Position numbers and translations under genes: made by a program. Shown here piece after piece: positions 1 through 64,000 of a stretch of 64,000 bases of DNA. Location: contig CBDCKW010000005.1 of assembly GCA_965218435.1 (NCBI GenBank), forward strand, positions 448,001 to 512,000. Reading direction: 5' to 3'. The number at the start of each line of letters is the position of its first letter. Within the stretch, counting starts at the first letter, position 1. Under the pieces are notes generated by a model. That model had not been told where the DNA came from. It ran no database searches and saw only the letters and a program-made list of their open reading frames with translations. The stretch is from Truepera sp. (GTDB lineage Bacteria > Deinococcota > Deinococci > Deinococcales > Trueperaceae).

Positions 1-603
1 CGCCGACTCCGCCGCTTCTGCTGAGGCCGACATCATGGTCATGGTGGGCAGCAGGTAAGCTGCCTCCTTGCCTTCGGTCAACATCGTGGCGACATCGACC
101 TGCATATGGAAGCCGAAATGCCAGTACCCGCCGGTCGCCGGGTTCATCAGTTCCTCCAAGCCGAAGCCAGGGAGCACCGATTCGGACAGCACCAGCCGTC
201 GCACTTCGTCCGGGTACGACGCGGCGTAAGCGTACGCGACCATCGTGCCGATGTCGGTGCCTACCAGGTTGATTTCCCGATGACCCAGGTGAAGTGCAAG
301 TTCGTGAATGTCCTTCGCGACGTTGGCTTTCGAGTAACCGGACGCCGCTTTAGCGGAGTCGCCCAGGCCGCGCAGGTCGGGGGCAATCACCGTGTAGCCC
401 GCTTCGGCCAGCAGCGGCATCAGTTTGCGCCACAACGCCCAGGTGTACGGCCACCCGTGCAGCAGCACCACCGCGGGTCCGCTGCCGCCGGCGACGTAAT
501 GCAGGCGCGTGCCGTTGACCCCGGCGTAGCCGTGTTCGAAGCCGGGCATGCCGGGAACAGGGCCGGCGGACGGAAGCAGTCCACCGAAATGCACTTCTGC
601 CAT
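1..603 (-). CDS. alpha/beta hydrolase, epoxide hydrolase/dehalogenase type (runs off window start)
   Basis: Own translation from ATG 603: LHYVAGGSGPAVVLLHGWPYTW...IAPDLRGLGDS...GTDIG nucleophile motif; not in ORF track because truncated. Confidence 0.85.
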   Translation of the reverse strand, partial: MAEVHFGGLLPSAGPVPGMPGFEHGYAGVNGTRLHYVAGGSGPAVVLLHGWPYTWALWRKLMPLLAEAGYTVIAPDLRGLGDSAKAASGYSKANVAKDIHELALHLGHREINLVGTDIGTMVAYAYAASYPDEVRRLVLSESVLPGFGLEELMNPATGGYWHFGFHMQVDVATMLTEGKEAAYLLPTMTMMSASAEAAESA

Positions 604-927
604 CTCAGTTCACCGCCTGCGCGGTTTGGAAACTAATAACGCTTCCGTCTTCACGTTGTTCGGTACGGGGGGCAAGATCGGGGCTCATGGCGTCTCCTTA
701 ACGGGTGTGGGTTTGGGGTTCACGAAACGCTAGAACGTCCGCGTGTCTCGCAAAGACAGCTGGGTGAATCTTGGTGACCTGATCAAAAGCCAACCGCGGT
801 GCCGGGGGTGGGTGCTGCACTGCCGGGGCGAAAGGGTGAAGGCGAATGTCGTTCACTGCTTCGTCCCATCTAGCATAGACCTTTCACTTCCTTGTGGGAA
901 GTACGTACCTTAAGGTAAGCTGCTGAC

Positions 928-1344
928 ATGACCGAAACCACCATGCTCGAATCTAAGCAGACCGTCTTTGCGTCCGACACCTTCGACCGCGATTGTCCAG
1001 GCCGGGCCATCATGGATCAGATCAGCAACCGCTGGGCGGTCCTGATCCTGGCCGCACTGGCTGGCGGACCATACCGCTTCTCCGCCCTGCACGGCAAAGT
1101 GAGTGGAATCAGCCAGAAGATGCTGTCGCAGAACCTCAAGGCGCTGGTGCGCCTTGGGTTGGTGGAACGCTGGGTTGAGCCCACCGTACCGCCACAGGTC
1201 ACCTATACGCTCAGCGACCTGGGCCGCGATTTCACCGGGCCACTCTCGGCCCTGATGCAGTGGATCAGCGTCAACACCCATGAGTTACTAGCAGCTCAGT
1301 CCCGCCACGACACTGGATTAAAGCAGGCAGGAGTACGCCAGTAG
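928..1344 (+). CDS. HxlR-family winged-helix regulator
   Basis: CP..I.NRW..LIL..L..G..RFSAL...V.GISQKMLSQNLKAL...GLV.R..VPPQV.Y.L motifs; divergent from the hydrolase. Confidence 0.9.
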   Translation: MTETTMLESKQTVFASDTFDRDCPGRAIMDQISNRWAVLILAALAGGPYRFSALHGKVSGISQKMLSQNLKALVRLGLVERWVEPTVPPQVTYTLSDLGRDFTGPLSALMQWISVNTHELLAAQSRHDTGLKQAGVRQ

Positions 1345-1459
1345 ACAACTGGAGGTCTGTGTCAAGTTGTTTCAGGACAGCGTTGGCTTAGGCTATCCAA
1401 GTTTGTTTCGCCAGCGGCCTCATGATTTGTTTCAAGGAAAGACGAAGAAACTTTAGTGA

Positions 1460-1545
1460 GCCGAACGGGACGGGATAAGTCCATGGCGACGCCGTGCTCG
1501 TACGCCCCCCATTTGTCGAGCACTTTGCCACCAAGCAAGGGCGTA
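1460..1545 (-). pseudogene. short IS3-family integrase-core relic
   Basis: GKVLDKWGAYEHGVAMDLSRP resembles the IS3 OrfB segment K.LD.WAY.HGV..DFSRPG. Confidence 0.5.
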
Positions 1546-1639
1546 GAGGCAACCTGCACAAGCGTTAGCGACGCTTCGCTGGCGATCGAGGGTAACGGCG
1601 TTAACTTCATCCACGGCTTCTGATTTTACACAACTACCT

Positions 1640-1714
1640 CTCGAGTCGAACTCCCGCAGGCCGCTCAGCGCCTCGGTCGCGAGTCGGTGTGAGATGCCGA
1701 GCAGCGCTCCTAGC
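1640..1714 (-). pseudogene. fragment of HTH gene paralogous to 16514..16828
   Basis: Translates LGALLGISHRLATEALSGL vs LEGLLGISHRNATEALQRL; clear DNA similarity to 16604..16652. Confidence 0.7.
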
Positions 1715-1924
1715 CCCCTGTCATTCCTAACTTATACTCAACCGTTTCTAACGCGTGCGGTTGAGAAAATTCCTTTGCTGGCTCCACCTGTAGCTGCCCT
1801 TCTCGCTTTTGCGTAGCAGCTCACGACCTATGCCATGTTTCGGCGTCGTTGATCGGGTGAAGACGACCAAGGTCCCCGCCTCGGGTCGTTCCAACCACTC
1901 GGTTCAGCCTGCCCGCCCCCGCCC

Positions 1925-1985
1925 CCCCTGCTGGATCTCCCGTTCGAGAAAGTAGTTGAGCAGCGTCCGCAGGAGCACGATGGCC
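1925..1985 (-). pseudogene. DUF1622-like C-terminal fragment
   Basis: Translates AIVLLRTLLNYFLEREIQQ. Confidence 0.45.
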
Positions 1986-2121
1986 CCTGAGTTACACTGA
2001 TCTGAAAAGCATACCCTCGCATCGCCGTTTGAAGTGATTTCTGGAGCAGTGCCACCTCAATAAAACATCCCTCAGAAAATTTGGTCGGGACGAGAAAACC
2101 GAGTCTGAAACAGTTTAGTCA

Positions 2122-3850
2122 AGATACCGTTGCCGAACTAAGCTGCGAGCCTAGCAAAACGTGAGACACGAGTTTTCGAGCGAGGTTTATAATCAAACCA
2201 GGCTGCTAAGCGTGTCACATTAATGGCCGTAGCTATAGCAACGTTCTGGAACTGCATTTTGGATTGCCCAAAATAGCGGGAGCGCCGCAAGCCAAATGCT
2301 CTAACGCCTTGCGACAAAGTGCCCTCGATACCCGAACGTTTGCTATAAATCGCGTGCCACTCGGATGTTTGTTGGTTGCGTCGGGCCGCTTGGAGTGCTT
2401 CATGCTTCTCTTGCGGTTTGAAAGCGATAGCCCGTGGATCTTTCGTTGAGCGGTGGCAACGCGCACGCTGCTCACACGAAAAACAGTCTGCTTTAGCGAA
2501 CAACATATAGATAAGCTCATTGCCGTTTCGTTTATCAATACGCTCCGACCAGTACACGCTTTTCTTATCGTTGGGACAAGTCACCTGCTCAGTCTCCCAA
2601 TTGATGGCGAAGTCGTTGATACTGTAGGCTCCTTCGGTCTTGGCTTGCCAACGGTGATTCGCGGGCAACGGGCCACACAACGTCACGTCATAGCTTTTCT
2701 GGCTCTCTACTAATAGTTCAGTGTCCATGTAGCCAACATCAACGAGATGCACGTCTGGCAGCAGGTTCCTACTTTCCAAGTTGCGGTGAAGGTCAGGAAT
2801 GGATTGGTTATCGTGGCGACTAGGGGTATCGGTGGCCACATGGGTGATGAGGTGGACAAAGTCTTCCTCACACGTTTCGGTAACATGGACTTTGTAGCCC
2901 TTCCAGCGCAGGTCGCGTTTGCTGCCCAGCCGCGCGTCGGGGTCACAGGGTGAAGCGAGAAGGATGCTGTTCGGAGGCAAGTCTTTAGCTTCGCGCCAGC
3001 GCACCTCACCATCATCGAGCCAAAACTGCTGTACCCACATGCGCCTGAGTATCTCTATGGCCTCTAACTCATCTAGTCTCGTTGATGTTTCGGAAGCGTA
3101 AACCTCCGCTAGCAGGTGAAATCCATCTTCGCCGGTGATCTTGGCAAGCTCGCTAATTTTCTCTTTGCCCTTGGGTAATCTGAAACTTTCAAATCGTTCA
3201 CCATAACGCTCAAACCAGCTGTCGGGAACCCGTGATCTTAGCCACTCCGGTTCGACTGTAGCTAGCGTATTGAGCGCAAGCCGCATCGTTTCAACCAGGT
3301 TGCCGAGCCGATTCAAGCTTCTGACTTTGGACAGTACATGGGTCGAGTCGGTTCTTGCCTGACCACGTTTCTTAATCAATCCTTTCGCCGCACAAGCAGC
3401 GAGAAGTTGGTCCAGCAACCGATGCTCGGCGTTGCCCTGAAGCAGTCGTTTGCGAAACTTGCTGAGTACTGTAAAGTCAAAACCGGAATCGGTGAGTTCT
3501 AGGCCCAGTGCATACTTCCAGTCGATGCGGTTTCTGACAGCATCAGCAGCTTCTCGGTCGGGCAAATCTTCGGCAAATTGCAGCACGGTAACTACTGCTA
3601 AGCGCCAGGGTGCCTCAGCTGCTTGTCCTACAACCGGGTACAAGTCGGCGAACAGCTCATCGTGATAAATGCCCGCTAGCTCATCGCGTAAATTCATCGC
3701 TAAATTGCCTCTGCGATAGATGGCTTTGGCAACGCGGACGGTTTCTTCAGGGACAAACAGCGGGTTGCTGGGCTGAAGCGACATAGTGGCCTCCTAAGTC
3801 GCTTCAGTTTAGATTCGCCAACTTCGCTTTTTGATTCGGCAACGGTATCT
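2122..3850 (-). mobile_element. IS1182-family insertion sequence, copy A
   Basis: Perfect 16-bp terminal IRs AGATACCGTTGCCGAA (2122..2137) / TTCGGCAACGGTATCT (3835..3850) enclosing one transposase. Confidence 0.9.
2138..3784 (-). CDS. IS1182-family DDE transposase
   Basis: 548 aa; DUF772-like N-terminus (LPDREAADAVR.RIDWKYALGL..GFDFTVLSKFR), DSTH, GYKVHVTE, DVGY, Cys cluster, RSGIEGTLSQ. Confidence 0.92.
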   Translation of the reverse strand: MSLQPSNPLFVPEETVRVAKAIYRRGNLAMNLRDELAGIYHDELFADLYPVVGQAAEAPWRLAVVTVLQFAEDLPDREAADAVRNRIDWKYALGLELTDSGFDFTVLSKFRKRLLQGNAEHRLLDQLLAACAAKGLIKKRGQARTDSTHVLSKVRSLNRLGNLVETMRLALNTLATVEPEWLRSRVPDSWFERYGERFESFRLPKGKEKISELAKITGEDGFHLLAEVYASETSTRLDELEAIEILRRMWVQQFWLDDGEVRWREAKDLPPNSILLASPCDPDARLGSKRDLRWKGYKVHVTETCEEDFVHLITHVATDTPSRHDNQSIPDLHRNLESRNLLPDVHLVDVGYMDTELLVESQKSYDVTLCGPLPANHRWQAKTEGAYSINDFAINWETEQVTCPNDKKSVYWSERIDKRNGNELIYMLFAKADCFSCEQRARCHRSTKDPRAIAFKPQEKHEALQAARRNQQTSEWHAIYSKRSGIEGTLSQGVRAFGLRRSRYFGQSKMQFQNVAIATAINVTRLAAWFDYKPRSKTRVSRFARLAA

Positions 3851-3995
3851 GGGCAATACTGTTTCAGGTGACTTAAGACTTTATCCATAAATTAAGATGA
3901 ACTCTAAGCTAAAAACTGGTGCGAACTGTTGGGCACACCACTGCCGGTAGGACCGGTAAGTCAGATGTGTTAGCAAGAAGTGCTAACATATCAGC

Positions 3996-4208
3996 ATGAC
4001 TGACGAACTCCGCGCTCAAATTAGGCAGTATCTCAGAGATCATGGTCTTACACAAACCGCACTTGCGATGGAAGTCGGTACCGACCGGCACACCATTAAC
4101 CGTGCACTCAGCACCAACGGGGCCGTACCGCCCATCTGGCAGAAGATGCTAGACGCTCTTGGCCTTGAGCTCGTGTTACGCCCTAAGACTGCAAGCAGGA
4201 CGACGTGA
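3996..4208 (+). CDS. small XRE/Cro-type HTH protein
   Basis: 70 aa, GLTQTALAMEVGTDRHTINRAL HTH and LDALGLELVL tail. Confidence 0.75.
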   Translation: MTDELRAQIRQYLRDHGLTQTALAMEVGTDRHTINRALSTNGAVPPIWQKMLDALGLELVLRPKTASRTT

Positions 4209-4242
4209 GGTGTATGGCAGGGGTGCTGCCACAAGGTGAGTT

Positions 4243-4854
4243 ATGGCGTTAATGCGTTATCCTGTTCGGTTTTACGGGGACCCGATTCTCCGCCGCCGCT
4301 CTGCTCCCGTTCGTGACCTTAAGGCTGACTTTGCTGTACCCGGCTTCGAGGCTGTCAGCTTGCCGCAGCTCACACGCAACATGCTCGAGACGATGTACGA
4401 GGCGCACGGTGTTGGTCTCGCCGCGCCGCAGGTCGGGCTACCCCTTCGCCTGTTTGTTGCTGCCGAATATGCCGACGACGAAAACGAGGGCACCACCTCG
4501 CTCAAGAGCCGGGTGTTGCGCGAGTTCGTGATAGTCAATCCGGTGCTCGAGATTCTCGATCCCTATAAAGAGGCGCGCTATGAAGACGGGTGCCTGTCGA
4601 TACCCGGCGTTTACGAGCCGGGGGTCTTGCGGGAGCGAGCACTGCGTATCCACTATTACGACGAGCATGGCGAACAGCATGTCGTCGAAGCGGACGATTA
4701 CCTTGCACGCGTCTTCCACCACGAATACGAACACCTTGATGGCAAGCTGTATCTCGACCAGCTACCGCCGAGTGTGAAGCAAAAACATCGCGTGTATCTC
4801 GCATCATTACAGCGACAAGCTAAGGCGTACCTGAAGCAACTGGCCGAGCGATAA
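4243..4854 (+). CDS. def: peptide deformylase with variant motifs
   Basis: YGDPILR, GVGLAAPQVG, DGCLSIPG, HHEYEHLDG. Confidence 0.9.
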   Translation: MALMRYPVRFYGDPILRRRSAPVRDLKADFAVPGFEAVSLPQLTRNMLETMYEAHGVGLAAPQVGLPLRLFVAAEYADDENEGTTSLKSRVLREFVIVNPVLEILDPYKEARYEDGCLSIPGVYEPGVLRERALRIHYYDEHGEQHVVEADDYLARVFHHEYEHLDGKLYLDQLPPSVKQKHRVYLASLQRQAKAYLKQLAER

Positions 4855-4893
4855 CAATCATCGTGCAACGCTAGCCCTGCAACCGAATAGCGA

Positions 4894-5037
4894 AGATACC
4901 GTTGCCGAGCTCCTATGACGGCACTTCACGAGATGAAGGATGAAGCAGGAAAGTCGGCTAGCACGGTCGAATGCGATGCTCGAAATCCTGAATCATATGC
5001 TTTGGGAGATAATAAGCTTAATTCGGCAACGGTATCT
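4894..5037. mobile_element. MITE 1, non-autonomous IS1182 derivative (144 bp)
   Basis: Ends AGATACCGTTGCCGA / TTCGGCAACGGTATCT match the IS1182 A/B IRs; no ORF inside. Confidence 0.85.
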
Positions 5038-5042
5038 TCGCT

Positions 5043-5154
5043 AGATACTGTTTCCTAATTGCATATAGGCTTGAACTGCTTAACCCCAACTCCCGTGGAT
5101 AAGGGCATTTATACCGTCTGACCAACTATGTATCTGAATTAGGAAACAGTATCT
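5043..5154. mobile_element. MITE 2, IS1182-like ends (112 bp)
   Basis: Perfect 18-bp IR AGATACTGTTTCCTAATT / AATTAGGAAACAGTATCT; CTTCGCT direct repeat on both sides (5036..5042, 5155..5161). Confidence 0.8.
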
Positions 5155-5216
5155 CTTCGCTAGAGTGTTTCAACTTCCCCAAGGCTCAAACCATTTTACA
5201 GCGACCCTGCTAGCAA

Positions 5217-6143
5217 TTATGACAATGCTGGGGCTGGCACCGCCATACCCATAATGAGTTCGTGGTTCAGCATCGCTGCCGCTTTGGTACCACTGGCTGC
5301 TGCCATAATCACTGAATGCATAGGCATAACCATATCGCCCGCCGCATAGACACCAGGTACACTCGTTTGACCCAGATCATTAACAACGACCTGCAAGCCG
5401 TCATCACTCAGCGTACAACCTAGCTGCTGAGGTAAATCCCCTCGCAAACTCAGGGGGGGCCGCATAAAAACAGCCTGACGCGCCAGCTGGTGACCGTTGG
5501 AAAGATACAAGGCACTCAATTTACCCTGCTGACTTTCGTACTCGGTTACGCTGGCCTCAATGACCTTGACGCCACGGGCATGGAGATCGTCGAGCTGCTC
5601 ATCGCTTAAAGTCGTGTTCCCGCCTGTCAGCAAAACGACGTCACGGCTCCAATTTTGAATGAGCCGCACAAATCCATAACCCAGGTCACCATCACCAAGA
5701 ACAGCTAGCGGCGTGTCTCTCACCTCCCAGCCGTGGCAGTAGGGGCAGGTATAAACGCTTTTGCCCCATAGCTCACGTAAACCCGGCACATCAGGTAGGT
5801 CGTCAGATACCCCGGTTGCTAACAGCAAGCGCTCGGCGCTTAGGGATCCCCCCTGAGCTAAGGTAAGGTGAAACTTCCCCTTGCTCCCGGTTACTTTAGA
5901 TACGCGAGTTTTGAGAAAGTGAACTTCATAAGGCGCGAGCTGCTCGCGTCCAATCCGGCGCAGCTCATCGGGCGGCGTGCCATCACGGGTATAGATATTA
6001 TGGGCGTGGCTTGCTGGGGCGTTACGGGGGGTACTGTCATCTATAACGGCGACATTGCGGCGAGAACGTCCTAAAGCGAGTGCTGCGCTTAACCCCGCAT
6101 TGCTCCCGCCAATGACAGCGACTTCTACGTGTGATAAATTCAC
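5217..6143 (-). CDS. TrxB-like NAD(P)/FAD-dependent oxidoreductase
   Basis: VAVIGGSNAGLSAA, LLLATG, CPYCHGWE, TSVPGVYAAGD; GTG start at 6143 follows AGGAG RBS. Confidence 0.88.
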   Translation of the reverse strand: MNLSHVEVAVIGGSNAGLSAALALGRSRRNVAVIDDSTPRNAPASHAHNIYTRDGTPPDELRRIGREQLAPYEVHFLKTRVSKVTGSKGKFHLTLAQGGSLSAERLLLATGVSDDLPDVPGLRELWGKSVYTCPYCHGWEVRDTPLAVLGDGDLGYGFVRLIQNWSRDVVLLTGGNTTLSDEQLDDLHARGVKVIEASVTEYESQQGKLSALYLSNGHQLARQAVFMRPPLSLRGDLPQQLGCTLSDDGLQVVVNDLGQTSVPGVYAAGDMVMPMHSVIMAAASGTKAAAMLNHELIMGMAVPAPALS

Positions 6144-6397
6144 GGCTACTCCTACAAAACAAGCAAAAAGTGACGATAACAAGCCGAAATGACCTGATTT
6201 TGATAAATGCGTAGATTGTTAGGGGAGAAGGTCAGCTAGAGTCTTGCAATTTATAGATGCACCGTGAGCAAGCGCACCTTGCCGTCGGAACGGCGTAGGC
6301 GAGTTTGTTACGAAGCGCATTTGAGAACACGTTCTCACTATAACAAGGTTTCGTGTGCGCGGTGTGTTATGAGGCGATACGCGCAACAAAATAGGAA

Positions 6398-8126
6398 AGA
6401 TACCGTTGCCGAATTAAGCTGCGAGGCTAGCAAAACGTGAGACACGCGTTTTAGAGCAAGGTTTTTGCTCGAACCAATCTCTGAGGCGAGCTGCATTGAT
6501 GGCAGTGGCTACGGCGATGTTCTGAAACTGCGTTTTGGGCTGTCCGACGTAGCGGGAGCGCCGTAAACCGAATGCCCTAACGCCTTGCGACAAGGTGCCT
6601 TCGATGCCCGAGCGCTTGCTGTAGATGGCGCGCCACTCGGGCGTTTGCTGGTTGTGCCGGGCGGCTTGGAGCGCTTCGTGCTTTTTCCTAGGTTTGAAGG
6701 CAACTGAACGGGCCTGCTTCGTCACGCGGTGGCAACGTGCCCGCTGCTCGCAGACCAAACAGTCGTTTTGGGCGAACAGCACGACAATCAAGTCGTTGTC
6801 GTTGCGCTTATCTTTGCGTTCCGACCAATACACGCTTTTCTTGTTGCTAGGGCAGGTTACGTATTTGGCATCCCAATCGATGGCGAAGTCGTCGATGTTG
6901 TAAGCCCCCGCAGGTTTAGCCTGCCAACGGTGATTGGCGGGTAAGGAACCATGCAACTTCACGTCAAAGCGTTTCTGACTTTCCACTAACAGTTCGGTGT
7001 CCATATAGCCTGTATCCACAAGATGTACGGCTGGCAGAATGTTCTTACTTTTCAAGCCGCGGTGGATATTGGGAACGAGCTGGTTGTCGTGACGGTTCGG
7101 TTGACTGGTCGCTACATGAGTTATGAGGTGAACGGCGTCTTCTTCACACGTTTCCGTGACGTGTACTTTGTGGCCCGTCCAGCGCAGGTCGCGTTTGCTA
7201 CCTAAGCGCACGTCGGGGTCATAAGGTGAAACGAGAAGCACACGGTTCGGGGGCAAGTTCTTGGCGTCGTGCCAGCGCACCTCGCCGTCGTCGAGCCAGT
7301 ACTGCTGCACCCACATGCGCCTGAGGAGTTCGACAGCCTCCAGCTCGGCTAGGTTGGACGGCGCATCGGAAGCGTAAACGCGCTCTAGCAAGTAAAACCC
7401 GTCCTCACCCGTGATCCCAGCAAGGTCGCTAATTTTCTCTTTCCCCTTGGGTAATCTGAAACTTTCAAATCGTTCACCATAACGCTCGAACCAAGTCTCG
7501 GGAACCCATGCGCTAAGCCACTTCGGTTCGCGGGTAGCCAGCGTGTTGAGAACGAGCCGCATCGTTTCAACCAGGTTGCCGAGCCGGTTCAAGCTTCTGA
7601 CTTTGGCGAGCACGTGGGTCGAGTCGGTTCTGGCTTGACCGCGCTTTTTGATCAACCCCTTCGCAGTGCAGGCCGCTAAAAGTTCGTTCAGCAGTCGGTA
7701 TTCGGCCTGACCTTCAAGGAGCCGTTTGCGAAACTTGCTCAGAACCGTAAAATCAAAGCCTGAATCGATAAGCTCTAGGCCCAGCGCATACTTCCAGTCG
7801 ATACGATTTCTGACCGCATCGGCAGCTTCCCGGTCGGGCAGGTCTTCGGCAAATTGCAGCACAGTCACTAACGCAAGCCGCCAGGGTGCTTCAGCCGCTT
7901 GTCCCACAACCGGGTATAGGTCGGCGAATAACTCGTCACGGTAAACGCCCGCTAGCTCATCGCGTAAATGAATTGCCAAATTACCTCTGCGATAAATAGC
8001 TTTAGCAACACGGGCGGTTTCTTCAGGGACAAACAGCGGGTTACTCGGTTGAAGCGACATAGTGGCCTCCTAAGTCGCTTCAGTTTAGACTTGCCAACTT
8101 GGTTTTTTGATTCGGCAACGGTATCT
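6398..8126 (-). mobile_element. IS1182-family insertion sequence, copy B (diverged from A)
   Basis: Same 16-bp IRs at 6398..6413 and 8111..8126. Confidence 0.9.
6414..8060 (-). CDS. IS1182-family DDE transposase
   Basis: 548 aa, colinear with 2138..3784 but with many substitutions. Confidence 0.92.
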   Translation of the reverse strand: MSLQPSNPLFVPEETARVAKAIYRRGNLAIHLRDELAGVYRDELFADLYPVVGQAAEAPWRLALVTVLQFAEDLPDREAADAVRNRIDWKYALGLELIDSGFDFTVLSKFRKRLLEGQAEYRLLNELLAACTAKGLIKKRGQARTDSTHVLAKVRSLNRLGNLVETMRLVLNTLATREPKWLSAWVPETWFERYGERFESFRLPKGKEKISDLAGITGEDGFYLLERVYASDAPSNLAELEAVELLRRMWVQQYWLDDGEVRWHDAKNLPPNRVLLVSPYDPDVRLGSKRDLRWTGHKVHVTETCEEDAVHLITHVATSQPNRHDNQLVPNIHRGLKSKNILPAVHLVDTGYMDTELLVESQKRFDVKLHGSLPANHRWQAKPAGAYNIDDFAIDWDAKYVTCPSNKKSVYWSERKDKRNDNDLIVVLFAQNDCLVCEQRARCHRVTKQARSVAFKPRKKHEALQAARHNQQTPEWRAIYSKRSGIEGTLSQGVRAFGLRRSRYVGQPKTQFQNIAVATAINAARLRDWFEQKPCSKTRVSRFASLAA

Positions 8127-8144
8127 AGCGAAGAGTGTTTCAGA

Positions 8145-8290
8145 GGTGAACCGAACAGCCCGAGCCGGGCGGGGTCAGTTGACCGTGACCGAGCAGGAAA
8201 GGCACGAGGTCAATGTGGATTTCGTCGAGCAGGCCAGCGTCGAGACATTGCTGCACGATAGTCGTACTGGCGACCGCGACGTTCTTGCTA
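8145..8290 (-). pseudogene. internal fragment of a RibD_C/DHFR-family gene
   Basis: Own translation KNVAVASTTIVQQCLDAGLLDEIHIDLVPFLLGHG. Confidence 0.7.
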
Positions 8291-8377
8291 CCCAAAACCG
8301 TGGCCGGGCTGCCCTTCGTTGCCTTGCCTGCTTGATGCTCACCCGCTTCTTTACCTCCTGAAAGTGCAGAACACGGT

Positions 8378-8941
8378 TCAAGCGCTGTAAGGCGGTTGCC
8401 CCGCGGGGCGATATTCCAGCAGCAGGACGCGCCCGTCCAGAACCTTGGTCGAGAGCAGGTCGAAGCCGATGTCGGGCAACTCTTTGAAAAAGGGCTCCAC
8501 CCCTGTTTGCGGGAGAATCAGGGGGCAGACGACGAGCTTAAGACGATCTACCAGGCCAGCGGTAAGCAGTTGCTGAACCAGCGACACGCTGCCCAGGGTC
8601 CGCAACTCGGGGCCGACTCTACGCTTCAGTTCACCTACAAAGCCCACCAGGTCATCATGGACGATTTTTAGCTCCGGCCAATCTGTTGTCTCCAGAGTGT
8701 GCGAGAACAACCAGCCTGGCGTTGTGCTCATCGTTTCCCATCCTTCGTCCCGCAACTCGGTAGGTAGGCCGTTTAGCATCTCGTAGGTCTTACGTCCGAC
8801 GAGCATTCGGTGGGGAACGGCCGTATTTGTCTTAATCCAGTCGTCAAAATCGGGGCCAGAATAGCCGTAATAACCCGGAGACCGCTGGCCCCTGGCATAG
8901 CCGTCGAGCGTGACGATCAGTTCACAAACAAGCTCGGTCAC
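8378..8941 (-). CDS. dihydrofolate reductase/RibD C-terminal family protein
   Basis: VTLDGY, LVGRKTYE, GSVSLVQQLL.AGLVDRL.L.V.P motifs. Confidence 0.85.
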   Translation of the reverse strand: MTELVCELIVTLDGYARGQRSPGYYGYSGPDFDDWIKTNTAVPHRMLVGRKTYEMLNGLPTELRDEGWETMSTTPGWLFSHTLETTDWPELKIVHDDLVGFVGELKRRVGPELRTLGSVSLVQQLLTAGLVDRLKLVVCPLILPQTGVEPFFKELPDIGFDLLSTKVLDGRVLLLEYRPAGQPPYSA

Positions 8942-9004
8942 GTGCTACCTCCAATTGAATTTCGGCGATCATAAAAACAGCTTAAAATCCTAAGCGCTCA
9001 AATT

Positions 9005-9031
9005 CGCAACAGTCTAGCCACGCGTGTTTCA
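9005..9031. repeat. array junction site (degenerate)
   Basis: CGCAACAGTCT-AGCCA-CGCGTGTTTCA. Confidence 0.6.
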
Positions 9032-9039
9032 GTGAATAC

Positions 9040-9258
9040 TTACCTCTTGTCGTTCTGCTCCTGGTAGTAGCCAACGAGAGCGTTCGCATGTCCATGTCCG
9101 ATGTTGTGTTCTTTTTTAAGGGCGCTCACCATTTCCAAGTGCTTTTTCCCCTTCATCTCACCTAAGATTTTCAGCCAGTGGTCGATGGGCTGACCGTAGG
9201 TCTTTTCGATAGACGGAAAGTAAGAGGCCGGGCCTTTTACCTTAGGTGTGTCGGTCAT
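9040..9258 (-). CDS. DUF4287-family protein
   Basis: KGPASYFPSIEKTYGQPI..W...KH.EMV..LK.EH.IGHGHANALV; ATG 9258 with AGGAGG RBS. Confidence 0.85.
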   Translation of the reverse strand: MTDTPKVKGPASYFPSIEKTYGQPIDHWLKILGEMKGKKHLEMVSALKKEHNIGHGHANALVGYYQEQNDKR

Positions 9259-9347
9259 TGAAGCTACCTCCTGAAAATCATTGCAACAATAACTCTTGGT
9301 TAACGCACGCTTGCTGACAGCATTCAAATCAGTCAGAAGGTGACAGG

Positions 9348-9833
9348 CTATGCCAAACTTTTAACCAGTTCAACGAGCTGGTCGAGGCACAGCCCCCATC
9401 CTTCAAAAAAGCCCATGTCCTCGTGCTGCTGCCGTCCCGCTGGGTCTTTGTGTTTAGCAATAGCCGTGTACTTGGTTCCTGTCGCTGTAGGCTCGAGCGT
9501 TACGATGGCGGTAAAAAAAGGTTGTTCGCTCGGTCTATAGCCTGGAGCGAGCGCGTTGGTAAAGACCAGCTTCTCGTTGGGAACAATCTCCAAGTAGCAT
9601 CCCATGTTGGGAAACGCTTGCCCTTCAGGTGACTGCATAACGGTGTAGAACTGACCGCCCGGTTGCAGGTCGATCTCGCACTCGGAAATCGTCCAGGGAG
9701 CTGGGGCAAACCACTTTTTGATGTGTTCGGGCTGTGTCCAAGCTCGCCAGACAAGCTCAGCGGGCACGTCGATCTCACGCTCTAAAACGAGATCGAGGGT
9801 GGGGTCAATGTCAACATACAGTGGTTTACTCAT
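9348..9833 (-). CDS. SRPBCC/AHSA1-family protein
   Basis: [26 protein letters not shown]...DL.PGG...GF.EGW..CLDQL; overlaps the ArsR stop. Confidence 0.9.
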
Positions 9834-10167
9834 GACTTTCCTCCTTGACGAGTTCTTTGACGTAGCTGTCGAACTGATCGAGCCTTTTTTCCCACAGTCC
9901 AAGCTGCACCTTCAGCCACTGCTCGGCGCTTTCAACTTGTTCGGGTACAAGATGAAACGTCCGTATCCGGCCTACTTTTTCTGAGCGAACCAGTCGGCCC
10001 CTTTCTAGTACCTGAAGGTGCTGCATAAACGAAGGTAGTGCCATCTCAAACGGCTCGGCCAGCTCGGTTACTGAGGCAGGGCCACGACTAAGCCGCTCTA
10101 AGACTTGCCGCCGGGTCGGGTCGGCAAGGGCCTGAAAAGTCTGGTCGAGGTTCTGATAGTTAGGCAC
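9826..10167 (-). CDS. ArsR/SmtB-family regulator
   Basis: [35 protein letters not shown]...LV...K.GR.R. Confidence 0.9.
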
Positions 10168-10211
10168 TTGCCTAAGCGTACATCAAAAGGACACTTAGGT
10201 CAATACCTAAG
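10160..10211. promoter_or_regulatory. probable ArsR operator, two related palindromes
   Basis: TTAGGCA-CT-TGCCTAA (10160..10175, over the start codon) and CTTAGGT-CAAT-ACCTAAG (10194..10211). Confidence 0.65.
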
Positions 10212-10318
10212 CGTTGGCTCAGGCTTAATCAGCTCGTGTGCTTAATGAAAAAATCTTCTGCCGATAACCCAACCGCTATGCTGCTTTAGATCATGCTCTG
10301 CGGCTGTTTTTAACGCTG

Positions 10319-10756
10319 TCATGATTGGGTAGATAGATCCGAAACAAAACGGAGCTGTACCTCATCGGCTTCACTCAAACCCGACTGCTCAAAGGCTTCT
10401 TGCAGCGTGTCGTAGCGAGCGACGTAACTAACCTGGCCGTTCTCAACCCGGTAATGAGAGGCGAGCTTAGCTTGGCTCACGATGTCACCGGTCATCACGT
10501 CACCGGTGGTTAGGTCGCGCCAGACGCCGAGTTGTTCATTGACCACCGTTTTACCTCGAGCGAAACTACGACGCGTTTCTAGGCTCAACCCTGCTTGAGC
10601 AAGCCAGTCTCTAAGCATGTCGCGTCCGAAGGCGGAGCCGCGCGGCCCGACCAGCTCTATCTCAGGGTGCGAAAGGTCGAGTAGGCGCTCTACCTCAGCT
10701 GTGTTGACGGTTTCTTCCCAAATACGGACAATCTCAGCAGCTTCTTGAAGTTTCAT
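10319..10756 (-). CDS. SnoaL/NTF2-like protein
   Basis: IVR.W.E.VN......LL.L.HPEIEL.GPRG...G...LR.W pattern. Confidence 0.7.
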   Translation of the reverse strand: MKLQEAAEIVRIWEETVNTAEVERLLDLSHPEIELVGPRGSAFGRDMLRDWLAQAGLSLETRRSFARGKTVVNEQLGVWRDLTTGDVMTGDIVSQAKLASHYRVENGQVSYVARYDTLQEAFEQSGLSEADEVQLRFVSDLSTQS

Positions 10757-10795
10757 CGTTTCTCCAGTCTTTGACTTGTCTCAATAACAAGCTTA

Positions 10796-10816
10796 ATGTA
10801 TGTATAGCACATACAT
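10796..10816. promoter_or_regulatory. probable MarR operator in divergent promoter
   Basis: ATGTATGT-ATAGC-ACATACAT perfect 8-5-8 palindrome. Confidence 0.6.
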
Positions 10817-10852
10817 ATTTGTTTTGCACGTACTTGATGATATCATTGAACT

Positions 10853-11365
10853 GTGAACTCAGAAAAAGTTGTCCAGTTACCCGACAATGCGTTGCCAAGT
10901 GACGCCGGAAAAGCGCTGTTCCGGTTGGGGAGATTCCTCAATAAGCAGTCCTTACCCGAATCGCTAAAAACTCGAACCGCAGGGGGGATAGAGCTTTCAC
11001 AGATTTTGACGGTTCAAGCTGTTGAAGCGGTTCTCGAGACCGGTCAAGAGGCAACTGTGGGCGCGGTCGCGCTGAACCTTGGTCTCGAGCCCTCAACCGC
11101 CAGCCGTATAGTCGCGGAAGCTGTACAGCATGGCCTGTTAACCCGTGGTGCGTCTCAAGCTGACGGACGGCGCAGCCTACTTGAACTCACGCAGGCAGGG
11201 CGGAGCTTGGCAGAAGATGCCGCTGACTATCAGCGGTCGGTCTTCGAGTCGGTTACAGATAGTTGGGCAGCTGAGGAACGTAAAGAGTTCGCACGCCTGT
11301 TCGTCATGTTTGTCGAAAGATTAGCTAGTTTGCCCACAAGTGAAGGTATACAAGAAGCAAAATAG
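10853..11365 (+). CDS. MarR-family regulator
   Basis: TVGAVA..LGLEPSTASRIV...V..GLL.R....DGRR..L.LT.AG; TAG stop lies inside the junction site. Confidence 0.88.
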   Translation: MNSEKVVQLPDNALPSDAGKALFRLGRFLNKQSLPESLKTRTAGGIELSQILTVQAVEAVLETGQEATVGAVALNLGLEPSTASRIVAEAVQHGLLTRGASQADGRRSLLELTQAGRSLAEDAADYQRSVFESVTDSWAAEERKEFARLFVMFVERLASLPTSEGIQEAK

Positions 11366-11379
11366 CGAAGCGTGTTACA
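11353..11379. repeat. array junction site
   Basis: AGAAGCAAAAT-AGCGA-AGCGTGTTACA. Confidence 0.65.
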
Positions 11380-11520
11380 GCCCAAACGGGTTATCGAGTT
11401 AGCTGCTCTTTATGCGCGCCATGTCGTCGGGGTTCGTGACCAAGGCGAGCCGTTACCACCGCTTTGGTCCCAACCCAGAACCAGACTTCAGCAGCGATTT
11501 CCATCTGGCGCGTCGTGAGC

Positions 11521-12054
11521 TTAAGCAGGCAGGTAGGTCAACCTGAGCACATCCTCGCCAATCCGATCATGAGCCACAAGGCGGAGCGGCGGCCGGGGTC
11601 CGGCAAAATAGGGCTTGCCGTGACCTAGCACGACCGGGTGCAGGTAGATTCGGTACTCATCGATCAGACCAAGGTCAGTGAGGTTTTGCGCCAAGTTCGG
11701 GCCAGCGACTTCGATCTCCCCGTCGCGCTCAGCCTTCAGCTCGCGGATCGTGCCCTCGAGATCAGCCTTAACAAGTCTGGCGTTGGGGCCGACCGACGTG
11801 AGCGAGCGTGAGACGACCCATTTCGGCTGGTTTCGCCACGCCGCTGCGAAGGCGTGTTCCGCTGCGTCCCATTCAGGCTGATCGTCATCCCAGTAACGCA
11901 TGAGCTCATACACATTGCGACCGTAGACACTGCCCACCTGCCTCTGAGCCTCTTCGATGAAGTGGCGGAAGAGCAGAGGGCTTGGCACGGGCAACGCCGT
12001 ATGATCGACGTAGCCGTCCAATGATTGATTCATCCCGAACACGAGCTTAGCCAT
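11521..12054 (-). CDS. dihydrofolate reductase/RibD C-terminal family protein
   Basis: MNQSLDGYVD, YGR.VYELM.YW, PKWVVSRSL, GLIDEYRIYLHPVVLG.G. Confidence 0.9.
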   Translation of the reverse strand: MAKLVFGMNQSLDGYVDHTALPVPSPLLFRHFIEEAQRQVGSVYGRNVYELMRYWDDDQPEWDAAEHAFAAAWRNQPKWVVSRSLTSVGPNARLVKADLEGTIRELKAERDGEIEVAGPNLAQNLTDLGLIDEYRIYLHPVVLGHGKPYFAGPRPPLRLVAHDRIGEDVLRLTYLPA

Positions 12055-12211
12055 TGCCTGTACCCAATAAGGTTTTCATATGTGGGTTACCTCCCAAGGT
12101 CAAACCTAGCAAGATTACGACTGCGCTGCTTCTTGAATCTTGCGCGTTTAAGGAACTCGCTTGTTTATCTTGTTCGTCAAGCGGTTGGCTAGCACGCCTG
12201 TGAATGAGAGT

Positions 12212-12248
12212 AGAGAAGAAACACTCTTCGCTAGAGTGTTTCTTCTCT
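12212..12248. repeat. array junction site, perfect 16-5-16 palindrome
   Basis: AGAGAAGAAACACTCT-TCGCT-AGAGTGTTTCTTCTCT. Confidence 0.85.
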
Positions 12249-13129
12249 CATGACAGGTAACGAACGATACGTTCACACCGAGCAGGGTCACAAGTGAGAC
12301 CGACACTTAGCCCCCACAGCCAGTAGTCCACGCAGCGAACGTAGGTCCATAAACGCGTCAGCTCGTCACCTAGCTCCGCAGCTTCAACCAACGTTCGGAA
12401 ATGCGTCTCGAAACCACCTTGCGCTTCGATATCCTCCAAGCGACACCAGAAAAGCTGGGCGACCCCAAATTCAGGCTTACCCACCACAACTTTCGGATCG
12501 ACAACTAGCCACGGTTCGCGCTCGCTTGCAAGGGTATCAAGGTAATGAAGGTCGTAGTTCACCAGCAGGGTACCCGTGCTATCAGCCAGCTGAGCGGTAA
12601 GCTCACAGGTGTGGTCAAGAACTTGTCTGGGCAGAGCTTGACCGTATTTTGCCCAACGCTGCGGCATCATCTCGAGGGCTTCTTGCCCCCACTCCCAAGT
12701 CGTCATGACGCCAACCGGAGCAGGAACGGCTAGGCGGCGCAGTAATTGACCTGCTACGGGTATGGCCTCTTTAATGAGAATGTCGTTGAGAGAACGTTTG
12801 AAGTCCAACCGCTCTAATACCATCGCGCCGTGTTGTGGCGAGGTTTCCAGTAACCGAACAGCTCCCCGACCGCCCCAGATGGCGAGTGCGAGAGATTCGG
12901 TGCGAGTAGAGCCGTCCAGCCAAGAGACTTTGAGAACGCACGCTTCCTCTCCTCTCTGGACCGGAAAAGCTAAACTTAGACCACCGTGCATCACGGGACC
13001 ATCAACCCGCAAATCCCACTGCCGACACAGCATCTCAACAAGGGCCGGTAAGTGGTCGAGCCATGCCTGGCCCGCTACGCCCTCACGAGCTACCGTATCG
13101 GCAGCAAAGCGTCTGGGAACTACAATCAT
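12248..13129 (-). CDS. aminoglycoside/hydroxyurea phosphotransferase, APH(6)-like
   Basis: W.GRGAVRLL, M.LERL, DLHY.D.L, W.VVDPK...G.PEF. Confidence 0.85.
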   Translation of the reverse strand: MIVVPRRFAADTVAREGVAGQAWLDHLPALVEMLCRQWDLRVDGPVMHGGLSLAFPVQRGEEACVLKVSWLDGSTRTESLALAIWGGRGAVRLLETSPQHGAMVLERLDFKRSLNDILIKEAIPVAGQLLRRLAVPAPVGVMTTWEWGQEALEMMPQRWAKYGQALPRQVLDHTCELTAQLADSTGTLLVNYDLHYLDTLASEREPWLVVDPKVVVGKPEFGVAQLFWCRLEDIEAQGGFETHFRTLVEAAELGDELTRLWTYVRCVDYWLWGLSVGLTCDPARCERIVRYLS

Positions 13130-13173
13130 AGAGGTACTTTACAGCATCGATTTGCGTGTGCTCAGTAGAAATC

Positions 13174-13200
13174 TGAAATGGAATAGCGAAGAGTGTTTCA
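13174..13200. repeat. array junction site
   Basis: TGAAATGGAAT-AGCGA-AGAGTGTTTCA; the right arm AGAGTGTTTCAACTT is identical to 5162..5176. Confidence 0.8.
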
Positions 13201-13216
13201 ACTTGTCTTCAGATGT

Positions 13217-13663
13217 TCAGTTATCTTCAAACCAGTCTTCAAGTGCTTTCCACTCGTTCTCTCTGACGGGAAAGTTCGTTCCTCTTGCCTGGGCAAAGAT
13301 CGAGAGATTCCATAAGTCGGGGTCACACTGCAAAAAATCGCGGTAGAGCGGCTTCTCGACGATGACCTTTTCATATTTTACTTTGACACGCGGATGGACT
13401 CTGAGACCGTCGTTAGGATCTGTCCAGTAGCTTCGTCCCTGCACGGAATCCGGGCGCACAACGGGATCGGTCGTGACAATTCCTAAAGCGTAGACGCCTG
13501 CCTTTTTACCGGAGATCCAGATCAGCACTCTATCGCCCATTTTGATTTTTGCATGGTGCTGTTTGCAGTTCCAGAACTCCTCGGCTTCTACGGCTAAAGA
13601 GGTGTGGATGTCGTAGAGGTTCGGATTTGCCTGAAATATCCAGGTAGCTTGGCTGCTCGTCAT
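13217..13663 (-). CDS. EVE-domain protein
   Basis: WIFQANP..YD, W, IK.GDRVLIWISG..AGVYA.G, L.I....GTNFPV...EW; ATGA overlap with the upstream gene. Confidence 0.8.
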   Translation of the reverse strand: MTSSQATWIFQANPNLYDIHTSLAVEAEEFWNCKQHHAKIKMGDRVLIWISGKKAGVYALGIVTTDPVVRPDSVQGRSYWTDPNDGLRVHPRVKVKYEKVIVEKPLYRDFLQCDPDLWNLSIFAQARGTNFPVRENEWKALEDWFEDN

Positions 13664-14628
13664 GCTTGGTTTTCCTCTGGTAAAGCATCGAGGGAGGTTA
13701 ATTCTCGTCCGTCTACGGCGATGTACCTCGGGTAAGGAGGCAAGACGTCGCGTCCGTAGAAGTGGGGTATTTCCGAAGGGTTAACGGTGCGGCCTTGCCA
13801 AGGCAGGGGTGGGGCGTACATGATGGCCGCTTCACGCTCAACGCATAAGAGTGACGACATCAGGGTAGCGTCGTCGTCTAGGTGATAGCGGTGCAACTGT
13901 GGGAGTTGTGTGGTGACACCCAAACCGTGATTGATAAGGAAGGTCTGGGTTGCCAACATTGACGCCCTCGTCCATAGACGTTCGTGGTCGGTGGGGAGCA
14001 AGATGTACCCTGCCGACCGCACACTGTTTGTAAGTTCGCACCCTCGTGTGATGAAGAGGCGTGCGCTCGCACCCGAATTGCTGGCTCCGTAGGATGGGTT
14101 GGTATAAAACGCGTCGAAGGTACCGATAAGTTCTTTTGGAGGCGGATCGAACACGTTATAAAGCCTGCCTGCAAACCACTCTGAGAAATGATGCCCTTCG
14201 GCGAATGTCCTGGCGACCTCGAGGAGACAGTCGTCAAAATCGAGTAGCGCCATCTGTGCTGGACCCCTAAGTAGGCCGTGGCTACTGAGTAGACCCAGGA
14301 GTAGACTGGTTCCGTCATGATCGCCGACAAACACGACGCGCTTGCCCGCCAGATGCGGCGCAATCAGCTTGACCTGACATAAGAGGTCGCTTCCGCGCAT
14401 CGGAATCTGATCGAAGTCCCTTAGCGACTCCGGGCGGGCATCTTCCCAAAGTGCGAGCAGCTGCTCCTCTTCGGGCGTGACTTGCCGATAAACAGCGTTC
14501 TTCAGAAGACTGCCGAGTGCTGCGTAAGCGCCCGTTCCTCCTGCTACCGTTACGTCTGAGGATGACGATATATGAGCAGGCATCCTAGGATGCCTGCTCA
14601 TATTAAGTCCTTGGTCGGGCGACCTCAT
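13660..14628 (-). CDS. BpsA/DUF43-like class I SAM-dependent transferase
   Basis: RPESLRDFDQIPM, GKRVVFVGDHDGTSL, LLDFD, FDAFYTNPSYG, LFITRG. Confidence 0.75.
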   Translation of the reverse strand: MRSPDQGLNMSRHPRMPAHISSSSDVTVAGGTGAYAALGSLLKNAVYRQVTPEEEQLLALWEDARPESLRDFDQIPMRGSDLLCQVKLIAPHLAGKRVVFVGDHDGTSLLLGLLSSHGLLRGPAQMALLDFDDCLLEVARTFAEGHHFSEWFAGRLYNVFDPPPKELIGTFDAFYTNPSYGASNSGASARLFITRGCELTNSVRSAGYILLPTDHERLWTRASMLATQTFLINHGLGVTTQLPQLHRYHLDDDATLMSSLLCVEREAAIMYAPPLPWQGRTVNPSEIPHFYGRDVLPPYPRYIAVDGRELTSLDALPEENQA

Positions 14629-15206
14629 GCGGCCGCCTCCAGATCGTCACCCTGCTGGTAGTGATCCCAGAGATTGAGCGTTTTGATCCGCATCTCGACG
14701 AGCTCGACACTGGCCCCGTACTTGCCAGCGATGTGCGCGGCACTGTCACCTCGGTAAACCGCTTTGGCGACCTCTTTTGAAGGAAGTAGAGCGGCAGCAG
14801 CCGTAAACTTGGCTTCTTGCTCTTCTTCCTGATAGTAGGCGGCGCGTCCGCTGGAGCCGATGCTCACAGGGGTATGTCCGTGGTAGTGATGTGCAACCTC
14901 TTCGAGAAGTGTAACGCGGGCACGCTCAGGCGTCTGTTGACGGTTTAGCACTACAAAGAGTTTCCCTATAGGCAGTTCGTGGCTCATCCCAGACCACTCT
15001 TTGGCGTCTAAACGGTCCAACTCCGCCAGAACCTCTTCAGATAAGTTAGGAATCTCGTCGTGATATTTCAACACGACGCCTAGCTCGGCTTGCAAAGTTA
15101 AGGGGTCAAAAGGCTCATAGGATCCGACGCCTGCTTTTGCCCTAAGTGACCTGGCGCTCTCCTCGTAGTGATGCATGATGTCTTTAGTCAGTTGGGGCTT
15201 GGGCAC
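14625..15206 (-). CDS. ImmA/IrrE-family metallopeptidase-like protein (EExxH variant)
   Basis: WSG, LN..Q..ER.RVTLLEEVAHHY.GH, EQEA...AAA.LLP, C-terminal HTH (IA.KYG.S.E.V.MR). Confidence 0.8.
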   Translation of the reverse strand: MPKPQLTKDIMHHYEESARSLRAKAGVGSYEPFDPLTLQAELGVVLKYHDEIPNLSEEVLAELDRLDAKEWSGMSHELPIGKLFVVLNRQQTPERARVTLLEEVAHHYHGHTPVSIGSSGRAAYYQEEEQEAKFTAAAALLPSKEVAKAVYRGDSAAHIAGKYGASVELVEMRIKTLNLWDHYQQGDDLEAAA

Positions 15207-15223
15207 GTCATCTCCTTATCTCC

Positions 15224-15838
15224 TTAAGCAGTTTCTTCGTTCGCAGCGGCTTCATAAGCAAACTGGAACATCTGTGCAAGATTTTTAGCGGCTTTGGGGC
15301 TTAGTTTGGGATCAGCACGCAAGAAGGCAGATACCTGATGCGGCACATTCGTGGGCGGAACCATCTCTGCTAAATCCTGAGCAGTCTCTACACCACGAAG
15401 CTCTCTATGCAGATTGACCCCAAAATGCTCTTCCATCTGAAACGAGATGCCCATAGCCTCGAGGATGCGTTGTGCCCGCTCGACAGTCACGCCGTGGTAC
15501 TCATTGCGCTCGTCACGTGATACTTGCGCGTCGGATACGCCAAGCTCTTGGGCAAGTTCTTTTTGACTCCAACCTCGGGCAATACGTGCGCCGATCAGCC
15601 ACCGACCCACGCTTTCTAAGCTCTCGAGCGTCCCAAGGTCGCCCCGCTTCATGTTCTCGTAAGCCAAGACCTCCTCCTCGAGCTGGGCTCGAAACGAAAG
15701 TAAAGGATGCAGGGCGCGCTCGAGCGCGTCACCCGTCAGGCCAGCCTCTACAAGTTGGTTTCTTTGAGCCTCCAGCTGTATTTTTCCTTCCTCGAGCTGT
15801 TTGAGCATTCTTTGGTATTCGCTTTCGGTGCGGATCAT
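15224..15838 (-). CDS. XRE-family HTH regulator with N-terminal helical extension
   Basis: MIRTESEYQ helical N-terminus; LIGARIARGWSQKELAQELGVSDAQVSRDERNEY. Confidence 0.85.
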   Translation of the reverse strand: MIRTESEYQRMLKQLEEGKIQLEAQRNQLVEAGLTGDALERALHPLLSFRAQLEEEVLAYENMKRGDLGTLESLESVGRWLIGARIARGWSQKELAQELGVSDAQVSRDERNEYHGVTVERAQRILEAMGISFQMEEHFGVNLHRELRGVETAQDLAEMVPPTNVPHQVSAFLRADPKLSPKAAKNLAQMFQFAYEAAANEETA

Positions 15839-16380
15839 CTTAGACCTCCTTCCTTTTGTAGTAAGACGACCCCCTTCTGGGCAAAGGTGGCGCGTTGTAA
15901 TCGAAACGCTGAGGGGAACGTCAAGGGTTGACCGTAGGGATCGGTGATCCCTGAAAACTGATCAAAGTGGGGGAAGAGTTCGACCCGGTAACGGTGCCAC
16001 ATGGGGAGCTGCTTTTTGATATGCCCCCGATAAGGTCGCCGCGTTGCCGGATCCCAAGTCCAGACCTTATGGGGATCGAGAGCGTTGAGCTGCCGCGTGA
16101 GATCGTCTAAGGCAACCGCGTCACAAGTAAAGTAGCCGTCGATATCATTGGGATGAGCTTTATCTTCGACAAAAGAACCGTCTAGTACGACTTCAGCAAT
16201 TCCTACCTCCCATAACTGCCTGACAAGAATCTCGGCCTGGTTGACCAATTGCAAGCGCCAGTCTCGATCCCAGCCTTCGCGGTCGTTCTCTACTAAGGAC
16301 GATTCACGGAGTTGGGAGAAGGTGGTGGGGTAGTCACCTGCTGGTAGCAGGCCCCGGTTATCGAAGTCAGGAATCGTCAC
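15835..16380 (-). CDS. minimal nucleotidyltransferase, DUF6932-like
   Basis: IPDFD.RGLLP.GDY, LDGSFV.DK.HPNDID (polbeta GS/DxD motif), C-terminal KGVV.L. Confidence 0.75.
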   Translation of the reverse strand: MTIPDFDNRGLLPAGDYPTTFSQLRESSLVENDREGWDRDWRLQLVNQAEILVRQLWEVGIAEVVLDGSFVEDKAHPNDIDGYFTCDAVALDDLTRQLNALDPHKVWTWDPATRRPYRGHIKKQLPMWHRYRVELFPHFDQFSGITDPYGQPLTFPSAFRLQRATFAQKGVVLLQKEGGLR

Positions 16381-16389
16381 TTCGATATA

Positions 16390-16408
16390 TTATCATAAAT
16401 GATGATAA
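16390..16408. promoter_or_regulatory. candidate operator of the five-gene operon
   Basis: TTATCAT-AAATG-ATGATAA palindrome in AT-rich DNA 10 bp upstream of the GTG. Confidence 0.5.
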
Positions 16409-16513
16409 ATTACTAGACGATAAACATTTATGTTAATTTCTGGATTGTTAAACGCTGTAGCGTTGGCAGCAGGTGTAGATTGCTCAAGCAGAACTACAAC
16501 CATCTGCTCAGTT

Positions 16514-16828
16514 TTAGTGAGGTAGAACTTGTATCCGGTACCGCCCCACTCGGTTCGCCGCAGGCTCGAGCCCTTCCAAGAGCCCTAGCTCGACAAGCCT
16601 TTGCAGCGCCTCGGTCGCGTTCCGGTGCGAGATGCCTAGCAGCCCCTCGAGCTGCCTGACCGACACCTCAACCTCACCGTAGGGCTCGAGATAGAGGTAA
16701 ACGAGCCGCGTTGTCAGCGTCTCATCTTTAAGTGCTTCAGACAGGTGCGGCGGGTCTCTAGGCACGTCACGTCCGTCACTAGCGCCAAGGTGTGTTGGGT
16801 TTCCCCTCAGTTCGACCGCCTGGTACAC
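16514..16828 (-). CDS. small winged-HTH protein
   Basis: RLVYLYL...SVRQLEGLLGISHRNATEALQRLVELGLL. Confidence 0.6.
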   Translation of the reverse strand: MYQAVELRGNPTHLGASDGRDVPRDPPHLSEALKDETLTTRLVYLYLEPYGEVEVSVRQLEGLLGISHRNATEALQRLVELGLLEGLEPAANRVGRYRIQVLPH

Positions 16829-16929
16829 CGCTCGGACTGCTCGGCGCGGCTTTTAGCGCAGGTTCGATCTTCGGCGCGGCTTGGCACGCAGCCCGAAAAC
16901 GCGCTTCCCCCGCAAGACTCTAAACTCTG

Positions 16930-17260
16930 AGTGCTTTTCTGCTTGCAGCTGCACTTATTGCATTAGCGTTTACACCTGACTCACCAAGCGCGTCTTTAGC
17001 GTTATTTCTTGCGGGAGCATTCGCCGTTATCTTCAAAGTGAGTAACGAGTCCAGCATTCAGCTCAGTGTTCCAGACGTGCTACGTGGCAGGGTGCTCAGC
17101 GTGTATTTCTTTTTAGGTGGCGGCTCAGCGCCGCTCAGCTCGCTACTCCTTGCAGGTGCGATGGGGTCGTGGGGCCACGCCGAGAACTTATTGTGGTGGC
17201 AGTTCTGGCACTCGGTGGTATCGGTGTACGGGGCAGATTGTACGGCGTCCTCTTTGAAAA
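16930..17260 (+). pseudogene. MFS transporter C-terminal fragment
   Basis: Hydrophobic helices plus IQLSVPDVLRGRVLSVY motif; no N-terminus, frameshifted. Confidence 0.7.
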
Positions 17261-17561
17261 TCTACAACCTTGTGCGGTGGTTGAGCGCGATGCGCGCGTC
17301 CCCACGTTCAAGAATCGAGCTTTGTTCTGTTGTTCATCTCGGACGTGCTCCTCGAGGTCGGCTCTAACCCAGATTTTATCGCCGGTCGTGTCATAGCTCG
17401 AACATCACGCTTCTATCCGCGCTTCTGCCGCCGACAATTCAAAGCCGCAATTGTGGTCTGCAGGTTACTCGCTACGGCAGATGGACTCGCGCTGCGTGTG
17501 CTGATCGGTCAGCTGAGCACAGCAGAAGCTGTAGAGAGCCTCGAGCAGGATTTGACCAGGC

Positions 17562-18134
17562 TCAGGCAGGCTCGACGGTACGGGTGACGACCCAGCGGTG
17601 GGGCGAGATCGACCGGGTACGCGTGAAGCCGTGGTTCTCGAAGGCGGCCATCGGGCCGGTGTGGAGAAACGAGCCCGATACCGAGCGGTCGTCGGTCTCC
17701 TCGGGGTAACCCTCGACCGTGCCACCACCGTGGCGGGCAATCTCGACCAGCGCCCCGCCGAGCGCGGCGTTAGCCACGCCGCGTCCGCGCCCACCCTTCC
17801 CGGTGAAAAAGCACGTGACGCGCCAGTCGGGCAGCGTCGTGAGGCCCTTTTCGTATTTCCGCTTGCTCTTGACCTCCGGCAGCTCAGCGGGCGAGCCGAA
17901 CTGGCACCAGCCCAGGCAGGTGTCGCCGTCGAAGACGAGTGCGGCGTGGGCGCGACCCTCGCGGACCCGTTGCTCTTTCTCCGCCCGGTTCTGCTGAGCG
18001 GTTCGTCCCTTGCCGAGCTTGACGTGGAAGCCCATACACCAGCAACCGCCCCACACGCCGTTGTTCGCTTCGACCAGCCGAGCGAAGTCGGGCCAGGTGC
18101 TTTCGTCCAGCGGTCTTACGCTAAATTCGGTCAT
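17562..18134 (-). CDS. GNAT-family acetyltransferase
   Basis: GCWC, GWCQFG, WR.TCFF...RG.GVA..AL, VEGYP. Confidence 0.85.
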   Translation of the reverse strand: MTEFSVRPLDESTWPDFARLVEANNGVWGGCWCMGFHVKLGKGRTAQQNRAEKEQRVREGRAHAALVFDGDTCLGWCQFGSPAELPEVKSKRKYEKGLTTLPDWRVTCFFTGKGGRGRGVANAALGGALVEIARHGGGTVEGYPEETDDRSVSGSFLHTGPMAAFENHGFTRTRSISPHRWVVTRTVEPA

Positions 18135-18146
18135 CGTTTCTCCCTT

Positions 18147-18434
18147 CTAGCGACCAACCTCGAGCTTTATCGTTATCGTGTCACCTTCCTCGAGCTTTTC
18201 CGCCTTACGCACACTGTCTTTAAGGGGCACGAGGTAACGACCCTGTTTGGGAAACAGCGAGGTCTTCCAGGTAGTCTTGCCGATTTGCACCTCGACTGGA
18301 ATCATGCCCCAGCCGTAGGTGACGAGCTTCGACACGTCCTTGATGATGTCGCTTTCGTCTTCGGGTACGGCGACGAAGTAGTACGGGGAGGGGCCACGCC
18401 AGTACAGAAGGGCACCGCTGAACTCGAGGCTCAC
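18147..18434 (-). CDS. DUF1905-family protein
   Basis: YGWGMIPV.V.IG.T.W.TSLFPK.G.Y.VPLK..VR.AE.L; GTG overlaps the DinB stop. Confidence 0.85.
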   Translation of the reverse strand: MSLEFSGALLYWRGPSPYYFVAVPEDESDIIKDVSKLVTYGWGMIPVEVQIGKTTWKTSLFPKQGRYLVPLKDSVRKAEKLEEGDTITIKLEVGR

Positions 18435-18768
18435 TGCTCTGTCTTTTTGCCTCTCCAAACATCCCAGGTGAGCGGCCCGGCTTCCTTATCGCTGATCGGA
18501 TAACCCGCCGCCTTGAGGGCCAGCTTGATCTGACCGTGATGGTAGCCCTCGTGCCACAGCAAGAGCTGGAGCATCAGGACCGGGTGGTCGTAGTTGAGGT
18601 CTAAGTCCCGACCTGCCAGCACTCTCTCCCTCACCGCGTCCCGCACCGCCCTAGCACTGTCATTAAGCATCTGCGCGATGCGCTCCTCCTCACGCTCGTC
18701 TCGCCACTCTTCTTCGGGTACATTCCTGGCGAGTTCGGGAGCTTCCTCGAAAACGGATACCAGCCGCT
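18431..18768 (-). pseudogene. DinB-family gene, 5' part lost at IS3 end
   Basis: WHEGYHHGQIKLALK motif; frame runs into the IS3 IR and the 5' half is absent beyond the IS. Confidence 0.8.
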
Positions 18769-20042
18769 TGGAGTTACCCCGCTTTAGTGGATACCAATAC
18801 GCTTGAGATAGCGTGAGGAAGAGGTATCTATGCCCAGAAGTCACCTTCCATATCCACCCGAATTCAAAGCCGAAGCTGTAAGGCTTTATCACGCGAGCGA
18901 TAGAAGTCTGCAAAAGGTCGCTGACGACCTCGGCATCACCGCGAACTCGCTGAGAGAGTGGGTACGACGTATCGAGGTCGAAGACGGCAGCGGTGAGAGT
19001 CTTACGCAGGGCGAACGGGCAGAACTAAGCCGTTTACGCCGTGAAAACAAAGTTCTTAAAGAAGAACGAGAAATACTCCGAAAAGCGACCGCCTTCTTCG
19101 TCAAGGAAACCGACCGGACAAGATAGGCGTATTCCGGCTCGTAGAGCGAGAGAAGGCGAATCATAGTGTCAAGCGACTATGCAAGGTGCTAGGCGTTTCC
19201 CCTAGCGGCTATTATGCGTGGCGTCAGCGTGGCCCATCTCAGAGAGCGCAGAGAGACGCCGAACTGTCAAAGCGGATCAAGGCCGTCCACGCTAGGAGCC
19301 GTGGCATCTACGGTGCTCCTCGTGTCCATGCCGAGCTGCACCGCACATACGATGTTCACTGCTCTCGCAAGCGTGTCGCTCGGCTTATGCGGGAAGCGGG
19401 GCTGGTGGGTATCCATAGAAGGCGTAAACGAGGTGGCACAAAGCGTGCCCCGGCCCATCCTAGCTATACCGACCTGGTGAAGCGCGAATTCACCCCTAGT
19501 GTTCCCGACCGTTTGTGGGTCGCTGACATCACTCAACACCCGACTAACGAGGGCTGGCTTTATCTAGCGGTCGTCATCGACGCCTATTCTCGCAAAGTCG
19601 TCGGTTGGTCAATGGCTGAACACCTTCAAGCTGAACTCGTGATCAAAGCCCTTGAAATGGCGTTGTGGAACCGGCAGCCCTTTCCAGGTCTAATTCACCA
19701 TAGTGATCACGGCTCGCAGTACACTTCCCTGGCTTTCGGCCAACGGCTCGAGCAAGCCCACATCCTGGGTTCAATGGGTACGGTTGGAGATGCCTTGGAT
19801 AACGCCGTGGCAGAAAGCTTCTTTGCTACACTCCAAGTCGAACTGCTAGACCGGCAACGCTGGGAGACACGCCAACAGCTCACTACGGCCATCTTTAATT
19901 ACATTGAGGTCTTCTTCAACCGCCAGCGTCTCCACTCGACCTTGGGCTATCTCAGTCCGTCCGAGTTCGAGGAGGTGTATGCTCTCCAGCAGGCGGCGTG
20001 ACCGCCAAGTCCTAAACCTTCCACTAAATCGGGTCAACTCCA
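18769..20042 (+). mobile_element. IS3-family element (orfA 18830..19126, orfB to 20001)
   Basis: TG...CA ends with IRs TGGAGTTACCCCGCTTTAGTGGA / TCCACTAAATCGGGTCAACTCCA; OrfB WVADIT, HHSDHGSQY, DNAVAESFF. Confidence 0.92.
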
Positions 20043-20117
20043 CCGCCCGCCAACCGCCTTTGGCGGACGGTCTTGCGGCTGCTAGAATGGCGCACATCTA
20101 GTATCGGGAGTACTTTT

Positions 20118-21257
20118 ATGACGGCGCGCGTCTTAACGATTAATGAGCGGCATCTCCAGACCCCCGGCGAGCTCGCCAGCCTGGCCGATTTTACTTATGT
20201 AGAGGGTAAAGGGGTCGACCCGGCTGTCGTTGTCTACGACCCCGACCTCGGCCTCTACTGCCTCGACGACGAGACGAGGCGCGCCATCTTCGTCCGGCTC
20301 CCCCCGAGCGTCGACCTCACAAGATCGCCGTTCATCTACCAGACGCAAGGGGAGCAAGCAGAACACCTGGTCGCCGTTCCTTATGACGACTTCGGGCGGC
20401 TCGCCGCCGGACTACCGAAGGTTGAGCACTTCATCCTCGTCTACGGCACCGGGCGTAGCGGCTCGACCCTGCTCAGCCACGTCTTCAACGCGTCGGGTGC
20501 CGTCGTGAGTCTGTCCGAGCCTGACGTGACCGACCAGTTCGCCTTCATCCGCGCCCCGGACGGGGGCCGAGACGCCGAACTCTCCGGACTGCTCGATAGC
20601 ACGGTGCGTTTCTTGTTCAAGCCCAGCCGGTACAAGCGGGCTACGGCCTGCGCCCTCAAGTTCCGCGGCGAGGGGGTCCGGGCGATGGACCTTTACCAGA
20701 AGACCTTCCCGGGAACCAAGAATCTGCTCTTGTACCGCGACGCGGTCGGCTGGGTGGCGTCGTTCTACCGGGTGTTCAGGAACTTCGGGACTCCGGAGCG
20801 CGAACCCGCCCAGCAGTGGGCCGAGTACCTCGGGCGGTCGCTCGGGAGGACCCCGGACGAGGTGAGGGCTAAGCTGGGCGAGGACGAGAACGAGGACGTG
20901 TCGCTGGTCGAGGCGCTCGCCGTGTGGTGGCTGTTCGTGATGGAGGACTGTCTGGAACAGCACGAGCGGGGCGTCACCTCCTTGGCGGTGCGCTACGACG
21001 ACCTGAACGCGCACCGGGAGGCGGTCGTGGGCGAGATCTTCGGCTACTGCGGCCTGCCGACCGCCGACGTCAGCAAGGCGCTCGGAGCGTTCGACAAGGA
21101 CGCGCAGGCGGGTACGCCGCTGGCTCGGGCGGACGCCAAGCGGGGCAACGCCGTGCGGCTGACCGACCAGCAACTTGCCGACCTCCACACAGTCTTGCAG
21201 TGCCACCCGGTCGTCAACACGCCCGACTTCGTGCTGCCCGGAACGCTTGAGGTCTGA
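20118..21257 (+). CDS. sulfotransferase-family P-loop protein
   Basis: TGRSGSTLL PAPS loop, LSEPD, LYRD...WV.S, VRYDDL; more GC-rich than neighbours. Confidence 0.75.
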   Translation: MTARVLTINERHLQTPGELASLADFTYVEGKGVDPAVVVYDPDLGLYCLDDETRRAIFVRLPPSVDLTRSPFIYQTQGEQAEHLVAVPYDDFGRLAAGLPKVEHFILVYGTGRSGSTLLSHVFNASGAVVSLSEPDVTDQFAFIRAPDGGRDAELSGLLDSTVRFLFKPSRYKRATACALKFRGEGVRAMDLYQKTFPGTKNLLLYRDAVGWVASFYRVFRNFGTPEREPAQQWAEYLGRSLGRTPDEVRAKLGEDENEDVSLVEALAVWWLFVMEDCLEQHERGVTSLAVRYDDLNAHREAVVGEIFGYCGLPTADVSKALGAFDKDAQAGTPLARADAKRGNAVRLTDQQLADLHTVLQCHPVVNTPDFVLPGTLEV

Positions 21258-21344
21258 GCGGCCTGGTTCAAAGCGGTAGGCGGCTGATGATGTTGATACT
21301 GTCGGTGAAGAAGGCACCCCACCCGCCTTACCTGGGCACCCGAC

Positions 21345-21470
21345 TTTTTGCTCCCTAAAGACGCACCCATTCTGGCAGCGGCAGTCGAGGCGGGTGCCGA
21401 GCTGCTGGTTACAGGTGACCGAGTACATTTCGGGATGCTTTATGGACGGACGTTCGAGGGAACTAGCGCA
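21345..21470 (+). pseudogene. PIN-domain C-terminal fragment
   Basis: Own translation LPKDAPILAAAVEAGAELLVTGDRVHFG. Confidence 0.7.
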
Positions 21471-21495
21471 CACTTCTCCGCTGCGACATACGACT

Positions 21496-21510
21496 TGTAC
21501 ATGTTGTACA
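21496..21510. promoter_or_regulatory. Phd/YefM-type operator
   Basis: TGTACA-TGT-TGTACA just upstream of the antitoxin ATG. Confidence 0.55.
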
Positions 21511-21517
21511 CTAGGCT

Positions 21518-21769
21518 ATGAACAAGCCACTACCAACCGAAGTCACTGCCAGTGCGTTGCGCGACAACCTCGCTGCCTACCTCGACGCCGCCGAACACGG
21601 TGCTACTATCACCATTACCCGCCGGGGCCGACCCAGCCTCCAACTCGCCGTGGTAGGGGAGACGCCCGAAGCCCTCGACCTCGAGGACTTGCGCGCGTTC
21701 CGGGCGTCGCTGGGGGTAAGCGTTGAGCAGAGTGGGGTCGTCGCTGCCCGGCAGGACGAGCGGTATTAG
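21518..21769 (+). CDS. Phd/YefM-family antitoxin
   Basis: VTASALRDNLAAYLD.AE.G.TITITRRGRP. Confidence 0.85.
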   Translation: MNKPLPTEVTASALRDNLAAYLDAAEHGATITITRRGRPSLQLAVVGETPEALDLEDLRAFRASLGVSVEQSGVVAARQDERY

Positions 21770-22220
21770 GTACTACGACACCAGCGCCGTACTGCCGCTT
21801 TATCTGGAAGAATCCGCCACTAGAGCAGCCCACGACGCCCTAGCGCGTGACGCTGGACAACTCGTGACGTCGGTCCTGACGCTCGTCGAGGTGCGCTCAG
21901 GGCTCGCCCGCTACGGGCGGGAAGGCGTACTGAACGCTTTACAGATCGAAGCTGTTTTCGAGCGAGTCCAGCATGACTTGGAACGCACCCCCCGGCGGCT
22001 CGAGCTAACCTCTGATGTTTTAACCGAAGCCGTAAGGCTTTTTAGAACGCAGCTAGCCCTGCCGCTACGGACGTTGGACACCTTGCATGTCGCCACCTGC
22101 TTGCGTTACGGTACCCGCAGCTTCGTGACGGGCGACCGCCAGCAGGTGCGCCTCGCCCAAGCGGCAGGGCTAGACGTGCATCTGCTTGGAGGCGAGCACC
22201 CGGGAGAAAGCAGCCGATGA
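21723..22220 (+). CDS. VapC-like PIN toxin (true start probably near 21764)
   Basis: YYDTSA..PLY.EE, LT.VE..S, LRTLD.LH.A, FVTGD.QQ...A. Confidence 0.85.
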   Translation: MSRVGSSLPGRTSGIRYYDTSAVLPLYLEESATRAAHDALARDAGQLVTSVLTLVEVRSGLARYGREGVLNALQIEAVFERVQHDLERTPRRLELTSDVLTEAVRLFRTQLALPLRTLDTLHVATCLRYGTRSFVTGDRQQVRLAQAAGLDVHLLGGEHPGESSR

Positions 22221-22264
22221 AGTCACGAACAAAAGCTGCTGCTACAGCTCAGGAGGCTAGTTAA

Positions 22265-22831
22265 ATGAGCGACGTCGGCGAACGGATGATCCGTGAGTTA
22301 CAGGCGATTCGTAAAGCGCTCGAGACCTCGCAACCGCTGGGCTTCGGCAAAAAGGTGCAGCCGGTGTATGTGTTCGTTAAGCATTCACTAGAAAGTCTCT
22401 GGTACAGCCGGGATAAAGCAGTAGGAGAGAACGTACCGATTCTCGAGCGTGACCTGACCGGGTATTTGCTTAACGTCTGGCGCTTCAACAGGACGGATGA
22501 GGCAACCGGGGAAGTCGTCCCCAAACTCAACATCCAGAGCAAGGCCGATCAAGACTATGTGATTCAGTCGGGCTTCTCGACGAACTTCGCCCGCACGTTT
22601 CTCGCTGGCTTGTTGGAGCTCGAGCCCGGAGCACTTAAAGAGCCGTTGACGTTGGTGCTTGAAGATAATGCAGGCTCGCGGGCCAGACCTACGGTGTTCT
22701 GCCGGGTCGAGTCGAAGGGACAGCGAATGACGCCGACGTTAACCCGGGAGACAAAGGCTGAAGCACTCTATTATGAGGTCGTCCAGAAATTCGGGTTTGG
22801 CGACCCTTATGCGGTGGGGGAGAGCGGCTAG
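22265..22831 (+). CDS. hypothetical protein, paralogue fragment at 43132..43397
   Basis: 188-aa ORF with AGGAGG RBS; near-identical partial copy elsewhere in the window. Confidence 0.7.
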   Translation: MSDVGERMIRELQAIRKALETSQPLGFGKKVQPVYVFVKHSLESLWYSRDKAVGENVPILERDLTGYLLNVWRFNRTDEATGEVVPKLNIQSKADQDYVIQSGFSTNFARTFLAGLLELEPGALKEPLTLVLEDNAGSRARPTVFCRVESKGQRMTPTLTRETKAEALYYEVVQKFGFGDPYAVGESG

Positions 22832-22929
22832 AAACGACGAGGTCTATTCACGCCAGTGGCAAAGCGGAAACCCAACGCCGACGGAGGTTTTAGCTGTACT
22901 TAGTCTACCACTTAGTCTATAGTTAGTTT

Positions 22930-23157
22930 ATGAGTACGACCGTCAATATTCACGAGGCCAAAACGCATTTCTCTAGGCTGCTCGAGCGGGTAGCTTTGGG
23001 CGAGGAGATTGTGATCGCCCGGGCGGGAGAGCCTGTCGCCAAGCTCACTTCGCTAACACCTAAGCGAGCACGCACACCAGGGGGAGCGGTAGAGGTAAAG
23101 GTCACCGACAGCTTCTTCGATCCCTTGCCACCTGAGATCCTCACGTCCTTCGAATGA
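22930..23157 (+). CDS. Phd/YefM-family antitoxin
   Basis: VNIHEAKTHFSRLLERV..GEEIVIARAG.PVAKL; TTAGTCTA direct repeats upstream. Confidence 0.92.
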   Translation: MSTTVNIHEAKTHFSRLLERVALGEEIVIARAGEPVAKLTSLTPKRARTPGGAVEVKVTDSFFDPLPPEILTSFE

Positions 23158-23540
23158 GACTACTCCTAGATACGCACGCCTTTTTGTGGTGGTGTGCGGA
23201 TGACGTGCGCCTCAGCGAAGGGGCACGCCAAGGGATCGCAGATGCAGCAAACGAAGTCTATGTCAGTGCTGCGAGTGGTTGGGAAATCGCCATCAAAGCC
23301 AGAATTGGTAAGCTTGAGCTGGGTAGAGCGCCCGAGGCCTTTATGCTTCGTATGTTGGAACGGCACGCATTCGGTGTCCTGCCGATTACTTTGCGGCACG
23401 CCCTGTATGACTACGCCCTACCCACTTATCACTCGGACCCGTTCGACCGGCTGCTAATTGTTCAGGCACAGTTGGAAAACCTGACATTGGTGACAAACGA
23501 CAACCAGATCGCCAGGTACGACGTGTCGTCATTGTGGTGA
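23154..23540 (+). CDS. VapC-like PIN toxin
   Basis: MRLLLDTHAFLW, VSAAS.WEIAIK, H.DPFDRLLI.QA, LVT.D; ATGA overlap. Confidence 0.92.
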   Translation: MRLLLDTHAFLWWCADDVRLSEGARQGIADAANEVYVSAASGWEIAIKARIGKLELGRAPEAFMLRMLERHAFGVLPITLRHALYDYALPTYHSDPFDRLLIVQAQLENLTLVTNDNQIARYDVSSLW

Positions 23541-23634
23541 AGAATTCTTTCACTTTTGGTTCCCGTAAGTACATCAGATTTGCAGAGCACCCAACTTACG
23601 AACCCTTACAAGTTCATCACAGCAACAAACTGAC

Positions 23635-26600
23635 ATGACTTTCGAGCGCCGCCGAACTGCCTCTAAAAACCTTGGTGACGACTACCGCGATGTTATCGGG
23701 CTTGAGTACCTCATCGAGATGGTGCGTGCCCCTGAAGATGTTCTCTGGGTGAGCTTCGAGGCCGATGATGCAGGCAGCCTCGATGACGTCTATGTTGGGC
23801 GTACTGAGGGCGTCGAGTACATCCAAGCCAAGTATGCGGTTGAGCCGGGTGAGTGGTCATTGGAAGATCTTTTAGAACGCGAAGACGGCCCCCGTGCCCG
23901 CAGCCTGTTGCAGAAGTGGGTGGACTCTTGGCGTAAGGTAAGAAGCTTAGGGCACGCTTATACGCTAACCGTACGAACACGCCGCCGCCCGAATAGTGAA
24001 CTGGCCGCTTTATTTGAGGGTAACACCTTGTCCACCAGGATTCTCGATGGCGAAAGCTTCGGCGTAGAGAAAGCTGCCGTTTTCGGCCACCTCGGTGAGC
24101 ATGGTTATGAAGCAGCCGACATCCGACGGTTTCTTGGCGAATTACGTTTCGACTTCGAAGGCGTAGATGTGGAGGCGAAGCGAAACGACCTTAAGCGCGC
24201 TTTCCTCGCGCTCGGGGCGGAGGAGGAGAACTGGCTCGCGCTGCTCGACGCTCTGCGCACTTGGGTCCGCTACAAACAGCCCGGATCTGACGGTCTCGTT
24301 AGGCTCGGCGACATGCGCAAGGCGGCACGCTTGTGGAGCCCTGAGGAGGTGCGCCTGCCTCAAGACTTTCCCCTGGACGCTACGATCTACATCCTCGATT
24401 ACGGTCGGCGTCGGCAGGTCGAAACACTTTTAGAGGAAGCGGCAGGCAGTATGACGCTCCTACGTGGCGCGCCGGGCAGCGGCAAGAGCAGCTTTCTCTC
24501 CTGGCTCGCGGGCAACCCACCTATGGGCGTTAATCACGTGTTCCGGCATCACTGTTTCTTGGGCCTCGAGGACGATACGGCCGGTGCCAGGTTGGACGCG
24601 GATCGAGCCGCCTTGGCCCTCCTCGCCGAGGTAGTCACCGCAGCCCGCGAGCTCATCTCCGAGCCTGAGAAAAACAACCCGGCGGCGCTCGAGCGTGCCT
24701 TGCAAGAGGTAGCAGCGGCAGTGCACGCCGACGGGGGCAAGGTGCTCATCATTCTTGACGGGCTCGACCACGTGGTGAGAGAACACGACCTCGAGGAGGC
24801 CCGGCGACTGCTCAACTACCTGCCTTCCCCCGCTCCCGAGGGTCTTCATATTTTGATCGGCACGCAGCCCGTACAAGACCTGCTCGCGCCCCGATTCCAG
24901 CGCACCCCCAACACCGAGGTCTGGGTGGACGGGTTTAGCCTTGAGGGCACTGCCGCGTACCTTATGGCTCATGCGCAGCAGCACATCGACGACACACTTG
25001 TGCAGGCCGTCCACGAGAAATCCGATGGGAACCCCCTCTACCTGCACTATCTGGTTGAAGCAACGGTCGGCGCAGGTGAGGTGCTCACTGACCGCGCGGT
25101 GGCCCGCCTGCCCGCGTACGGCGGCGACATCGCGGCCTACTACCACGCCCTTTGGAACCGCCCGAACAGCGGACCGGTCAGCGACCGTGAGGCCGGAGAG
25201 GCCGTGCGCTTGCTGCTCGCGCTGCTCGGGTGGGCTAGCTTCGCGCTCCCCCGGGAGGACCTCGGGTACTTCGCCCGCCAGCTCGGGGTACCCGTCGTAC
25301 AGCTGAGCGCCGCTCTGCGTGACGCGACGCATCTACTCGACAGGCGTCGGCTGGAGCAAGGCACCCTTCGGCTCTACCACGAGAGCCTGCGCCGTTTCGT
25401 GCGCGAGCAGGATGAGGCCAAGACGTATCGCGAGACGGCGCTCGAGGCGCTCCTAAGCTGGGTTAAAGAGCGCGCCGATACGGCGACACGTTGGAGTGCC
25501 GAGTGGGAGCTCGAGCTGCTCCTCGGCAACCCAGAGCCACTGCTCGCCGGAGTGACGCGCGATTGGGCAATCGCGTCTCTCGACGCCCACCGACCCCACC
25601 AACGCCTTCTAGAGCTTTCACAATTAGCTGTTGAGGTCGCCGCCGATGCGGGTGACTTAGCTGAGCTTCTGAGGCGAGGTTGGCTCCTTCACTATGTAGG
25701 CGAGGCAACCGGTCATGAACGCCGGGACGCCGCGGGCTTTCATCTAAGTGCACGAGTAAGTAATGGCATGTCCAGAGACGAACTGACCAATATCCTGGCG
25801 AGCAAGAACGTCTACGGAGCGCAAAGTCTCGCAGCACTCGCGCACGCCGCCTTTCGCGATGGTTCTACCGAAGCGCCACGTCAGCTGCTCGACATGCTCG
25901 AGCATCAGCACCGCAAGGATGAGGCTTTCCTTACAACGCTTTTCAAGCTGCTAGCCTACGCCGAAATCGGTCCAGCCGGAGTGCTCACCTACTACATCAC
26001 TAACCTTAAGCACACGAAATCTACAGTGAGGTTTAATCAAGACTCGCCGTACCGCTGGCGAAGTGGATTCCGAACTTACCTGGACACGCTTACCCTGACT
26101 GGACAGGAAGAAGCCCTTCGTCACGTTGGCGAGGCGGAAGACTTAAGCCTTGCCGACCGTCAGACGGTTTACGACGCACAACTTTCTTTGGTCGTTAGCG
26201 AAGAGCGAGTAGAAGACGCTGTGAGCTTCGTAAATCAAGGCACTCGCTCAGCCTACGGTCAATGTGTCGCGCTAGCTCTAGGGCTTACGACACTACCTCC
26301 AGAAGGCGAGACGCTGCTCAGGCGCGATCCGGCACCTCGCGAAGTAAGATACAACGACGATGCAGGCTGGTCGAGCGACCACCTGCAGCTGGTGTGGTCG
26401 AGCGTCTGGTGGGCGGCACATGGTAGGCATGAAGCCCTTGAAGCCGAGGCCGAGAGGTTAGAGGGGCTCGGCATTCATGGTTGTTTCCTCAACTATCTAA
26501 TTCGGCTTGGGATGCGTGTACACGCATCCCTCGAAACGTCGAGCGAACTGGACTTATCCGCCGTCATCGCAGAACTACAGTCGCTCGTGCACCCTAAGTA

Positions 26601-29550
26601 TCCCAGCGAAGATGACTATTATGCGTGGCGGACTGGAGTCGACCATCTTCTAGAGTATCTGTCAAGAGTATCAGAACTGACCGCCCTCAAAAACCTAAAG
26701 CTTTGCGTACGTGCCGAGCATATGAGAGCCCTTCTTCACAGCCCTATCCAGCTTGAGCGAGTGCTTGACTGGCTCGTTACCAAAGGGCACCGGTGGGTGC
26801 CACAGGAGGAGCAAAACGCTATTTTAGAGGTTCTCGAAAGCTGGATCATGCCCATGCGCGAGCATTTTTCAACGCGCGCGCAACTCCTCAGCCGCCTCGC
26901 GGAGCTGGCCGCCCTGTTCGGCCAGGCAGAGCGCGCTGAGGCGCTGCTCCGGCGTGGCGCGGCGAACCTGCTCGGCTACGGTTTCCATAAAGATGCGTTG
27001 CTGTACGAGGTCATGAACGCGCTAAGCGCAGCGCACACCGCGGAATACCCTGACTACGAAAGAGATCTGCTCAGGATCGCGCCGCTGGTCGATGCAATGC
27101 CCGAGGTGACGGACGGGGACGAGACGCGGGGGTTCGGCCTAGACCTCCACAAGGGGTTACGGCAGGCGGGATCCGGCACCGCCAACAAGCTCGCCCTTCG
27201 TTACAGCGCCGAGGAGGACGTCTTTAGCTTCGACAGGGCAATAGCCCACATGCTCGGAGCGGCCGCACCTGACGACCCGGTGGCTCACGCTATGGCACAT
27301 ACGCTCACAAGCGATATCGGAGCGGCGAAAGAATTCTTTGGAAGACGCCTGAGCTACCTGCGCCAGAATGATGTTGATAGTGCGCCTCGAGCTGAAGCCG
27401 CCTACAGGCGGTGGCTCGAAGTTGAGTGCCCACCGAACCTCCGTGGCGAGCCTGAGGTGCGTCAACCAGAACGCGCATATGAAGGCGAACCCTTGCCGGA
27501 GAAGCTCGAGCGATTAACAGGACCGGCGGACCTACTTTCCTTGATTCAGGATGAACCCAGCTTCGTTTTCGATTATTCGACCTCTCCATGGATTACGCAT
27601 TTAATCCTGATATGGGAAGCAGATCGAGTTAAGGTGAACCGATCGGACGCGCGGACCCTTGCTCGAGTTTTTCTGAGCGACGAACGCTCTCGCGTTAGGT
27701 ATGACCTCTACGACGCGCTGCACACCATGCTCTGGCGCATTGGGGAGCGTCAACTTGCATTTGAGGCTCTCGTAGTGGCGCACTCTGAGGCGTGGGGTTG
27801 GTCGCGCTATATGACCTCATTCGAGGCCAACTCGGCTCGTATAGACCTCGTACTGGAACGTTTTCCGGGAGACTTCCTCACTTTTATCGTTCGAACGGCC
27901 CGTAGCGGCGGCGCGGTTATGTCGACAGGCCGAATTGTAGAGGCCCTGATCCGCGGAGGCAACCGAAGCCTCGCGTTCGACATCGTGCGGTCGTTCGTCG
28001 ATTTCGCGACCACGCTCAGGGCCGACCTAAACCTGCACCAGCCCGACTGGATAGAGGGACCAGAGGTTTCCGACGCCATCATCCTCTTCGAGCGGCTTGC
28101 ACATACCGAAATCGCCGTCCGGGAGCGAGCGGCACACGCTGTGGCGGACCTCATCAGTGAGCAGCCACAGGTGTGTGGTGCCCTTGCGTCGTGGCTATGT
28201 GATCAGCAGCAGGAGACGCGAACTTACGCCGGTCTGCTCGCTCTCACGCTCGCGTCCCAGCGGAAGCACGTGCCTATAGCGGACGTACTTCCGCGACTGC
28301 AAGCTCACTTGCGCGGTATGAGCGTCACCGCTCAGCTCCTATTCGACGTGCTCTCTGCAAATGCCGGGTGGGCACGCTCGCCTGACCGCCAACCTCCTAG
28401 CTTGCTTTTCAACGAACCCGATATGTCTACACCCCCGGAATGGTTTGAGAAATCACTTGCGAACTGGCCGGGCTTTGTGGAATGGTTGAGGGAGATAGAG
28501 AGCACAGCGCCAGGGTTGACGGTAAACGTATGGCGGTTCGCGCGCACGTTAGGGCTAACAGAAGGCATGGTGGACGAGAGCAACCAGCTTCTACGTCGTT
28601 ACGTCGATTATCGGAAACGTTTTCAGAGCTATATCTACCCTCGTGCTCGCGACGTCTTGGAGTCATCCTTAAGTCTCGCGCTGACGCACAGGCTCCAAAC
28701 CGCTGGGGTAGACGATGAAGCTATACTTCTACAGCTAGAAAGACCTCCTGTCGATCCCTTTCTCGAGCAGCTTGAGATCGACCCTAAACCTACCTGGCTT
28801 CCCCGACCCGGTAAGCAGGAGAGAGGGCTTACGACGTGGTCCGCTCAAGCGGAATCCGAAGTAAGAGCACAACTTACTTTGGATAAGGTAGGGGACACTA
28901 TTCTCTCCCTCGATGCGGGGCTGGTCGAGGGAGATGGCGAGACGTTGTGGCGTGCCGAGGCGATCGCATTCCTCCATAAAACGCGGGGAATCTTGCCGCA
29001 TGCTCAAGATCTGTGGGAAAGACTCGAGAACCTAACCGCGGGTTCGGTAGCACCTCTTTCGTGGCGACTTGGAGGGGAAGGAGACATTGTCTCGTTTCCT
29101 TCTGACGGCTCGTTTATAATGCGCGGGCTCGAGGTGCTTCCCTTGGTAGGAACGCTGCGCACGCAGGGCGGCTACTGGCATCAGCTCGCGCTGAGCACAA
29201 ACATGCGTATTCCGTTGCTCGACCATGGTTTTTTTGACGATCTGATCCCTGTTCTATCCGACGGACACCTTAGTTACCGAGACAGGGCGAAGAATGCCGA
29301 GCGGATCCGGATGAGTATTTGGCAAGACGGGATGCTCAGCAGGTTGTTCAGCGGTGTGGCTGCTAATAACTGCGGCAGTTTTTTGTCGGTCGACGCAAGG
29401 TACTTAAACGGCCGATTAGACGGCAGTGGCTGGTCCCTAGGTTGGGCACTCTCGAGTCGGACACAAGTGCGGCAAGGTTACCAGGACGAACTCGCGGAGG
29501 CAAAATGTTTCGAGCTTATCAATGTGTCTTCCATCATAAGACGTTTCTAG
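23635..29550 (+). CDS. giant STAND/NACHT NTPase with N-terminal PD-(D/E)xK-type nuclease (Avs/NLR-like defence protein)
   Basis: 1971 aa; GDDY..SLDDV..YIQAKY nuclease, Walker A GAPGSGKS, Walker B IILDGLDH, GNPLYL, long helical C-terminus. Confidence 0.8.
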   Translation: MTFERRRTASKNLGDDYRDVIGLEYLIEMVRAPEDVLWVSFEADDAGSLDDVYVGRTEGVEYIQAKYAVEPGEWSLEDLLEREDGPRARSLLQKWVDSWRKVRSLGHAYTLTVRTRRRPNSELAALFEGNTLSTRILDGESFGVEKAAVFGHLGEHGYEAADIRRFLGELRFDFEGVDVEAKRNDLKRAFLALGAEEENWLALLDALRTWVRYKQPGSDGLVRLGDMRKAARLWSPEEVRLPQDFPLDATIYILDYGRRRQVETLLEEAAGSMTLLRGAPGSGKSSFLSWLAGNPPMGVNHVFRHHCFLGLEDDTAGARLDADRAALALLAEVVTAARELISEPEKNNPAALERALQEVAAAVHADGGKVLIILDGLDHVVREHDLEEARRLLNYLPSPAPEGLHILIGTQPVQDLLAPRFQRTPNTEVWVDGFSLEGTAAYLMAHAQQHIDDTLVQAVHEKSDGNPLYLHYLVEATVGAGEVLTDRAVARLPAYGGDIAAYYHALWNRPNSGPVSDREAGEAVRLLLALLGWASFALPREDLGYFARQLGVPVVQLSAALRDATHLLDRRRLEQGTLRLYHESLRRFVREQDEAKTYRETALEALLSWVKERADTATRWSAEWELELLLGNPEPLLAGVTRDWAIASLDAHRPHQRLLELSQLAVEVAADAGDLAELLRRGWLLHYVGEATGHERRDAAGFHLSARVSNGMSRDELTNILASKNVYGAQSLAALAHAAFRDGSTEAPRQLLDMLEHQHRKDEAFLTTLFKLLAYAEIGPAGVLTYYITNLKHTKSTVRFNQDSPYRWRSGFRTYLDTLTLTGQEEALRHVGEAEDLSLADRQTVYDAQLSLVVSEERVEDAVSFVNQGTRSAYGQCVALALGLTTLPPEGETLLRRDPAPREVRYNDDAGWSSDHLQLVWSSVWWAAHGRHEALEAEAERLEGLGIHGCFLNYLIRLGMRVHASLETSSELDLSAVIAELQSLVHPKYPSEDDYYAWRTGVDHLLEYLSRVSELTALKNLKLCVRAEHMRALLHSPIQLERVLDWLVTKGHRWVPQEEQNAILEVLESWIMPMREHFSTRAQLLSRLAELAALFGQAERAEALLRRGAANLLGYGFHKDALLYEVMNALSAAHTAEYPDYERDLLRIAPLVDAMPEVTDGDETRGFGLDLHKGLRQAGSGTANKLALRYSAEEDVFSFDRAIAHMLGAAAPDDPVAHAMAHTLTSDIGAAKEFFGRRLSYLRQNDVDSAPRAEAAYRRWLEVECPPNLRGEPEVRQPERAYEGEPLPEKLERLTGPADLLSLIQDEPSFVFDYSTSPWITHLILIWEADRVKVNRSDARTLARVFLSDERSRVRYDLYDALHTMLWRIGERQLAFEALVVAHSEAWGWSRYMTSFEANSARIDLVLERFPGDFLTFIVRTARSGGAVMSTGRIVEALIRGGNRSLAFDIVRSFVDFATTLRADLNLHQPDWIEGPEVSDAIILFERLAHTEIAVRERAAHAVADLISEQPQVCGALASWLCDQQQETRTYAGLLALTLASQRKHVPIADVLPRLQAHLRGMSVTAQLLFDVLSANAGWARSPDRQPPSLLFNEPDMSTPPEWFEKSLANWPGFVEWLREIESTAPGLTVNVWRFARTLGLTEGMVDESNQLLRRYVDYRKRFQSYIYPRARDVLESSLSLALTHRLQTAGVDDEAILLQLERPPVDPFLEQLEIDPKPTWLPRPGKQERGLTTWSAQAESEVRAQLTLDKVGDTILSLDAGLVEGDGETLWRAEAIAFLHKTRGILPHAQDLWERLENLTAGSVAPLSWRLGGEGDIVSFPSDGSFIMRGLEVLPLVGTLRTQGGYWHQLALSTNMRIPLLDHGFFDDLIPVLSDGHLSYRDRAKNAERIRMSIWQDGMLSRLFSGVAANNCGSFLSVDARYLNGRLDGSGWSLGWALSSRTQVRQGYQDELAEAKCFELINVSSIIRRF

Positions 29551-29721
29551 TGGGGTTACGTTTTTCGCTGATTCGAAGGTGATCTCCAAATGCCTAACTA
29601 AATAAGAACCCCTGTGCCTATATCGCATCCGCTTCACCGGATGGGGTTTTGGGAATAAGCATTCTTGTCAGGAGGATGTGCAGGGGCTGCTCTGTCTTAG
29701 GCGCAAATTCTCACACCTACT

Positions 29722-32700
29722 GTGGCCAGAAAGCTCAGATTACAGAACCGTTCTGATATTTTGAAGACCGTGCAGTATTTTAGGAATGAGAAGCCTTATC
29801 AGTGGCCCCGCTACTGGTATCCGCGCGAAACAGCGATAGATATCAAGGAAGGCTTTCTCTATCTTCCAGAGGGCCGGTATGCCGCTTATCAGACGTCCGC
29901 TGCCAAAAGCCTAACAGCGCTCCATAAGCATAATTGCCTTATCTTGCTTGGTGAACCTGGTATAGGTAAAACCTACACCTTAAAGAACTACCCTATTGCT
30001 GAAGGTGCGCAACTTCTTCACGTTGACCTTGGCGAATTAAGCACAAAAGAGGAAGTGTCGCAACAAATCTTTCAGGATCATCGCTTCCGATCTTGGAGTG
30101 AGGGGCGTCATGATCTCCACCTCCTACTCGATAGCTTTGACGAGTGCCATCTGTCTTTGGGAACGCTGGGACATGTACTTGTTAACGAGTTCCGAAAGGC
30201 TCTTGGTTTTGCTAACGTTTCGGAGGCTGAGTACCGAGCATTCAAAAAGGCTCATCCTGAGCCCTACGCTGACCTCGAGCCGTTCACTCAAATGGTAGAT
30301 CAAGCGAGATGGCGTATCGACTTGGAAGCGTTACAGAAAGATGAATCGGTATCGTCTGAGGTACATACTTGGTTGTACGACAAAATGCCGTTATCCCGCC
30401 TTCACCTTCGAATTGCCTGTCGCACCGCCGACTTCCCACCGACATTCTATGAGCGCCTCAAAGAACTCTTTGGTTCTGTGGAGATCTTTGTTTTAGCACC
30501 CTTGCGCCGTAACGATGTATATATCGCGGCGGAGCAGCATAACATCGACGCTGAGGCGTTCCTAGACGAGGTCCAGCGCAGCGGGTTTGGCCCGCTGGCG
30601 TCTGTACCGGTCACACTAAACCTGCTTCTAAGCGAATTCAGGACGTCGGGAACACTCGAGGTGCAAGGTGAACATCCCTTCGTCAGCGGTGGTAGGCGGT
30701 TATGTCAAGAGTTGAATCAAAGTCGCCTAGACACCTACCGTAGCAGCTTGGTTAGCCCAGAACGGTGCTTCATGGTTGCAGCTCGAATCGCGGCTTTACT
30801 GACCTTCTCCAATAAAGATACTGTCTTTACCGGAGATGTCATAGAAGCTATGGAGGACGAACTGCTGCTACAAGATATCTGCGGTCACTCTGAACAGGCT
30901 CATCAAGAGTCCTTCACCGTTGACGAGGCCATCGCTAAAGAAACTCTACGCCGCGGTCTTTTTGCTGACCGTGGTAGATCTCGTCGTGGGTTTCTTCACC
31001 GGCAGTTTCGCGAGTATTTAGCCGCTTGGTACTTAAGCGAGCGGCAGCTCCCCGTTAAACAGATGCTAAACCTTCTTGAACATCCGGTAGATGGTGAGAT
31101 CGTACCACAGCTTGCGGAAACAGCTGCTGCTTTAGCGTCGCTTGTCCCAGGCGTATATTCCCATTTTCTGGCGAAAGACCCGACAATTCTCGTCCGGGGC
31201 AACCTATCTAATCTTGAGGAGCAAGAACGAGCCAGTTTAGTTGAGGCTCTCATACGAAAATTTGAAAGTAGTGGCCCTCCCACTGCCGACGATTCGCTGT
31301 ACGGACAACTCTGGAAGGTACGTCATAAGGATTTGGCAACGCAGCTTGTGCAGCTCCTTGACCCACTACAATATCGAGATAAAGACTACAAACGCTTCGC
31401 CCTACGTTTTGCCTGGTACGTTAAGCTTGAGGAGCTCTCAGAGCGAACGGCGACTATTGCGCTAGACCCGCATGAAGCTGAGGACGTTAGATATCTCGCG
31501 GCTATGGCAGCAGCTCAGCTCGGTAGCGCCCAAATCCGACGTTCGTTGCAGACGCTACTCGAGGAGAATGATCCACTTGATGAGTTCAAGGGCATCGTCC
31601 TGAAGGCGCTGTGGCCGGAGCATCTTAGTGCAGCACAGTTGTTCACGCACCTCACACCACCTAAACGCTCAAGCTTACTCGGAAGCTACAAAATATTCCT
31701 CGGAAATTTTTCGACGGATCCTAGTGAACCTGCCGGTTTTGTGGAGTTCCTCAAGCCAGAGGATCTTCCCACTGCGCTTGACTGGTTGGCAGAGAACGAA
31801 AGAACAAACTACACAGATGACGATTTTCGTGAAGCGGGTGACGGCATCATGCTTAAAGCGTGGCGAGCATTTGACCGCTCGGAGATTGCCGAGCGATTCG
31901 CTCGCCACGCTTTGCGGCGTCTTAATGGACATCTACGGATCGTAGGCAATGCGCAAAACAATTTCGAGAACGCCTTCACCGAAAATTTACGTCTTGAACC
32001 TGAGAAACGGCTACAACTCGTTAAGCTGCTCATCTCGGAACGCGATAGAAACTTTAGGACGTCGTTGCTAATCACTTATCACCCACCGCTCATCGAAAGA
32101 CATAAACGTGACGTAATGTGGCTGCTGGAGCATCTCAAGCAGACCTTAGACCCAGTTGAACGCTCTACCATTTTAACCTTGTTGCCTTATCTCCTTGACG
32201 AGAACAATCCTAGCGTTCGGGATCTTATTCTGTTTGCCGCACATCAAGACCAAGAGCTTACTGACGCGTTGGGCCTACGACCGATTAATTTAGATTCTGA
32301 AGTGGCCAAGCAGGCACGTAAGCATCTTGAGCAACGAGAAGCATACTCGCAGCAGCGCGCCGTTCAGGAGAAGTCCGACATCAGCGTCTCGAATCCGTTA
32401 AGCAAGATGCGAGAGGCTCTTGACGACTTTGAGGCTGGTCGCATAGCTGCTTGGAGCGATGTGCTTTTTTACATGTCGATGAAACCAGGTGGCAACGCCT
32501 ACACTAGAGAATTTAATCTTTACGTTGACACGCACCCGGGTTGGCAACGGGCTGACAAAAAACTCAAGACGCGCATTCTCGGAGCAGCCCGAAATTATCT
32601 CAGCAGCTTTTCGGCAGCCCAGGAAGCGCACGCCTCGTGGATACATCCACTCGACTTCCCTGGCTACCGTGCGCTGCGGCTCCTCTTTAGCGCTGATGCT

Positions 32701-34170
32701 GCCACCGCAAACACCTTACCTGGCAGCGTCTACCAAGCTTGGATCCCTTCAATACTTAATGCAGATGGGCCCTCCACTAGCTCTCTAGTCAAGGAAATTG
32801 ACCTTATATGTAAAATTTACGCTAAATTTCCACAGCAACTTCTAGAAGCCGCTTGCGGTCTTTTACAAACCCAAGGAGCCGACGGAAACTCGTTCTCAGT
32901 CTTCAATAAACTTGAGGGATGCTGGGATGAGCGTGCCACACAAGCATTCGAGCCGCTGTTGGCAGCCAAGAGTTTGGCGGCTGAGACCCGGTTCGTTGTC
33001 CTGTCTGAACTGCTCAAGCACGACAGTGAGGTGGCTAGGCAGTTTGCTAGTGCTCATCTTCGGCAACCCCTAAACGAAGAGGATGACAAGGTCTTTTCAG
33101 CTCGAGCTGTGGCCGTCGCCCTTTATGTGTCCGCTCCTGATCGTGGTTGGTCGCTGCTCTGGCCACTTATTCAGGCCGATGACACTTCCGGCACAGCATG
33201 GCTGGACGAACTTATCGACCGCTATCCTCATCACTGGTATTCGCCTATCAAACTCGAAGAGAACAGCCTTGCAGACCTCTATATCTGGGTTTCGCAGCGC
33301 TATCCTCATGCAGAAGATCAGCACCATGAAGGTATTTATACTCCAAACCACCGTGACCGACTAACCAGTTTTCGCGATAGCCTCCTTCGAGAATTAGAAG
33401 TTCGGGGAACGCGGGGGGCAGTCGCAGCTTTGGAGCGGGTGATGCAGACGTTTCCCGACCTAGACTGGATGCCTCAAGCTGTTCAAGCTGGTGCTGAGGC
33501 GATGCGCCGACGTTCACCTTGGTGGCACCAAGCCAAAGACTTTTTAGAGCTTGTAGCGATAGCGGAAAAGCGGTTTGTGCGTTCTGTTGACGAGCTGGCT
33601 GACGTCGTCCTCGAGTCGCTCGAGCGGCTGGAAATGAGACTCCAGCGTCAAGAGACGCCACTCGCTTCTTATCTATGGAACGAGTGGCGTGGTGAAAAGG
33701 GAGCCGACGGGAAAAAAGAGCTCAGGTTTAAGCCAAAGGACGAGGAGAGCTTTTCCGACTGGGTTAGGGTTCACCTACATGATGATTTAGCCGGGCGAGG
33801 CATCATAATCGGTCGGGAAGTAAAAATAAGTAAGGGTGAGCGAACCGATATCCATGTTTCTACTTTCAAAACGCAACATAACAGCAAGCAACGGGAGCTT
33901 TTGAAGGTCATTGTCGAAGTTAAAGGGTCATGGCATCCTGAGCTTGATACAGCTATGCAAACGCAACTTCTTGAGCGCTATCTGCACGGTGCAAGCTGTG
34001 CTCGAGGAATCTACCTAGTGGGCTGGTTTCATTGCGAAAAGTGGAAGGGATCCAAGCTCAAAAGCAAGGATATATATGCTTGGCGGGATAGGATGGCAGA
34101 ACAAGCACAAGCACTGTCTACCGAAGGCTATCGTGTAGATTCAGTTGTTATAGACGCCACGTACCGCTGA
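29722..34170 (+). CDS. STAND/NACHT NTPase with C-terminal REase-like nuclease (Avs2-like architecture)
   Basis: 1482 aa; GEPGIGKT, LLDSFDE, IACR, FLHRQFREYLAA, HEAT-like repeats; C-terminal DEE..SD, REV, RTDI, IVEVKG.W, QLL.RYL. Confidence 0.8.
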   Translation: MARKLRLQNRSDILKTVQYFRNEKPYQWPRYWYPRETAIDIKEGFLYLPEGRYAAYQTSAAKSLTALHKHNCLILLGEPGIGKTYTLKNYPIAEGAQLLHVDLGELSTKEEVSQQIFQDHRFRSWSEGRHDLHLLLDSFDECHLSLGTLGHVLVNEFRKALGFANVSEAEYRAFKKAHPEPYADLEPFTQMVDQARWRIDLEALQKDESVSSEVHTWLYDKMPLSRLHLRIACRTADFPPTFYERLKELFGSVEIFVLAPLRRNDVYIAAEQHNIDAEAFLDEVQRSGFGPLASVPVTLNLLLSEFRTSGTLEVQGEHPFVSGGRRLCQELNQSRLDTYRSSLVSPERCFMVAARIAALLTFSNKDTVFTGDVIEAMEDELLLQDICGHSEQAHQESFTVDEAIAKETLRRGLFADRGRSRRGFLHRQFREYLAAWYLSERQLPVKQMLNLLEHPVDGEIVPQLAETAAALASLVPGVYSHFLAKDPTILVRGNLSNLEEQERASLVEALIRKFESSGPPTADDSLYGQLWKVRHKDLATQLVQLLDPLQYRDKDYKRFALRFAWYVKLEELSERTATIALDPHEAEDVRYLAAMAAAQLGSAQIRRSLQTLLEENDPLDEFKGIVLKALWPEHLSAAQLFTHLTPPKRSSLLGSYKIFLGNFSTDPSEPAGFVEFLKPEDLPTALDWLAENERTNYTDDDFREAGDGIMLKAWRAFDRSEIAERFARHALRRLNGHLRIVGNAQNNFENAFTENLRLEPEKRLQLVKLLISERDRNFRTSLLITYHPPLIERHKRDVMWLLEHLKQTLDPVERSTILTLLPYLLDENNPSVRDLILFAAHQDQELTDALGLRPINLDSEVAKQARKHLEQREAYSQQRAVQEKSDISVSNPLSKMREALDDFEAGRIAAWSDVLFYMSMKPGGNAYTREFNLYVDTHPGWQRADKKLKTRILGAARNYLSSFSAAQEAHASWIHPLDFPGYRALRLLFSADAATANTLPGSVYQAWIPSILNADGPSTSSLVKEIDLICKIYAKFPQQLLEAACGLLQTQGADGNSFSVFNKLEGCWDERATQAFEPLLAAKSLAAETRFVVLSELLKHDSEVARQFASAHLRQPLNEEDDKVFSARAVAVALYVSAPDRGWSLLWPLIQADDTSGTAWLDELIDRYPHHWYSPIKLEENSLADLYIWVSQRYPHAEDQHHEGIYTPNHRDRLTSFRDSLLRELEVRGTRGAVAALERVMQTFPDLDWMPQAVQAGAEAMRRRSPWWHQAKDFLELVAIAEKRFVRSVDELADVVLESLERLEMRLQRQETPLASYLWNEWRGEKGADGKKELRFKPKDEESFSDWVRVHLHDDLAGRGIIIGREVKISKGERTDIHVSTFKTQHNSKQRELLKVIVEVKGSWHPELDTAMQTQLLERYLHGASCARGIYLVGWFHCEKWKGSKLKSKDIYAWRDRMAEQAQALSTEGYRVDSVVIDATYR

Positions 34171-34704
34171 AGGGTGCGCTCACGTTTCTTGCGCCAGTGT
34201 TTCGGTCACTTGCGATACGTTTATGAAAATGACGTGGCTGAAGACGTATTAGAGTAACGCTGGCTTTGCGACTTTTACGTTGGAAACGTCTGGCTGAAAC
34301 GGCATCGCAAAACCTTTAGACGGCGGCCGCAAAACCGGGGCTCGAGCCTTCTTGCCGAGAGCTTAGTTTAATACCCCATATAAAAGGTCAGGCTTTAGCC
34401 TTACAGATACGCCCGAGTCTTCAAGCCGAGACCTAAGCCACCTAGCTCGAGCCCGCTAAATCCTTAAAAAAATTAAGCAGCCACCTCTAAAAATTTGTTT
34501 GGAGAATTTTTTGCCTATTCTCTAAAATATAGACGCATAACACTCTGTATTTTCGGTCAATAGGGCGTGTGCAAATGTTAGTTTGACAAGTATTTAGATA
34601 CGAGCAAATTAGCATGGTAAAATTGTTATGAAAAACCTTCAGCAAAGCCGAATAGGGCTTTGTCCTTGATCAATAACAATGAAAAACTTATCTCAGGAGA
34701 AATC

Positions 34705-35310
34705 ATGAAAAGCATTTACTTAATTATTGCAACTGGTATTTTATCTGGGGCCGTTTCTGCTCAAAATGTCAACCTATTTCAAGGAACTATCAATGATCAG
34801 AAGGCGTGTGAGCTAACTATTGATCAAGCGACTGACTTATTGGGTAGACCTAGTGCAGTAGAGGAGGCTCCATTCGAGGAGCTGGCAGCAATTGTTGGCC
34901 CTACACTTTATTACCAAGACGAAGGCATCGAGTTAACGTTCAACGGTCCACAGATAGATCCCGATGAAAAGATTTCTGCCGCCTCTTTCTATCTTACAGA
35001 AGCCACAAACGAATCGACGATGAGTATGACTCCGAGACTCTTTCAACCATTTAAGGGCAAACTCACTCCTTCGGTTAACCCAGATATGAAAGTAGACGAT
35101 ACGGAAACGCTTTTGAAAGAATCAGGTTTTTACTACGAAACAGTTTCTCCAGAACAAAGCCAAGCGTCCATCGAAGAGGCTACCGGTGAACCTGCCACAG
35201 GCCCCTTCTCGTGGCGGGTTCAAGCTCGAAATGGAGATATCTGGTCCAACTATTCACATAAGGGCGTTACTGGGTTCTTAGAACAGGTTTACTTCACTTG
35301 TGAAGGCTGA
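34705..35310 (+). CDS. secreted hypothetical protein
   Basis: AGGAGA RBS; signal peptide MKSIYLIIATGILSGAVSA|Q. Confidence 0.7.
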   Translation: MKSIYLIIATGILSGAVSAQNVNLFQGTINDQKACELTIDQATDLLGRPSAVEEAPFEELAAIVGPTLYYQDEGIELTFNGPQIDPDEKISAASFYLTEATNESTMSMTPRLFQPFKGKLTPSVNPDMKVDDTETLLKESGFYYETVSPEQSQASIEEATGEPATGPFSWRVQARNGDIWSNYSHKGVTGFLEQVYFTCEG

Positions 35311-35727
35311 AGCTTCCTTCCCAGGCACCAGAGAGAACCTGGCGAAGCGGTTGGTATCTATTTTCTTGTTGTCTACCAGTTTAGTAATGGCGCAGAGTAA
35401 TTTGTCCTAAGGGTTGCTGGAATGCTCTGCCATATCTAATGTGGAGGATCGCTTAGCGTACTACGACGCCGTCTACTGCGCAAAATACGTGCTAAGCACG
35501 GTTCCCTAAAATAGAAGGTCTAACTACACGACTTCTGTGGTTTCAAGATGACCACAGTGAGCGGCATAACAGCTCTAACAGTCATATCAGCATGTCGGGC
35601 TTTGATTTGTTCGCCTCATCTTCCACTGAAGTCAATTACCAGCGACTGGCCTTATTAAGTTTTCTTTAAGCTTAGTAACTTAGCCTTTGCTAAACTAGCA
35701 CCGAGCACATCACATCATGGAGGCTGT

Positions 35728-37155
35728 ATGCGGCGGATTAGGTGGGTCTACGGATTAGGTTTAGCACTAATGTTAGCGTCTACTCTCGGTGCATGTCAGC
35801 AGGAGAGTGTCAGTACGGGGCCAAGTTCTGACTTGCCAAATATGCCCGGTAGCCCCATTGACTTCACTACCGACCCTAGCATTCTGCGAGGTAAGTGGAC
35901 CGGCGTTGGCGTAAGCGATAACTACGGCGAGACCGCTTTCAGTAGAGATGGGACACTGTTCGTTGCCTGCACCCAAAAAAGTCTGAGCGTTCGGGAGGTT
36001 GCAACGAACACCGAGCGCTTTGGTGTGCCGTGCGTTCAGCCGCTGAGCATGAGCTTCAGCCCCGATGCGAGCTTGTTGGTACTGCGTGATTCACAAATGA
36101 TACGTGTGCTCTCTGCTGAGTCGGGAGAGATGCTCGCTAGCGCCGAATCAAAGACGCTGCCTTACCGCATCACGAACACGCCAGTGTTCAATCCTGAGGG
36201 TTCCCTGTTTGTAACCGACGAGGGGTTCGTAACCAATGAGAGTGAGAAACAGCAACTGCGCCTCTGGCAGTTGACCAAAGAGGCTGATGGGGGGGTCGTG
36301 TTAGCGCCGGGCGCTCCGTTGGGTGCAGGTGGAGGAGTTACTGACGCAGCCTTTAGCTTCGACGGTCGTTACGTCGCCGTTGCTGAGGACGGTCAAATCG
36401 GCCTTTGGAGGGTTGAAGATGGACAGCTCGTCCGTCAGTACAGTAACAACGACAGCACTTACTCCGTCGCTTTCGGCGCTGATAATAGCATCTATATAGG
36501 AGGCGAAAAGACTATCCGCCGCGTCTCACTGACCGGTGACCCGCTTGGTAGCTTTCAGACCGGTGACTTCCATGCCAAGCCGGTGGTCAGCCCCAATGGG
36601 CGGTACCTGATAAGCAACACAAGCAGCTCATCCAATAGGAACCTGCGAATATGGGCTACGGCGGGTGGCGAGCAGGTGACAACCCTCAAAGTCGAACCAC
36701 CTACTGACCCCAACTACGGCTACTTTTATAAACTCGCATTCGACGACGAGCAGAATGTCTACGTCGCCTCGGGCTACGGCGGCGTAACCCGTTACAACCT
36801 CGGTGACGGCACTTCACAAGTCCTGTTGCGGGCTGAGCCATTCACCGTCGCACTTGACCTCACAGCGACTTATGTGGACAAGACCTCTTACAACGTCACT
36901 GGTACCTTTAGGTTTGGTGATAGAACGCCATTACCGGTCGCTGGGAGCGTATGTGTCCCCGAGGGACTAAAGGTGGAAAGCGAAGCACTCGCGGTACTTA
37001 CCTCTCCAAGTATTTGTGAGGTCTATCTATCGGTTGGAGACGATCAGAGGCCTACTTGGACAATTGGTGGTTGGGCACCTTCCGGCTCGCCGCCTGCATC
37101 GGCCTTGACCGTAACCCAAGGTAAGGAGCACTACCGCTTTTGGCTAACTCGTTAG
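35728..37155 (+). CDS. WD40/beta-propeller lipoprotein
   Basis: Lipobox LGAC; repeated FS.DG / FSPD / SPNG..L, LW motifs. Confidence 0.8.
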   Translation: MRRIRWVYGLGLALMLASTLGACQQESVSTGPSSDLPNMPGSPIDFTTDPSILRGKWTGVGVSDNYGETAFSRDGTLFVACTQKSLSVREVATNTERFGVPCVQPLSMSFSPDASLLVLRDSQMIRVLSAESGEMLASAESKTLPYRITNTPVFNPEGSLFVTDEGFVTNESEKQQLRLWQLTKEADGGVVLAPGAPLGAGGGVTDAAFSFDGRYVAVAEDGQIGLWRVEDGQLVRQYSNNDSTYSVAFGADNSIYIGGEKTIRRVSLTGDPLGSFQTGDFHAKPVVSPNGRYLISNTSSSSNRNLRIWATAGGEQVTTLKVEPPTDPNYGYFYKLAFDDEQNVYVASGYGGVTRYNLGDGTSQVLLRAEPFTVALDLTATYVDKTSYNVTGTFRFGDRTPLPVAGSVCVPEGLKVESEALAVLTSPSICEVYLSVGDDQRPTWTIGGWAPSGSPPASALTVTQGKEHYRFWLTR

Positions 37156-37443
37156 TTGCAACGCTGCTTACGACATCATAAACGTCGCTACCCCTGAAGT
37201 CGTCAGCCCCTTCTCTGCATACCAAGTAGCTAGGGCAGGAGCTAGAACGAGATCATTATGCGGGTTTTCAGGCCATGGCCCTGCGTCTTTACCGTAGGAA
37301 TTGTGCTTATATGTCCTCTCCAAAATACGGCTTCATTGTGTAGTCCGAAGTGGACATTCTCTGACTTCATAAATTAGGTTACAGATTGTCCTATTAGTGC
37401 TTTACACTTGGCAGAACTTAGCCTTTCTCAGAGGAGGTCGTTA

Positions 37444-38464
37444 ATGTCAAGCGAGCCAATCAAGGGTGCGTCTCCCATAGCTACAGAAAAGCTCATCGAA
37501 GTCTGGCAGGGCTTTACCCACGCATCGGACCTACTAGACGGGCTTACCCTCGAACAAGCCGTAACCAAACTCGAGACCTGGCCTTACTCCGTACCTGAAC
37601 AAGTGGCCCACATGATTTTTTGGCAACGTCACGCCCTAGACGAGAATAAAGAACCCCGCCGCAAGTGGACGGGGTATTCCAGTCAAACAAGCTCCCCTGC
37701 TGCGTCTGGTGCAGTTGTTGATAGTGCTTTCCCTGCTTTCTTACATACGAGCCTATCAAGCCTTCATCACCATGTTTGCCTACGGTACTGGCAAAGTAGC
37801 CATCCGACCAGAACTCTCCCCCCCAAAGCTTCTTCTTGACTTGTGGACATTGCCGGAACACTTCACGTGCGGTAATACTTTTGATCGTTCGCACGATCTT
37901 TACAACCGTGTAAGTGGGCACCGATTGCACCAGAAAATGGACATGATCCTTGTCTGTGCCTATCTCTAAAAATATGATCTCGTAACGCTTCTCAATCTCC
38001 ACGTAGACTTCTTTGAGCACGTTGTCAACTTCATCGTCTATCACCGCGCGACGGTGCTTCGCCGGAAAAACTATGTGGTACATCAGAATATTTACGTTGT
38101 GGCTCTTGTGGATATACTTGCTCACCTTGTGAGTCTACGCCGCAAGCGGCGGGGAATCAGACCCCAAGAGATTGAAAAAGGGGTTGATGAAGCCGTCCCT
38201 ACCGCTGCTGACAGCTGGCCCGCTGTCACCCTCGAGGACTGGCCTCGTCTCAAGGATGAGTTTTTAGCCAACCTGGACAAGAATAAAGAAATAGCGCGTG
38301 ACGCCGAAACGTTAGAACGACCCCTACTCACAAACGACAAAATCACGGTTGGAGCCTTCATGCTCCAGCAGGTGACACACGACTGTTACCATCTTGGGCA
38401 AGTTGCCTTATTACGGCGTCTCATGGGTGCTTGGCCGCCCCCTAACGGCGGAAACACCTGGTAG
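37444..38464 (+). pseudogene. DinB-family gene split by an IS200-like element
   Basis: 5' half ...VAHMIFWQRHALDE and 3' half IEKG...HDCYHLGQVALLRRLMGAWPPP join in frame when 37645..38170 is removed. Confidence 0.85.
37645..38170 (-). mobile_element. tnpA: IS200/IS605-family element, tnpA only (start 38125)
   Basis: Y1 HUH motifs YHIVFP.K.R, DHVHFL, LWGGEFWSDGY; terminal hairpins CCCCGCCGCAAGTGGACGGGG and CGCCGCAAGCGGCG; ends approximate. Confidence 0.85.
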
Positions 38465-38722
38465 AGAGAAACTCGAAACCTTAGCGCCAAACACGGATAC
38501 CTATTCTCCAAAATAGGGCCTGAAATACCTATAAATTATGGTCACTCCTACTCAATCGGTTCACCCTCCATGTGATACACATTGGCGTCACGCTCAACTG
38601 CAATAATAGGCGCAGTAACTTCGCTGATTCGCTCTTTATTGTCCCAACATGGGAGGGTGTAAACCCCCAACTTCAGTTGGCTGCTTTAGCATAGGCTTTG
38701 TAGCAGCGTTAGACTGAGGCAA

Positions 38723-39157
38723 GTGAATGAGTACCGTAAAGGAAGCCATAGCCGCTTTGCGCTAGAGATACATTTGGTGTGATGTACAAAGTACCGCAAA
38801 GCGATACTCAAAGGCGATTTAGCGCACCGCTTCCGGGCTTTGGCACGCGAAGTTTGTAGCGAACTCAAAGTAGAGATCATCAAAGGGGTGGTATCGGGCG
38901 ATCATGTACACATGCTGGTCTCCATCCCACCGCAGTTGGCAGTAAGCAAACTGGTACAGCGGTTAAAAGGGAAGACCTCGTACAAACTGCAACGAGAGTT
39001 TAAGAGCCTTCACAAAGTGTACTGGGGACAGCGTATGTGGGCAAGGGGCTACTTTGCCTGCAGTACGGGTAATGTCAGCAGCGAGATGATAGCGGCATAT
39101 ATTGAAGGGCATACGGAGGAGGAGAACTTCAAAGTAGCCGACGAGTTTGAGACGTAG
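38723..39157 (+). pseudogene. tnpA: IS200/IS605 tnpA with internal stop
   Basis: EYRKGSHS.F.L.IHLV*CTKYR (TGA 38780..38782 where Trp is expected), DHVHMLV, WARGYF; hairpins near 38665 and 39235. Confidence 0.85.
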
Positions 39158-39299
39158 CTTAGGGCACTTACAGTGTGCTTAGCTTGAGCCGACTTAAGTC
39201 GGAATGACCTTCGAGGGTCAAACGCATTCCACCTGCTTCAGCTGGTGGTCATTGAATCCGATGAGGGCAATTTTCCATCAGGATTTCTTGAAGGAGGCA

Positions 39300-40157
39300 A
39301 TGATGAGGGCATCGGATGTTCCGCGTGCGGTGGCTGCCGCTAGGTCGATTGCCTCAGCGCTTGATCTGAGCGTCGACGACACATTCGTTCTTCAAGACTC
39401 GAACCGACTCGCTGTGCATCTGTTACCTTGTGACGTTCTCGCTCGGGTCGCGTATGTGGCGGGTCAGGCAGGCGCAGAGTTTGAAGTTGAGGTCGCTCGG
39501 CGGCTCGCCGAAACCGATAGCCCGGTGGCTGCGCTTGAGCCTCGAGTGGAGCCGCGCGTCTACGTGCACGACGGCTTCGTAATTACGCTGTGGACCTACT
39601 ACGAGCCTGCATCGTCCCAAGATGTCGTACCATCCGAGTACGCGCAGGCACTCGAGCGGCTGCATGCTGGCATGCGGCAAATCGAGGTAACCGCGCCGCA
39701 CTTCACGGACCGAGTTGCAGAAGCGCAGCGACTGGTTGCCAACCGCGACCGCACTCCGGAACTCGCTGACGCGGACCGGGAGCTTCTCAGCAACACGTTG
39801 CGAAGCCTAAGGCACGCAATCGGCGACCGCAGCGGCGCTGAGCAACTGCTGCACGGCGAGCCGCACCCTGGCAACTTGCTCAAGACAAAGAACGGATTGC
39901 TGTTCATAGACTTAGAGACATGTTGCTACGGACCTATCGAGTTCGACATCGCTCATGCGCCCGACGAAGTTAGCGAGCACTATTCGGACGTTGATCAAGA
40001 TCTGCTCCGTAAGTGCCGGGTTTTGATGCTCGCGATGATCGTAACGTGGCGTTGGGATCGAGACGACCAACTCCCTAATGGGCGCGAACTGGGCGCAGAA
40101 TGGCTCAGCCAGATGCGCCGAGCGTCGGATCACGATGGGCGGATACTACAAGAGTAG
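39300..40157 (+). CDS. APH/choline-kinase-like phosphotransferase
   Basis: LHGEPHPGN, FIDLETCC.GP.EFD; AAGGAGG RBS before ATG 39300. Confidence 0.85.
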   Translation: MMRASDVPRAVAAARSIASALDLSVDDTFVLQDSNRLAVHLLPCDVLARVAYVAGQAGAEFEVEVARRLAETDSPVAALEPRVEPRVYVHDGFVITLWTYYEPASSQDVVPSEYAQALERLHAGMRQIEVTAPHFTDRVAEAQRLVANRDRTPELADADRELLSNTLRSLRHAIGDRSGAEQLLHGEPHPGNLLKTKNGLLFIDLETCCYGPIEFDIAHAPDEVSEHYSDVDQDLLRKCRVLMLAMIVTWRWDRDDQLPNGRELGAEWLSQMRRASDHDGRILQE

Positions 40158-40224
40158 TTACAAGACTGGCACTCAGACGAATGACAGTTCTCCAAAATAG
40201 GAGTGTAAAAGAAACTTAAATACG

Positions 40225-41760
40225 CTAAGGCTCTTTATCGCTTTTGGGAACTACCCTTACCTCACTAGCGTTTGTAGAGAACGCGTTAGCTAAGTAACCT
40301 TTTCTCGTGAACGCTGAGGGCACGCCTCGTCGGTTTACATCTCGAGTGATGATGAACACGTGATCTCCTGTTTGGAAGACAACTCCACCGCGCGGGGTAA
40401 TGAGCTGACCGTCACGATATATTGCGGCAATAATTACGTCGTGCGACAGGCGAAGCTCTCGTAGTTGCCGTCCCACTGCCAGCGTATCGGATTCGAGAAA
40501 TACATCGAGGACTGCACTACCAGCGGGCGCGATACCACTTAGCTCAATCCGTAAAGGAGCTTTAGGCGGCTCGGGCTTAAGCAGCCCTAAGCGTCTTGCC
40601 AGCGGGCCGATAATAAGCCCTTGCATGGTCGCACTCACAACTACCACAACAAAGACAATGTTAAAGATCGCCTCTCCATTTTCGACCTGGTTTAGCAAGG
40701 GGAAGATGGAGAGGATAATAGGTACGGCCCCCTTAAGCCCAGCGGCGCTGAGCAGCGTGTACTCGCGCCAAGAGAAATCGTGGTGCCGGGTAAACCGTTG
40801 CAACGGCTCGAGGCAAAGGTAGACTGCGAGCGGACGTGCGAGAGCAATCATGATCAGCGTGACGAGCAGCGCCACCGGTAAGATGCCAGGGAGTTGATCA
40901 GGAAACACTAGAAGTCCGAGAAGCAAGAACATCACGATTTGCGCGCCCCACGCGAGCCCGTCCATAAAGTGCAGCAGGTCTTGCCGATAGGGAACACGGC
41001 GGTTACCCACGATCAGCCCGGCCAGGTAGACCGCTAGAAAGCCGTTTCCTCCTATAAGGTTTGTGCTGCTGTAGGTTAAAAGTCCACCAGCGAGAGCCAG
41101 CAAAGGGTAAAGACCGGAACCCTCAAGCTTGACCCGATTTAACAGCCATACCAACAACACACCCCAGAGAAACCCTAGAAATGCGCCTAGCGTGAGCTGT
41201 ACAACGATACCTCCAACGAGCGCGAGCCCATCGGCCTCCCTACTCACTAGAACGGTTGTGAGCGCCATCGTGAGGTAGATGCCGACCGGATCATTTGTCC
41301 CTGACTCGGTCTCGAGTATCCCCCGGAGACGAGCAGGAATTCCTCGGCCTTTAAGCACGCTGAAGGTAGCTGCCGCGTCGGTCGGCGCGAGCACCGCACC
41401 TAGGAGCAGACTTTGCCACACATCCAGAGGTGTGAGAAGCCAAGCGACGCCACCGATGACGAGCATAGTCACAATTACTCCGACGGTAGCCAAGCTTAAC
41501 GCAGGTGCGAGCGAAGCCTTAAAGAGTCGCATCCGGGTTTCTAGACCACCACTGAACAAGATGACAGCCAGCGCAATGAGGCCGACATCTAAGCTCAGTG
41601 CGTAATCATCAAAAACGATCCTGCCGGGACCACTACTCCCGGCCAGCATACCGATGCCCACGAACAAGACCAGCGCGGGTAAACCGAAGCGCTCGGTAGC
41701 GCGGGTGCTTAAGATGGCGGTAACGACCAGCGTACTGGCAACTAGCAGGTAAAGGTTCAT
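40225..41760 (-). CDS. K+/H+ antiporter, CPA1 (NhaP2/CvrA type) with TrkA-C domain
   Basis: TDAAATFS, ESGTNDP, GNGFLAVY.AG, GLKGAVPII, C-terminal IYR.G..I.P.G......GD. Confidence 0.9.
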   Translation of the reverse strand: MNLYLLVASTLVVTAILSTRATERFGLPALVLFVGIGMLAGSSGPGRIVFDDYALSLDVGLIALAVILFSGGLETRMRLFKASLAPALSLATVGVIVTMLVIGGVAWLLTPLDVWQSLLLGAVLAPTDAAATFSVLKGRGIPARLRGILETESGTNDPVGIYLTMALTTVLVSREADGLALVGGIVVQLTLGAFLGFLWGVLLVWLLNRVKLEGSGLYPLLALAGGLLTYSSTNLIGGNGFLAVYLAGLIVGNRRVPYRQDLLHFMDGLAWGAQIVMFLLLGLLVFPDQLPGILPVALLVTLIMIALARPLAVYLCLEPLQRFTRHHDFSWREYTLLSAAGLKGAVPIILSIFPLLNQVENGEAIFNIVFVVVVVSATMQGLIIGPLARRLGLLKPEPPKAPLRIELSGIAPAGSAVLDVFLESDTLAVGRQLRELRLSHDVIIAAIYRDGQLITPRGGVVFQTGDHVFIITRDVNRRGVPSAFTRKGYLANAFSTNASEVRVVPKSDKEP

Positions 41761-41892
41761 TTAGCCTTGCCCAAAATCGTAATCATGAGGCGTGCAGTAA
41801 AGCGCTATAGGAACCGTTTAGGGCCATTGACATAAGATCACTGTAAGACTTCATATGGACCGATATAAGTTCTGAGCCCGGTATTTACAGAT

Positions 41893-41929
41893 TTGACACT
41901 CCCACGCGCTTTAGCCGTGGGAGTGTCAA
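41893..41929. mobile_element. solitary IS200/IS605-type end hairpin
   Basis: TTGACACTCCCACG-CGCTTTAGC-CGTGGGAGTGTCAA, ending in TCAA. Confidence 0.6.
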
Positions 41930-41930
41930 C

Positions 41931-42299
41931 GGACTGGGACTTTTGTGCGTCCTGCTCGGTTTCGTCGGCGCTTTCTTTCCGCTTATGCCCAGCAACGTAT
42001 TCGTGATCGTCGCAGCCTGGTGCTTTTCTCGCGGCAACCCTCGGCTCCTCCGGCGGCTGAGACGACATCGGCTCTTCGGACCCGTCCTGAGGGATTGGCG
42101 AGCGGGACGAGGTCTGAGCGCTCGCACAAAGGTCGCGGCGGTAGTCTCGATCACCCTGACCTTCGGCTTCAGCATCGGGTTTGTGATCGAGCGGCCGCTC
42201 ATCAGGTTTCTGCTGGCGCTCTTCGCGCTCGGACTCATTGCCTATCTGATCAAACAGCCTACGAGCCGTCCGCTGCTATCCGGTAAGTCTAGGATATAG
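41931..42299 (+). pseudogene. YbaN/DUF454 membrane protein, N-terminus missing
   Basis: GLGLLCVLLGFVGAFFPLMPSNVFVIVAAWCFSR.NPR...L..H..FGP...DW. Confidence 0.75.
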
Positions 42300-42302
42300 A
42301 AG

Positions 42303-42325
42303 AGCCCCGGTTCGCTGGGGCTTTT
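42303..42325 (+). terminator. intrinsic terminator
   Basis: AGCCCCGG-TTCG-CTGGGGCT followed by T run. Confidence 0.6.
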
Positions 42326-42375
42326 AGGGTCGCTTAGCCGGAGGCAGCACGGCTACCGCTCTAAGATAGGGTGAC

Positions 42376-42810
42376 ATGGTGGAGATTGTTCAACAAGACA
42401 ACCCAAGCGCCGAAGAAACAGAGTTCATCTATGGACAGCTCCGCCAGCACAACGCGGCGCATACAGGTCAGCTTTCCCGTAAAAGCTTACACATTTTCGC
42501 TTATGGGGCAGACCAACAGGTCGTCGGTGGGCTGTTCGGCGACATTGGTTGGGGCTGGCTCCATATCGACATCTTGTGGGTTGACGACGCCTATCGGGAA
42601 CAGGGAATAGGGGGCAAATTGCTAGCACAGGCCGAGGCCGAATCGCTAGCGATGGGCGTAGACCGGGGTTACTTGGAGACGACCAGTTTCCAGGCCCGAC
42701 CGTTCTACGAAAAGATGGGTTACGAGGTGTTTGCCGAGCTAGAGGACCAACCGCCGGGGTATACCTGCTACTACCTAAAGAAGATCGGCTTTCGGGGTAG
42801 TAGGCGTTAA
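42376..42810 (+). CDS. GNAT-family acetyltransferase
   Basis: WLHIDILWV...YR.QGIG..LL..AE, L.T.SFQA..FY.K.GY. Confidence 0.9.
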   Translation: MVEIVQQDNPSAEETEFIYGQLRQHNAAHTGQLSRKSLHIFAYGADQQVVGGLFGDIGWGWLHIDILWVDDAYREQGIGGKLLAQAEAESLAMGVDRGYLETTSFQARPFYEKMGYEVFAELEDQPPGYTCYYLKKIGFRGSRR

Positions 42811-42876
42811 CTAAAGAGCCTAGAGCACTGTGTCGCCACCCGTTGTTTTAGTTTTTGAATAGGCGTCTATAGATGT

Positions 42877-43059
42877 ATGACCCGACATAGCGAGGAAAGA
42901 CACGTACACCAAAAAGACGAGCCGGAACTGTTCGAGCACCTGGAAAACCTGATGTTCTCCGGCGCAACGGACGTCGAGGTAGAGGGCCAGACTTACAACG
43001 CTGCGAGAGACAAAGACGAAGACGGTAACGAGTTTTTTGTGTTGACTCCCATAGGTTGA
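42877..43059 (+). CDS. small acidic hypothetical protein
   Basis: 60-aa ORF with plausible composition; no family recognised. Confidence 0.4.
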   Translation: MTRHSEERHVHQKDEPELFEHLENLMFSGATDVEVEGQTYNAARDKDEDGNEFFVLTPIG

Positions 43060-43131
43060 AAGAGCAGGATGGGGTAATGCTGAAGCCAAAGACAAGGCGG
43101 CGCTGTCACGCCCTGCACTCCTTATCGTAAA

Positions 43132-43397
43132 GTAGATATCTTCGTCAAGCATTCGCCAGAGAGCCTCTGGTACAGCCGAGATAAGGCGGTAGGGGGGAAT
43201 GTGCCGATCCCCGAGCGTGACCTGACCGGTTATCTGGTCAACGTCTGGCGATTCGACCGGTTAGATGAAGCAACAGGGGAGACCGTTCCCAAACTCAATA
43301 TCCAGGTCAAAGCCGATCAAGACTATGTGATCCAGTCGGGCTTTTCGACGAACTTCGCCCACACCTTTCTCGTTGGGGTACTAGGGCTCGAGCCCGA
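43132..43397 (+). pseudogene. truncated paralogue of 22265..22831
   Basis: FVKHS.ESLWYSRDKAVG.NVPI.ERDLTGYL.NVWRF...QSGFSTNFA shared. Confidence 0.85.
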
Positions 43398-43708
43398 GCA
43401 GATACTTTAGATCGATGCGGGCGCGAACCGCGTCGGCGGCCCCCCTGTCAGAGAGATTTTCTAAAAACTGGACGACCGTAACGGTAGCTAAACGCCAAGG
43501 CGAGAGTGAAGGCTGGCCGCGATCAGGAAATAGCTCGGCGAAGTCCTCGTCGCAGTACAGCGCGCCGAACTCGTCTCTGATTCTTAAGTACAGGTTCCCT
43601 TTGGGGAACGCGGCGTGAGCGACACGGCTGGTTTCTGCTGGAGCAACGCTGATCTTGTTTGGCTTGAGCATCACTCATTATGGCTTCTCGATTTCGCCAA
43701 CAGTATCA
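43381..43708 (-). mobile_element. IS1182-family left-end fragment (third, more divergent type)
   Basis: N-terminal transposase ET.RVA.A.FPKGN...SPWRLA.VTV.QF.E.LSDR.AADAVR; IR TTCGCCAACAGTATCA. Confidence 0.85.
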
Positions 43709-43775
43709 CGACCGTTTTTTGGTACGGTTTGCAGTGCCGCCCGGCTATCTCTTTAGGCGGCGGTTCAGCCAAGCT

Positions 43776-44711
43776 TCATGAACCCAGAGGCTCAAAATCG
43801 TCCGGGCCTAAAGCCTCGAGGTGGCTCAGTTCGGTGTGAAAATGAGTAGAAGCATCTTTGGCGAGCCTAAGCTCCCCGAAATTGGGTGTCGAGCCATAGA
43901 GTTGTTGGTAAGACTGGATGACGTGCAACTCGTTCAACCGTCCGACCTCCTCCTCGGTTGATATCCCAAAGTGGGTAGACATGCTCTGCTTTGGCCTCAT
44001 GACAAGCAGGAGACTCGGGCTGAGCGGAATGTTAAAGCCGAGCAGCGGGTAATCTTCGGGTTTGTGGCTATAGAAGTCAACAAGTCCCATAAAGGCACGA
44101 ATGTAGAAAAACTTAGCCTTCGGCGAGGCATCCGGTAGCGGAATCTCAAAAGGCATTGTGGATACAGGGCTATCTGAGGTAATGAGGGGAACTCCGGTCG
44201 GGTTCTCAAAAAGCTCCCAGTTATCTATCTCGAAGAGATAGAGCGCTAGGGGGACGGCGAAACGCATCATGACGTAAAGGTGAGCTTCATCGTCACGCAG
44301 GCTATATCCGGGAAAGTCGCGCTTTATGATGCTGCGATAGCTCATCCCCTGCTGCTTCGGGACCCGAACATGCTGGGTGGCGACAAAATCCACCAAGCGT
44401 TTTTTGTCGCGCGCAGTGAGCCAAGAGATATCTCGCGTCTCGTTGATTTTCTTGACTACTTCACCTGCAAGTGTTTCGATTCTAGCGAGGTCCTTTTCCA
44501 TGAACTTGCGTTCGTCGTCCTCATGCTCGTAGTACCAAGGACCGTAAGCTACTTCTGGGATAAATGGCGGAACGTCGGTGGTCTCGCCGGTGCCCTTGTT
44601 ATGGACGTAAATTTGCCACCGCTTTTTGTTCGGGTGCCGCTGTGACTTGAGTGTGGCAAAGTAGTTCAGGTAAAACCTAGGTACATAATGCTGTTTGACA
44701 TAGGCGGGCAT
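43776..44711 (-). CDS. DUF4238-family protein
   Basis: KQHYVPRFYL..F, E..L..IE, F.A.Q..R, LITSDSPV, PLSP.LLL. Confidence 0.8.
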   Translation of the reverse strand: MPAYVKQHYVPRFYLNYFATLKSQRHPNKKRWQIYVHNKGTGETTDVPPFIPEVAYGPWYYEHEDDERKFMEKDLARIETLAGEVVKKINETRDISWLTARDKKRLVDFVATQHVRVPKQQGMSYRSIIKRDFPGYSLRDDEAHLYVMMRFAVPLALYLFEIDNWELFENPTGVPLITSDSPVSTMPFEIPLPDASPKAKFFYIRAFMGLVDFYSHKPEDYPLLGFNIPLSPSLLLVMRPKQSMSTHFGISTEEEVGRLNELHVIQSYQQLYGSTPNFGELRLAKDASTHFHTELSHLEALGPDDFEPLGS

Positions 44712-44771
44712 CTCAAGGCCATTATACCAAGTTTGTTAAATAGTTTCATAAACTGCACTTGAATGAGCGGG

Positions 44772-45599
44772 TTATATAGGTTCTTGTTGCTCGTCTATGT
44801 CAGTCGGAGAAGGTTGCGACCCGCTTTCGTGCTTTGTATCTGTAGCCTGGCGATTTAGGTAGTCAATGGGCGAGATTTTGCGCTTCCCTACACCCCCAAC
44901 TAAACGAAGCACGCCTTTACCGTCTTGGACAACTCTTGGCAGATTGGCGTTTTCCAGCACAGGCTCCGGCATTGGTACCTTCCGACCCATAATGTGCCCT
45001 AAACTTACGCTTTGAAGATGAACCATTAAGTCCTGCATTAGTCCTCGTTGCTCTCGCAAAGACTCTCCTAGCTCGTTTAAACACTGTGGAGCATGCATGC
45101 CTGTAACTGTAAAAAGAGGGTCGATACCATCCTCCGAAAAAACAGATGAAGCTAGCAGTCCCCACAATTGTATAGACCCGTCATATATATGCTCGTGACG
45201 GTCTACAAGCGTGGGTAAGAGAGCTGCGATTTCAGGGAAAACGATTTGGTACTCCTCAATTCTCTCTTTCCAAATTCGTCCGCGTGGGTCGTCAATGATA
45301 GGCCGCCACTGTTGCATGAATGGCTCCCACTCCACTTGCATCCCCTGCATGATGTGCAGATAAGCCGGAAAGATATATGCATGGTAGGCGTACAGCCAGG
45401 TTTGGTACTCTCGGATTGCAGATGTCACGCTTAGCCGAGCTGTGTCCTCGACCTGCATCAAGAATTGACGTTTCTGCGCATTTAAGGTAAGTCGGTGAGA
45501 AATTACCCATCCAATAACAACGACAACAATGCCAAGAACACCCAGCACAGCATCAGTATTAATTTCAGTACGCGGTGGCGGATTATCTAGCATGACCAT
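44772..45599 (-). CDS. hypothetical protein with N-terminal TM helix
   Basis: 275-aa ORF, AVLGVLGIVVVVIGWVI helix. Confidence 0.65.
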   Translation of the reverse strand: MVMLDNPPPRTEINTDAVLGVLGIVVVVIGWVISHRLTLNAQKRQFLMQVEDTARLSVTSAIREYQTWLYAYHAYIFPAYLHIMQGMQVEWEPFMQQWRPIIDDPRGRIWKERIEEYQIVFPEIAALLPTLVDRHEHIYDGSIQLWGLLASSVFSEDGIDPLFTVTGMHAPQCLNELGESLREQRGLMQDLMVHLQSVSLGHIMGRKVPMPEPVLENANLPRVVQDGKGVLRLVGGVGKRKISPIDYLNRQATDTKHESGSQPSPTDIDEQQEPI

Positions 45600-45649
45600 T
45601 TTAAGAGGTTATCAAAGAAAGGTCCTTATTTAATTCATGGGCCGGAGCG

Positions 45650-45770
45650 GGTTGCGTCAACTTGTTTCACATCGGGTAGGCTGATGCGGTGCACGAGTCG
45701 ACCGAACGGCCCAAGGGGTACCGCTTTCCAAAGCTGATCATCTCGTACGTGGCGTACCTCTACCACCGCT
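45650..45770 (+). mobile_element. IS6-family left-end fragment
   Basis: IR GGTTGCGTCAACTT; PKGYRFPK.IISY..YLYHR. Confidence 0.75.
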
Positions 45771-45995
45771 CTATAGGAGCACGAGTTGGAATGTCCTACG
45801 GTGGATGCAGCCTAGACGCCTTACGCCTTCGAAACACGGACCCAAACCAAGAAGCCTCGAGAGTAACAGAGATTCGAATACACCTGTTACCAAACTCGCT
45901 TTGCCCTCAGCTCCCCGACTCTCCTGGTTGATGGTGCGTGACGCAGCTACGCTCAAGCCTGAGGAGACCCTTGTCTTCAGACACCTCTCGCAACA
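45770..45995 (+). pseudogene. probable ISL3-type transposase internal fragment
   Basis: PRRL.P...LPSAPRLSWLMVR...L.PEE resembles the ISL3 middle region. Confidence 0.4.
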
Positions 45996-46193
45996 TCACT
46001 CCGAGTGCCCGTTCGACCAGCTGTTTACTCAACTGCCTTAGTACTCCGGTGAGATCGTGTTCGTTATCGACCTCACGTAAAAGCTCGTCGAGTACCTCAG
46101 GATCAATTCGTGATTTCGTCTCCGCCATCTTGTGTCTCCTTCCTCAGCCTTATCTTGGCTGATTCCGCTAAACACAAAATTCAGGACACCCTC
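45995..46193 (-). mobile_element. IS256-family left-end fragment
   Basis: End GAGGGTGTCCTGAATTTTGTGT; IDPEVLDELL...L.QL.K.LVERAL. Confidence 0.75.
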
Positions 46194-46835
46194 GAGCATG
46201 CTCAGAATCTCTCAAGCCTCGTTGTTGCCGCTCCTGCTCTCTGGTAAACCGGTGCGATTGCTCAATCAAACTATTCTGCCGCTCAGCGACTGAAACGGTA
46301 ATGTGTTCACTCCCGCCCGGCTCAGGTAACTCCCTGAGTGCCGCGCCGTAGCTCCTCAAGCCGTACGCTGCGCTCAAACTTCGTACACGGTCACGAGCCG
46401 CTCGGGTAGCTCGTGCTCGTCGATCAGCCTGCGAAAGAAACGCTTGGCCGCGCCGGTGTCCCGGTGCGCTTGCAGTAGCACGTCTAAGACGTCGCCATGC
46501 TCATTCACAGCTCGCCATAACTAATGCGTGATCCCGCCTACAACGACGCGCATTTCGTCCAGATGCCAGGTCCTGCCGCGTCTTGGCTTACGGTATCGTA
46601 GTGCCTCGGCTAGGTCGGGACAAAACTTGTTACACCAGACCCGGACCGTTTCATGGCTGACGTCGCCCCCCCGCTCGAACAGCAGCTCTTGCACATCGCG
46701 GTAGGAAAGCAAGAAGCGGTGGTAGAGATAGACCGCATACGAGATGACGGCTTTGGGGAAACGGTAACCTTTGGGACTCTCAGCTGAAGCAAACACCCCA
46801 GCAGCCTACCTCAGCCGAAATAAGTTGACGGAGCC
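46194..46835 (-). pseudogene. IS6-family transposase, degenerate, 3' end cut by IS256
   Basis: IR GGCTCCGTCAACTT; GYRFP...YHRF.LSYRDV.ELL.ERG..VSHETVR.W, WHLDE; stop and frameshifts. Confidence 0.85.
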
Positions 46836-46861
46836 GATCTGAACAGTTAAATTACCCGCTA

Positions 46862-47943
46862 AGTACCTCCAACTCAAAGAAGTAGGATAATGAAGGAATG
46901 GCGAATCGAGCGCACAGGTTTATCCAACTGGACAACGAGGAGAATAGCAAGTTAAGAGCGATAGAGCAGAATGTCCATATGAAGGCAAAGGTACGTTTGC
47001 GTGCCCAAGTACTAAGATTGTCGAATCAAGGTATGGCGATAGAGCGCATCTCTGAGCATGTAGCGAAGAACTACGAAACTATACGAAGAACGTTTGACTG
47101 TTGGGAAAAAGAAGGTTACGCAGGCTTAGCCGATCATTACGAAGCCCACGGACGAAAACCCCTTATCAGCGAAGAAGTCAAAACGTTTATGGCAGCGAAG
47201 TTGATAGAACCAAGAACCTGGACGTGTGAGCAACTTGCTGAGGCTATTTTTGAGGGCTACGGCGTCAAGGTAGGCGCTGAAGGCATCCGCAAACGACTTA
47301 AAGAAATGGGCTACAGCTGGAAAAAGGGGCGGTTTGTCCCAGCCAAGCGTCCCGGCGAGGACGAGCTTAAGCATCATAAAGCAGCTTTAGACACGTTGAA
47401 AAAGGGGCGCTGGCGCAAAGACTGAAACTGCTTTATCTTGATCAGGTAGGTTTTAGTCTGACCCTCAAACCTATCAAGACCTGGACACCCAAGGGCTCGG
47501 GTATTCAGTTTGAAATTCCTTCCTGGCAAGGTTCAGCAGGCAGGCTCAACCTCATAGGAGCTTTGGACTTTGCAGCTAACAAGCTTTTCTACCGTGATTT
47601 GGCAGGTAGCTGTGAGGCCAAAAAATGTGAGGCGTTTCTTGACCAGCTAGCCCAACAAGCCGACCCCGAAGGTTTGACTGTCGTGGTGCTTGATAATGCC
47701 CGCTTTCATAAAGCCGCTAACATTAAAGCCAAAGAACCCTGTTGGCAAGCCAAAGGCTTATTTCTTCGTTATCTCCCACCTTATTCGCCACATTTGAATC
47801 CCATCGAGGCTTTATGGCGTGTGCTGAAGGGTTTTCTATTACCCAGACGCTTATATACCTCGCTTAAAGACCTCAAAGATGCCGTCTTTTCTACCCTTGC
47901 GCTCTTGGAAGCTATTATCCTTTAGTTTCAGGTTGGAGGTACT
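46862..47943 (+). mobile_element. IS630-family element, two ORFs (46898..47425 and ~47401..47925)
   Basis: TA flanks; IRs AGTACCTCCAAC / GTTGGAGGTACT; slippery AAAAAGGGG; DNARFH, LPPYSPHLNPIE. Confidence 0.88.
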
Positions 47944-47946
47944 TAA

Positions 47947-49399
47947 CAGTAGTCTGTTGACAAGCGTCATTGATTGTTTTAGAACCGAGTATGAAAAGTC
48001 GTCGTCTGTCAGTCACGCCTGCACCTGGTTTATTAGAGGCATATAGCACCGCGTTCGACGACCTGTTCTCGAAACGCAATCAGCGCGACGTCTTCCGGCG
48101 CTATTTAGAGGGATTGTTGCTTCTCAGCGGGCGAAACAAGACCTTAACGGCGCTAGCGAACACCGAGCCGGTGGTGGACTCGGTTCACCCACAAGCGCAA
48201 AAGCTCCAGTGGTTCCTATCCGAGTCGACGTGGGATCCAGCAGTCGTCAATGTGCGACGCCTTGCTTTGCTGCAACAGACTGCTTCTACGGCGGCCACGC
48301 CCCAGGGAGTGTTGGTGATAGATGAAACCGGGGATCGTAAGTGGGGCAGCAAGACAGCCCATGTAGGTAGACAGTATCTTGGAAGTATCGGTAAAACCGA
48401 CAATGGCGTCGTTTCGGTCCACAGCCTCTGGGCTGATGAACAGCACTACTATCCCATCGAGTTCGAGCCCTACACCCCAGCGCACTGGTTTAGTCGCAAA
48501 GATAAGGACCCTGAGTTCCGCACCAAGCCTAAGATCGCCTTGACGCTCGTAAAACAGGCTCGAGCCGCTAACATCCCTTTTCGCGCAGTAGTGGCGGACA
48601 GTTTCTACGGGAAGAATGATGCTTTCAGGGACGGCTTAGAAAATGGCGGTGTTCCATTCGTGCTGGCGCTCTACCCGTCACATACCTGGTGGCATAAAAT
48701 CGGCACCATCGGCTCGGCCCAGGAAATAGCGCGTGCAGCACCTTGGCGTGAGAACGATCCAGGCAAGTGGCAATGGCAGGAGCGTTCCTTTCGAGATGGG
48801 CATAAGGAAATCTGGTGGGTATTGGAGGGTGAAGCGGGTCCTTATGGCGTCAACAAACCTCGGCGTCTGATCATCGCCACGACGGATCCGGAACAGCTGC
48901 CCACCTTGACAACCTGGTACCTCACGACGAACCTGCCTGCACCGAACTCACAACGCAAGAGAGAAGATAAGCTCGAGGCAGCAGGCGCTGGCGAAATAGT
49001 TAACCTTTACGGGCTCAGAATCTGGGTCGAGCAGAGCTATAAGCAGGTCAAGCAGCACCTGGGTTGGGCTGAATATCAGGTCCGCAGCGACCTTGCCATG
49101 CGGCGTCATTGGCAGCTCGTATGCTGTGCTTTTTCCTTCTGCTGGTGGGCGCTTAGCCAAGATAGCGGAGCTGTTAAAAACCCGGGACTCAAAAAAAAGT
49201 CCCGTCATTTCCTTGCGGCGGCTGACTTGGCCGCAGGCACTGAGAAAGATTCAGGCCTATCTCGAACCCCACCTCATGCTCTGGCGCTACTGGCAAGCGT
49301 GGTCCGAGCGGCCCCCGCCAGCTGAGTTGCAGGCACTGCTCGACTGGACCTTTCAGGGCAAACCGCTTTATCTCTACTGCTGATGTCAACAGACTACTG
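47947..49399 (+). mobile_element. IS701-family element (transposase 47970..49325 plus -1 frame tail to 49383)
   Basis: 16-bp IRs CAGTAGTCTGTTGACA / TGTCAACAGACTACTG, TTAA on both sides; IDETG..K.G, V.RQY.G..GK..N, ADS.YG. Confidence 0.9.
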
Positions 49400-49412
49400 T
49401 TAAGTTAACCTT

Positions 49413-50618
49413 TTACAACCTGCCGCGCTGACCAAATGAACTTACAAACTTGGTCCACAACAATCGAGCCACATCAATGGTCAACTCAGTCTGGCGCTGA
49501 CCATTTGGAAACGCTTCGACCTCGCTCTGGTACTGAGCAGTGTAACCGTCATCAGTAATCGTGATGCGGCCATTTAAATGATAATAGGGTTCCCCACCGT
49601 AGAAACCAGGTTGTCCCACCTCATAAAGGACGACCCAGCCGTTCCAAGTCTGCTCGAGTCGCACCCGGTGTGAGGCCAACTGCTCCCCATTAGCTTCGCC
49701 TCGAACGATGAAGGCATTTTGCCCCTCTTGCCTTACCGTGATAGTGGCGTGGGGATGTTGGCTGTTGAATACTTTGGCCGCAACCCTAAATTCTTTCAGA
49801 GCCCGCTTGAGTGCCTTCCGCGCGAATTTCTCCCGGTCTGCCTCAGCGAGTTTTTTCCTCACCTTGGGAACGTCGAGTTTGGATCGGCTTGCAGCATTGT
49901 CTGAACGGCTAGGCGATGCTTTGGTCTTTGAGCGCACCTTGGGACCAGGGTTGCTTAGCCGAAAGGTAGAAGCCGCATCACCCTGACCATCCCGGGCCTG
50001 CTTAGCGCCCTGCCGTAACCTTGGTGGTAGCGCAGACTGCCTACTTATTTTACGAGAGCCCTTGTGATCATCCGTATACCGTTTAAGCACAGCCCGCGCT
50101 TCTAGCGTGAGATGTTCACGCATCATCCCCTCGAACGCTTTATCCGTGCCGTATTCCCTTGCCAAACCGTCCTTAAACACCCGTTGCTTGAAAAGTTGCA
50201 CCTGCTTGAGTTGCTCCGGATCAAGCCGGTCGATATCAGTTGCAACTTTACTACGGAAATAGAACATCACGCTTGGCTTGTACTTGCGTCGTCGCGACCA
50301 CTGCCGCCTAGCGAACTCGTACTCCTCGATCGTTCCCGAGGCAGCCTTGCCGGTGGGGGTACCCACTCGCGTCCACATAATCCCTAAGAAAATATCGTAG
50401 GGGCCAATCTGCCCGAAAATGGCGTCTTGAGCACGACCCTTTTTGGTTGCAGCAGGGCGGGTGTGGGTCTCCCAACCTTTGACATTGAGGCGGAAGCCAT
50501 CGTGTTCTCCGGAAGTGCGGTTGACCTCCTCGACAGCGGTTCGGACGGCCGCGCGCTCGCGCTTGACGTCACCAGGCGAGGCGAGGAAGACGGTTATCTC
50601 GACGACGTCTTTAGGCAC
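49413..50618 (-). CDS. DUF4062-like (TIR/deoxyribosyltransferase-fold) domain protein
   Basis: VFLASPGDV..ER, WE, DIFLGIMWTR.GTPTG...SGT.EEY; basic linker; separate C-terminal domain. Confidence 0.75.
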   Translation of the reverse strand: MPKDVVEITVFLASPGDVKRERAAVRTAVEEVNRTSGEHDGFRLNVKGWETHTRPAATKKGRAQDAIFGQIGPYDIFLGIMWTRVGTPTGKAASGTIEEYEFARRQWSRRRKYKPSVMFYFRSKVATDIDRLDPEQLKQVQLFKQRVFKDGLAREYGTDKAFEGMMREHLTLEARAVLKRYTDDHKGSRKISRQSALPPRLRQGAKQARDGQGDAASTFRLSNPGPKVRSKTKASPSRSDNAASRSKLDVPKVRKKLAEADREKFARKALKRALKEFRVAAKVFNSQHPHATITVRQEGQNAFIVRGEANGEQLASHRVRLEQTWNGWVVLYEVGQPGFYGGEPYYHLNGRITITDDGYTAQYQSEVEAFPNGQRQTELTIDVARLLWTKFVSSFGQRGRL

Positions 50619-50789
50619 AGTAGCTCAACGGTCCAGTCCTGGCCAAAGCGGGATGCGAATAACTATGGTGGACATCTTGTTCAAGTGTACCAACGTGCTG
50701 CAATATCAGGAATCTAAGGTTCCGTTTTGTTCTCTCACTCACGCGCGGTGGGTCCCTGATCAGCTCAAGCTGGCTCCGTCTGTATAACT

Positions 50790-51562
50790 TATGCGCCCGC
50801 CGCTCAGGGTGGTGTCCATCAGGAAGTCGATCGCCCAGACGTGGTGGGCGTGTTCCGGTTTGCGCTGGTGGCAGGCGTTCTCACCGTTCCCCAAACGAGT
50901 TCGTTTATGAGCTTTGGTCGGTACTTTCAGCCCTTCGGCCCGCCACAACCGCTGCACCCGCTTACGGTTAACGGCCCAGTGCGCTCTGTTGAGCTCGGCG
51001 GTGATACGCCGGTAGCCGTAGCGGGGGTGTAGTTCGGCGAGTTCATGGAGGCGCTTGACCAGTTCTTTGTCCCACTCCGGGCGCTGAAGCGGGTACTGCT
51101 GCGTGCTCCCAGCTTGGCCCAGCGCTCGGCAGGCCCGCCTTTCGCTGACGCCCAGTTCGCGGCGGACGTGGCTGACAACGTCCCGGCGGGTGCTGGGCGT
51201 CAGAACTTTGTTTTCAGCGCCTCTTTGAAGATGTCGTTGTCGAGTTCTTTCTCGGCCAGCAATCTCTTGAGCCGGGCGTTCTCCTTCTCAAGTTCCTTGA
51301 GCTGTCTGGCGTCGCCCTTCTCCATCCCGCCGTACTTCTTACGCCAGCGGTAGAAGCTCCACTCGCTGATCGAGAGCGTGCGGCACGCTTCAGCAACTGT
51401 CTTTCCCTGGTTGGTTGCCTTCTCGATGTCGCGGAGAATATCGATGATCTGCTCGGGAGTGTGAGTCTTTCGCATGGCCATTCCTTTCAGCCTGACTCAC
51501 ATCCTGCTTGGCTTAGGTTTTTGGGGTCATCCCAGAGCTGATCGTGGTCGGACCCGGGCTCA
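50790..51562 (-). mobile_element. IS3-family element, truncated (orfA 51200..51481, partial orfB)
   Basis: PEQII.ILR...SE..FYRWRKKYGGM...LK.LE.EN.RLK; OrfB YGYRRI, N.KRV.RLWR, VWAIDF. Confidence 0.85.
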
Positions 51563-51885
51563 CCACCCGGCATAATGCCATCGAAACGCCAACGATGCGC
51601 AAGCGGCGTAAGGACCGGATGAAGGGCAAGCTCGAGCCCCTCGTTCGCTTCGGCATGTTCGAAGTGTTTAGCGGGAAAGAGTGGCAAAGGGCGAAGGAGG
51701 TCTAACCTGAGCTTTTAGGTCGAGGGTGCCGCCAGCCCCAGCTCAGCCACGGAGTCGAGCTTGCCGCCGCTGCACACGCCGTTCACCCGGGCACCTAAGA
51801 GCTTGGCGCGCACTATCCCGAATCCGCCCACTCTTGAGCCTCACGTAGCTCCAGTCGGTAGCGGTCCGAAAAGCGCCCCCCGGGC

Positions 51886-52244
51886 GTGGACTTACGCTGC
51901 GCTATGGTCGGGGTTTTCGTGCTCGTGTTCGCGCTTCACTTAGCGGCTGCGCTGCTCGCCGAAAAGCCCCCTAAAGACGGTGAACGGTACCTCACGATGG
52001 CCGCCTTCGTGCTGCTCATCCCGGCGCTGTTAAGTACCTCCAAGTTGAAACTACACGTTAATGTCTGTAGCAGTGTGGTTGCTTCAAGCTCTTGGTCATT
52101 CAAAATCTTAGCTTGTCAGCTCTTCAGGTAGGAAAGCATTATCCAGGGTTTTTAGGTTGGACGTACTTAGTGCAGAGGCTGCCGCTCACCATCTTGCCCC
52201 TGCTTTCACTCTTTTTCGCGGCGTACCTGCGCTGTGCGCGGTAA
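51886..52244 (+). pseudogene. small membrane protein interrupted by IS630-type MITE
   Basis: Removing the MITE and one TA restores ...LLIPALLVQRLPLTILPLLSLFFAAYLRCAR*. Confidence 0.6.
52033..52167. mobile_element. IS630-type MITE (135 bp)
   Basis: TA-AGTACCTCCAA...TTGGACGTACT-TA, ends match IS630 at 46862..47943. Confidence 0.8.
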
Positions 52245-52316
52245 GGTTTTTCCCAACGGTTACCGCCCGGACAAGGAAATCTGGTACGTTAGGCAAGCTT
52301 TAGAGGAGGCCAAGCG

Positions 52317-52598
52317 GTGGCAAACATCTCGAAAACGGACCTGGTCAAAGAACTGGCGGAAAAAACCGGCATGGGCCAGAAAGACGTCAAGACCGTGGTG
52401 GAGGGGATGCTCGAGAGCGTTACGCATCACCTCAAAGGAGGCGACAAGGTGCAGCTTACCGGCTTCGGCACCTTCGAGGTTAGGGAGCGCAGCGCCCGCA
52501 CGGGTGTCAAACCCGGCACGACGGAGGAGATGGAGTTTCCGACGAGCAAGGTCCCGGCGTTCAAAGCGGGCAAGGCCCTCAAGGATGACATCGCCTAG
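52317..52598 (+). CDS. HU-family DNA-binding protein
   Basis: SKTDLV..LAEKTG, VQLTGFGTFEVRERSARTGVKPGT, VPAFKAGKALKD. Confidence 0.92.
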   Translation: MANISKTDLVKELAEKTGMGQKDVKTVVEGMLESVTHHLKGGDKVQLTGFGTFEVRERSARTGVKPGTTEEMEFPTSKVPAFKAGKALKDDIA

Positions 52599-52664
52599 CT
52601 TTGCTGGCCCGCCATAACGGCCTCTTAACCGATCAACTCAGGCTTTTCGTCAATCCAAGCTCGG

Positions 52665-53510
52665 TTACACCCGGTCGAGTCCGGCTTCACGCCACACCTT
52701 AGCGAGCGCTTCGGCGGTCGTCCGCACCGCGTCCTCGGGGGCCATCGCCCGCAGCGGCGCGTTAAACGGCTCGACGACGACTGGGCCGTCGTAGCCGACC
52801 CGCTGCAAGGTGCCCAGGAAGCTATTCAGGTCGACGACCCCGGTTTCCCCCGGCAGGCAGCGGACGCCGTCCACCTGATCGTCGATGGCGACGCCCGCGG
52901 GCGCGTCGTTGACGTGGACGTCCACCACGTTTCCGGCGGTAAGGCGTTCCAGGTCCGCCGGGTCGTGGCCCGAGGTGTACCAGTGCCAGGCGTCGAGCAG
53001 CAGCCCTACGTTCGGGCCAACCGCGTCGCACAGCTCGAGCATCCCCGGAACCGTATGGATGAACGCGTAGGGGTGTCCGTCGCGCAGCGTCTTGGGGCCG
53101 AGGAACTCGAGGCCCAGCCGGATGCCGTGCTCGGCCAGGATGGCTGCTGGTCGCACCAAACGCTCTTGGTGGAAGTCGAAGTTGGCCCTGTAGTCCCGGT
53201 CGTTGCTCCACGAGAAAACGTAGGTCGAGGCGCGGCTGCAGCCGACCCGCTGCGCGGCCTCAGCGACGGACCTCAGCCGAGCTAGCGACGCTTCATACGC
53301 GTCGTTGTCGCCCCGGATATCGACGGGCAGGCCGAACGAGCCGGGTTTCAGGCCGTGCTCGGTGAGCGTCTCGCGCACGGCGTCGGCCTCCTCAAGCAGG
53401 TGTCCGGCGTCGAGCGCCAGCCCCTCGAAGCCGTAACGCGCCGCTAGCCGGGCACCCTCCTCGAAACTCACGGACACGTCGATGGCCCCGGGACTTAGGG
53501 TTCGGTACAT
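52665..53510 (-). CDS. sugar-phosphate isomerase/epimerase (AP endonuclease 2 TIM barrel)
   Basis: LGLEFLGP, GLLLDAWHW, VHVND, R.LPG.TG..D, GYDGPV.VE; GGAGG RBS before ATG 53510. Confidence 0.85.
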   Translation of the reverse strand: MYRTLSPGAIDVSVSFEEGARLAARYGFEGLALDAGHLLEEADAVRETLTEHGLKPGSFGLPVDIRGDNDAYEASLARLRSVAEAAQRVGCSRASTYVFSWSNDRDYRANFDFHQERLVRPAAILAEHGIRLGLEFLGPKTLRDGHPYAFIHTVPGMLELCDAVGPNVGLLLDAWHWYTSGHDPADLERLTAGNVVDVHVNDAPAGVAIDDQVDGVRCLPGETGVVDLNSFLGTLQRVGYDGPVVVEPFNAPLRAMAPEDAVRTTAEALAKVWREAGLDRV

Positions 53511-53706
53511 ACGAGCCTCCTCCAGACGGCATGATTCTACCCTGACGGCTCGGGCCTCTGCGCCGTTCGCCGCCACCGACAACTGCTCAACGTTGCTGCC
53601 GCTACGGATCAGCACCGCGTTTATGCTGTTGTGCTTTAATGAGGCGCGTTCCAAATCAACAGGTCGGGCGGCGCACTCGCGGCGTCTCCGGGTCCAAAGG
53701 GGTCGA

Positions 53707-54774
53707 ATGATGTGGCGAATCGGTCTGGCAAGCTTGCTCGTTCTCGCGCTCGCGGCGTGCAGCCAAAGGCCTGCTTCCGAGCCGACCTCGGGGCCGCCGG
53801 CGCTCGAGTCCCTGGGCCGCCTGAGTTTCCGAGGCGCGGACCCGAGCGTGATCCGCGTCGGCGGCACCTACTACGCCGTCGATTCGGTTGACAAGAATGT
53901 CTACGTGCGCTCGTCGGGTACGGTCGACGGGCTCGGCACCGCGGCCCGGCGGGTGGTGTGGACCAGTAATCTCGGCAACGTCTGGGCACCCGAGCTCGTG
54001 CGCGACCCCCTGACCGGGCGCTTCTACATCTTCTTCGCCCCCGGAGCCGGGGAGCAAAAACGGATGTTTGTGATCGAGTCGGCGTCGCCCGACACCGGCT
54101 ACGGCAATGAACGGCGCATGGCGCTGCCCGACGACAAGTGGGCCATCGACGGCACCTCGTTCGTCTACAACAATCAGCGCTGGTTCGTCTGGTCGGGCTG
54201 GGTCGGCGACACCAACGTCGAGCAGACGCTCTTCCTCGCCCGCATGAACAGCGCCACCACTACCACCGGCCCCCGCTACGTCGTCTCGCAGCCGCGCGAG
54301 CCGTGGGAGCGCCGGGTCGGCAACCCGTTCATCAACGAGGGTCCCGAGCCGATCATCGACCCGAGCGGTCAGCTCCACCTCGCCTACTCGGCCAACGGTA
54401 GTTGGAGCGACCAGTACTGTTTGGCCGACCTGCGGCTGCGGCTGGACGGCGACCCCACCTACGTCTGGGACTGGTATAAGTCCAACGGCTGCCTGTTCGG
54501 CTCGGACCGCGCCGCCCTGATGAGCGGCTGGGACCCCACGCTCTACGCGAACGGCCCCGGGCACCACAGCTTCGTGCTCCTGAACGGCGACCCGAACACG
54601 AGCCCGCCCGCGGGGTCGCGCTTCCCGCTGATGTACCACGCGGTCGCCAAGGGCACGCCCTACACCTGGGAGAACCGCTTCTGGTACTCGGGCACCTTCG
54701 CCTGGTGGGGCAACACCACCTACACGCGCGGTTCAGCGTCGAACACGGGCTGGAGCCTTAAGTTCTTCGAGTAG
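53707..54774 (+). CDS. GH43 glycoside hydrolase lipoprotein
   Basis: Lipobox LAAC; ADPSV, WAPE, WAIDG, NEGP, YSA.GSW, GPGHHSF. Confidence 0.88.
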   Translation: MMWRIGLASLLVLALAACSQRPASEPTSGPPALESLGRLSFRGADPSVIRVGGTYYAVDSVDKNVYVRSSGTVDGLGTAARRVVWTSNLGNVWAPELVRDPLTGRFYIFFAPGAGEQKRMFVIESASPDTGYGNERRMALPDDKWAIDGTSFVYNNQRWFVWSGWVGDTNVEQTLFLARMNSATTTTGPRYVVSQPREPWERRVGNPFINEGPEPIIDPSGQLHLAYSANGSWSDQYCLADLRLRLDGDPTYVWDWYKSNGCLFGSDRAALMSGWDPTLYANGPGHHSFVLLNGDPNTSPPAGSRFPLMYHAVAKGTPYTWENRFWYSGTFAWWGNTTYTRGSASNTGWSLKFFE

Positions 54775-54782
54775 GTTTGGCG

Positions 54783-54827
54783 GGCGTCGACTGCAACCGT
54801 GTTCGGCTTCAGGTTGCAGTCGACGCC
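54783..54827. terminator. hairpin downstream of GH43
   Basis: GGCGTCGACTGCAACC ... GGTTGCAGTCGACGCC 16-bp stem. Confidence 0.55.
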
Positions 54828-54959
54828 GCTTAACTTAAGCGCGGGTCGCTACGCCACGGGTGTGACACGGGGTTCGCTGGCCCACCCGAACATCGGCGGG
54901 ACGCCCACCTTAAGAAAACTTGGCGTCGGTGGAAACCCGATCTGGACACGGTAGCGAAA

Positions 54960-55175
54960 GACCGCGATCCGCGAGCGGGCAGGCAGGACATAGCCACGGC
55001 GCTCACTTAAGGAAACCTGCTTGAGCGCGTCGACCAGGGGCGAGGAGAGGTTGACCCGGGCGGTCTTACCACCCTTACCAGCGACAACTTTAAGTGTGGC
55101 GCTGCGGAGGTCGATGCCCTACCACTTGAGTGCGGCCATCTCGCTCATCCTAAACCCGGTGTACGCCCCTAACCG
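54960..55175 (-). pseudogene. tyrosine recombinase internal fragment
   Basis: Own translation LGAYTGFRMSEMAALKW*GIDL...LKV..GKGGKTARV.L. Confidence 0.8.
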
Positions 55176-55409
55176 CACTAAATATAATGGCATATTACCT
55201 CGAGTGCTAGGGGGTCATTAGTTCAGTGGGTCAAGAACCAAGCCAGGTTGTGAGCTGCAACTTTGCGACAGACGCTGGCTCTAATGCTCCAGAATGAGTT
55301 GAGCTGGCTCGTCAGTAAATGTCTAGAACGCAAAAGTGACGAGAAGACTGACTCGATGGACTTACGCAACCAGCCCAAAGCAGGTGTCCAGACTCTAGGG
55401 TGAAGCTCA

Positions 55410-56149
55410 GGTGTTGGGGGCTGTTGCGTCGAAGTTCTGCCTGACGAGATTCTCGGCTTTAGGACGCTGGTGCTTAGAAGTTGTCGTAGTCTTGAACTTA
55501 CGCTTGGTTTTGCCTCTAATGCCCGCTGAGCGCATCAGGCGGGCGACACGCTTGCGCCCGACGTTGTGTCCGGCAGCTTTTAGGTCCTTGTGGAGGCGCG
55601 GCGAACCGTAGGTAAAGCGGCTGCCACAGTGAAACATCATGATCTTCTCGGTCAGCCTTTCGTCGGCTTGCGCTCGCTGGCTTTTCCCTCGCCTCAACCA
55701 ACTATAAAAGCCGCTGAGCGACACAGCCAGTACCTGCGCCATCAAGCGGACCGCCCACCGAGCACGGTGTTCTTTGATGAAAGCGTATCTCACCGGCTTT
55801 CCCTGGCGAAGAACCCGACTGCCTTTTTTAAGATGTCACGCTCCTGTTTGACCCGCTCGAGTTCTCTTTTCAAACGAACGTTCTCTTGCTGTTCGGCGGT
55901 CAAAGCAACCTTGCCGTTCCCCGGAAACGCCAGCTCTCCGCCCTCACGCGCCTGTTTTCGCCACTTATACAAGCTGTAGTCGGAGACGCCCAGTTCCTGG
56001 GCTATCTGCACCACGCTTACCCCTGTTTGTTCACTCAACCGTACCGCTTCTCGTTTGAACTCTGCTGTATATACTTTGCGCTCGTTCATTTCGCCTCCAT
56101 ATTTGCATTAGAGGCTTAACTCGGTTTCCGTTTTATCGGGTCAATATCA
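55410..56149 (-). mobile_element. IS3-family element, truncated (orfA 55790..56089, orfB 5' part 55407..55793)
   Basis: Left end TGATATTGACCCGATAAAACGGAAACC; YT.EFK.EAV.L, ERDILKKA..FF; YGSPR, GRKRVARLMR. Confidence 0.88.
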
Positions 56150-56254
56150 ATCGGTGAACCTGAGGATGTTGCAGATGTAGCTGCATTTCTAGTCGGTGAC
56201 GACGCCAGATGGGTGACAGGGCAGGAGATTGGAGCTGCTGGCGGTGTATTCTAG
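56150..56254 (+). pseudogene. SDR oxidoreductase 3' fragment abutting the IS3 end
   Basis: IGEPEDVADVAAFLVGDDARWVTGQEI. Confidence 0.8.
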
Positions 56255-56525
56255 GATCGTTATGCCTAGCGAGATGGGACAACTTAGCGACTTGCCCTAA
56301 TTACTTTCGGTTTCTATATAGCCAGCTTCAAACGTCCGATTCGGCAAGTTCCTTGAGGCTAGTGATATTGCTGTCCTAGGTGGTGATTACAACGAGGCGG
56401 TTGCCCACCAAAATTCGGGAATTGGAGGTCAAACCCGTACGACGACCTAGACCAACAATAACCACGTGTGAGGCGTCAGGGCCAGGCAGGAGGTTTTGCT
56501 TCGGCTAGAAAAGCCCGAGCAAGCT

Positions 56526-57203
56526 TTACGACAGGTTTGTTACCTGCCGTCCACCCAGTCGTGACACACTAGGAATGCGTACCGAGGTTATCGAAAAAGT
56601 CGCACCAAGGTCTTGTTTTATGCCAATCAACAGGCGGATCAAATCCGCCGCCCCTTCGAGTAACCGTGCCTGCCTTAAGTCGCCGCAGAGTATTGGAACC
56701 AGTCCCATAGCCGTGGCTAACACGGCTACTGTGTTATTCGCCGCGCTATCGTCGCCCGCAATAAAACACGCAACCTTATGTTCTTGAAGAGGATGTAGGG
56801 CTGCTTCAAACACTTCCTGGGCCATCGTGTTAAAGGCTTTTACAATTCGCGCTTTTGGCAGTTGCTGTTGCAGCAGTTCCGAACGCGAAACTACGATAGC
56901 TTCATAAGCAAAGTTTGCAGGGACAGGTCCGTTGTGGGAGTCAATCACGATTTTACCATCGAGTACGCTGACGTCCTCGAGGACGAGGTTCGGGTTCACA
57001 TCCCTCGGGTTATAATAAATTACCTCACCAAACCTTGCCGCCGCTTGATTGCTTCCGTAAGACGCTCTCCCAGTAACTAGATCTGCGGCGGCCTTGGCTT
57101 TGGCTATGTCACGCGCCCCGAAATATACCTCATGACCTTGCTCTGCCCAGACAACACCTAATGACCTGCCCATATTGCCTGTGCCAACAATGCCAATTTT
57201 CAT
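56526..57203 (-). CDS. NADPH-dependent F420 reductase-family oxidoreductase
   Basis: MKIGIVGTGNMG, GKIVID..N, A.IVKAFNT, IAGDD. Confidence 0.85.
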   Translation of the reverse strand: MKIGIVGTGNMGRSLGVVWAEQGHEVYFGARDIAKAKAAADLVTGRASYGSNQAAARFGEVIYYNPRDVNPNLVLEDVSVLDGKIVIDSHNGPVPANFAYEAIVVSRSELLQQQLPKARIVKAFNTMAQEVFEAALHPLQEHKVACFIAGDDSAANNTVAVLATAMGLVPILCGDLRQARLLEGAADLIRLLIGIKQDLGATFSITSVRIPSVSRLGGRQVTNLS

Positions 57204-57264
57204 GATCGTTCTCCTTATGTTGAATAGGGACAGGGTGTGAGCTTTTCAGCGTCATCTTAGTGGT

Positions 57265-58101
57265 TTAGCGAAAGGGAAGAACCCGTCGATGCTGAATAAG
57301 TTCGCCGTAAAACTCTGGAAATTTATCGCTTAAGGTGGCTAACCAAACAATATCCTTGGCGGCCTCGTCTGGGCTTTGAGCCTGCGACATATCGGTAAAC
57401 CAGGGCCGCGAGGCGGCAGTATTCACTAACCCAGGACACGCCGCCGCGATCATAAGGTGGCGGCGTGCAGCTTCTTCACGCATGGACCGCGCCATGACCT
57501 TCACCGCTGCAACTTGCCCGATCTTAGAAGCAAGGTTGATCCAGTCTGGCCAGCCCTCCGCTTCGGCCCGGCCCGCCTCCACAGTTTGCACGTATTCCTT
57601 CATGACCCTCTCTAAATCAGCGAGGGTGAGATGCTCGACTTCAAACTTGGCATGGAGCTGGGCGGGTAGATGACGTAACGAACCAAACGAACTCGCCACC
57701 ACGACAAACCGCGCCCCGTCTTTTAGCAACGGGGAGAAGGTTTGAAGCAGTCGGTGAGTACCAAAATTGTTGGTGTTCACAAAGGTTCGCACCTGCTGGG
57801 CTGAAGAAAGGTTGGGGTCTAGGCGTGCCGCCGCGTTGGAAAGCACGAGGTCAATGCCGCCGTATTTTTCTTGAATTAACCTTGCGAGATCGGTGACACT
57901 AGCATCGTCGGTTACGTCGAGGACATGGAATTGCGGTGCCAGTCCTTCCGCTTCAAGCTGCTTCACGGCAGCCCTGCCGCGCTCAGGGTCTCGAGCCGTT
58001 AGGTACACGGTTCCGTCTGCTCCTAACTGTTGACAGAGTTTGCGTACTAGGGCGAGGCCTAGTCCTTGGTTGGCACCACTGACGACGGCGACTTTGTTCA
58101 T
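57265..58101 (-). CDS. SDR, carbonyl-reductase-like
   Basis: VVSGANQGLG, VYLTARD.ERG, LDVTD, CPGLV.T. Confidence 0.88.
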   Translation of the reverse strand: MNKVAVVSGANQGLGLALVRKLCQQLGADGTVYLTARDPERGRAAVKQLEAEGLAPQFHVLDVTDDASVTDLARLIQEKYGGIDLVLSNAAARLDPNLSSAQQVRTFVNTNNFGTHRLLQTFSPLLKDGARFVVVASSFGSLRHLPAQLHAKFEVEHLTLADLERVMKEYVQTVEAGRAEAEGWPDWINLASKIGQVAAVKVMARSMREEAARRHLMIAAACPGLVNTAASRPWFTDMSQAQSPDEAAKDIVWLATLSDKFPEFYGELIQHRRVLPFR

Positions 58102-58228
58102 CTTGATGACCTCGTTACACTGAAGATGATAGTTAGCTACAATTCCTCAGCTCGTCTAGTAAAAACTATCGTGCCTAACTTGTCCAGAAGGCACTTTTTG
58201 GTACCTACTGTAAAGGAGTACTTGAACG

Positions 58229-58591
58229 ATGAAACAACTACGAACGCGGCTTCACCCTTGCGAGGTGGACACGTGCCTCGAACTCATCTCCGGAAAATGG
58301 AAATCTCTTATCTTGTGGAAGCTGAGTCGGCAACCCTACTTGCATTTTGGCGAACTGCGGCGCGCACTGCCCGAAGTGACCCAGAAGATGCTGACCCAAC
58401 AACTCCGCGCCCTCGAGAGGGACCAGCTCATCACACGGACGGTGATCACGCCTAAACCGGTTCGCGTGCGTTACGAACTCAGCGCCTTTGGCGAAACGTT
58501 GCGACCGGTACTTGCGGCCACAGCTCAGTGGGGACAGCGACACCGACAACGCATTACGACCATCTTGCAAAGCCAAGAAGCGGATAGATAA
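58229..58591 (+). CDS. HxlR-family regulator
   Basis: ISGKWK.LILW.L, FGELRR.LP.VTQKMLTQQLR.LE.D.LI.R. Confidence 0.9.
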   Translation: MKQLRTRLHPCEVDTCLELISGKWKSLILWKLSRQPYLHFGELRRALPEVTQKMLTQQLRALERDQLITRTVITPKPVRVRYELSAFGETLRPVLAATAQWGQRHRQRITTILQSQEADR

Positions 58592-58664
58592 ATGTTTGGA
58601 GTTGCGCGAGCCTATCTTGACTAGAGCAGGCTGGCGTAGTGTCTAGGTCAAGTGAACAGCAGAG

Positions 58665-58791
58665 TCAGCGCTTCTCCGAGCTAATTAGCGCCTACGCCGT
58701 GCATCTCGACTACCGGTCTCTGCTTTGGTATAAAGATTTTCAAAAACTTTTATTCGAGGACGGGATTGACGTTAACCATAAAACGGTCTGA
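58665..58791 (+). pseudogene. decayed IS6 transposase fragment
   Basis: RFSELISAYAVHL.YR.LL.YKD.Q.LLFE.GIDV.HKTV*. Confidence 0.6.
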
Positions 58792-58862
58792 TGTACTAAG
58801 TTCAGTCTAAACGTATTCTGAAATCCTGCTGTCGGTGAAGGATAACTACGCTAAAATAAGCA

Positions 58863-59209
58863 ATGTATAGCCCAGTCCAAGATGGAATAGAAAGAACGGC
58901 ACGATCAGTACGATATAGCGAGGCGAAGCCTCCGAGCAATTTGTCCGCATTGGTACATTGTTTTTGGGAACTTAGAACAGATTCCGCGCTACCAGAGGAT
59001 TTTCGTCTTCATGCTTTGCCCGATGCTTGCGTGAATATTTTATTCAACCAAGTAGACACGAAAATAGCCGGGATAACGGCGCTGCGCACCACGTTTGCAG
59101 TGCTTAATCTGGGTAGGGCGTTTCACTATGTCGGTGTTCAGCTTTTGCCCGGCGTGTGGCAAGGTAACCGGGGTGAGATTGTCGACAGCTTTGTGGGTAC
59201 ACCCTATCA
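58863..59209 (+). pseudogene. AraC-associated N-terminal domain (DUF6597-like), truncated by IS982
   Basis: Y.E..PP..L..LVHCFW, LPDACVNILF, GV.L.PG; frame runs into the IS end. Confidence 0.7.
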
Positions 59210-60086
59210 ACCTCGACTGCTAGGGGATAGAAAAAAGCGAAGATAGCAGGATGTCCAAATCACGCTATCTTCTAGAGAAGCATACGCTAAGCGAGCTGTT
59301 TACGGTTATCTATGTGCTGGTCGATAGATTACTTAAAAGCAGCAGAGGCTAACAGACGTTTTGAATTGCCGCGTTCAGAGCGGCAAAAAGGCAGCTATAG
59401 CGAGCTGATGACGATTGCGCTGGTGGGCGACCTACTGAATCAAGCCGATACAGGGTTATGGTTCAATCTGGTCAAACGCGAATACGAGGAGCTATTTCCA
59501 GCTTTGCCTGATGAAAGTCGTTACTACCGAGTCATGAATAACCTCGAGAGAATCTGGGCTGACTTTGCCTTGTCTCTTACTGCAGAGCATGAGGTGCTTG
59601 CTTACAGCGTTGATTCTAAGCCTCTGCCGGTGTGCAAGTTTAGACGCCACAAACGTCCTAGAGCCATGACTGAAGCTACCGTCGGCTTTTCTACCCAAGG
59701 CGCAGTTTACGGCTTTAAGCTTCATGCCCTGACTACTCCCAACGGACTGATTATCAAGTTTTCCATCGCCCCTGCCAATGAAGCTGATGTGACAGTGGCA
59801 CGGGCGTTACTGACTGACACACAACGAGCGTTGACCTTGGGTGACAAAGCCTATATCGGTTCTGGTATCTACACCCCACCTAAGTCTAGTGCGCTTAACC
59901 CCGGTATCTGGACACCGCTGATGAACACCACCCGAAAGCTGATCGAGTCGGTGTTCTCTTCCTTGACCCGGACCAAGTATCTCGTCTTCGGTCAGCGCAA
60001 CTCGTTTCGTTCTATCCGGGCTCATACCTGCCGTAAAATCGCAGCGCATAACTTCGCTTGCCTCTTTATCCCCTAGCAGTCGAGGT
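59210..60086 (+). mobile_element. IS982-family element with frameshifted transposase (ATG 59251)
   Basis: IRs ACCTCGACTGCTAGGGGAT / ATCCCCTAGCAGTCGAGGT; DSKP.PVC, YGFKLH, LGDKAY, R..IES.FS; extra base near 59326. Confidence 0.88.
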
Positions 60087-60095
60087 AGCAAACTT

Positions 60096-60470
60096 TTGGC
60101 CGGCCCCTTGTTACAGCCCCTTTTCGGCGAGGGCCACACCCTTCACGTCGATCATCTTACGGCGTTCAAGGTAGAGTCCTTCGGCAGTCCAGACCGGTTC
60201 ACCCGTGAGCTGGGCGGCTTTTCCGGACTTATCGACGCCCATGGCCACATCCATATCTCCGAGGTGCAGCGCCAGCGCTTTGTGGCGTTTTACCTTGAGG
60301 CCGCAGACGAGGCCGATCGACCAGCAAATTCTCCTGTTCGTGAGGCACTTCGTTCTCATGTCGAGTTCGGCTCGCAGGTCGCTCAGCAGAACTCACACGC
60401 CGAGACGGACGAAGACCTCCATCCTTTGCGCGCGGTTCCCAGGTGGCGCTGGTCAAGCGAGAAAGACTGA
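60096..60470 (+). pseudogene. group II truncated-haemoglobin-like gene, 5' end lost at IS982
   Basis: LL.PLFG.G...HV.HL..F..E.FG.P..F...GG......H, I.E.QR.RFV, VP.W.W. Confidence 0.75.
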
Positions 60471-60552
60471 AACATATAAGGCGATAGCGCAAAACAAGAT
60501 TAAGCAAAGAACAAACCGTTCAAGCCCGAAGGTCAACTAAAGAGGAGCTGAT

Positions 60553-60963
60553 ATGGCAACGGAACGAACGGCAGTCAACCCGGTGACGTGGTCAGTGGCG
60601 ATGGGCTTCAACCAGGGCGAACTCGTCTCCGGGCACACCCGGACCCTGTAGACCCTGTACATCTCCGGGCAGACCGCGATGAGCGGCGACGGCAAACCCC
60701 AACACGAGGACGACATGGCGGCACAGTTGGCGCTCAGCCTCGACAACCTTGGGGCCGTACTCGGCGAGGCCGGCATGTCCCTCGCAAACCTTGTCCGGCT
60801 GGGCGTCTATGCCACCGATGTCGATCTGCTTTTGCAGCACTACGGCGTGCTGGCGTCGCGGTTGGGTGCCGCCAGAGTGGCACCGACCACCACGATGCTC
60901 GGGGTGACACGGCTGGCGATTCCCGGCCAGATGGTCGAACTCGAGGGGACCGCCGTTGCTTGA
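60553..60963 (+). pseudogene. RidA/YjgF-family gene with stop created by a 9-bp duplication
   Basis: GFNQG...RTL*TLYISGQ...GV.RLA.PG..VELE; GACCCTGTA twice at 60642..60659. Confidence 0.85.
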
Positions 60964-61033
60964 TGCGACCTCGCCGCCCCCGCCATTCGTATCGGTGGAG
61001 CCGGCACGAGCAGCGGGCAGATGAGTGATTCCT

Positions 61034-61519
61034 ATGCTCCGAATAGTGACCATCGGCGTTTATGGCTTCGACGGCGAGTCCTTTCTACAATGCCTGCAGC
61101 ACGCCGATGTCCGTCTGCTGCTCGATGTGCGCCAGCGCCGCGGGGTCCGTGGCCCCCAGTACGCCTGGACGAACTCCCTCCGGCTGCAGGCGGCTCTAGC
61201 CTAGGCCGGAATCGCTTACGAGCACCACCTCGAGCTCGCCCCAACCACCGAGCTACGCCAGCTTCAGTACGCCGAGGATGCCCGCCAAGGCGTCGGCAAG
61301 CACTCGCGCCGCGAACTCGCTGCCGAGTACACTCGCCGCTACACCACCGAGGTCCTCGACCACGCCGATCTCGCGCCGATCGTGTCGGTATTGGCGAGCG
61401 CTGGGATCGCAGCGCTGCTCTGTGTCGAACGCGACCCTGAGGCCTGCCACCGCTCATTGATTGCCCGGCGGTTAGCCGAACAGTACGGCGTCACAACCGA
61501 AGACCTGCGCCCGCTGTGA
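61034..61519 (+). pseudogene. DUF488-family gene with internal stop
   Basis: IVTIG.YG, LLDVR, LLCVE.DP..CHRSLIA; TAG at 61202..61204. Confidence 0.85.
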
Positions 61520-61782
61520 TTACACATACCTATGACAACAACCTTTGAAACCTACTCAAGTCCACTTTCATCTTGCATAGCCTCCAGTGCACATTCATTT
61601 ACAATATGCTGTACTCATGTGACCTATGGCCATGTGTCGAGCAGTTAGAGCGCTGTCGCCTGGTGCGGTCGCGTCCATCTTTATGAGTGCTAGGGGCTGA
61701 GTAGTAGAGGTGAGCTAACATGCGTAACCAAGCTATCCCGGCGTAAATTTGTAGCTCAGGCAAACCGCCCTTTTGCCAGTTT

Positions 61783-62355
61783 TTACGTATCTTTCTTTTT
61801 GCGACGACCTTTTCTACACCCATGCCGCTGGCGAAACTTGTACTGGGGAAGCGGACTTGGGCGCTCGCGCTCGAAGTCGATCAGCAACTTTTTAAGAACC
61901 GTAGCTAACATCTCTTGCTCTTCTTGGGTAAGCGAACTGATCAGCCTGCGTTCGTTGTCCAGATGCGCCGCTAACAGTTCATCAACGAGCGCCTGACCAT
62001 CTGCGGTAAGCTCAACCAAAACCCCCCGGCGATCCTCGGGATCAGCGACACGGGTCACTAGACCTGCGTGTTCGAGATAATCGACGCGGCGCGTCATCGC
62101 GCCCGAGCTGCGCAGCACTGCGCGGTAGAGCTCGGTGGGTGAAAGCCTAAAAGGTGAACCCGCACGCCTAAGCGCGGCTAATACGTCCCAACTCGCCCGG
62201 CTCAAGCCATACTGTTTGAACAGCTCTTCCATGCCTATGTCCAGATAATGAGCAACGCGGCCCATGCGACCAACAATCTCAACAGGCCAGGTGTCGAGAT
62301 CAGCTTGCTCACGCGCCCACTGCTCTCTGATCTCGTCTATCCTGTCTTTTGGCAT
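61783..62355 (-). CDS. MarR-family regulator, UrtR/TamR-like
   Basis: DRID.I..QW..E..DLD, GL....WDVLAALRR.G.P..L.P.EL, DP.DRRG..V.LT. Confidence 0.88.
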   Translation of the reverse strand: MPKDRIDEIREQWAREQADLDTWPVEIVGRMGRVAHYLDIGMEELFKQYGLSRASWDVLAALRRAGSPFRLSPTELYRAVLRSSGAMTRRVDYLEHAGLVTRVADPEDRRGVLVELTADGQALVDELLAAHLDNERRLISSLTQEEQEMLATVLKKLLIDFERERPSPLPQYKFRQRHGCRKGRRKKKDT

Positions 62356-62428
62356 CGTAAGTACTATCTTATGCTACAATTTATCTTACTCTGCAGATAC
62401 TTATATGGCAGACACTTTGGAGGCAAGT

Positions 62429-62746
62429 ATGATTGTCGAGTACATCCGTTACCGAATTCTCAAGGAGAATCAGCAGTCTTTCGAGGATGCTTATGCGGAA
62501 GCTGCAACGTCTCTTCAGGCGTCGGAACACTGCTTGTTCTACGAACTTTCACACGGTGTCGAAGACCCTGAAAACTATATCCTCCGCATCGAGTGGGATT
62601 CGCAAGAAGGGCACGAACGCGGCTTTCGGAATAACCCTGAGTTCAAAACTTTCTTCCGTGCCGTCAAACCTTTTTTCGATAACATCGAAGAGATGCGTCA
62701 TTACGCGCCAACGGTCGTCCGCAACTCGGATGAGACTGCGCACTAA
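62429..62746 (+). CDS. antibiotic biosynthesis monooxygenase (ABM) domain protein
   Basis: MIVEYIRY, FE.AY, YILRIEWDS.EGH..GFR...EF..FF..V.PF...IEEMRHY; GGAGG RBS. Confidence 0.85.
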   Translation: MIVEYIRYRILKENQQSFEDAYAEAATSLQASEHCLFYELSHGVEDPENYILRIEWDSQEGHERGFRNNPEFKTFFRAVKPFFDNIEEMRHYAPTVVRNSDETAH

Positions 62747-62873
62747 CACTTACGCGCGGTCGAACACAGCTTCTCAGGAAAATTACCTAAATCGGTGAGG
62801 CGCTATACGGTAGACACGATTCCGGTAGATGGTGATGAACTTAGTGGAGCAGAGTAAGAGGGAGGAATGCGCT

Positions 62874-64000
62874 ATGAGCGCTACCGATAAAGCCGAACCT
62901 TCAATCCAAGTTACCCTTGATGGTCCTTACCGTATCGAAGGAAAGATCACGGTCACTAACGCCTCGGGGCAGGTTGTTTGTGAGGATGGAACAAGATACC
63001 TGTGTCGGTGCGGTGGTTCACGGCACAAGCCATTTTGCGACGGCACGCACGGGAAGAACGGCTTCGTCGGGACGGAGACGGCTGACCGTAATCGTATCGA
63101 GAACCGGCGTGAAACGCTGACAGGCCAAGGCGTAACGATCTTCGACGACCGCTCGCGCTGCGCCCATATCGGGCGGTGTACCGACGGTTTGCCCACCGTT
63201 TTTCGTTTAGGTCAAGAGCCTTGGATCGACGCCACGGCAGCCTCGGTTGAAGAGATCGCTGCGGTCGTGCGCCGCTGTCCTTCGGGGGCGCTGGCTTACG
63301 CGCTCGGTACCGCGCTCGAGCCTACCGAGGAAACGATCGACCCAGAGATCATCGCGCTGCCCGACGCATCGTTGCAAATACGTGGGGGGGTGCAGGTTTT
63401 TGCCGCAGATGGTGAACCCTACGAAATCCGCGCCCGTCAGACGCTGTGCCGTTGTGGACACTCGAACAACAAGCCGTTTTGTGACGGCACCCACTGGGCG
63501 GTTGGGTTTCACGACCCAGCTGAAGCGCGCGACTTTTCGGTTCCTACTGTGTTCGCTTGGGCGGGCGGAGCTGAAGCCTTTGAGCGGCTGGTGAGCGTCT
63601 TTTATCATCGTCTGCTTGAAGAGCGAGACGCACTGCTCTATCCGGTATTTCGCCATATGAGTTCTGAACACGTACCTCATGTCGCAGCCTGGCTGATCGA
63701 GACTTTCGGCGGTCCGAGACACTACACCGAAGCGCTAGGTGGTTATGAGCGTATGCTCGCCAAGCACCGAGACCTCCGGCTTACCGAAGCGCAGCGCAAA
63801 CGGTGGGTAGAGCGGATTAGCGAGGCGGTTGACGAAGCGGGTTTGCCCACTGATCCCGAATTTCGCTCAGCTTTTCTCGCCTATGTCGAGTGGGGTACCC
63901 GGATTGCAGTTGCCAATTCTCAAGCAGACGCAGCACCACCTGAACACGCGCCTGTACCTCGGTGGGGTTGGGGAGAAGCGCCACCTTACGTTCCTACCCA
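62874..64000 (+). CDS. CDGSH / divergent 4Fe-4S / CDGSH / group II globin fusion (runs off window end)
   Basis: Own translation, one frame: CRCGGSRHKPFCDGTH; CAHIGRC...CPSGAL; CRCGHSNNKPFCDGTH; PTVFAWAGG..AF..L...FY...ETFGGP...KH...VPRWGWG. Confidence 0.85.
   Translation, partial: MSATDKAEPSIQVTLDGPYRIEGKITVTNASGQVVCEDGTRYLCRCGGSRHKPFCDGTHGKNGFVGTETADRNRIENRRETLTGQGVTIFDDRSRCAHIGRCTDGLPTVFRLGQEPWIDATAASVEEIAAVVRRCPSGALAYALGTALEPTEETIDPEIIALPDASLQIRGGVQVFAADGEPYEIRARQTLCRCGHSNNKPFCDGTHWAVGFHDPAEARDFSVPTVFAWAGGAEAFERLVSVFYHRLLEERDALLYPVFRHMSSEHVPHVAAWLIETFGGPRHYTEALGGYERMLAKHRDLRLTEAQRKRWVERISEAVDEAGLPTDPEFRSAFLAYVEWGTRIAVANSQADAAPPEHAPVPRWGWGEAPPYVPT

What the first reader, a model, noticed from the sequence alone, without database searches (positions are those of the whole stretch)
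2105..16463. End-to-end gene-cassette array delimited by a conserved ~27-bp quasi-palindromic junction and occupied by IS1182 elements
Seen: most block boundaries in this 14 kb read arm / 5-nt spacer / arm. 2106 TGAAACAGTTT-AGTCA-[IS A]; [IS A]-GGGCA-ATACTGTTTCA 3866; 4878 TGCAACCGAAT-AGCGA-[MITE1]; [MITE1]-TCGCT-[MITE2]; [MITE2]-(CT)TCGCT-AGAGTGTTTCA 5172; 6382 CGCAACAAAAT-AGGAA-[IS B]; [IS B]-AGCGA-AGAGTGTTTCA 8142; 9005 CGCAACAGTCT-AGCCA-CGCGTGTTTCA; 11353 AGAAGCAAAAT-AGCGA-AGCGTGTTACA; 12217 AGAAACACTCT-TCGCT-AGAGTGTTTCT; 13174 TGAAATGGAAT-AGCGA-AGAGTGTTTCA; a half site TTAAACGCTGT-AGCGT at 16448..16463. Between sites lie self-contained modules (HTH+def; TrxB-like; DHFR-like; DUF4287 to MarR; DHFR-like; APH-like; five-gene operon). 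Most point the same way, and several stop codons lie in or next to an arm. I found no convincing copy of the site in the remaining 47 kb. Established: some IS1182 members target palindromes; integron attC arrays, pdif modules and IS231 mobile insertion cassettes are the known cassette systems, and this site matches none of them. Inference: an integron-like capture/shuffling platform, driven either by the IS1182 transposase or by a tyrosine recombinase (the site also reads 10-7-10) whose sites IS1182 parasitises.
Basis: partly seen in the sequence, partly recalled or inferred. Interest (0 to 1): 0.92.

Follow-up and report, generated by a model that had tools for sequence, protein, structure and literature searches.

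The report
Cluster of IS1182 insertion target sites
A 14-kb stretch of an accessory replicon holds seven copies of a short DNA site that one family of jumping genes likes to insert into, so the unrelated gene blocks between them look like cassettes, but nothing yet shows that the blocks themselves move.

Summary
Every quoted junction is at its coordinates. The conserved 16-mer (AGCGA + AGAGTGTTTCA) occurs 5 times in the window, all between 8127 and 13200, against 0.63 expected. It is rare in the other 4.8 Mb. Two intact 1729-bp IS1182-family elements (79% identical) and two MITEs sit exactly in the 5-nt centre of three sites; four sites are empty.

The site is best read as the preferred target of this IS clade. 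An arm lies 5 nt outside 21 of 30 recognised IS/MITE ends in three genomes and three metagenome contigs, against 2 of 80 chance IR look-alikes. The arms resemble the elements' own terminal repeats, placed tip to tip. Five of seven sites cannot form a hairpin, so recognition is by sequence. No recombinase gene lies near the array.

The integron-like cassette reading is only partly supported. In its favour:
- One module has a diverged second copy whose homology starts exactly at the spacer.
- A real passenger-carrying, transposase-less element of the same IS clade sits on the chromosome and is missing from two congeners.

Against it, no array module was found elsewhere bounded by two arms, and relatives' homologues lack the site.

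Verdict: a new variant of a known kind, of moderate interest.

The parts
2106..2121 (.). Site 1, left arm TGAAACAGTTT + spacer AGTCA
   Evidence: Read. With its partner at 3851-3866 it rebuilds an 11-bp stem palindrome (DNA fold -10.3 kcal/mol).
2122..3850 (-). IS A, 1729 bp, IS1182 family. It has perfect 16-bp terminal IRs (AGATACCGTTGCCGAA) and a 548-aa transposase gene at 2138-3784.
   Evidence: Pfam DDE_Tnp_1_6 4e-25, DUF772 and DDE_Tnp_1. IRs. 79% DNA identity to IS B. Plasmid relatives at 46-49% aa identity are annotated 'IS1182 family transposase'.
3851..3866 (.). Site 1, spacer GGGCA + right arm ATACTGTTTCA
   Evidence: The arm shares ATACTGTTTC (10 of 10) with the MITE2 and G005 IS terminal repeat AGATACTGTTTCC.
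3867..4877 (+). Module 1: HTH protein (3996-4208) and peptide deformylase (4243-4854). Both are on the + strand, opposite to most other modules.
   Evidence: Pfam HTH_31 and Pep_deformylase 1.6e-38. GC 0.554.
4878..4893 (.). Site 2, left arm TGCAACCGAAT + spacer AGCGA
   Evidence: The same 11-mer recurs beside an empty site in G002 (L045) and beside a metagenomic IS copy (L173). A 10-of-11 copy lies next to the TrxB-like homologue in G002.
4894..5037 (.). MITE1, 144 bp, with IS-type IRs and no ORF
   Evidence: IRs. Diverged copies at C7:11302-11460 (71%) and C5:517916-518072 (68%).
5038..5042 (.). 5-nt spacer TCGCT between the abutting ends of MITE1 and MITE2
   Evidence: Two element ends lie tip to tip 5 nt apart, the same geometry as the site.
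5043..5154 (.). MITE2, 112 bp, IRs AGATACTGTTTCCTAA
   Evidence: A second copy at C5:543265-543375 is flanked by a perfect 5-bp direct repeat CGGCG and by arms.
5155..5172 (.). Site 2, 7-nt spacer CTTCGCT + right arm AGAGTGTTTCA
5173..6381 (-). Module 2: TrxB-like flavoprotein disulfide reductase (5217-6182)
   Evidence: Pfam Pyr_redox_2 1.4e-29. A homologue in G002:C35 (70%) covers 5250-6344 only, and the flanks differ on both sides.
6382..6397 (.). Site 3, left arm CGCAACAAAAT + spacer AGGAA
6398..8126 (-). IS B, 1729 bp, IS1182 family, with perfect 16-bp IRs and a 548-aa transposase gene at 6414-8060
   Evidence: Pfam. 80% aa identity to the IS A transposase. Closest outside copies are 82-85% aa in metagenome contigs L173-L175 and 67% in three identical copies in G005.
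8127..8142 (.). Site 3, spacer AGCGA + right arm AGAGTGTTTCA (consensus 16-mer)
   Evidence: Identical to 13185-13200.
8143..9004 (-). Module 3: RibD_C-domain (DHFR-like) protein (8378-8941)
   Evidence: Pfam RibD_C 9.8e-12. Only 31% identical to the module 5 protein.
9005..9031 (.). Site 4, empty: CGCAACAGTCT-AGCCA-CGCGTGTTTCA
   Evidence: No hairpin beyond shuffles. The G003 homologue of the neighbouring DUF4287 gene has no site after its stop codon.
9032..11352 (.). Module 4: DUF4287 (9040-9327 -), AHSA1/SRPBCC (9348-9902 -), ArsR (9826-10167 -), SnoaL-like (10319-10756 -) and MarR (10853-11365 +)
   Evidence: Pfam. The stretch 9373-10214 has 73-74% copies at C5:28304 and C5:270382 and in G003; none is bounded by arms.
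11353..11379 (.). Site 5, half site: AGAAGCAAAAT-AGCGA-AGCGTGTTACA. The MarR stop codon TAG is at 11363-11365.
   Evidence: The left arm is coding sequence and matches the arm consensus poorly.
11380..12216 (-). Module 5: RibD_C-domain protein (11521-12054)
   Evidence: Pfam. A second copy at C5:518072-518752 (85.6%) starts exactly at spacer + arm and ends at the start codon. There the site is occupied by a MITE.
12217..12243 (.). Site 6, empty: AGAAACACTCT-TCGCT-AGAGTGTTTCT. The spacer is inverted and the perfect palindrome extends over 12212-12248.
   Evidence: 20 of 22. DNA fold -16.3 kcal/mol.
12244..13173 (-). Module 6: APH(6)/hydroxyurea-kinase-like phosphotransferase (12248-13129)
   Evidence: Pfam APH_6_hur 5.6e-24.
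13174..13200 (.). Site 7, empty: TGAAATGGAAT-AGCGA-AGAGTGTTTCA
   Evidence: No hairpin.
13201..16447 (-). Module 7: five-gene operon of EVE (13217-13663), BpsA_C-like (13660-14628), M78/IrrE-like peptidase (14625-15206), HTH_3 (15224-15838) and DUF6932 (15835-16380)
   Evidence: Pfam. It is bounded by a convincing site on the left only.
16448..16463 (.). Claimed half site TTAAACGCTGT-AGCGT: not counted
   Evidence: Not among the matrix hits listed at 12.5 or more. It is a small palindrome of its own.

Best explanation
The region is an accretion zone on a 685-kb accessory replicon. In it the preferred insertion target of one clade of IS1182-family elements occurs seven times.

The target is about 27 bp. 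It has a well conserved 16-mer (5-nt spacer, consensus AGCGA, plus arm AGAGTGTTTCA), preceded by a looser inverted arm (xGxAAC...T). The arms look like the elements' own terminal inverted repeats (AGATACYGTTKCC) set tip to tip, 5 bp apart.

I infer that the 548-aa DDE transposase reads the arms with the same surface that reads its IRs. It would then join the two IS ends at the edges of the 5-bp spacer, which is duplicated in the cleanest cases.

Two full-length IS copies and two MITEs occupy three sites; four sites are free. An inserted end plus the old arm recreates the arm-5 bp-end geometry, so later insertions land right beside earlier ones (MITE1-TCGCT-MITE2). Elements, and DNA brought in with them, pile up end to end.

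The genes between the sites are ordinary accessory genes with their own regulators. Their cassette-like look is a by-product.

Shown: the sequences, the clustering, the family of the IS, the arms at a fixed distance from ends in several genomes, and some perfect 5-bp duplications. Inferred: recognition of the arms by the transposase, IR mimicry as the reason, and the accretion history.
For: 1. Family. Both 548-aa ORFs have DDE_Tnp_1_6, DUF772 and DDE_Tnp_1. 134 plasmid records hold relatives covering at least 80% of the query; 18 of the 25 rows listed are annotated IS1182 family transposase.

2. Arms at a fixed distance. One search examined 107 IR-like matches. I picked out by hand 30 ends of recognised IS, MITE or remnant copies, most of them among those matches: 17 in G000, 8 in G005, 1 in G003 and 4 in metagenome contigs.
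- 21 of 30 have at least 6 of 11 matches to AGAGTGTTTCA exactly 5 nt outside the tip, and 17 of 30 have at least 7 of 11.
- The background is 2.9% and 0.65%.
- Among 80 chance IR look-alikes from other phyla the counts are 2 and 0.
- Of the 9 misses, 2 abut another element's end and 3 have the arm at an offset of 6-7.

3. Duplication of the spacer. Perfect 5-bp direct repeats flank the MITE at C5:543265-543375 (CGGCG) and one of three identical G005 copies (GTGTA). TCGCT lies on both sides of MITE2 with 2 extra nt, and the MITE at C5:517931 shows 4 of 5.

4. Sequence, not structure. IS B and the MITEs sit in sites with no hairpin potential.

5. IR mimicry. ATACTGTTTC is shared 10 of 10 between the arm at 3856 and the MITE2/G005 IR. 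AAATTCGCAACAGTCT at 9000-9015 resembles the IRR AATTCGGCAACGGTATCT with small deletions.

6. A trait of the wider family. In a distant clade (39% aa), seven loci that I read by eye (L188, L190, L191, L194, L195, L199, L202; L190 and L194 have identical flanks) show GCCGCC-like and GGCGGC-like arms about 3 nt from the ends, with matching 2-3-nt repeats in some.

7. Literature. IS1272/TnSha1 of the same family insert into inverted-repeat targets (PMC4923244 passages; PMC5678879 sections 22 and 29, whose Fig 13 model includes a route that duplicates only the loop). IS30 prefers nearly palindromic hot spots and positions next to its own IRs (PMC9333248 passages).
Against: - Spacers on the two sides agree poorly in most elements. 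Of 11 elements with both flanks read, 2 are perfect, 1 is perfect with a 2-nt offset, 1 has 4 of 5, 2 have 3 of 5 (IS A, IS B) and 5 have 2 of 5 or fewer. The 5 include two of the three identical, hence recent, G005 copies and MITE1, whose flanks are reverse complements.
- Target preference alone does not explain why four unoccupied sites with nearly the same spacer and the same polarity stand in 4.2 kb, exactly between unrelated gene blocks.
- The 16-mer is better kept (16 of 16 between 8127 and 13185) than the IS copies (79%) or the MITE copies (68-71%). This asks for selection or a copying process that the model does not name.
- Isolated full sites with the same spacer in G002 (L037, L038, L045) have no explained origin.
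- The homology break of the RibD_C copies exactly at the spacer fits a cassette boundary at least as well.
Confidence: 0.52

Rival explanations
1. Tandem passenger elements. Each block between two sites is, or was, a non-autonomous unit whose ends are the arms. The well-kept AGAGTGTTTCA would be a variant left IR and the loose xGxAAC...T a degenerate right IR. The IS1182 transposase moves these units in trans. Each unit inserted into the 5-bp spacer of an existing junction and duplicated it, so one ancestral site grew into an end-to-end array. This is an integron-like platform without an integrase.
For: - Geometry. Seven consecutive blocks are each bracketed by inward-facing IR-like arms, all sites have the same polarity, and the spacers are nearly uniform: AGCGA 4 times, its complement TCGCT 3 times, AGCCA and AGGAA. 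Spacers at independent IS insertions elsewhere vary: TACTG, CGGCT, GTGTA, AACCT, AGGAT, CAGTA.
- The clade does make passenger elements. C9:1641310-1642448 is a 1139-bp unit with IS-type IRs and subterminal sequence. It carries a MarR gene and a weak SnoaL-like gene and no transposase. In G005 and G004 the two flanking genes are joined by about 30 nt instead.
- The two RibD_C copies share the unusual arm variant AGCGTGTT(A/T)CA, and their homology starts at the spacer.
- The left arm of 9005 with its preceding bases resembles a decayed IRR.
- IS30 is reported to excise any segment delimited by its IRs from a junction-bearing replicon (PMC9333248 passage). TnSha1 moves a neighbour gene with a 69%-identical surrogate IR (PMC4923244 passage).
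Against: - No array module was found anywhere bounded by two arms. RibD_C copy 2 has no arm within 450 nt upstream and no matrix hit before C5:543376.
- Homologues in relatives of modules 2, 4 and 5 carry no recognisable site. G002 has only weak arm-like strings near the TrxB-like gene.
- The arms are only 11 nt, about 2 nt shorter than the IR between tip and core, and nothing is conserved beyond them.
- All repeated parts are 14-30% diverged, so there is no sign of recent movement.
- Among the 121 family genomes scanned for the 16-mer, the one cluster I looked at (three hits within 10 kb in G005) was not made of real sites. Clusters were not searched for systematically.
- Module 1 points the other way, and module 4 holds five genes in both directions.
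- IS1272 gave no circular form in the one study that looked (PMC5678879 passage in section 21).
Confidence: 0.28
2. The 27-bp sequence is the crossover site of a site-specific recombinase (Xer-like or another tyrosine or serine enzyme acting in trans). That enzyme shuffles the modules, and the IS1182 elements merely parasitise its sites.
For: - The site has two inverted arms around a short asymmetric spacer, and the spacer is found in both orientations (12228 against the others). This is what a recombination core looks like.
- Modules flanked by Xer sites are known on Acinetobacter plasmids (PMC6449649 and PMC7399989, abstracts in the search listing only).
- A partial tyrosine integrase lies about 0.5 kb from the arm and MITE on contig C7.
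Against: - No intact recombinase lies in the 64-kb window. The only Phage_integrase match is a 121-aa fragment with a stop at window 54987-55181, 38 kb away. The only resolvase on C5 is at 523.7 kb and has a stop inside.
- The spacer is 5 nt, not the 6 of dif-type sites (the 6 is recalled).
- The left arm is too degenerate in five of seven sites to bind a second monomer.
- The arms track the IS terminal repeats, and they flank IS ends in other genomes at sites with quite different spacers. That ties them to the transposase.
Confidence: 0.05
3. The motif is a host feature, such as an operator for one of the many local HTH, MarR or ArsR regulators, or a transcript-end signal. The IS simply tends to land in it.
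For: - The sites lie in intergenic DNA, 4-16 nt after stop codons in three cases (9040, 12248, 13217) and 44-163 nt upstream of start codons.
- The array is rich in regulators.
- Single sites in G002 are intergenic.
Against: - None of the sites is listed as terminator-like, and there is no T run. Five of seven have no hairpin.
- No Rfam family matches.
- About 15 copies per genome, nearly all beside IS or MITE ends or in this array, is an odd regulon.
- Homologous genes in relatives lack the motif.
Confidence: 0.07

Closest known systems
IS1272 and TnSha1/TnSha2 (IS1182 family, staphylococci)
   Same: - Same IS family by transposase domains.
- They insert into inverted-repeat targets, often just downstream of genes.
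- They can carry a neighbouring gene by using a weakly similar surrogate IR.

Sources: PMC4923244 passages; PMC5678879 abstract, sections 22 and 29.
   Different: - There the targets share no primary sequence, part or all of the hairpin is lost, and no target duplication is made.
- Here a 16-mer is conserved, both arms survive on either side of the insert, and the 5-nt centre is duplicated in the cleanest cases.
- Here five of seven sites cannot form a hairpin.
- The transposases here are under 50% identical to any relative found on plasmid records.
IS30 hot-spot and IR targeting
   Same: - A dual preference for nearly palindromic hot spots and for positions next to the element's own IRs.
- The spacing in an IR-IR junction equals the length of the target duplication.
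- Junctions make further rearrangements likely.

Source: PMC9333248 passages. This is the best model for how the site may work.
   Different: - A different family.
- 2 bp there against 5 bp here.
- IS30 is shown to go through circles and dimers. For the IS1182 family the one test I read found no circle (PMC5678879 passage).
- Nothing here is shown by experiment.
REP-targeting insertion sequences (IS1397, ISKpn1, ISPpu9, IS621)
   Same: The IS sits in the centre of a short extragenic palindrome and does so repeatedly (PMC1525189 passages; PMC12288879 abstract in the search listing).
   Different: - REPs number over 100 per genome. This site has about 15 copies, mostly on one replicon.
- The families reported to target REPs are IS3, IS110, IS4, IS256 and IS5; IS1182 is not named (PMC1525189 passage).
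- Here the target resembles the IS ends.
Integron cassette arrays (attC, IntI)
   Same: Short sites at the boundaries of unrelated gene blocks, mostly in one orientation, with the conserved part at the 3' side of most genes.
   Different: - No IntI or any tyrosine recombinase beside the array.
- The site is 27 bp and mostly unable to fold. attC sites are longer folded structures (recalled).
- The blocks carry their own regulators and promoter room.
pdif (Xer) modules of Acinetobacter plasmids
   Same: Accessory gene modules on a plasmid-like replicon, bounded by 27-28-bp sites with two arms.
   Different: - The spacer is 5 nt, not 6, and the sites all have the same polarity rather than alternating (both pdif features are recalled; of the papers I saw only listing abstracts).
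- The arms match IS ends.
- Likeness to dif was not tested.
Mobile insertion cassettes (IS231-type MICs) and passenger-carrying IS derivatives
   Same: C9:1641310-1642448 fits the kind: cargo genes between the IRs of a known IS clade, no transposase, and absent from the same spot in two congeners.
   Different: - The array modules have only 11-nt IR-like arms, with one end poorly kept, and no second copy bounded by both.
- MIC papers were seen only as listing abstracts.

Membership tests
IS1182 family (IS A, IS B) | Single DDE transposase with the DDE_Tnp_1_6 / DUF772 architecture | tested here: met
   PF13751 at 4e-25 and 1.5e-24, PF05598 and PF01609 in both 548-aa ORFs.
IS1182 family (IS A, IS B) | Relatives named as the family by curated annotation | tested here: met
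   142 plasmid records match; 18 of the 25 rows listed are annotated 'IS1182 family transposase'. All records are below 60% identity and the listed rows are 45.8-49.1%. ISfinder itself could not be consulted.
IS1182 family (IS A, IS B) | Terminal inverted repeats and a length within the family's range (1.3-2 kb, recalled) | tested here: met
   perfect 16-bp IRs; both elements are 1729 bp.
IS1182 family (IS A, IS B) | Some members target palindromic sequences | tested here: met
   for this and a distant clade. The statement about the family is quoted from a review by PMC4923244 and PMC5678879; I did not see the review itself.
MITE (4894-5037, 5043-5154) | Short, non-coding, with the IRs of an autonomous IS, in several diverged copies | tested here: met
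Mobile insertion cassette (C9:1641310-1642448) | Cargo genes between the IRs of a known IS, no transposase, and an insertion polymorphism | tested here: met
   (MarR and a weak SnoaL_2); in G005 and G004 the flanks are about 30 nt apart in the alignment, against 1191 in G000. A target duplication is not clear (2 of 5).
Mobile insertion cassette (array modules) | Both ends are IRs that the transposase can use, and the same unit is seen elsewhere with both ends | tested here: inconclusive
   The arms are IR-like, but they are 11 nt and shortened. Only one module has a second copy, and that copy has one arm. Use by the transposase cannot be tested here.
Integron | IntI-type tyrosine recombinase next to the array | tested here: not met
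   none in the array. The nearest match is a fragment 38 kb away.
Integron | attC-type folded recombination sites | tested here: not met
   5 of 7 sites fold no better than shuffles. The site length is 27 bp.
pdif / Xer module | Two 11-bp arms around a 6-bp centre, related to dif | tested here: not met
   The centre is 5 nt. Likeness to this genome's dif was not tested.
pdif / Xer module | Recombination by XerC/XerD | not testable with these tools
   Needs an assay.
REP / BIME | Hundreds of copies spread over the genome | tested here: not met
   about 15 convincing half sites, nearly all on C5 and C7.
Intrinsic terminator | GC-rich hairpin followed by a T run | tested here: not met
   none of the 12 terminator-like hits is a site; only two sites fold.

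The most novel reading that the evidence does not exclude
The array is a working, transposase-only cassette platform. The arm-5 bp-arm junction is both the target and the product of insertion. Any DNA bounded by arms can therefore be cut out and put in by the IS1182 transposase acting in trans, much as IS30 handles segments bounded by its IRs and IR-IR junctions. A single site thus grows into an integron-like array of unrelated gene modules without any site-specific recombinase.
Probability: 0.2. Interest if true: 0.85.

Novelty: new variant of a known kind. Interest (0 to 1): 0.5.

Why it matters
Target choice in the IS1182 family is poorly understood. The only detailed work I found reports hairpin targets with no sequence consensus and loss of the hairpin. 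This clade shows a different rule:
- a conserved sequence that mimics the element's own ends;
- insertion in its centre with both halves kept;
- a passenger-carrying derivative in the same genome.

That gives a simple, testable recognition rule: the arms are read like IRs. It also explains how such elements stack end to end.

If the bolder reading holds, it would be a way to build ordered arrays of accessory genes with a DDE transposase alone. That bears on how megaplasmids of stress-tolerant bacteria gather resistance-type and regulatory genes.

Tried and rejected
- **Megablast of 2100-16470 against plasmids:** no match.
- **Scan of genome contigs with the IR pattern ATTNGGMAACRGTATCT:** None of the 80 fetched has an arm beside it. 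The first try had too few specified bases.
  - G000 has 9 hits against 1 for the control pattern; G005 5 against 0; G002 4 against 0; G003 3 against 0.
  - Most other genomes are at background, but G065 has 9 against 2 and G066 8 against 4. All of those are 2-mismatch hits that I did not examine.
  - Three hits within 10 kb in G005 were not real sites.
  - The G003:C387 hit lies inside a homology block and the G100:C17 hit inside coding sequence; the G100 one reads as the dnaA motif ETRLAIL. Short-motif hits at 2 mismatches are therefore unsafe.
- **Synteny breaks at the G002 single sites:** real, but breaks are so dense at this divergence that they prove nothing.
- **Rfam:** no family matches.
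- **Promoter and terminator scan:** nothing at the sites.
- **Reads:** only contigs were available.
  - The run X4 of 'organism A' holds 97% of the sampled words. Its contigs bridge 2106, 4878-6456, 11353, 12217 and 13174 without differences. It may be the data the assembly came from, so this is not independent support.
  - Joints 3866>11523, 5154>8131 and 5083>6398 were seen at 90% likeness with short sides. They may come from paralogous MITE loci or a second strain, and I draw nothing from them.
  - The 'goes back' joint 16643>1800 is explained by a 40-nt repeat.
  - Loose ends at 8110 and 8143 in X2, X3 and X4 show IR + spacer + arm in other contexts. This fits target preference but is not decisive.
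- **Arm travelling with the IS:** rejected, because spacers and arms differ among the three identical G005 copies. The 12 nt shared by two of them stays unexplained.
- **parS:** the arms share the heptamer TGTTTCA with the canonical parS found twice near dnaA, but in everted order and 13 nt apart. I treat this as coincidence.
- **Earlier findings of this scan:** none near the place.
- The position matrix was then built from coordinates instead.

Full report
**What was checked.** I read window 1800-17200 and laid the whole genome in the script box. The genome has 9 contigs and 4.8 Mb; the window is C5:448001-512000, and C5 is a 685-kb replicon.

**Is it more than chance?**
- The conserved right half, AGCGAAGAGTGTTTCA, with up to 3 mismatches occurs 5 times in the 64-kb window, all between 8127 and 13200. 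The expectation is 0.63, and 0 of 100 shuffles reach 5.
- Genome-wide with up to 2 mismatches there are 9 hits. Four are in the array. Three lie next to MITE ends or arms elsewhere (C5:237368, C5:518073, C7:11301). Two on the chromosome look like chance.
- Scoring all 22 arm positions, only 6 places in the genome reach 17 of 22, and 3 of them are in the array.
- A position matrix, trained on the sites and therefore circular for them, gives 8 hits of 17 or more in the array, 3 in other trained sites and 6 untrained hits in the other 4.8 Mb.
- So the motif is not a REP-like genome-wide repeat.
- Two corrections apply. Only the site at 12217 and the rebuilt IS A site can form a hairpin; the other five fold no better than shuffles. 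The claimed half site at 16448 did not reach 12.5, the lowest matrix score I listed. I count seven sites: three occupied and four empty, one of them (11353) a half site.

**The elements.**
- IS A (2122-3850) and IS B (6398-8126) are both 1729 bp, with perfect 16-bp IRs (AGATACCGTTGCCGAA). Their 548-aa ORFs carry DDE_Tnp_1_6, DUF772 and DDE_Tnp_1.
- They are 79% identical in DNA and 80% in protein, so they are not recent copies of each other.
- Plasmid-borne relatives at 46-49% identity are annotated IS1182 family transposase.
- Closer relatives are three identical copies in congener G005 (67% aa; IR AGATACTGTTTCCGAA) and three metagenome contigs (82-85% aa).
- MITE1 (4894-5037) and MITE2 (5043-5154) have the two IR flavours and have diverged copies at C7:11317-11460, C5:517931-518072 and C5:543265-543375.

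**Arms beside ends.**
- One search listed 107 IR-like matches (up to 2 mismatches) in G000 and eight loci. Most are chance.
- I picked out by hand 30 ends of recognised elements or remnants, most of them among those matches: 17 in G000, 8 in G005, 1 in G003 and 4 in metagenome contigs.
- 21 of 30 have at least 6 of 11 matches to AGAGTGTTTCA exactly 5 nt outside the tip, and 17 of 30 have at least 7 of 11. The background is 2.9% and 0.65%.
- As a negative control I used 80 chance look-alikes of the IR from unrelated organisms, fetched by the collection scan. They give 2 of 80 and 0 of 80.
- Of the nine misses, two abut another element's end (MITE1 against MITE2) and three have the arm at an offset of 6-7.
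- The arm next to the transposase-proximal end is usually the better one: TGAAACACTCT in IS B, L174, L175 and C7.

**Target duplication.** Eleven elements had both flanks read.
- Two have perfect 5-bp direct repeats: CGGCG at C5:543265-543375 and GTGTA at G005 L027.
- One is perfect with two extra bases (MITE2, TCGCT).
- One has 4 of 5 (C5:517931).
- Two have 3 of 5 (IS A, IS B).
- Five have 2 of 5 or fewer: G005 L015 and L030, L173, C7, and MITE1, whose flanks AGCGA and TCGCT are reverse complements.
- A 5-bp duplication is therefore likely but not regular. Two recent copies lacking it are unexplained.

**What the arms look like.**
- The arm at 3856 shares ATACTGTTTC, 10 of 10, with the MITE2/G005 IR.
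- The consensus arm AGAGTGTTTCA aligns to AGATACTGTTTCC with a 2-nt gap.
- The left arm of 9005 with the bases before it (AAATTCGCAACAGTCT) resembles the right IR with its subterminal bases (AATTCGGCAACGGTATCT) after small deletions.
- A site thus looks like two element ends placed tip to tip, 5 nt apart. That is exactly what MITE1-TCGCT-MITE2 is.
- A distant clade of the family (39% aa; IR GGACTCTGCTGGCGAA) shows the same plan with other letters. In seven loci that I read by eye (L188, L190, L191, L194, L195, L199, L202; L190 and L194 have identical flanks), GCCGCC-like and GGCGGC-like arms lie about 3 nt from the tips, with matching 2-3-nt repeats in some.

- For the cassette reading:
  - Module 5 (a RibD_C gene) has a second copy at C5:518072-518752, 85.6% identical. 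Its homology starts exactly at spacer + arm. The unusual arm variant AGCG... is shared. Its site is occupied by a MITE.
  - Spacers in the array are nearly uniform and all sites point the same way.
- Against it:
  - The homology of that copy ends at the start codon, and no second arm follows.
  - The RibD_C homologues in G002, G003 and G004, the DUF4287-ArsR block in G003 and the TrxB-like gene in G002 have no recognisable site beside them. G002 has only weak arm-like strings at both ends of the TrxB-like block.
  - The two RibD_C proteins of the array are 31% identical.
  - The one cluster of 16-mer hits I examined among the 121 family genomes scanned, in G005, was not made of real sites. Clusters were not searched for systematically.
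- GC of the array is 0.52-0.57 against 0.59-0.60 in the flanks.

**A real passenger element.** While listing IR-like ends I found C9:1641310-1642448.
- It is 1139 bp with IS-type IRs and subterminal sequence like that of the G005 IS. It carries a MarR gene and a weak SnoaL-like gene and no transposase.
- In G005 and G004 the two flanking genes are contiguous. The matches are 29-32 nt apart there, against 1191 nt in G000. The cargo has no DNA match in the 40 relatives searched.
- This clade therefore does give rise to transposase-less cargo elements. This raises the odds of the cassette reading but does not show it for the array. The cargo is not related to module 4.

**Recombinases.** Pfam scans of 68 ORFs across the window found no integrase or resolvase.
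- Of 23 Phage_integrase matches in the genome, the only one in the window is a broken fragment at 54987-55181.
- One partial gene lies about 0.5 kb from the C7 arm and MITE.
- The one resolvase on C5 has an internal stop and lies 5.6 kb from the site at 517.9 kb.

**Other checks.**
- No Rfam family and no terminator-like signal lies at the sites.
- Public runs gave contigs only. They confirm the assembled junctions in a run that may be the assembly's own source. They show IR + spacer + arm in other contexts. They gave joints that I cannot interpret.

**Literature, and what I saw of each.**
- PMC4923244 (passages): TnSha1 and IS1272 insert into hairpins without sequence consensus, delete part of them, and TnSha1 uses a 69% surrogate IR.
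- PMC5678879 (abstract, sections 22 and 29 part 1, passages): targets are IR structures, there are no duplications, the model includes a loop-duplicating route, and no circular form was found.
- Both quote a review for 'some IS1182 members target palindromes'. I did not see that review.
- PMC9333248 (passages): the hot-spot and IR targeting of IS30.
- PMC1525189 (passages): REP targeting in five other IS families.
- The pdif and MIC papers: search listings only.
- Searches found no description of a sequence-specific target, a 5-bp duplication or site arrays for IS1182 elements. The library lacks most subscription journals and ISfinder.

**Reading.**
- Best (0.52): the site is the sequence-specific, IR-mimicking target of this IS clade, and the array is a place where such targets and insertions have piled up.
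- Main rival (0.28): the blocks are old passenger units inserted serially into one spacer.
- Recombinase site: 0.05.
- Host motif: 0.07.
- The rest is left open.

The two leading readings differ in one testable point: whether DNA bounded only by arms is moved by the transposase.

Noticed in passing
G000 C9:1641310-1642448 (locus L209 2011-3149): A 1139-bp transposase-less element with IS1182-type IRs carries a MarR gene and a weak SnoaL-like gene. It is absent from the same intergenic spot in congeners G005 and G004. It is a mobile insertion cassette of this IS clade.
   Followed up: yes
window 13217-16380: A five-gene operon of EVE domain, BpsA_C-like, M78/IrrE-like peptidase, HTH_3 and DUF6932. 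It looks like a defence or stress module. Short contigs with 0-4 differences to it occur in two hot-spring metagenome runs and one marine run.
   Followed up: partly
G000 C5, pairs such as 28304/270382, 40704/282788, 45470/287548: Many hits on C5 come in pairs about 242,080 bases apart with identical sequence. This is either a large segmental duplication on C5 or an assembly repeat.
   Followed up: no
window 1666-1705 and 16604-16643: A 40-nt stretch, 88% identical and in the same orientation, lies on both sides of the array. It belongs to a small winged-helix (MarR-like) gene family with further copies at C5:45470, 287548 and 529865.
   Followed up: partly
G000 C9:3384981 and 3387197; window arms: Two perfect canonical parS 16-mers lie near dnaA. 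The site arms share their heptamer TGTTTCA/TGAAACA, but in everted order and 13 nt apart. This is probably coincidence.
   Followed up: partly
window 23635-34170: Two giant ORFs, one of 1971 aa with a NACHT/AAA domain and one of 1482 aa with no Pfam match, are preceded by two PIN-domain genes. This is a STAND-type, defence-like neighbourhood.
   Followed up: no
window 18830-20001, 37544-39157, 43381-43674, 46898-49325, 59312-60076: The rest of the window is crowded with other transposase genes or fragments. By their Pfam domains I read them as IS3-type, two IS200-type Y1, a DUF772 fragment, IS630-type, IS701/IS4-type and IS5-type; these family names are my reading of the domains.
   Followed up: no
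loci L015 and L030 (G005:C8): Two of three identical IS copies share 12 nt (CGGCTAGAGTGT) outside the transposase-proximal IR and have no matching repeat on the other side. This is unexplained.
   Followed up: partly
loci L188-L202 (soil-type metagenome contigs): In seven loci read by eye (L188, L190, L191, L194, L195, L199, L202; two with identical flanks), a distant IS1182 clade (IR GGACTCTGCTGGCGAA) sits inside GCCGCC-N3-GGCGGC-like palindromes, with matching 2-3-nt repeats in some.
   Followed up: partly
run X4 laid on window 1800-16700: Contig joints 3866>11523, 5154>8131 and 5083>6398 (opposite strands) in the run of 'organism A' are not in the assembly. They could come from paralogous MITE loci, a second strain or rearranged subpopulations.
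   Followed up: no
G000 C7:11974-12336: A partial tyrosine integrase gene, cut by the contig end, lies about 0.5 kb from a MITE with a consensus arm.
   Followed up: no

Follow-up and report, generated by a model that had tools for sequence, protein, structure and literature searches.

Operons that couple a group transferase to an EVE domain have been described as (PIN)-GNAT-EVE operons with ASCH and AAA_17, predicted to act as toxin-antitoxin or base-modifying systems and known from prediction only; among EVE domains, fusion to a methyltransferase is given as extremely rare in the accessible text of the same source (PMC7641849). In the PUA-Cal-HAD defence system, as presented in its main text, binding of m6-dAMP by a PUA-like domain sets off an effector (10.64898/2026.01.15.699771). 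In CapH/CapP, DdrO/IrrE and ImmR/ImmA, an M78 peptidase is encoded next to an XRE repressor whose C-terminal domain is conserved; according to the available parts of two reports, capH and capP are divergent (10.1101/2022.04.27.489752) and a GAF domain forms the ssDNA groove of CapP (10.64898/2026.05.16.725639). A further point of comparison is BpsA, the N4-bis(aminopropyl)spermidine synthase (EC 2.5.1.128; PDB 5xnc, 6j27), a polyamine enzyme of heat adaptation.

We analyzed a 64,000-nucleotide stretch of Truepera sp. DNA (GCA_965218435.1, CBDCKW010000005.1:448001-512000; "the window"), which carries a five-gene operon that shares features with these systems (Table 1). As originally predicted, the five ORFs are co-oriented, three of their junctions being ATGA overlaps and the fourth a 17-bp gap, behind an AT-rich promoter (75% A+T in the 80 bases upstream of the operon), and Pfam upheld the domain calls of all five genes. 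The operon resembles the (PIN)-GNAT-EVE type in that EVE is coupled, sometimes by fusion, to a group transferase, with an XRE HTH nearby, AAA_17 in related operons and RM systems close by, but a BpsA-fold SAM enzyme replaces the GNAT and an ImmA-type protein is a constant component. Pfam found no GNAT, PIN or ASCH domain among the five genes, and the text and three text supplements of PMC7641849 do not contain DUF43, COG1568, spermidine or Peptidase_M78. Like PUA-Cal-HAD, it links a domain of the PUA superfamily to modified-nucleotide enzymes and has MazG in related contexts, yet it has neither a calcineurin-like nor a HAD effector, and its domain is an EVE rather than that system's PUA-like family; the main text on PUA-Cal-HAD lacks the words "polyamine", "aminopropyl" and "peptidase". 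The enzyme and the EVE protein fall outside every PADLOC system, and no matching system was found in PADLOC or in the open-access literature searched, in line with the claim that no named system has this combination.

Table 1. Features of the operon and its surroundings (window coordinates).
Feature	Position	Strand	Remarks
Gene 1, DUF6932 protein, predicted polymerase-beta-type minimal nucleotidyltransferase	15835-16380	-	181 aa; Pfam 1e-27; accessory
Gene 2, chimeric XRE regulator	15224-15838	-	204 aa; HTH_3 2e-11 (Pfam)
Gene 3, ImmA/IrrE-family (M78) peptidase-like protein	14625-15206	-	193 aa; Peptidase_M78 2e-12 (Pfam)
Gene 4, BpsA-fold class I SAM-dependent transferase	13660-14628	-	322 aa; BpsA_C 2.5e-14 (Pfam)
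Gene 5, EVE (PUA/ASCH superfamily) domain protein	13217-13663	-	148 aa; EVE 8e-17 (Pfam)
-10-like hexamer	16387-16392	-	6 bases before GTG start of DUF6932 gene
Second operator-like palindrome	16390-16405	-	9/12 matches; overlaps -10 box and 7-5-7 palindrome
Upstream operator-like palindrome	16421-16436	-	11/12 matches to TTAACA-N4-TGTTAA
17-bp repeat copy	13184-13200	+	just downstream of operon; outside system

A conserved four-gene core

Co-occurrence was scored on 51 related loci out of 98, grouped by enzyme identity alone (at least 43%), one of the two source locus sets having retained 80 of its 89 loci. Where there was room for the gene, EVE follows the enzyme in 41/41 of these loci, and an ImmA-type gene (40/40) and an HTH gene (33/33) lie ahead of it; these tallies overstate independence, as many of the loci are related to one another or come from one record found twice. 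The genes thus co-occur elsewhere in a fixed order, and we regard it as practically certain that the core XRE regulator, the EExxH ImmA-type protein, the enzyme and the EVE protein constitute a conserved unit. The operon consists of two nested modules, this conserved four-gene core and a DUF6932 add-on. All five genes show dN/dS values of 0.05-0.12 between the window and locus L019.

The EVE-linked enzymes form a single clade (SH-aLRT 100, in a quick tree of 58 rows) inside a wider family defined by an NPPY motif; an earlier quick tree included a BpsA-type row (L101) with 16% of columns filled, and its placement there is void. Enzyme and EVE are fused in 4 of 109 homologues, at two places in the tree, and the EVE residues W8, F10, Y17 and W31 are invariant in 28 rows. 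MazG follows EVE in L006, L023, L151 and L152. The core contains no recognizable nuclease or membrane effector.

A grafted front end

Minimal nucleotidyltransferases of the polymerase-beta type carry a GS-x9-13-DxD motif plus a third acid; in the DUF6932 protein this motif takes the form GS-x9-DxD, and G68, S69, D79, D81 and E134 are invariant in 10/10 relatives. A PDB search with the protein gave no credible match, and DUF6932 is not mentioned in the open-access literature searched. The nucleotidyltransferase had been proposed as the effector of the system, a role that its distribution does not support: among the close loci with room it is present in 10/33 and missing from 23/33, and elsewhere it forms a separate two-gene unit with a counterpart of the regulator's N-terminal part and its own palindromic operator, which makes the stand-alone unit look like a toxin-antitoxin pair. 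The two-gene layout is shared with the PADLOC candidate PDC-M63, of which gene 1 matches PDC-M63A in part (1e-10, residues 9-97), but here the DUF6932 partner is fused to the C-terminal domain of the core regulator; the PADLOC scan listed no PDC-M63B match for gene 2. The accessible text of one study reports a single E. coli test of the related candidate PDC-M63AB, in which no defence was seen (10.1101/2024.12.20.629700).

The regulator is a chimera. Its residues 1-136 derive from a DUF6932 partner, matching stand-alone partners at 57-61% (44% for one on a Mesobacillus plasmid), and its C-terminal LRAD-motif domain comes from the core-module regulator, LRA[D/S] being found in 33/36 core regulators. 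DUF6932 and its coiled-coil-HTH partner were added ahead of the core in one Deinococcota lineage; the HTH of the core regulator was replaced by that of the partner, and the promoter and operator of the DUF6932 pair came along. ELRG, the consensus of IrrE-type cleavage sites, was discarded as a cleavage site in the regulator, as only the window and L019 carry it among 37 rows.

The imported operator can be recognized in the promoters. A 6-4-6 palindrome, TTAACA-N4-TGTTAA, is found in 19/20 DUF6932-led promoters (shuffle mean 2.3, max 7) and is present in at least two copies in 15/20, the window having two; the copy that corresponds to the window's second palindrome (16390-16405) lies 24-28 bases ahead of the start codon in 17/20. 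Only 1/25 loci led by an HTH without DUF6932 has it. The consensus was drawn by eye from one promoter set and was recovered in 8/9 promoters outside that set. TANNNT stands 5-7 bases ahead of the start in 16/20 DUF6932-led loci (shuffle mean 3.1, max 9), and the promoter of the DUF6932-led operon is probably leaderless; a sigma-70 scan did not have the -10-like hexamer among its matches. The 7-5-7 palindrome noticed originally does exist (16390-16408), but 0/19 related promoters carry it and we rejected it as a conserved operator; the 4.8-Mb genome contains 15 perfect AT-rich 7-5-7 repeats.

An ImmA-type protein with an EExxH motif

The M78 domain of gene 3 spans residues 67-175 of 193. EExxH replaces the HExxH motif, so that the first zinc ligand is Glu here, and this is conserved: EExxH is found in 41/42 close relatives and EDxxH in one. 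The catalytic Glu and the second His are kept as in CapH/CapP, DdrO/IrrE and ImmR/ImmA, and so is the third-ligand Glu downstream (43/43 relatives). The EExxH motif may signal a dead peptidase. The PADLOC capP model matches the protein at 1e-6 over 145/242 positions; with 193 aa versus 288 aa for CapP, there is no room for a GAF domain. In this respect the protein is nearer to short ImmA. The regulator-peptidase pair is moreover co-oriented inside the operon, whereas capH and capP diverge, and the suggested DNA-damage sensing of the CapH/CapP type thus comes down to analogy.

The regulator-ImmA pair is separable from the enzyme and EVE, since locus L147 has DUF6932-HTH-ImmA without an adjoining enzyme or EVE (one genome), and since XRE-EExxH fusions adjoin other cargo on plasmids.

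A BpsA fold that departs from polyamine synthases

The original reading of gene 4 as BpsA-like holds for the fold. The enzyme model (pLDDT 90.8) retrieves BpsA by Foldseek at 5e-15, and BpsA 5xnc is the closest solved fold (Z 26.4, rmsd 2.5, 233 aligned, 21% identity), followed by the m6A methyltransferase METTL5 (Z 19.7, rmsd 2.9, 197 aligned). GDxD, DxD and HxY motifs are common to the enzyme and BpsA, and G102, D103, D105, D130, D132, H246 and Y248 are conserved in the enzyme family. These likenesses speak for stress-protective small-amine chemistry, in which an inducible aminopropyl or aminocarboxypropyl transferase would make a metabolite akin to polyamines for the protection of DNA or RNA, with EVE as a nucleic-acid-binding helper and no defence role; an IrrE-like regulator in Deinococcota likewise suggests a stress link. 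The equivalents of BpsA Asp158, Asp160 and Tyr290 are retained, which would agree with aminopropyl-type chemistry on a small amine. For this comparison the polyamine-site and GDDD residues of BpsA were taken from the accessible text of PMC12979288, and the polyamine-site residues were mapped by sequence spacing via a Thermus-type BpsA, not by superposition.

As a polyamine synthase, the enzyme fails on its residues, and NPPY stands where BpsA has DPxE. While the Asp160 equivalent is acidic in 88/88 locus enzymes, that of Asp159 is so in 1/88; Asp225, Glu259, Tyr290 and Tyr316 correspond to Asn177 (90/90), Asp214 (58/90), Tyr248 (89/90) and Leu256 (88/90). An acidic C-terminal aminopropyl-carrier cluster was not found: the family ends in a conserved FYG..PPYP segment and BpsA-type loci in DEE, although a conserved YHLDD loop could act as a substitute. 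BpsA residues 1-90 are unmatched, the two enzymes are distant in the tree, and the hosts here are mostly non-thermophilic. The mobile operon has no speD; the SAM decarboxylase profile PF02675 matched in 5/15 host genomes (its control profile in 7/14) and in none of the three hosts of 99-100% completeness, Truepera giving a weak SAM decarboxylase match (29 bits versus a cut-off of 25), and in the PF01536 search the control profile had no match at all. A polyamine synthase, furthermore, needs no fused base reader, nor does a patchy, mobile spread suit this reading. We therefore hold small-amine protection to be improbable, and the enzyme is very likely something other than a polyamine synthase. 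The residues contradict the database label of the family, "bis-aminopropyl spermidine synthase", a phrase absent among the matches listed in the literature searched.

NPPY is found in 89/90 locus-derived enzymes and NPPF in one, Tyr or Phe180 thus being present in 90/90. [N/D]PP[Y/F] is motif IV of amino-methyltransferases such as METTL5 and the N6-adenine methyltransferases. The motif is, however, not base-specific, because GDDD-bearing relatives (P0223, P0229, P0239, P0244) also carry NPPY and HemK-type enzymes apply it to glutamine. The PADLOC methyltransferase model mad2 weakly matches 44/69 family members (best 7e-9). In the window the family motifs GDxD and NPPY read GDHD and NPSY; with the changes R134C, P179S and W236L, and without two otherwise invariant residues, the Truepera strain's own enzyme may be inactive or damaged.

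The sister clade and nucleotide-level neighbours

In the wider NPPY family, a small partner that we call C5 adjoins the enzyme in 30/38 loci. ESM Atlas clusters containing C5 include 12-16% PF24405, which is a lead only to a PUA-like fold: Pfam gave no credible match for 24 members (one at E 0.088), PF24405 was found in 0/5 host genomes, hhalign of C5 against EVE found nothing, and a single-sequence model reached pLDDT 35. Sister-clade loci contain an AAA_17 kinase-like protein (12/46) or a small membrane-type, 2-TM-like protein (13/46), and the neighbours of one subgroup are radical SAM, asparagine-synthase-like, HhH-GPD glycosylase, MazG or guanylate-kinase genes; for the kinase, membrane-protein and radical-SAM counts, loci were grouped partly by EVE match.

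The kinase-like, MazG and guanylate-kinase neighbours point towards substrates at the nucleotide level and, together with the membrane-type protein and the m6-dAMP-triggered effector of PUA-Cal-HAD, could indicate a signal circuit based on free nucleotides. The enzyme's product, either a modified nucleotide or of the MTA type, would be the ligand sensed by EVE or C5, and the output would run via the ImmA-regulator pair, the 2-TM-like protein or DUF6932. Yet no effector is constant in the EVE clade, MazG comes after EVE in a single lineage, the PUA-like fold of C5 is unproven, and enzyme-EVE fusions suit substrate targeting at least equally; we consider such a circuit rather unlikely.

Distribution and mobility

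The four-gene core is found across at least four phyla but is rare and patchy, with 7/364 genomes of Truepera's phylum carrying it. RM, TIR, Argonaute or DUF499 genes flank 8/24 core loci (a raw count with no control; the scan covered 87 of 88 picked ORFs and 10 from the sister clade). Intact copies occur, for example, in Calidithermus chliarophilus DSM 9957 and Deinococcus saxicola DSM 15974. Copies of the wider family lie on five plasmids and two IMG/VR contigs. Viral searches with the enzyme found nothing and are insensitive, as a C5 query recovered two IMG/VR contigs holding a sister-clade enzyme.

In the window, toxin-antitoxin and IS genes lie near the operon. The operon had been described as bracketed by array junctions; a 17-bp repeat does stand on the downstream side, but a weight-matrix scan found no copy at 13.2-19.8 kb. 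Further copies include, within 2-13 kb, those at both ends of a transposase gene (2138-3784) and at one end of its 6414-8060 copy, and for this reason the repeat is probably an IS end or target rather than a cassette site. A cassette array was accordingly rejected, the repeat being one-sided and tied to transposase ends.

The operon could also be a selfish addiction cassette of stacked toxin-antitoxin pairs (DUF6932/HTH, ImmA/regulator, enzyme/EVE) without host benefit, in which the SAM enzyme would be toxic and EVE would act as its antitoxin. The DUF6932 pair stands alone elsewhere and looks autoregulated, copies decay in a same-genus genome (L111/L148) and possibly in the window genome too, and the nearby toxin-antitoxin and IS genes would fit. 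A cassette of this kind has a low probability in our view, as the four-gene order is fixed across phyla and never reshuffled into pairs, and as enzyme-EVE fusions would be unusual for a labile antitoxin.

Proposed function

As a whole, we give about an even chance to the explanation that we find best, a mobile, repressed four-gene core module with a grafted front end. The hybrid regulator would repress the leaderless promoter via the two palindromes, and the ImmA-type protein would lift this repression when stress or infection sets in, either through cleavage of the regulator's conserved C-terminal domain or by binding to it; by analogy with the described pairs, we lean slightly towards such de-repression. 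The enzyme would use SAM, not decarboxylated SAM, to donate a methyl or 3-amino-3-carboxypropyl group, the acceptor being a nucleobase amino group in RNA, DNA or a free nucleotide; that it is a SAM-dependent N-transferase directed at a nucleobase seems reasonably likely. Recognition of nucleic acid, for which the catalytic domain by itself is not equipped, would fall to EVE, along the lines suggested for GNAT-EVE toxins, and the predicted pairing of a SAM-dependent writer with a nucleic-acid reader stays the best reading. The outcome would be growth arrest or harm to an invading element, with DUF6932 as an optional toxin-antitoxin-like passenger. A role of the module in conflict or defence is favoured by a small measure, and the module is probably a defence or toxin system of an inducible kind not described before.

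A bolder and unlikely version is that a widespread BpsA-derived family switched from polyamines to nucleobases, placing the 3-amino-3-carboxypropyl or aminopropyl arm of SAM on an exocyclic base amine selected by the PUA-superfamily partner; the modified base, made on induction, would be used against phages or as an alarm signal, and the EExxH ImmA variant would sense a cue other than ssDNA.

Two side findings can be put to the test in their own right, the conserved subfamily of EExxH peptidases and the DUF6932 pair together with its operator. The enzyme-reader pair, with its natural fusions and copies in cultured strains, offers a route to the recognition target of an orphan EVE domain, and to the question of nucleic-acid modification by enzymes of the BpsA fold; if the answer is yes, it would add either a base modification of a new type or SAM-dependent defence effectors of a new class.

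Conservation and extent of the module

The module is real and conserved, and it is a system of four genes, not the five of the original prediction: XRE regulator, ImmA-type protein, SAM enzyme and EVE protein recur in fixed order in four phyla. An alignment of 69 enzyme homologues led to 18 genome loci and 80 of 89 metagenome loci. Across the 51 loci with an enzyme identity of at least 43%, each gene being scored only where the flank was long enough, EVE follows the enzyme in 41/41, an ImmA-type gene precedes it in 40/40 and an XRE gene lies ahead of the latter in 33/33, whereas DUF6932 takes the lead position in 10/33. These tallies are inflated by kinship and repeated records; the four-phylum span is independent of them. 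Of the 12 loci in this group that come from named genomes, all four Deinococcota ones carry DUF6932; it is missing from all eight of Chloroflexota, Armatimonadota and Actinomycetota. Enzyme and EVE are fused in 4 of 109 homologues. The module is rare (7/364 Deinococcota genomes; 0/127 other genomes of the same family), and no description of it was found in the literature searched. RM, TIR, Argonaute or DUF499 genes flank 8 of 24 core loci examined, a count without background control.

The predicted layout, five minus-strand ORFs with three ATGA overlaps and one 17-bp gap, held on the sequence. PADLOC models matched gene 1 partially (PDC-M63A) and genes 2 and 3 generically (capH, capP, RmrA); for the SAM enzyme and EVE the best E was no better than 0.02. 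Compared with L019, the closest locus, the five genes have dN/dS values of 0.05-0.12, showing purifying selection on each.

Coordinates of the features discussed (window positions unless a locus is named)
Feature	Position	Strand	Observation
Gene 1	15835-16380	-	Pfam DUF6932
Gene 2, XRE regulator	15224-15838	-	Pfam HTH_3
Gene 3, ImmA-type peptidase-like protein	14625-15206	-	Pfam Peptidase_M78
Gene 4, SAM enzyme	13660-14628	-	Pfam BpsA_C
Gene 5, EVE	13217-13663	-	Pfam EVE
Operators	16421-16436; 16390-16405		Ahead of gene 1
7-5-7 palindrome	16390-16408		
17-bp repeat copies	about 2122, 3850, 5156, 8126, 9015, 11363, 12218-12249, 13184		
Small winged-HTH ORF	16514-16828		Directly upstream of operon; similar copies at several sites on contig C5 of this genome, some apparently broken
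Nuclease-NACHT and STAND-like genes	23635-34170		1971-aa protein (PADLOC Avs1b, 2e-17; N-terminal endonuclease-like match), then 1482-aa STAND-like NTPase without PADLOC match; likely an Avs/NLR-type defence pair
DUF4062 protein	49413-50618		N-terminal part matches PADLOC PDC-S60 (1e-38)
Argonaute locus	L012:8496-12046		Long Argonaute (Piwi) gene and DpnII-like nuclease directly after EVE; type I RM system ahead of module
GNAT and aGPT-Pplase3/ADDT genes	L032:4613-5993		Two to three kb downstream of core; linked to DNA hypermodification

In the flanks, insertion sequences, small stress genes and PIN toxin-antitoxin pairs make up an island that also includes an Avs-like nuclease-NACHT gene. Array junctions had been proposed on both sides; what lies downstream (13184) is a 17-bp repeat that also occurs at transposase ends, and no copy lies upstream. 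The repeat is also present on contigs C5 and C7 of this genome and in L019. Some copies adjoin the ends of DUF772/DDE transposase genes, which we take to be of the IS1182 family, others are found between small stress genes, and a long palindrome is centred on the copy near 12230. Possible readings are gene cassettes bounded by IS ends and a site favoured for IS insertion.

A grafted front end with its own operator

In L104, L110, L121, L127 and one Mesobacillus plasmid, DUF6932 is accompanied solely by a partner of about 135-155 aa, which matches gene 2 over residues 1-136. The remainder of gene 2 is an LRAD-motif domain, as at the end of core regulators (33/36); the front end is thus a graft onto the core. 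Of 20 promoters led by DUF6932, 19 contain a TTAACA-N4-TGTTAA palindrome, where shuffled sequences gave a mean of 2.3 and a maximum of 7; the motif is found in 1/25 HTH-led loci, indicating that promoter and operator arrived with the DUF6932 pair. It lies 24-28 bases ahead of the start in 17 of the 20, and in 16 overlaps a -10-like box 5-7 bases ahead of the start codon; the simple reading of these positions would be an autoregulated leaderless transcript. The 7-5-7 palindrome noticed originally does overlap the second operator, as this strain's variant of the motif only. In one genome DUF6932, regulator and ImmA stand together with neither enzyme nor EVE, and a genome of this strain's genus holds a broken copy. 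Given its occurrence in 10/33 loci and as a stand-alone pair, we take the nucleotidyltransferase, once proposed as effector, to be an optional passenger. That the whole operon is a selfish stack of toxin-antitoxin pairs, a reading to be weighed beside both this stand-alone pair and the fixed order of the core, seems to us the least probable of the explanations considered.

The SAM enzyme and the peptidase

The enzyme model (pLDDT 90.8) best matches BpsA (Z 26.4, rmsd 2.5, 233 residues, BpsA range 91-345), followed by METTL5 (Z 19.7), and the enzyme is predicted to be BpsA-like by fold and not by active site. According to PMC12979288, Asp159 and Asp160 of BpsA belong to a GDDD motif, its polyamine site is formed by Asp225, Glu259, Tyr290 and Tyr316, and its C-terminus bears an acidic carrier cluster. 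In a mapping by sequence spacing, the family retains equivalents of Asp158, Asp160 and Tyr290, but only 1/88 enzymes is acidic at position 159, Asn replaces Asp225 in 90/90 (within its NPPY) and Leu stands for Tyr316; it has no conserved acidic tail, and Thermus-type BpsA is distant on the tree. Given these differences, stress-amine synthesis, which the retained residues would fit, appears quite improbable. As the module holds no SAM decarboxylase gene and PF02675 was found in only 5/15 host genomes (0/3 of those 99-100% complete), SAM is favoured as donor. The transferred group may be either methyl or aminocarboxypropyl, because NPPY is also carried by GDDD-type relatives and the retained acids are compatible with aminopropyl-type chemistry. 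Both points count against a base target. We consider a new base modification an unlikely product.

EExxH is found in 41/42 close peptidase relatives, versus HExxH in 11/12 distant ones; the Glu that is the third ligand is retained with EExxH, which suggests that the metal site is kept. The ssDNA groove of CapP is formed by a GAF domain (10.64898/2026.05.16.725639), for which the window peptidase is too short, and its gene is co-oriented, whereas capH and capP are divergent (10.1101/2022.04.27.489752). The EExxH site recurs in XRE fusions encoded by plasmids from Rhizobium etli, Nostoc sp. and Sulfitobacter sp. (L163, L164, L165); that of Nostoc is divergent from a cluster containing SAVED and ThiF and resembles a CapH-CapP fusion.

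This strain's enzyme carries R134C and P179S, in columns invariant in the other 68 alignment rows, and W236L (Trp in 67/68). Only 2/69 rows break two such columns and 59/69 break none, and the enzyme may be impaired here. Contigs from two runs of one sample, probably the source of the window, match it over the whole gene; in a different study, a single depth-2 contig has an Arg codon at 134, a faint hint that R134C is recent.

The wider NPPY family

In the 47 loci with enzyme identity below 43%, EVE occurs in 1/41, and a 190-aa protein (protein C5, unrelated to the contig) adjoins the enzyme in 30/38. On the tree, the EVE clade falls within this set of loci, suggesting that EVE replaced C5, which may be PUA-like according to a language-model search, three HMM tests being negative. 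Genes near the enzyme also encode an AAA_17 kinase-like protein (12/46), a small membrane-type protein (13/46) and an HExxH ImmA; one subgroup adds genes of radical SAM, asparagine-synthase-like, HhH-GPD, MazG and guanylate-kinase type. These neighbours point to nucleotides; we regard a free-nucleotide signal circuit as rather unlikely, if the strongest of the rival explanations. Copies lie on five plasmids and two IMG/VR contigs.

In six loci (L076, L079, L080, L087, L088, L096), genes of radical SAM/SPASM, asparagine-synthase-like and HhH-GPD type are clustered with one for a short BpsA-like NPPY enzyme, in some also with MazG, guanylate kinase or C5, and this looks like an undescribed base-hypermodification cluster; in protein P0167 a radical SAM domain is fused to such an enzyme. 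A sister system (L014, L016, L017, L063, L066, L068, L070, L072, L077, L089, L095) comprises HExxH ImmA, the small membrane-type protein, the enzyme and C5, and in some loci the AAA_17 kinase-like gene as well. Its ImmA in L063 matches PADLOC capP (7e-33), and its C5 and membrane protein have no PADLOC model. Beside sister-clade modules, L130, L131, L166, L167 and L013 carry a 330-aa ImmA-like gene in convergent orientation together with a 215-aa gene, on rhizobial plasmids and prophage-like contigs; the 215-aa gene starts with a DND motif of PIN-like kind.

A possible mode of action

The closest systems in way of working would be the predicted (PIN)-GNAT-EVE systems (PMC7641849), of which the module is not a member; the family names DUF43 and M78 are absent from its text and three text supplements. 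In a study in E. coli, the related candidate PDC-M63AB did not confer defence (10.1101/2024.12.20.629700). Co-occurrence, the graft, the operator and the departures from BpsA are observations. We see an even chance that the four genes form an inducible conflict module, whose biochemical steps we infer as follows: the regulator would repress the operon, the ImmA-type protein would lift repression, and the EVE-directed SAM enzyme would alkylate a nucleobase amine, leading to harm to the invader or cell arrest, with DUF6932 as an optional toxin-antitoxin-like passenger. The module combines familiar types of component in a familiar logic, and at its centre stands a new enzyme family.
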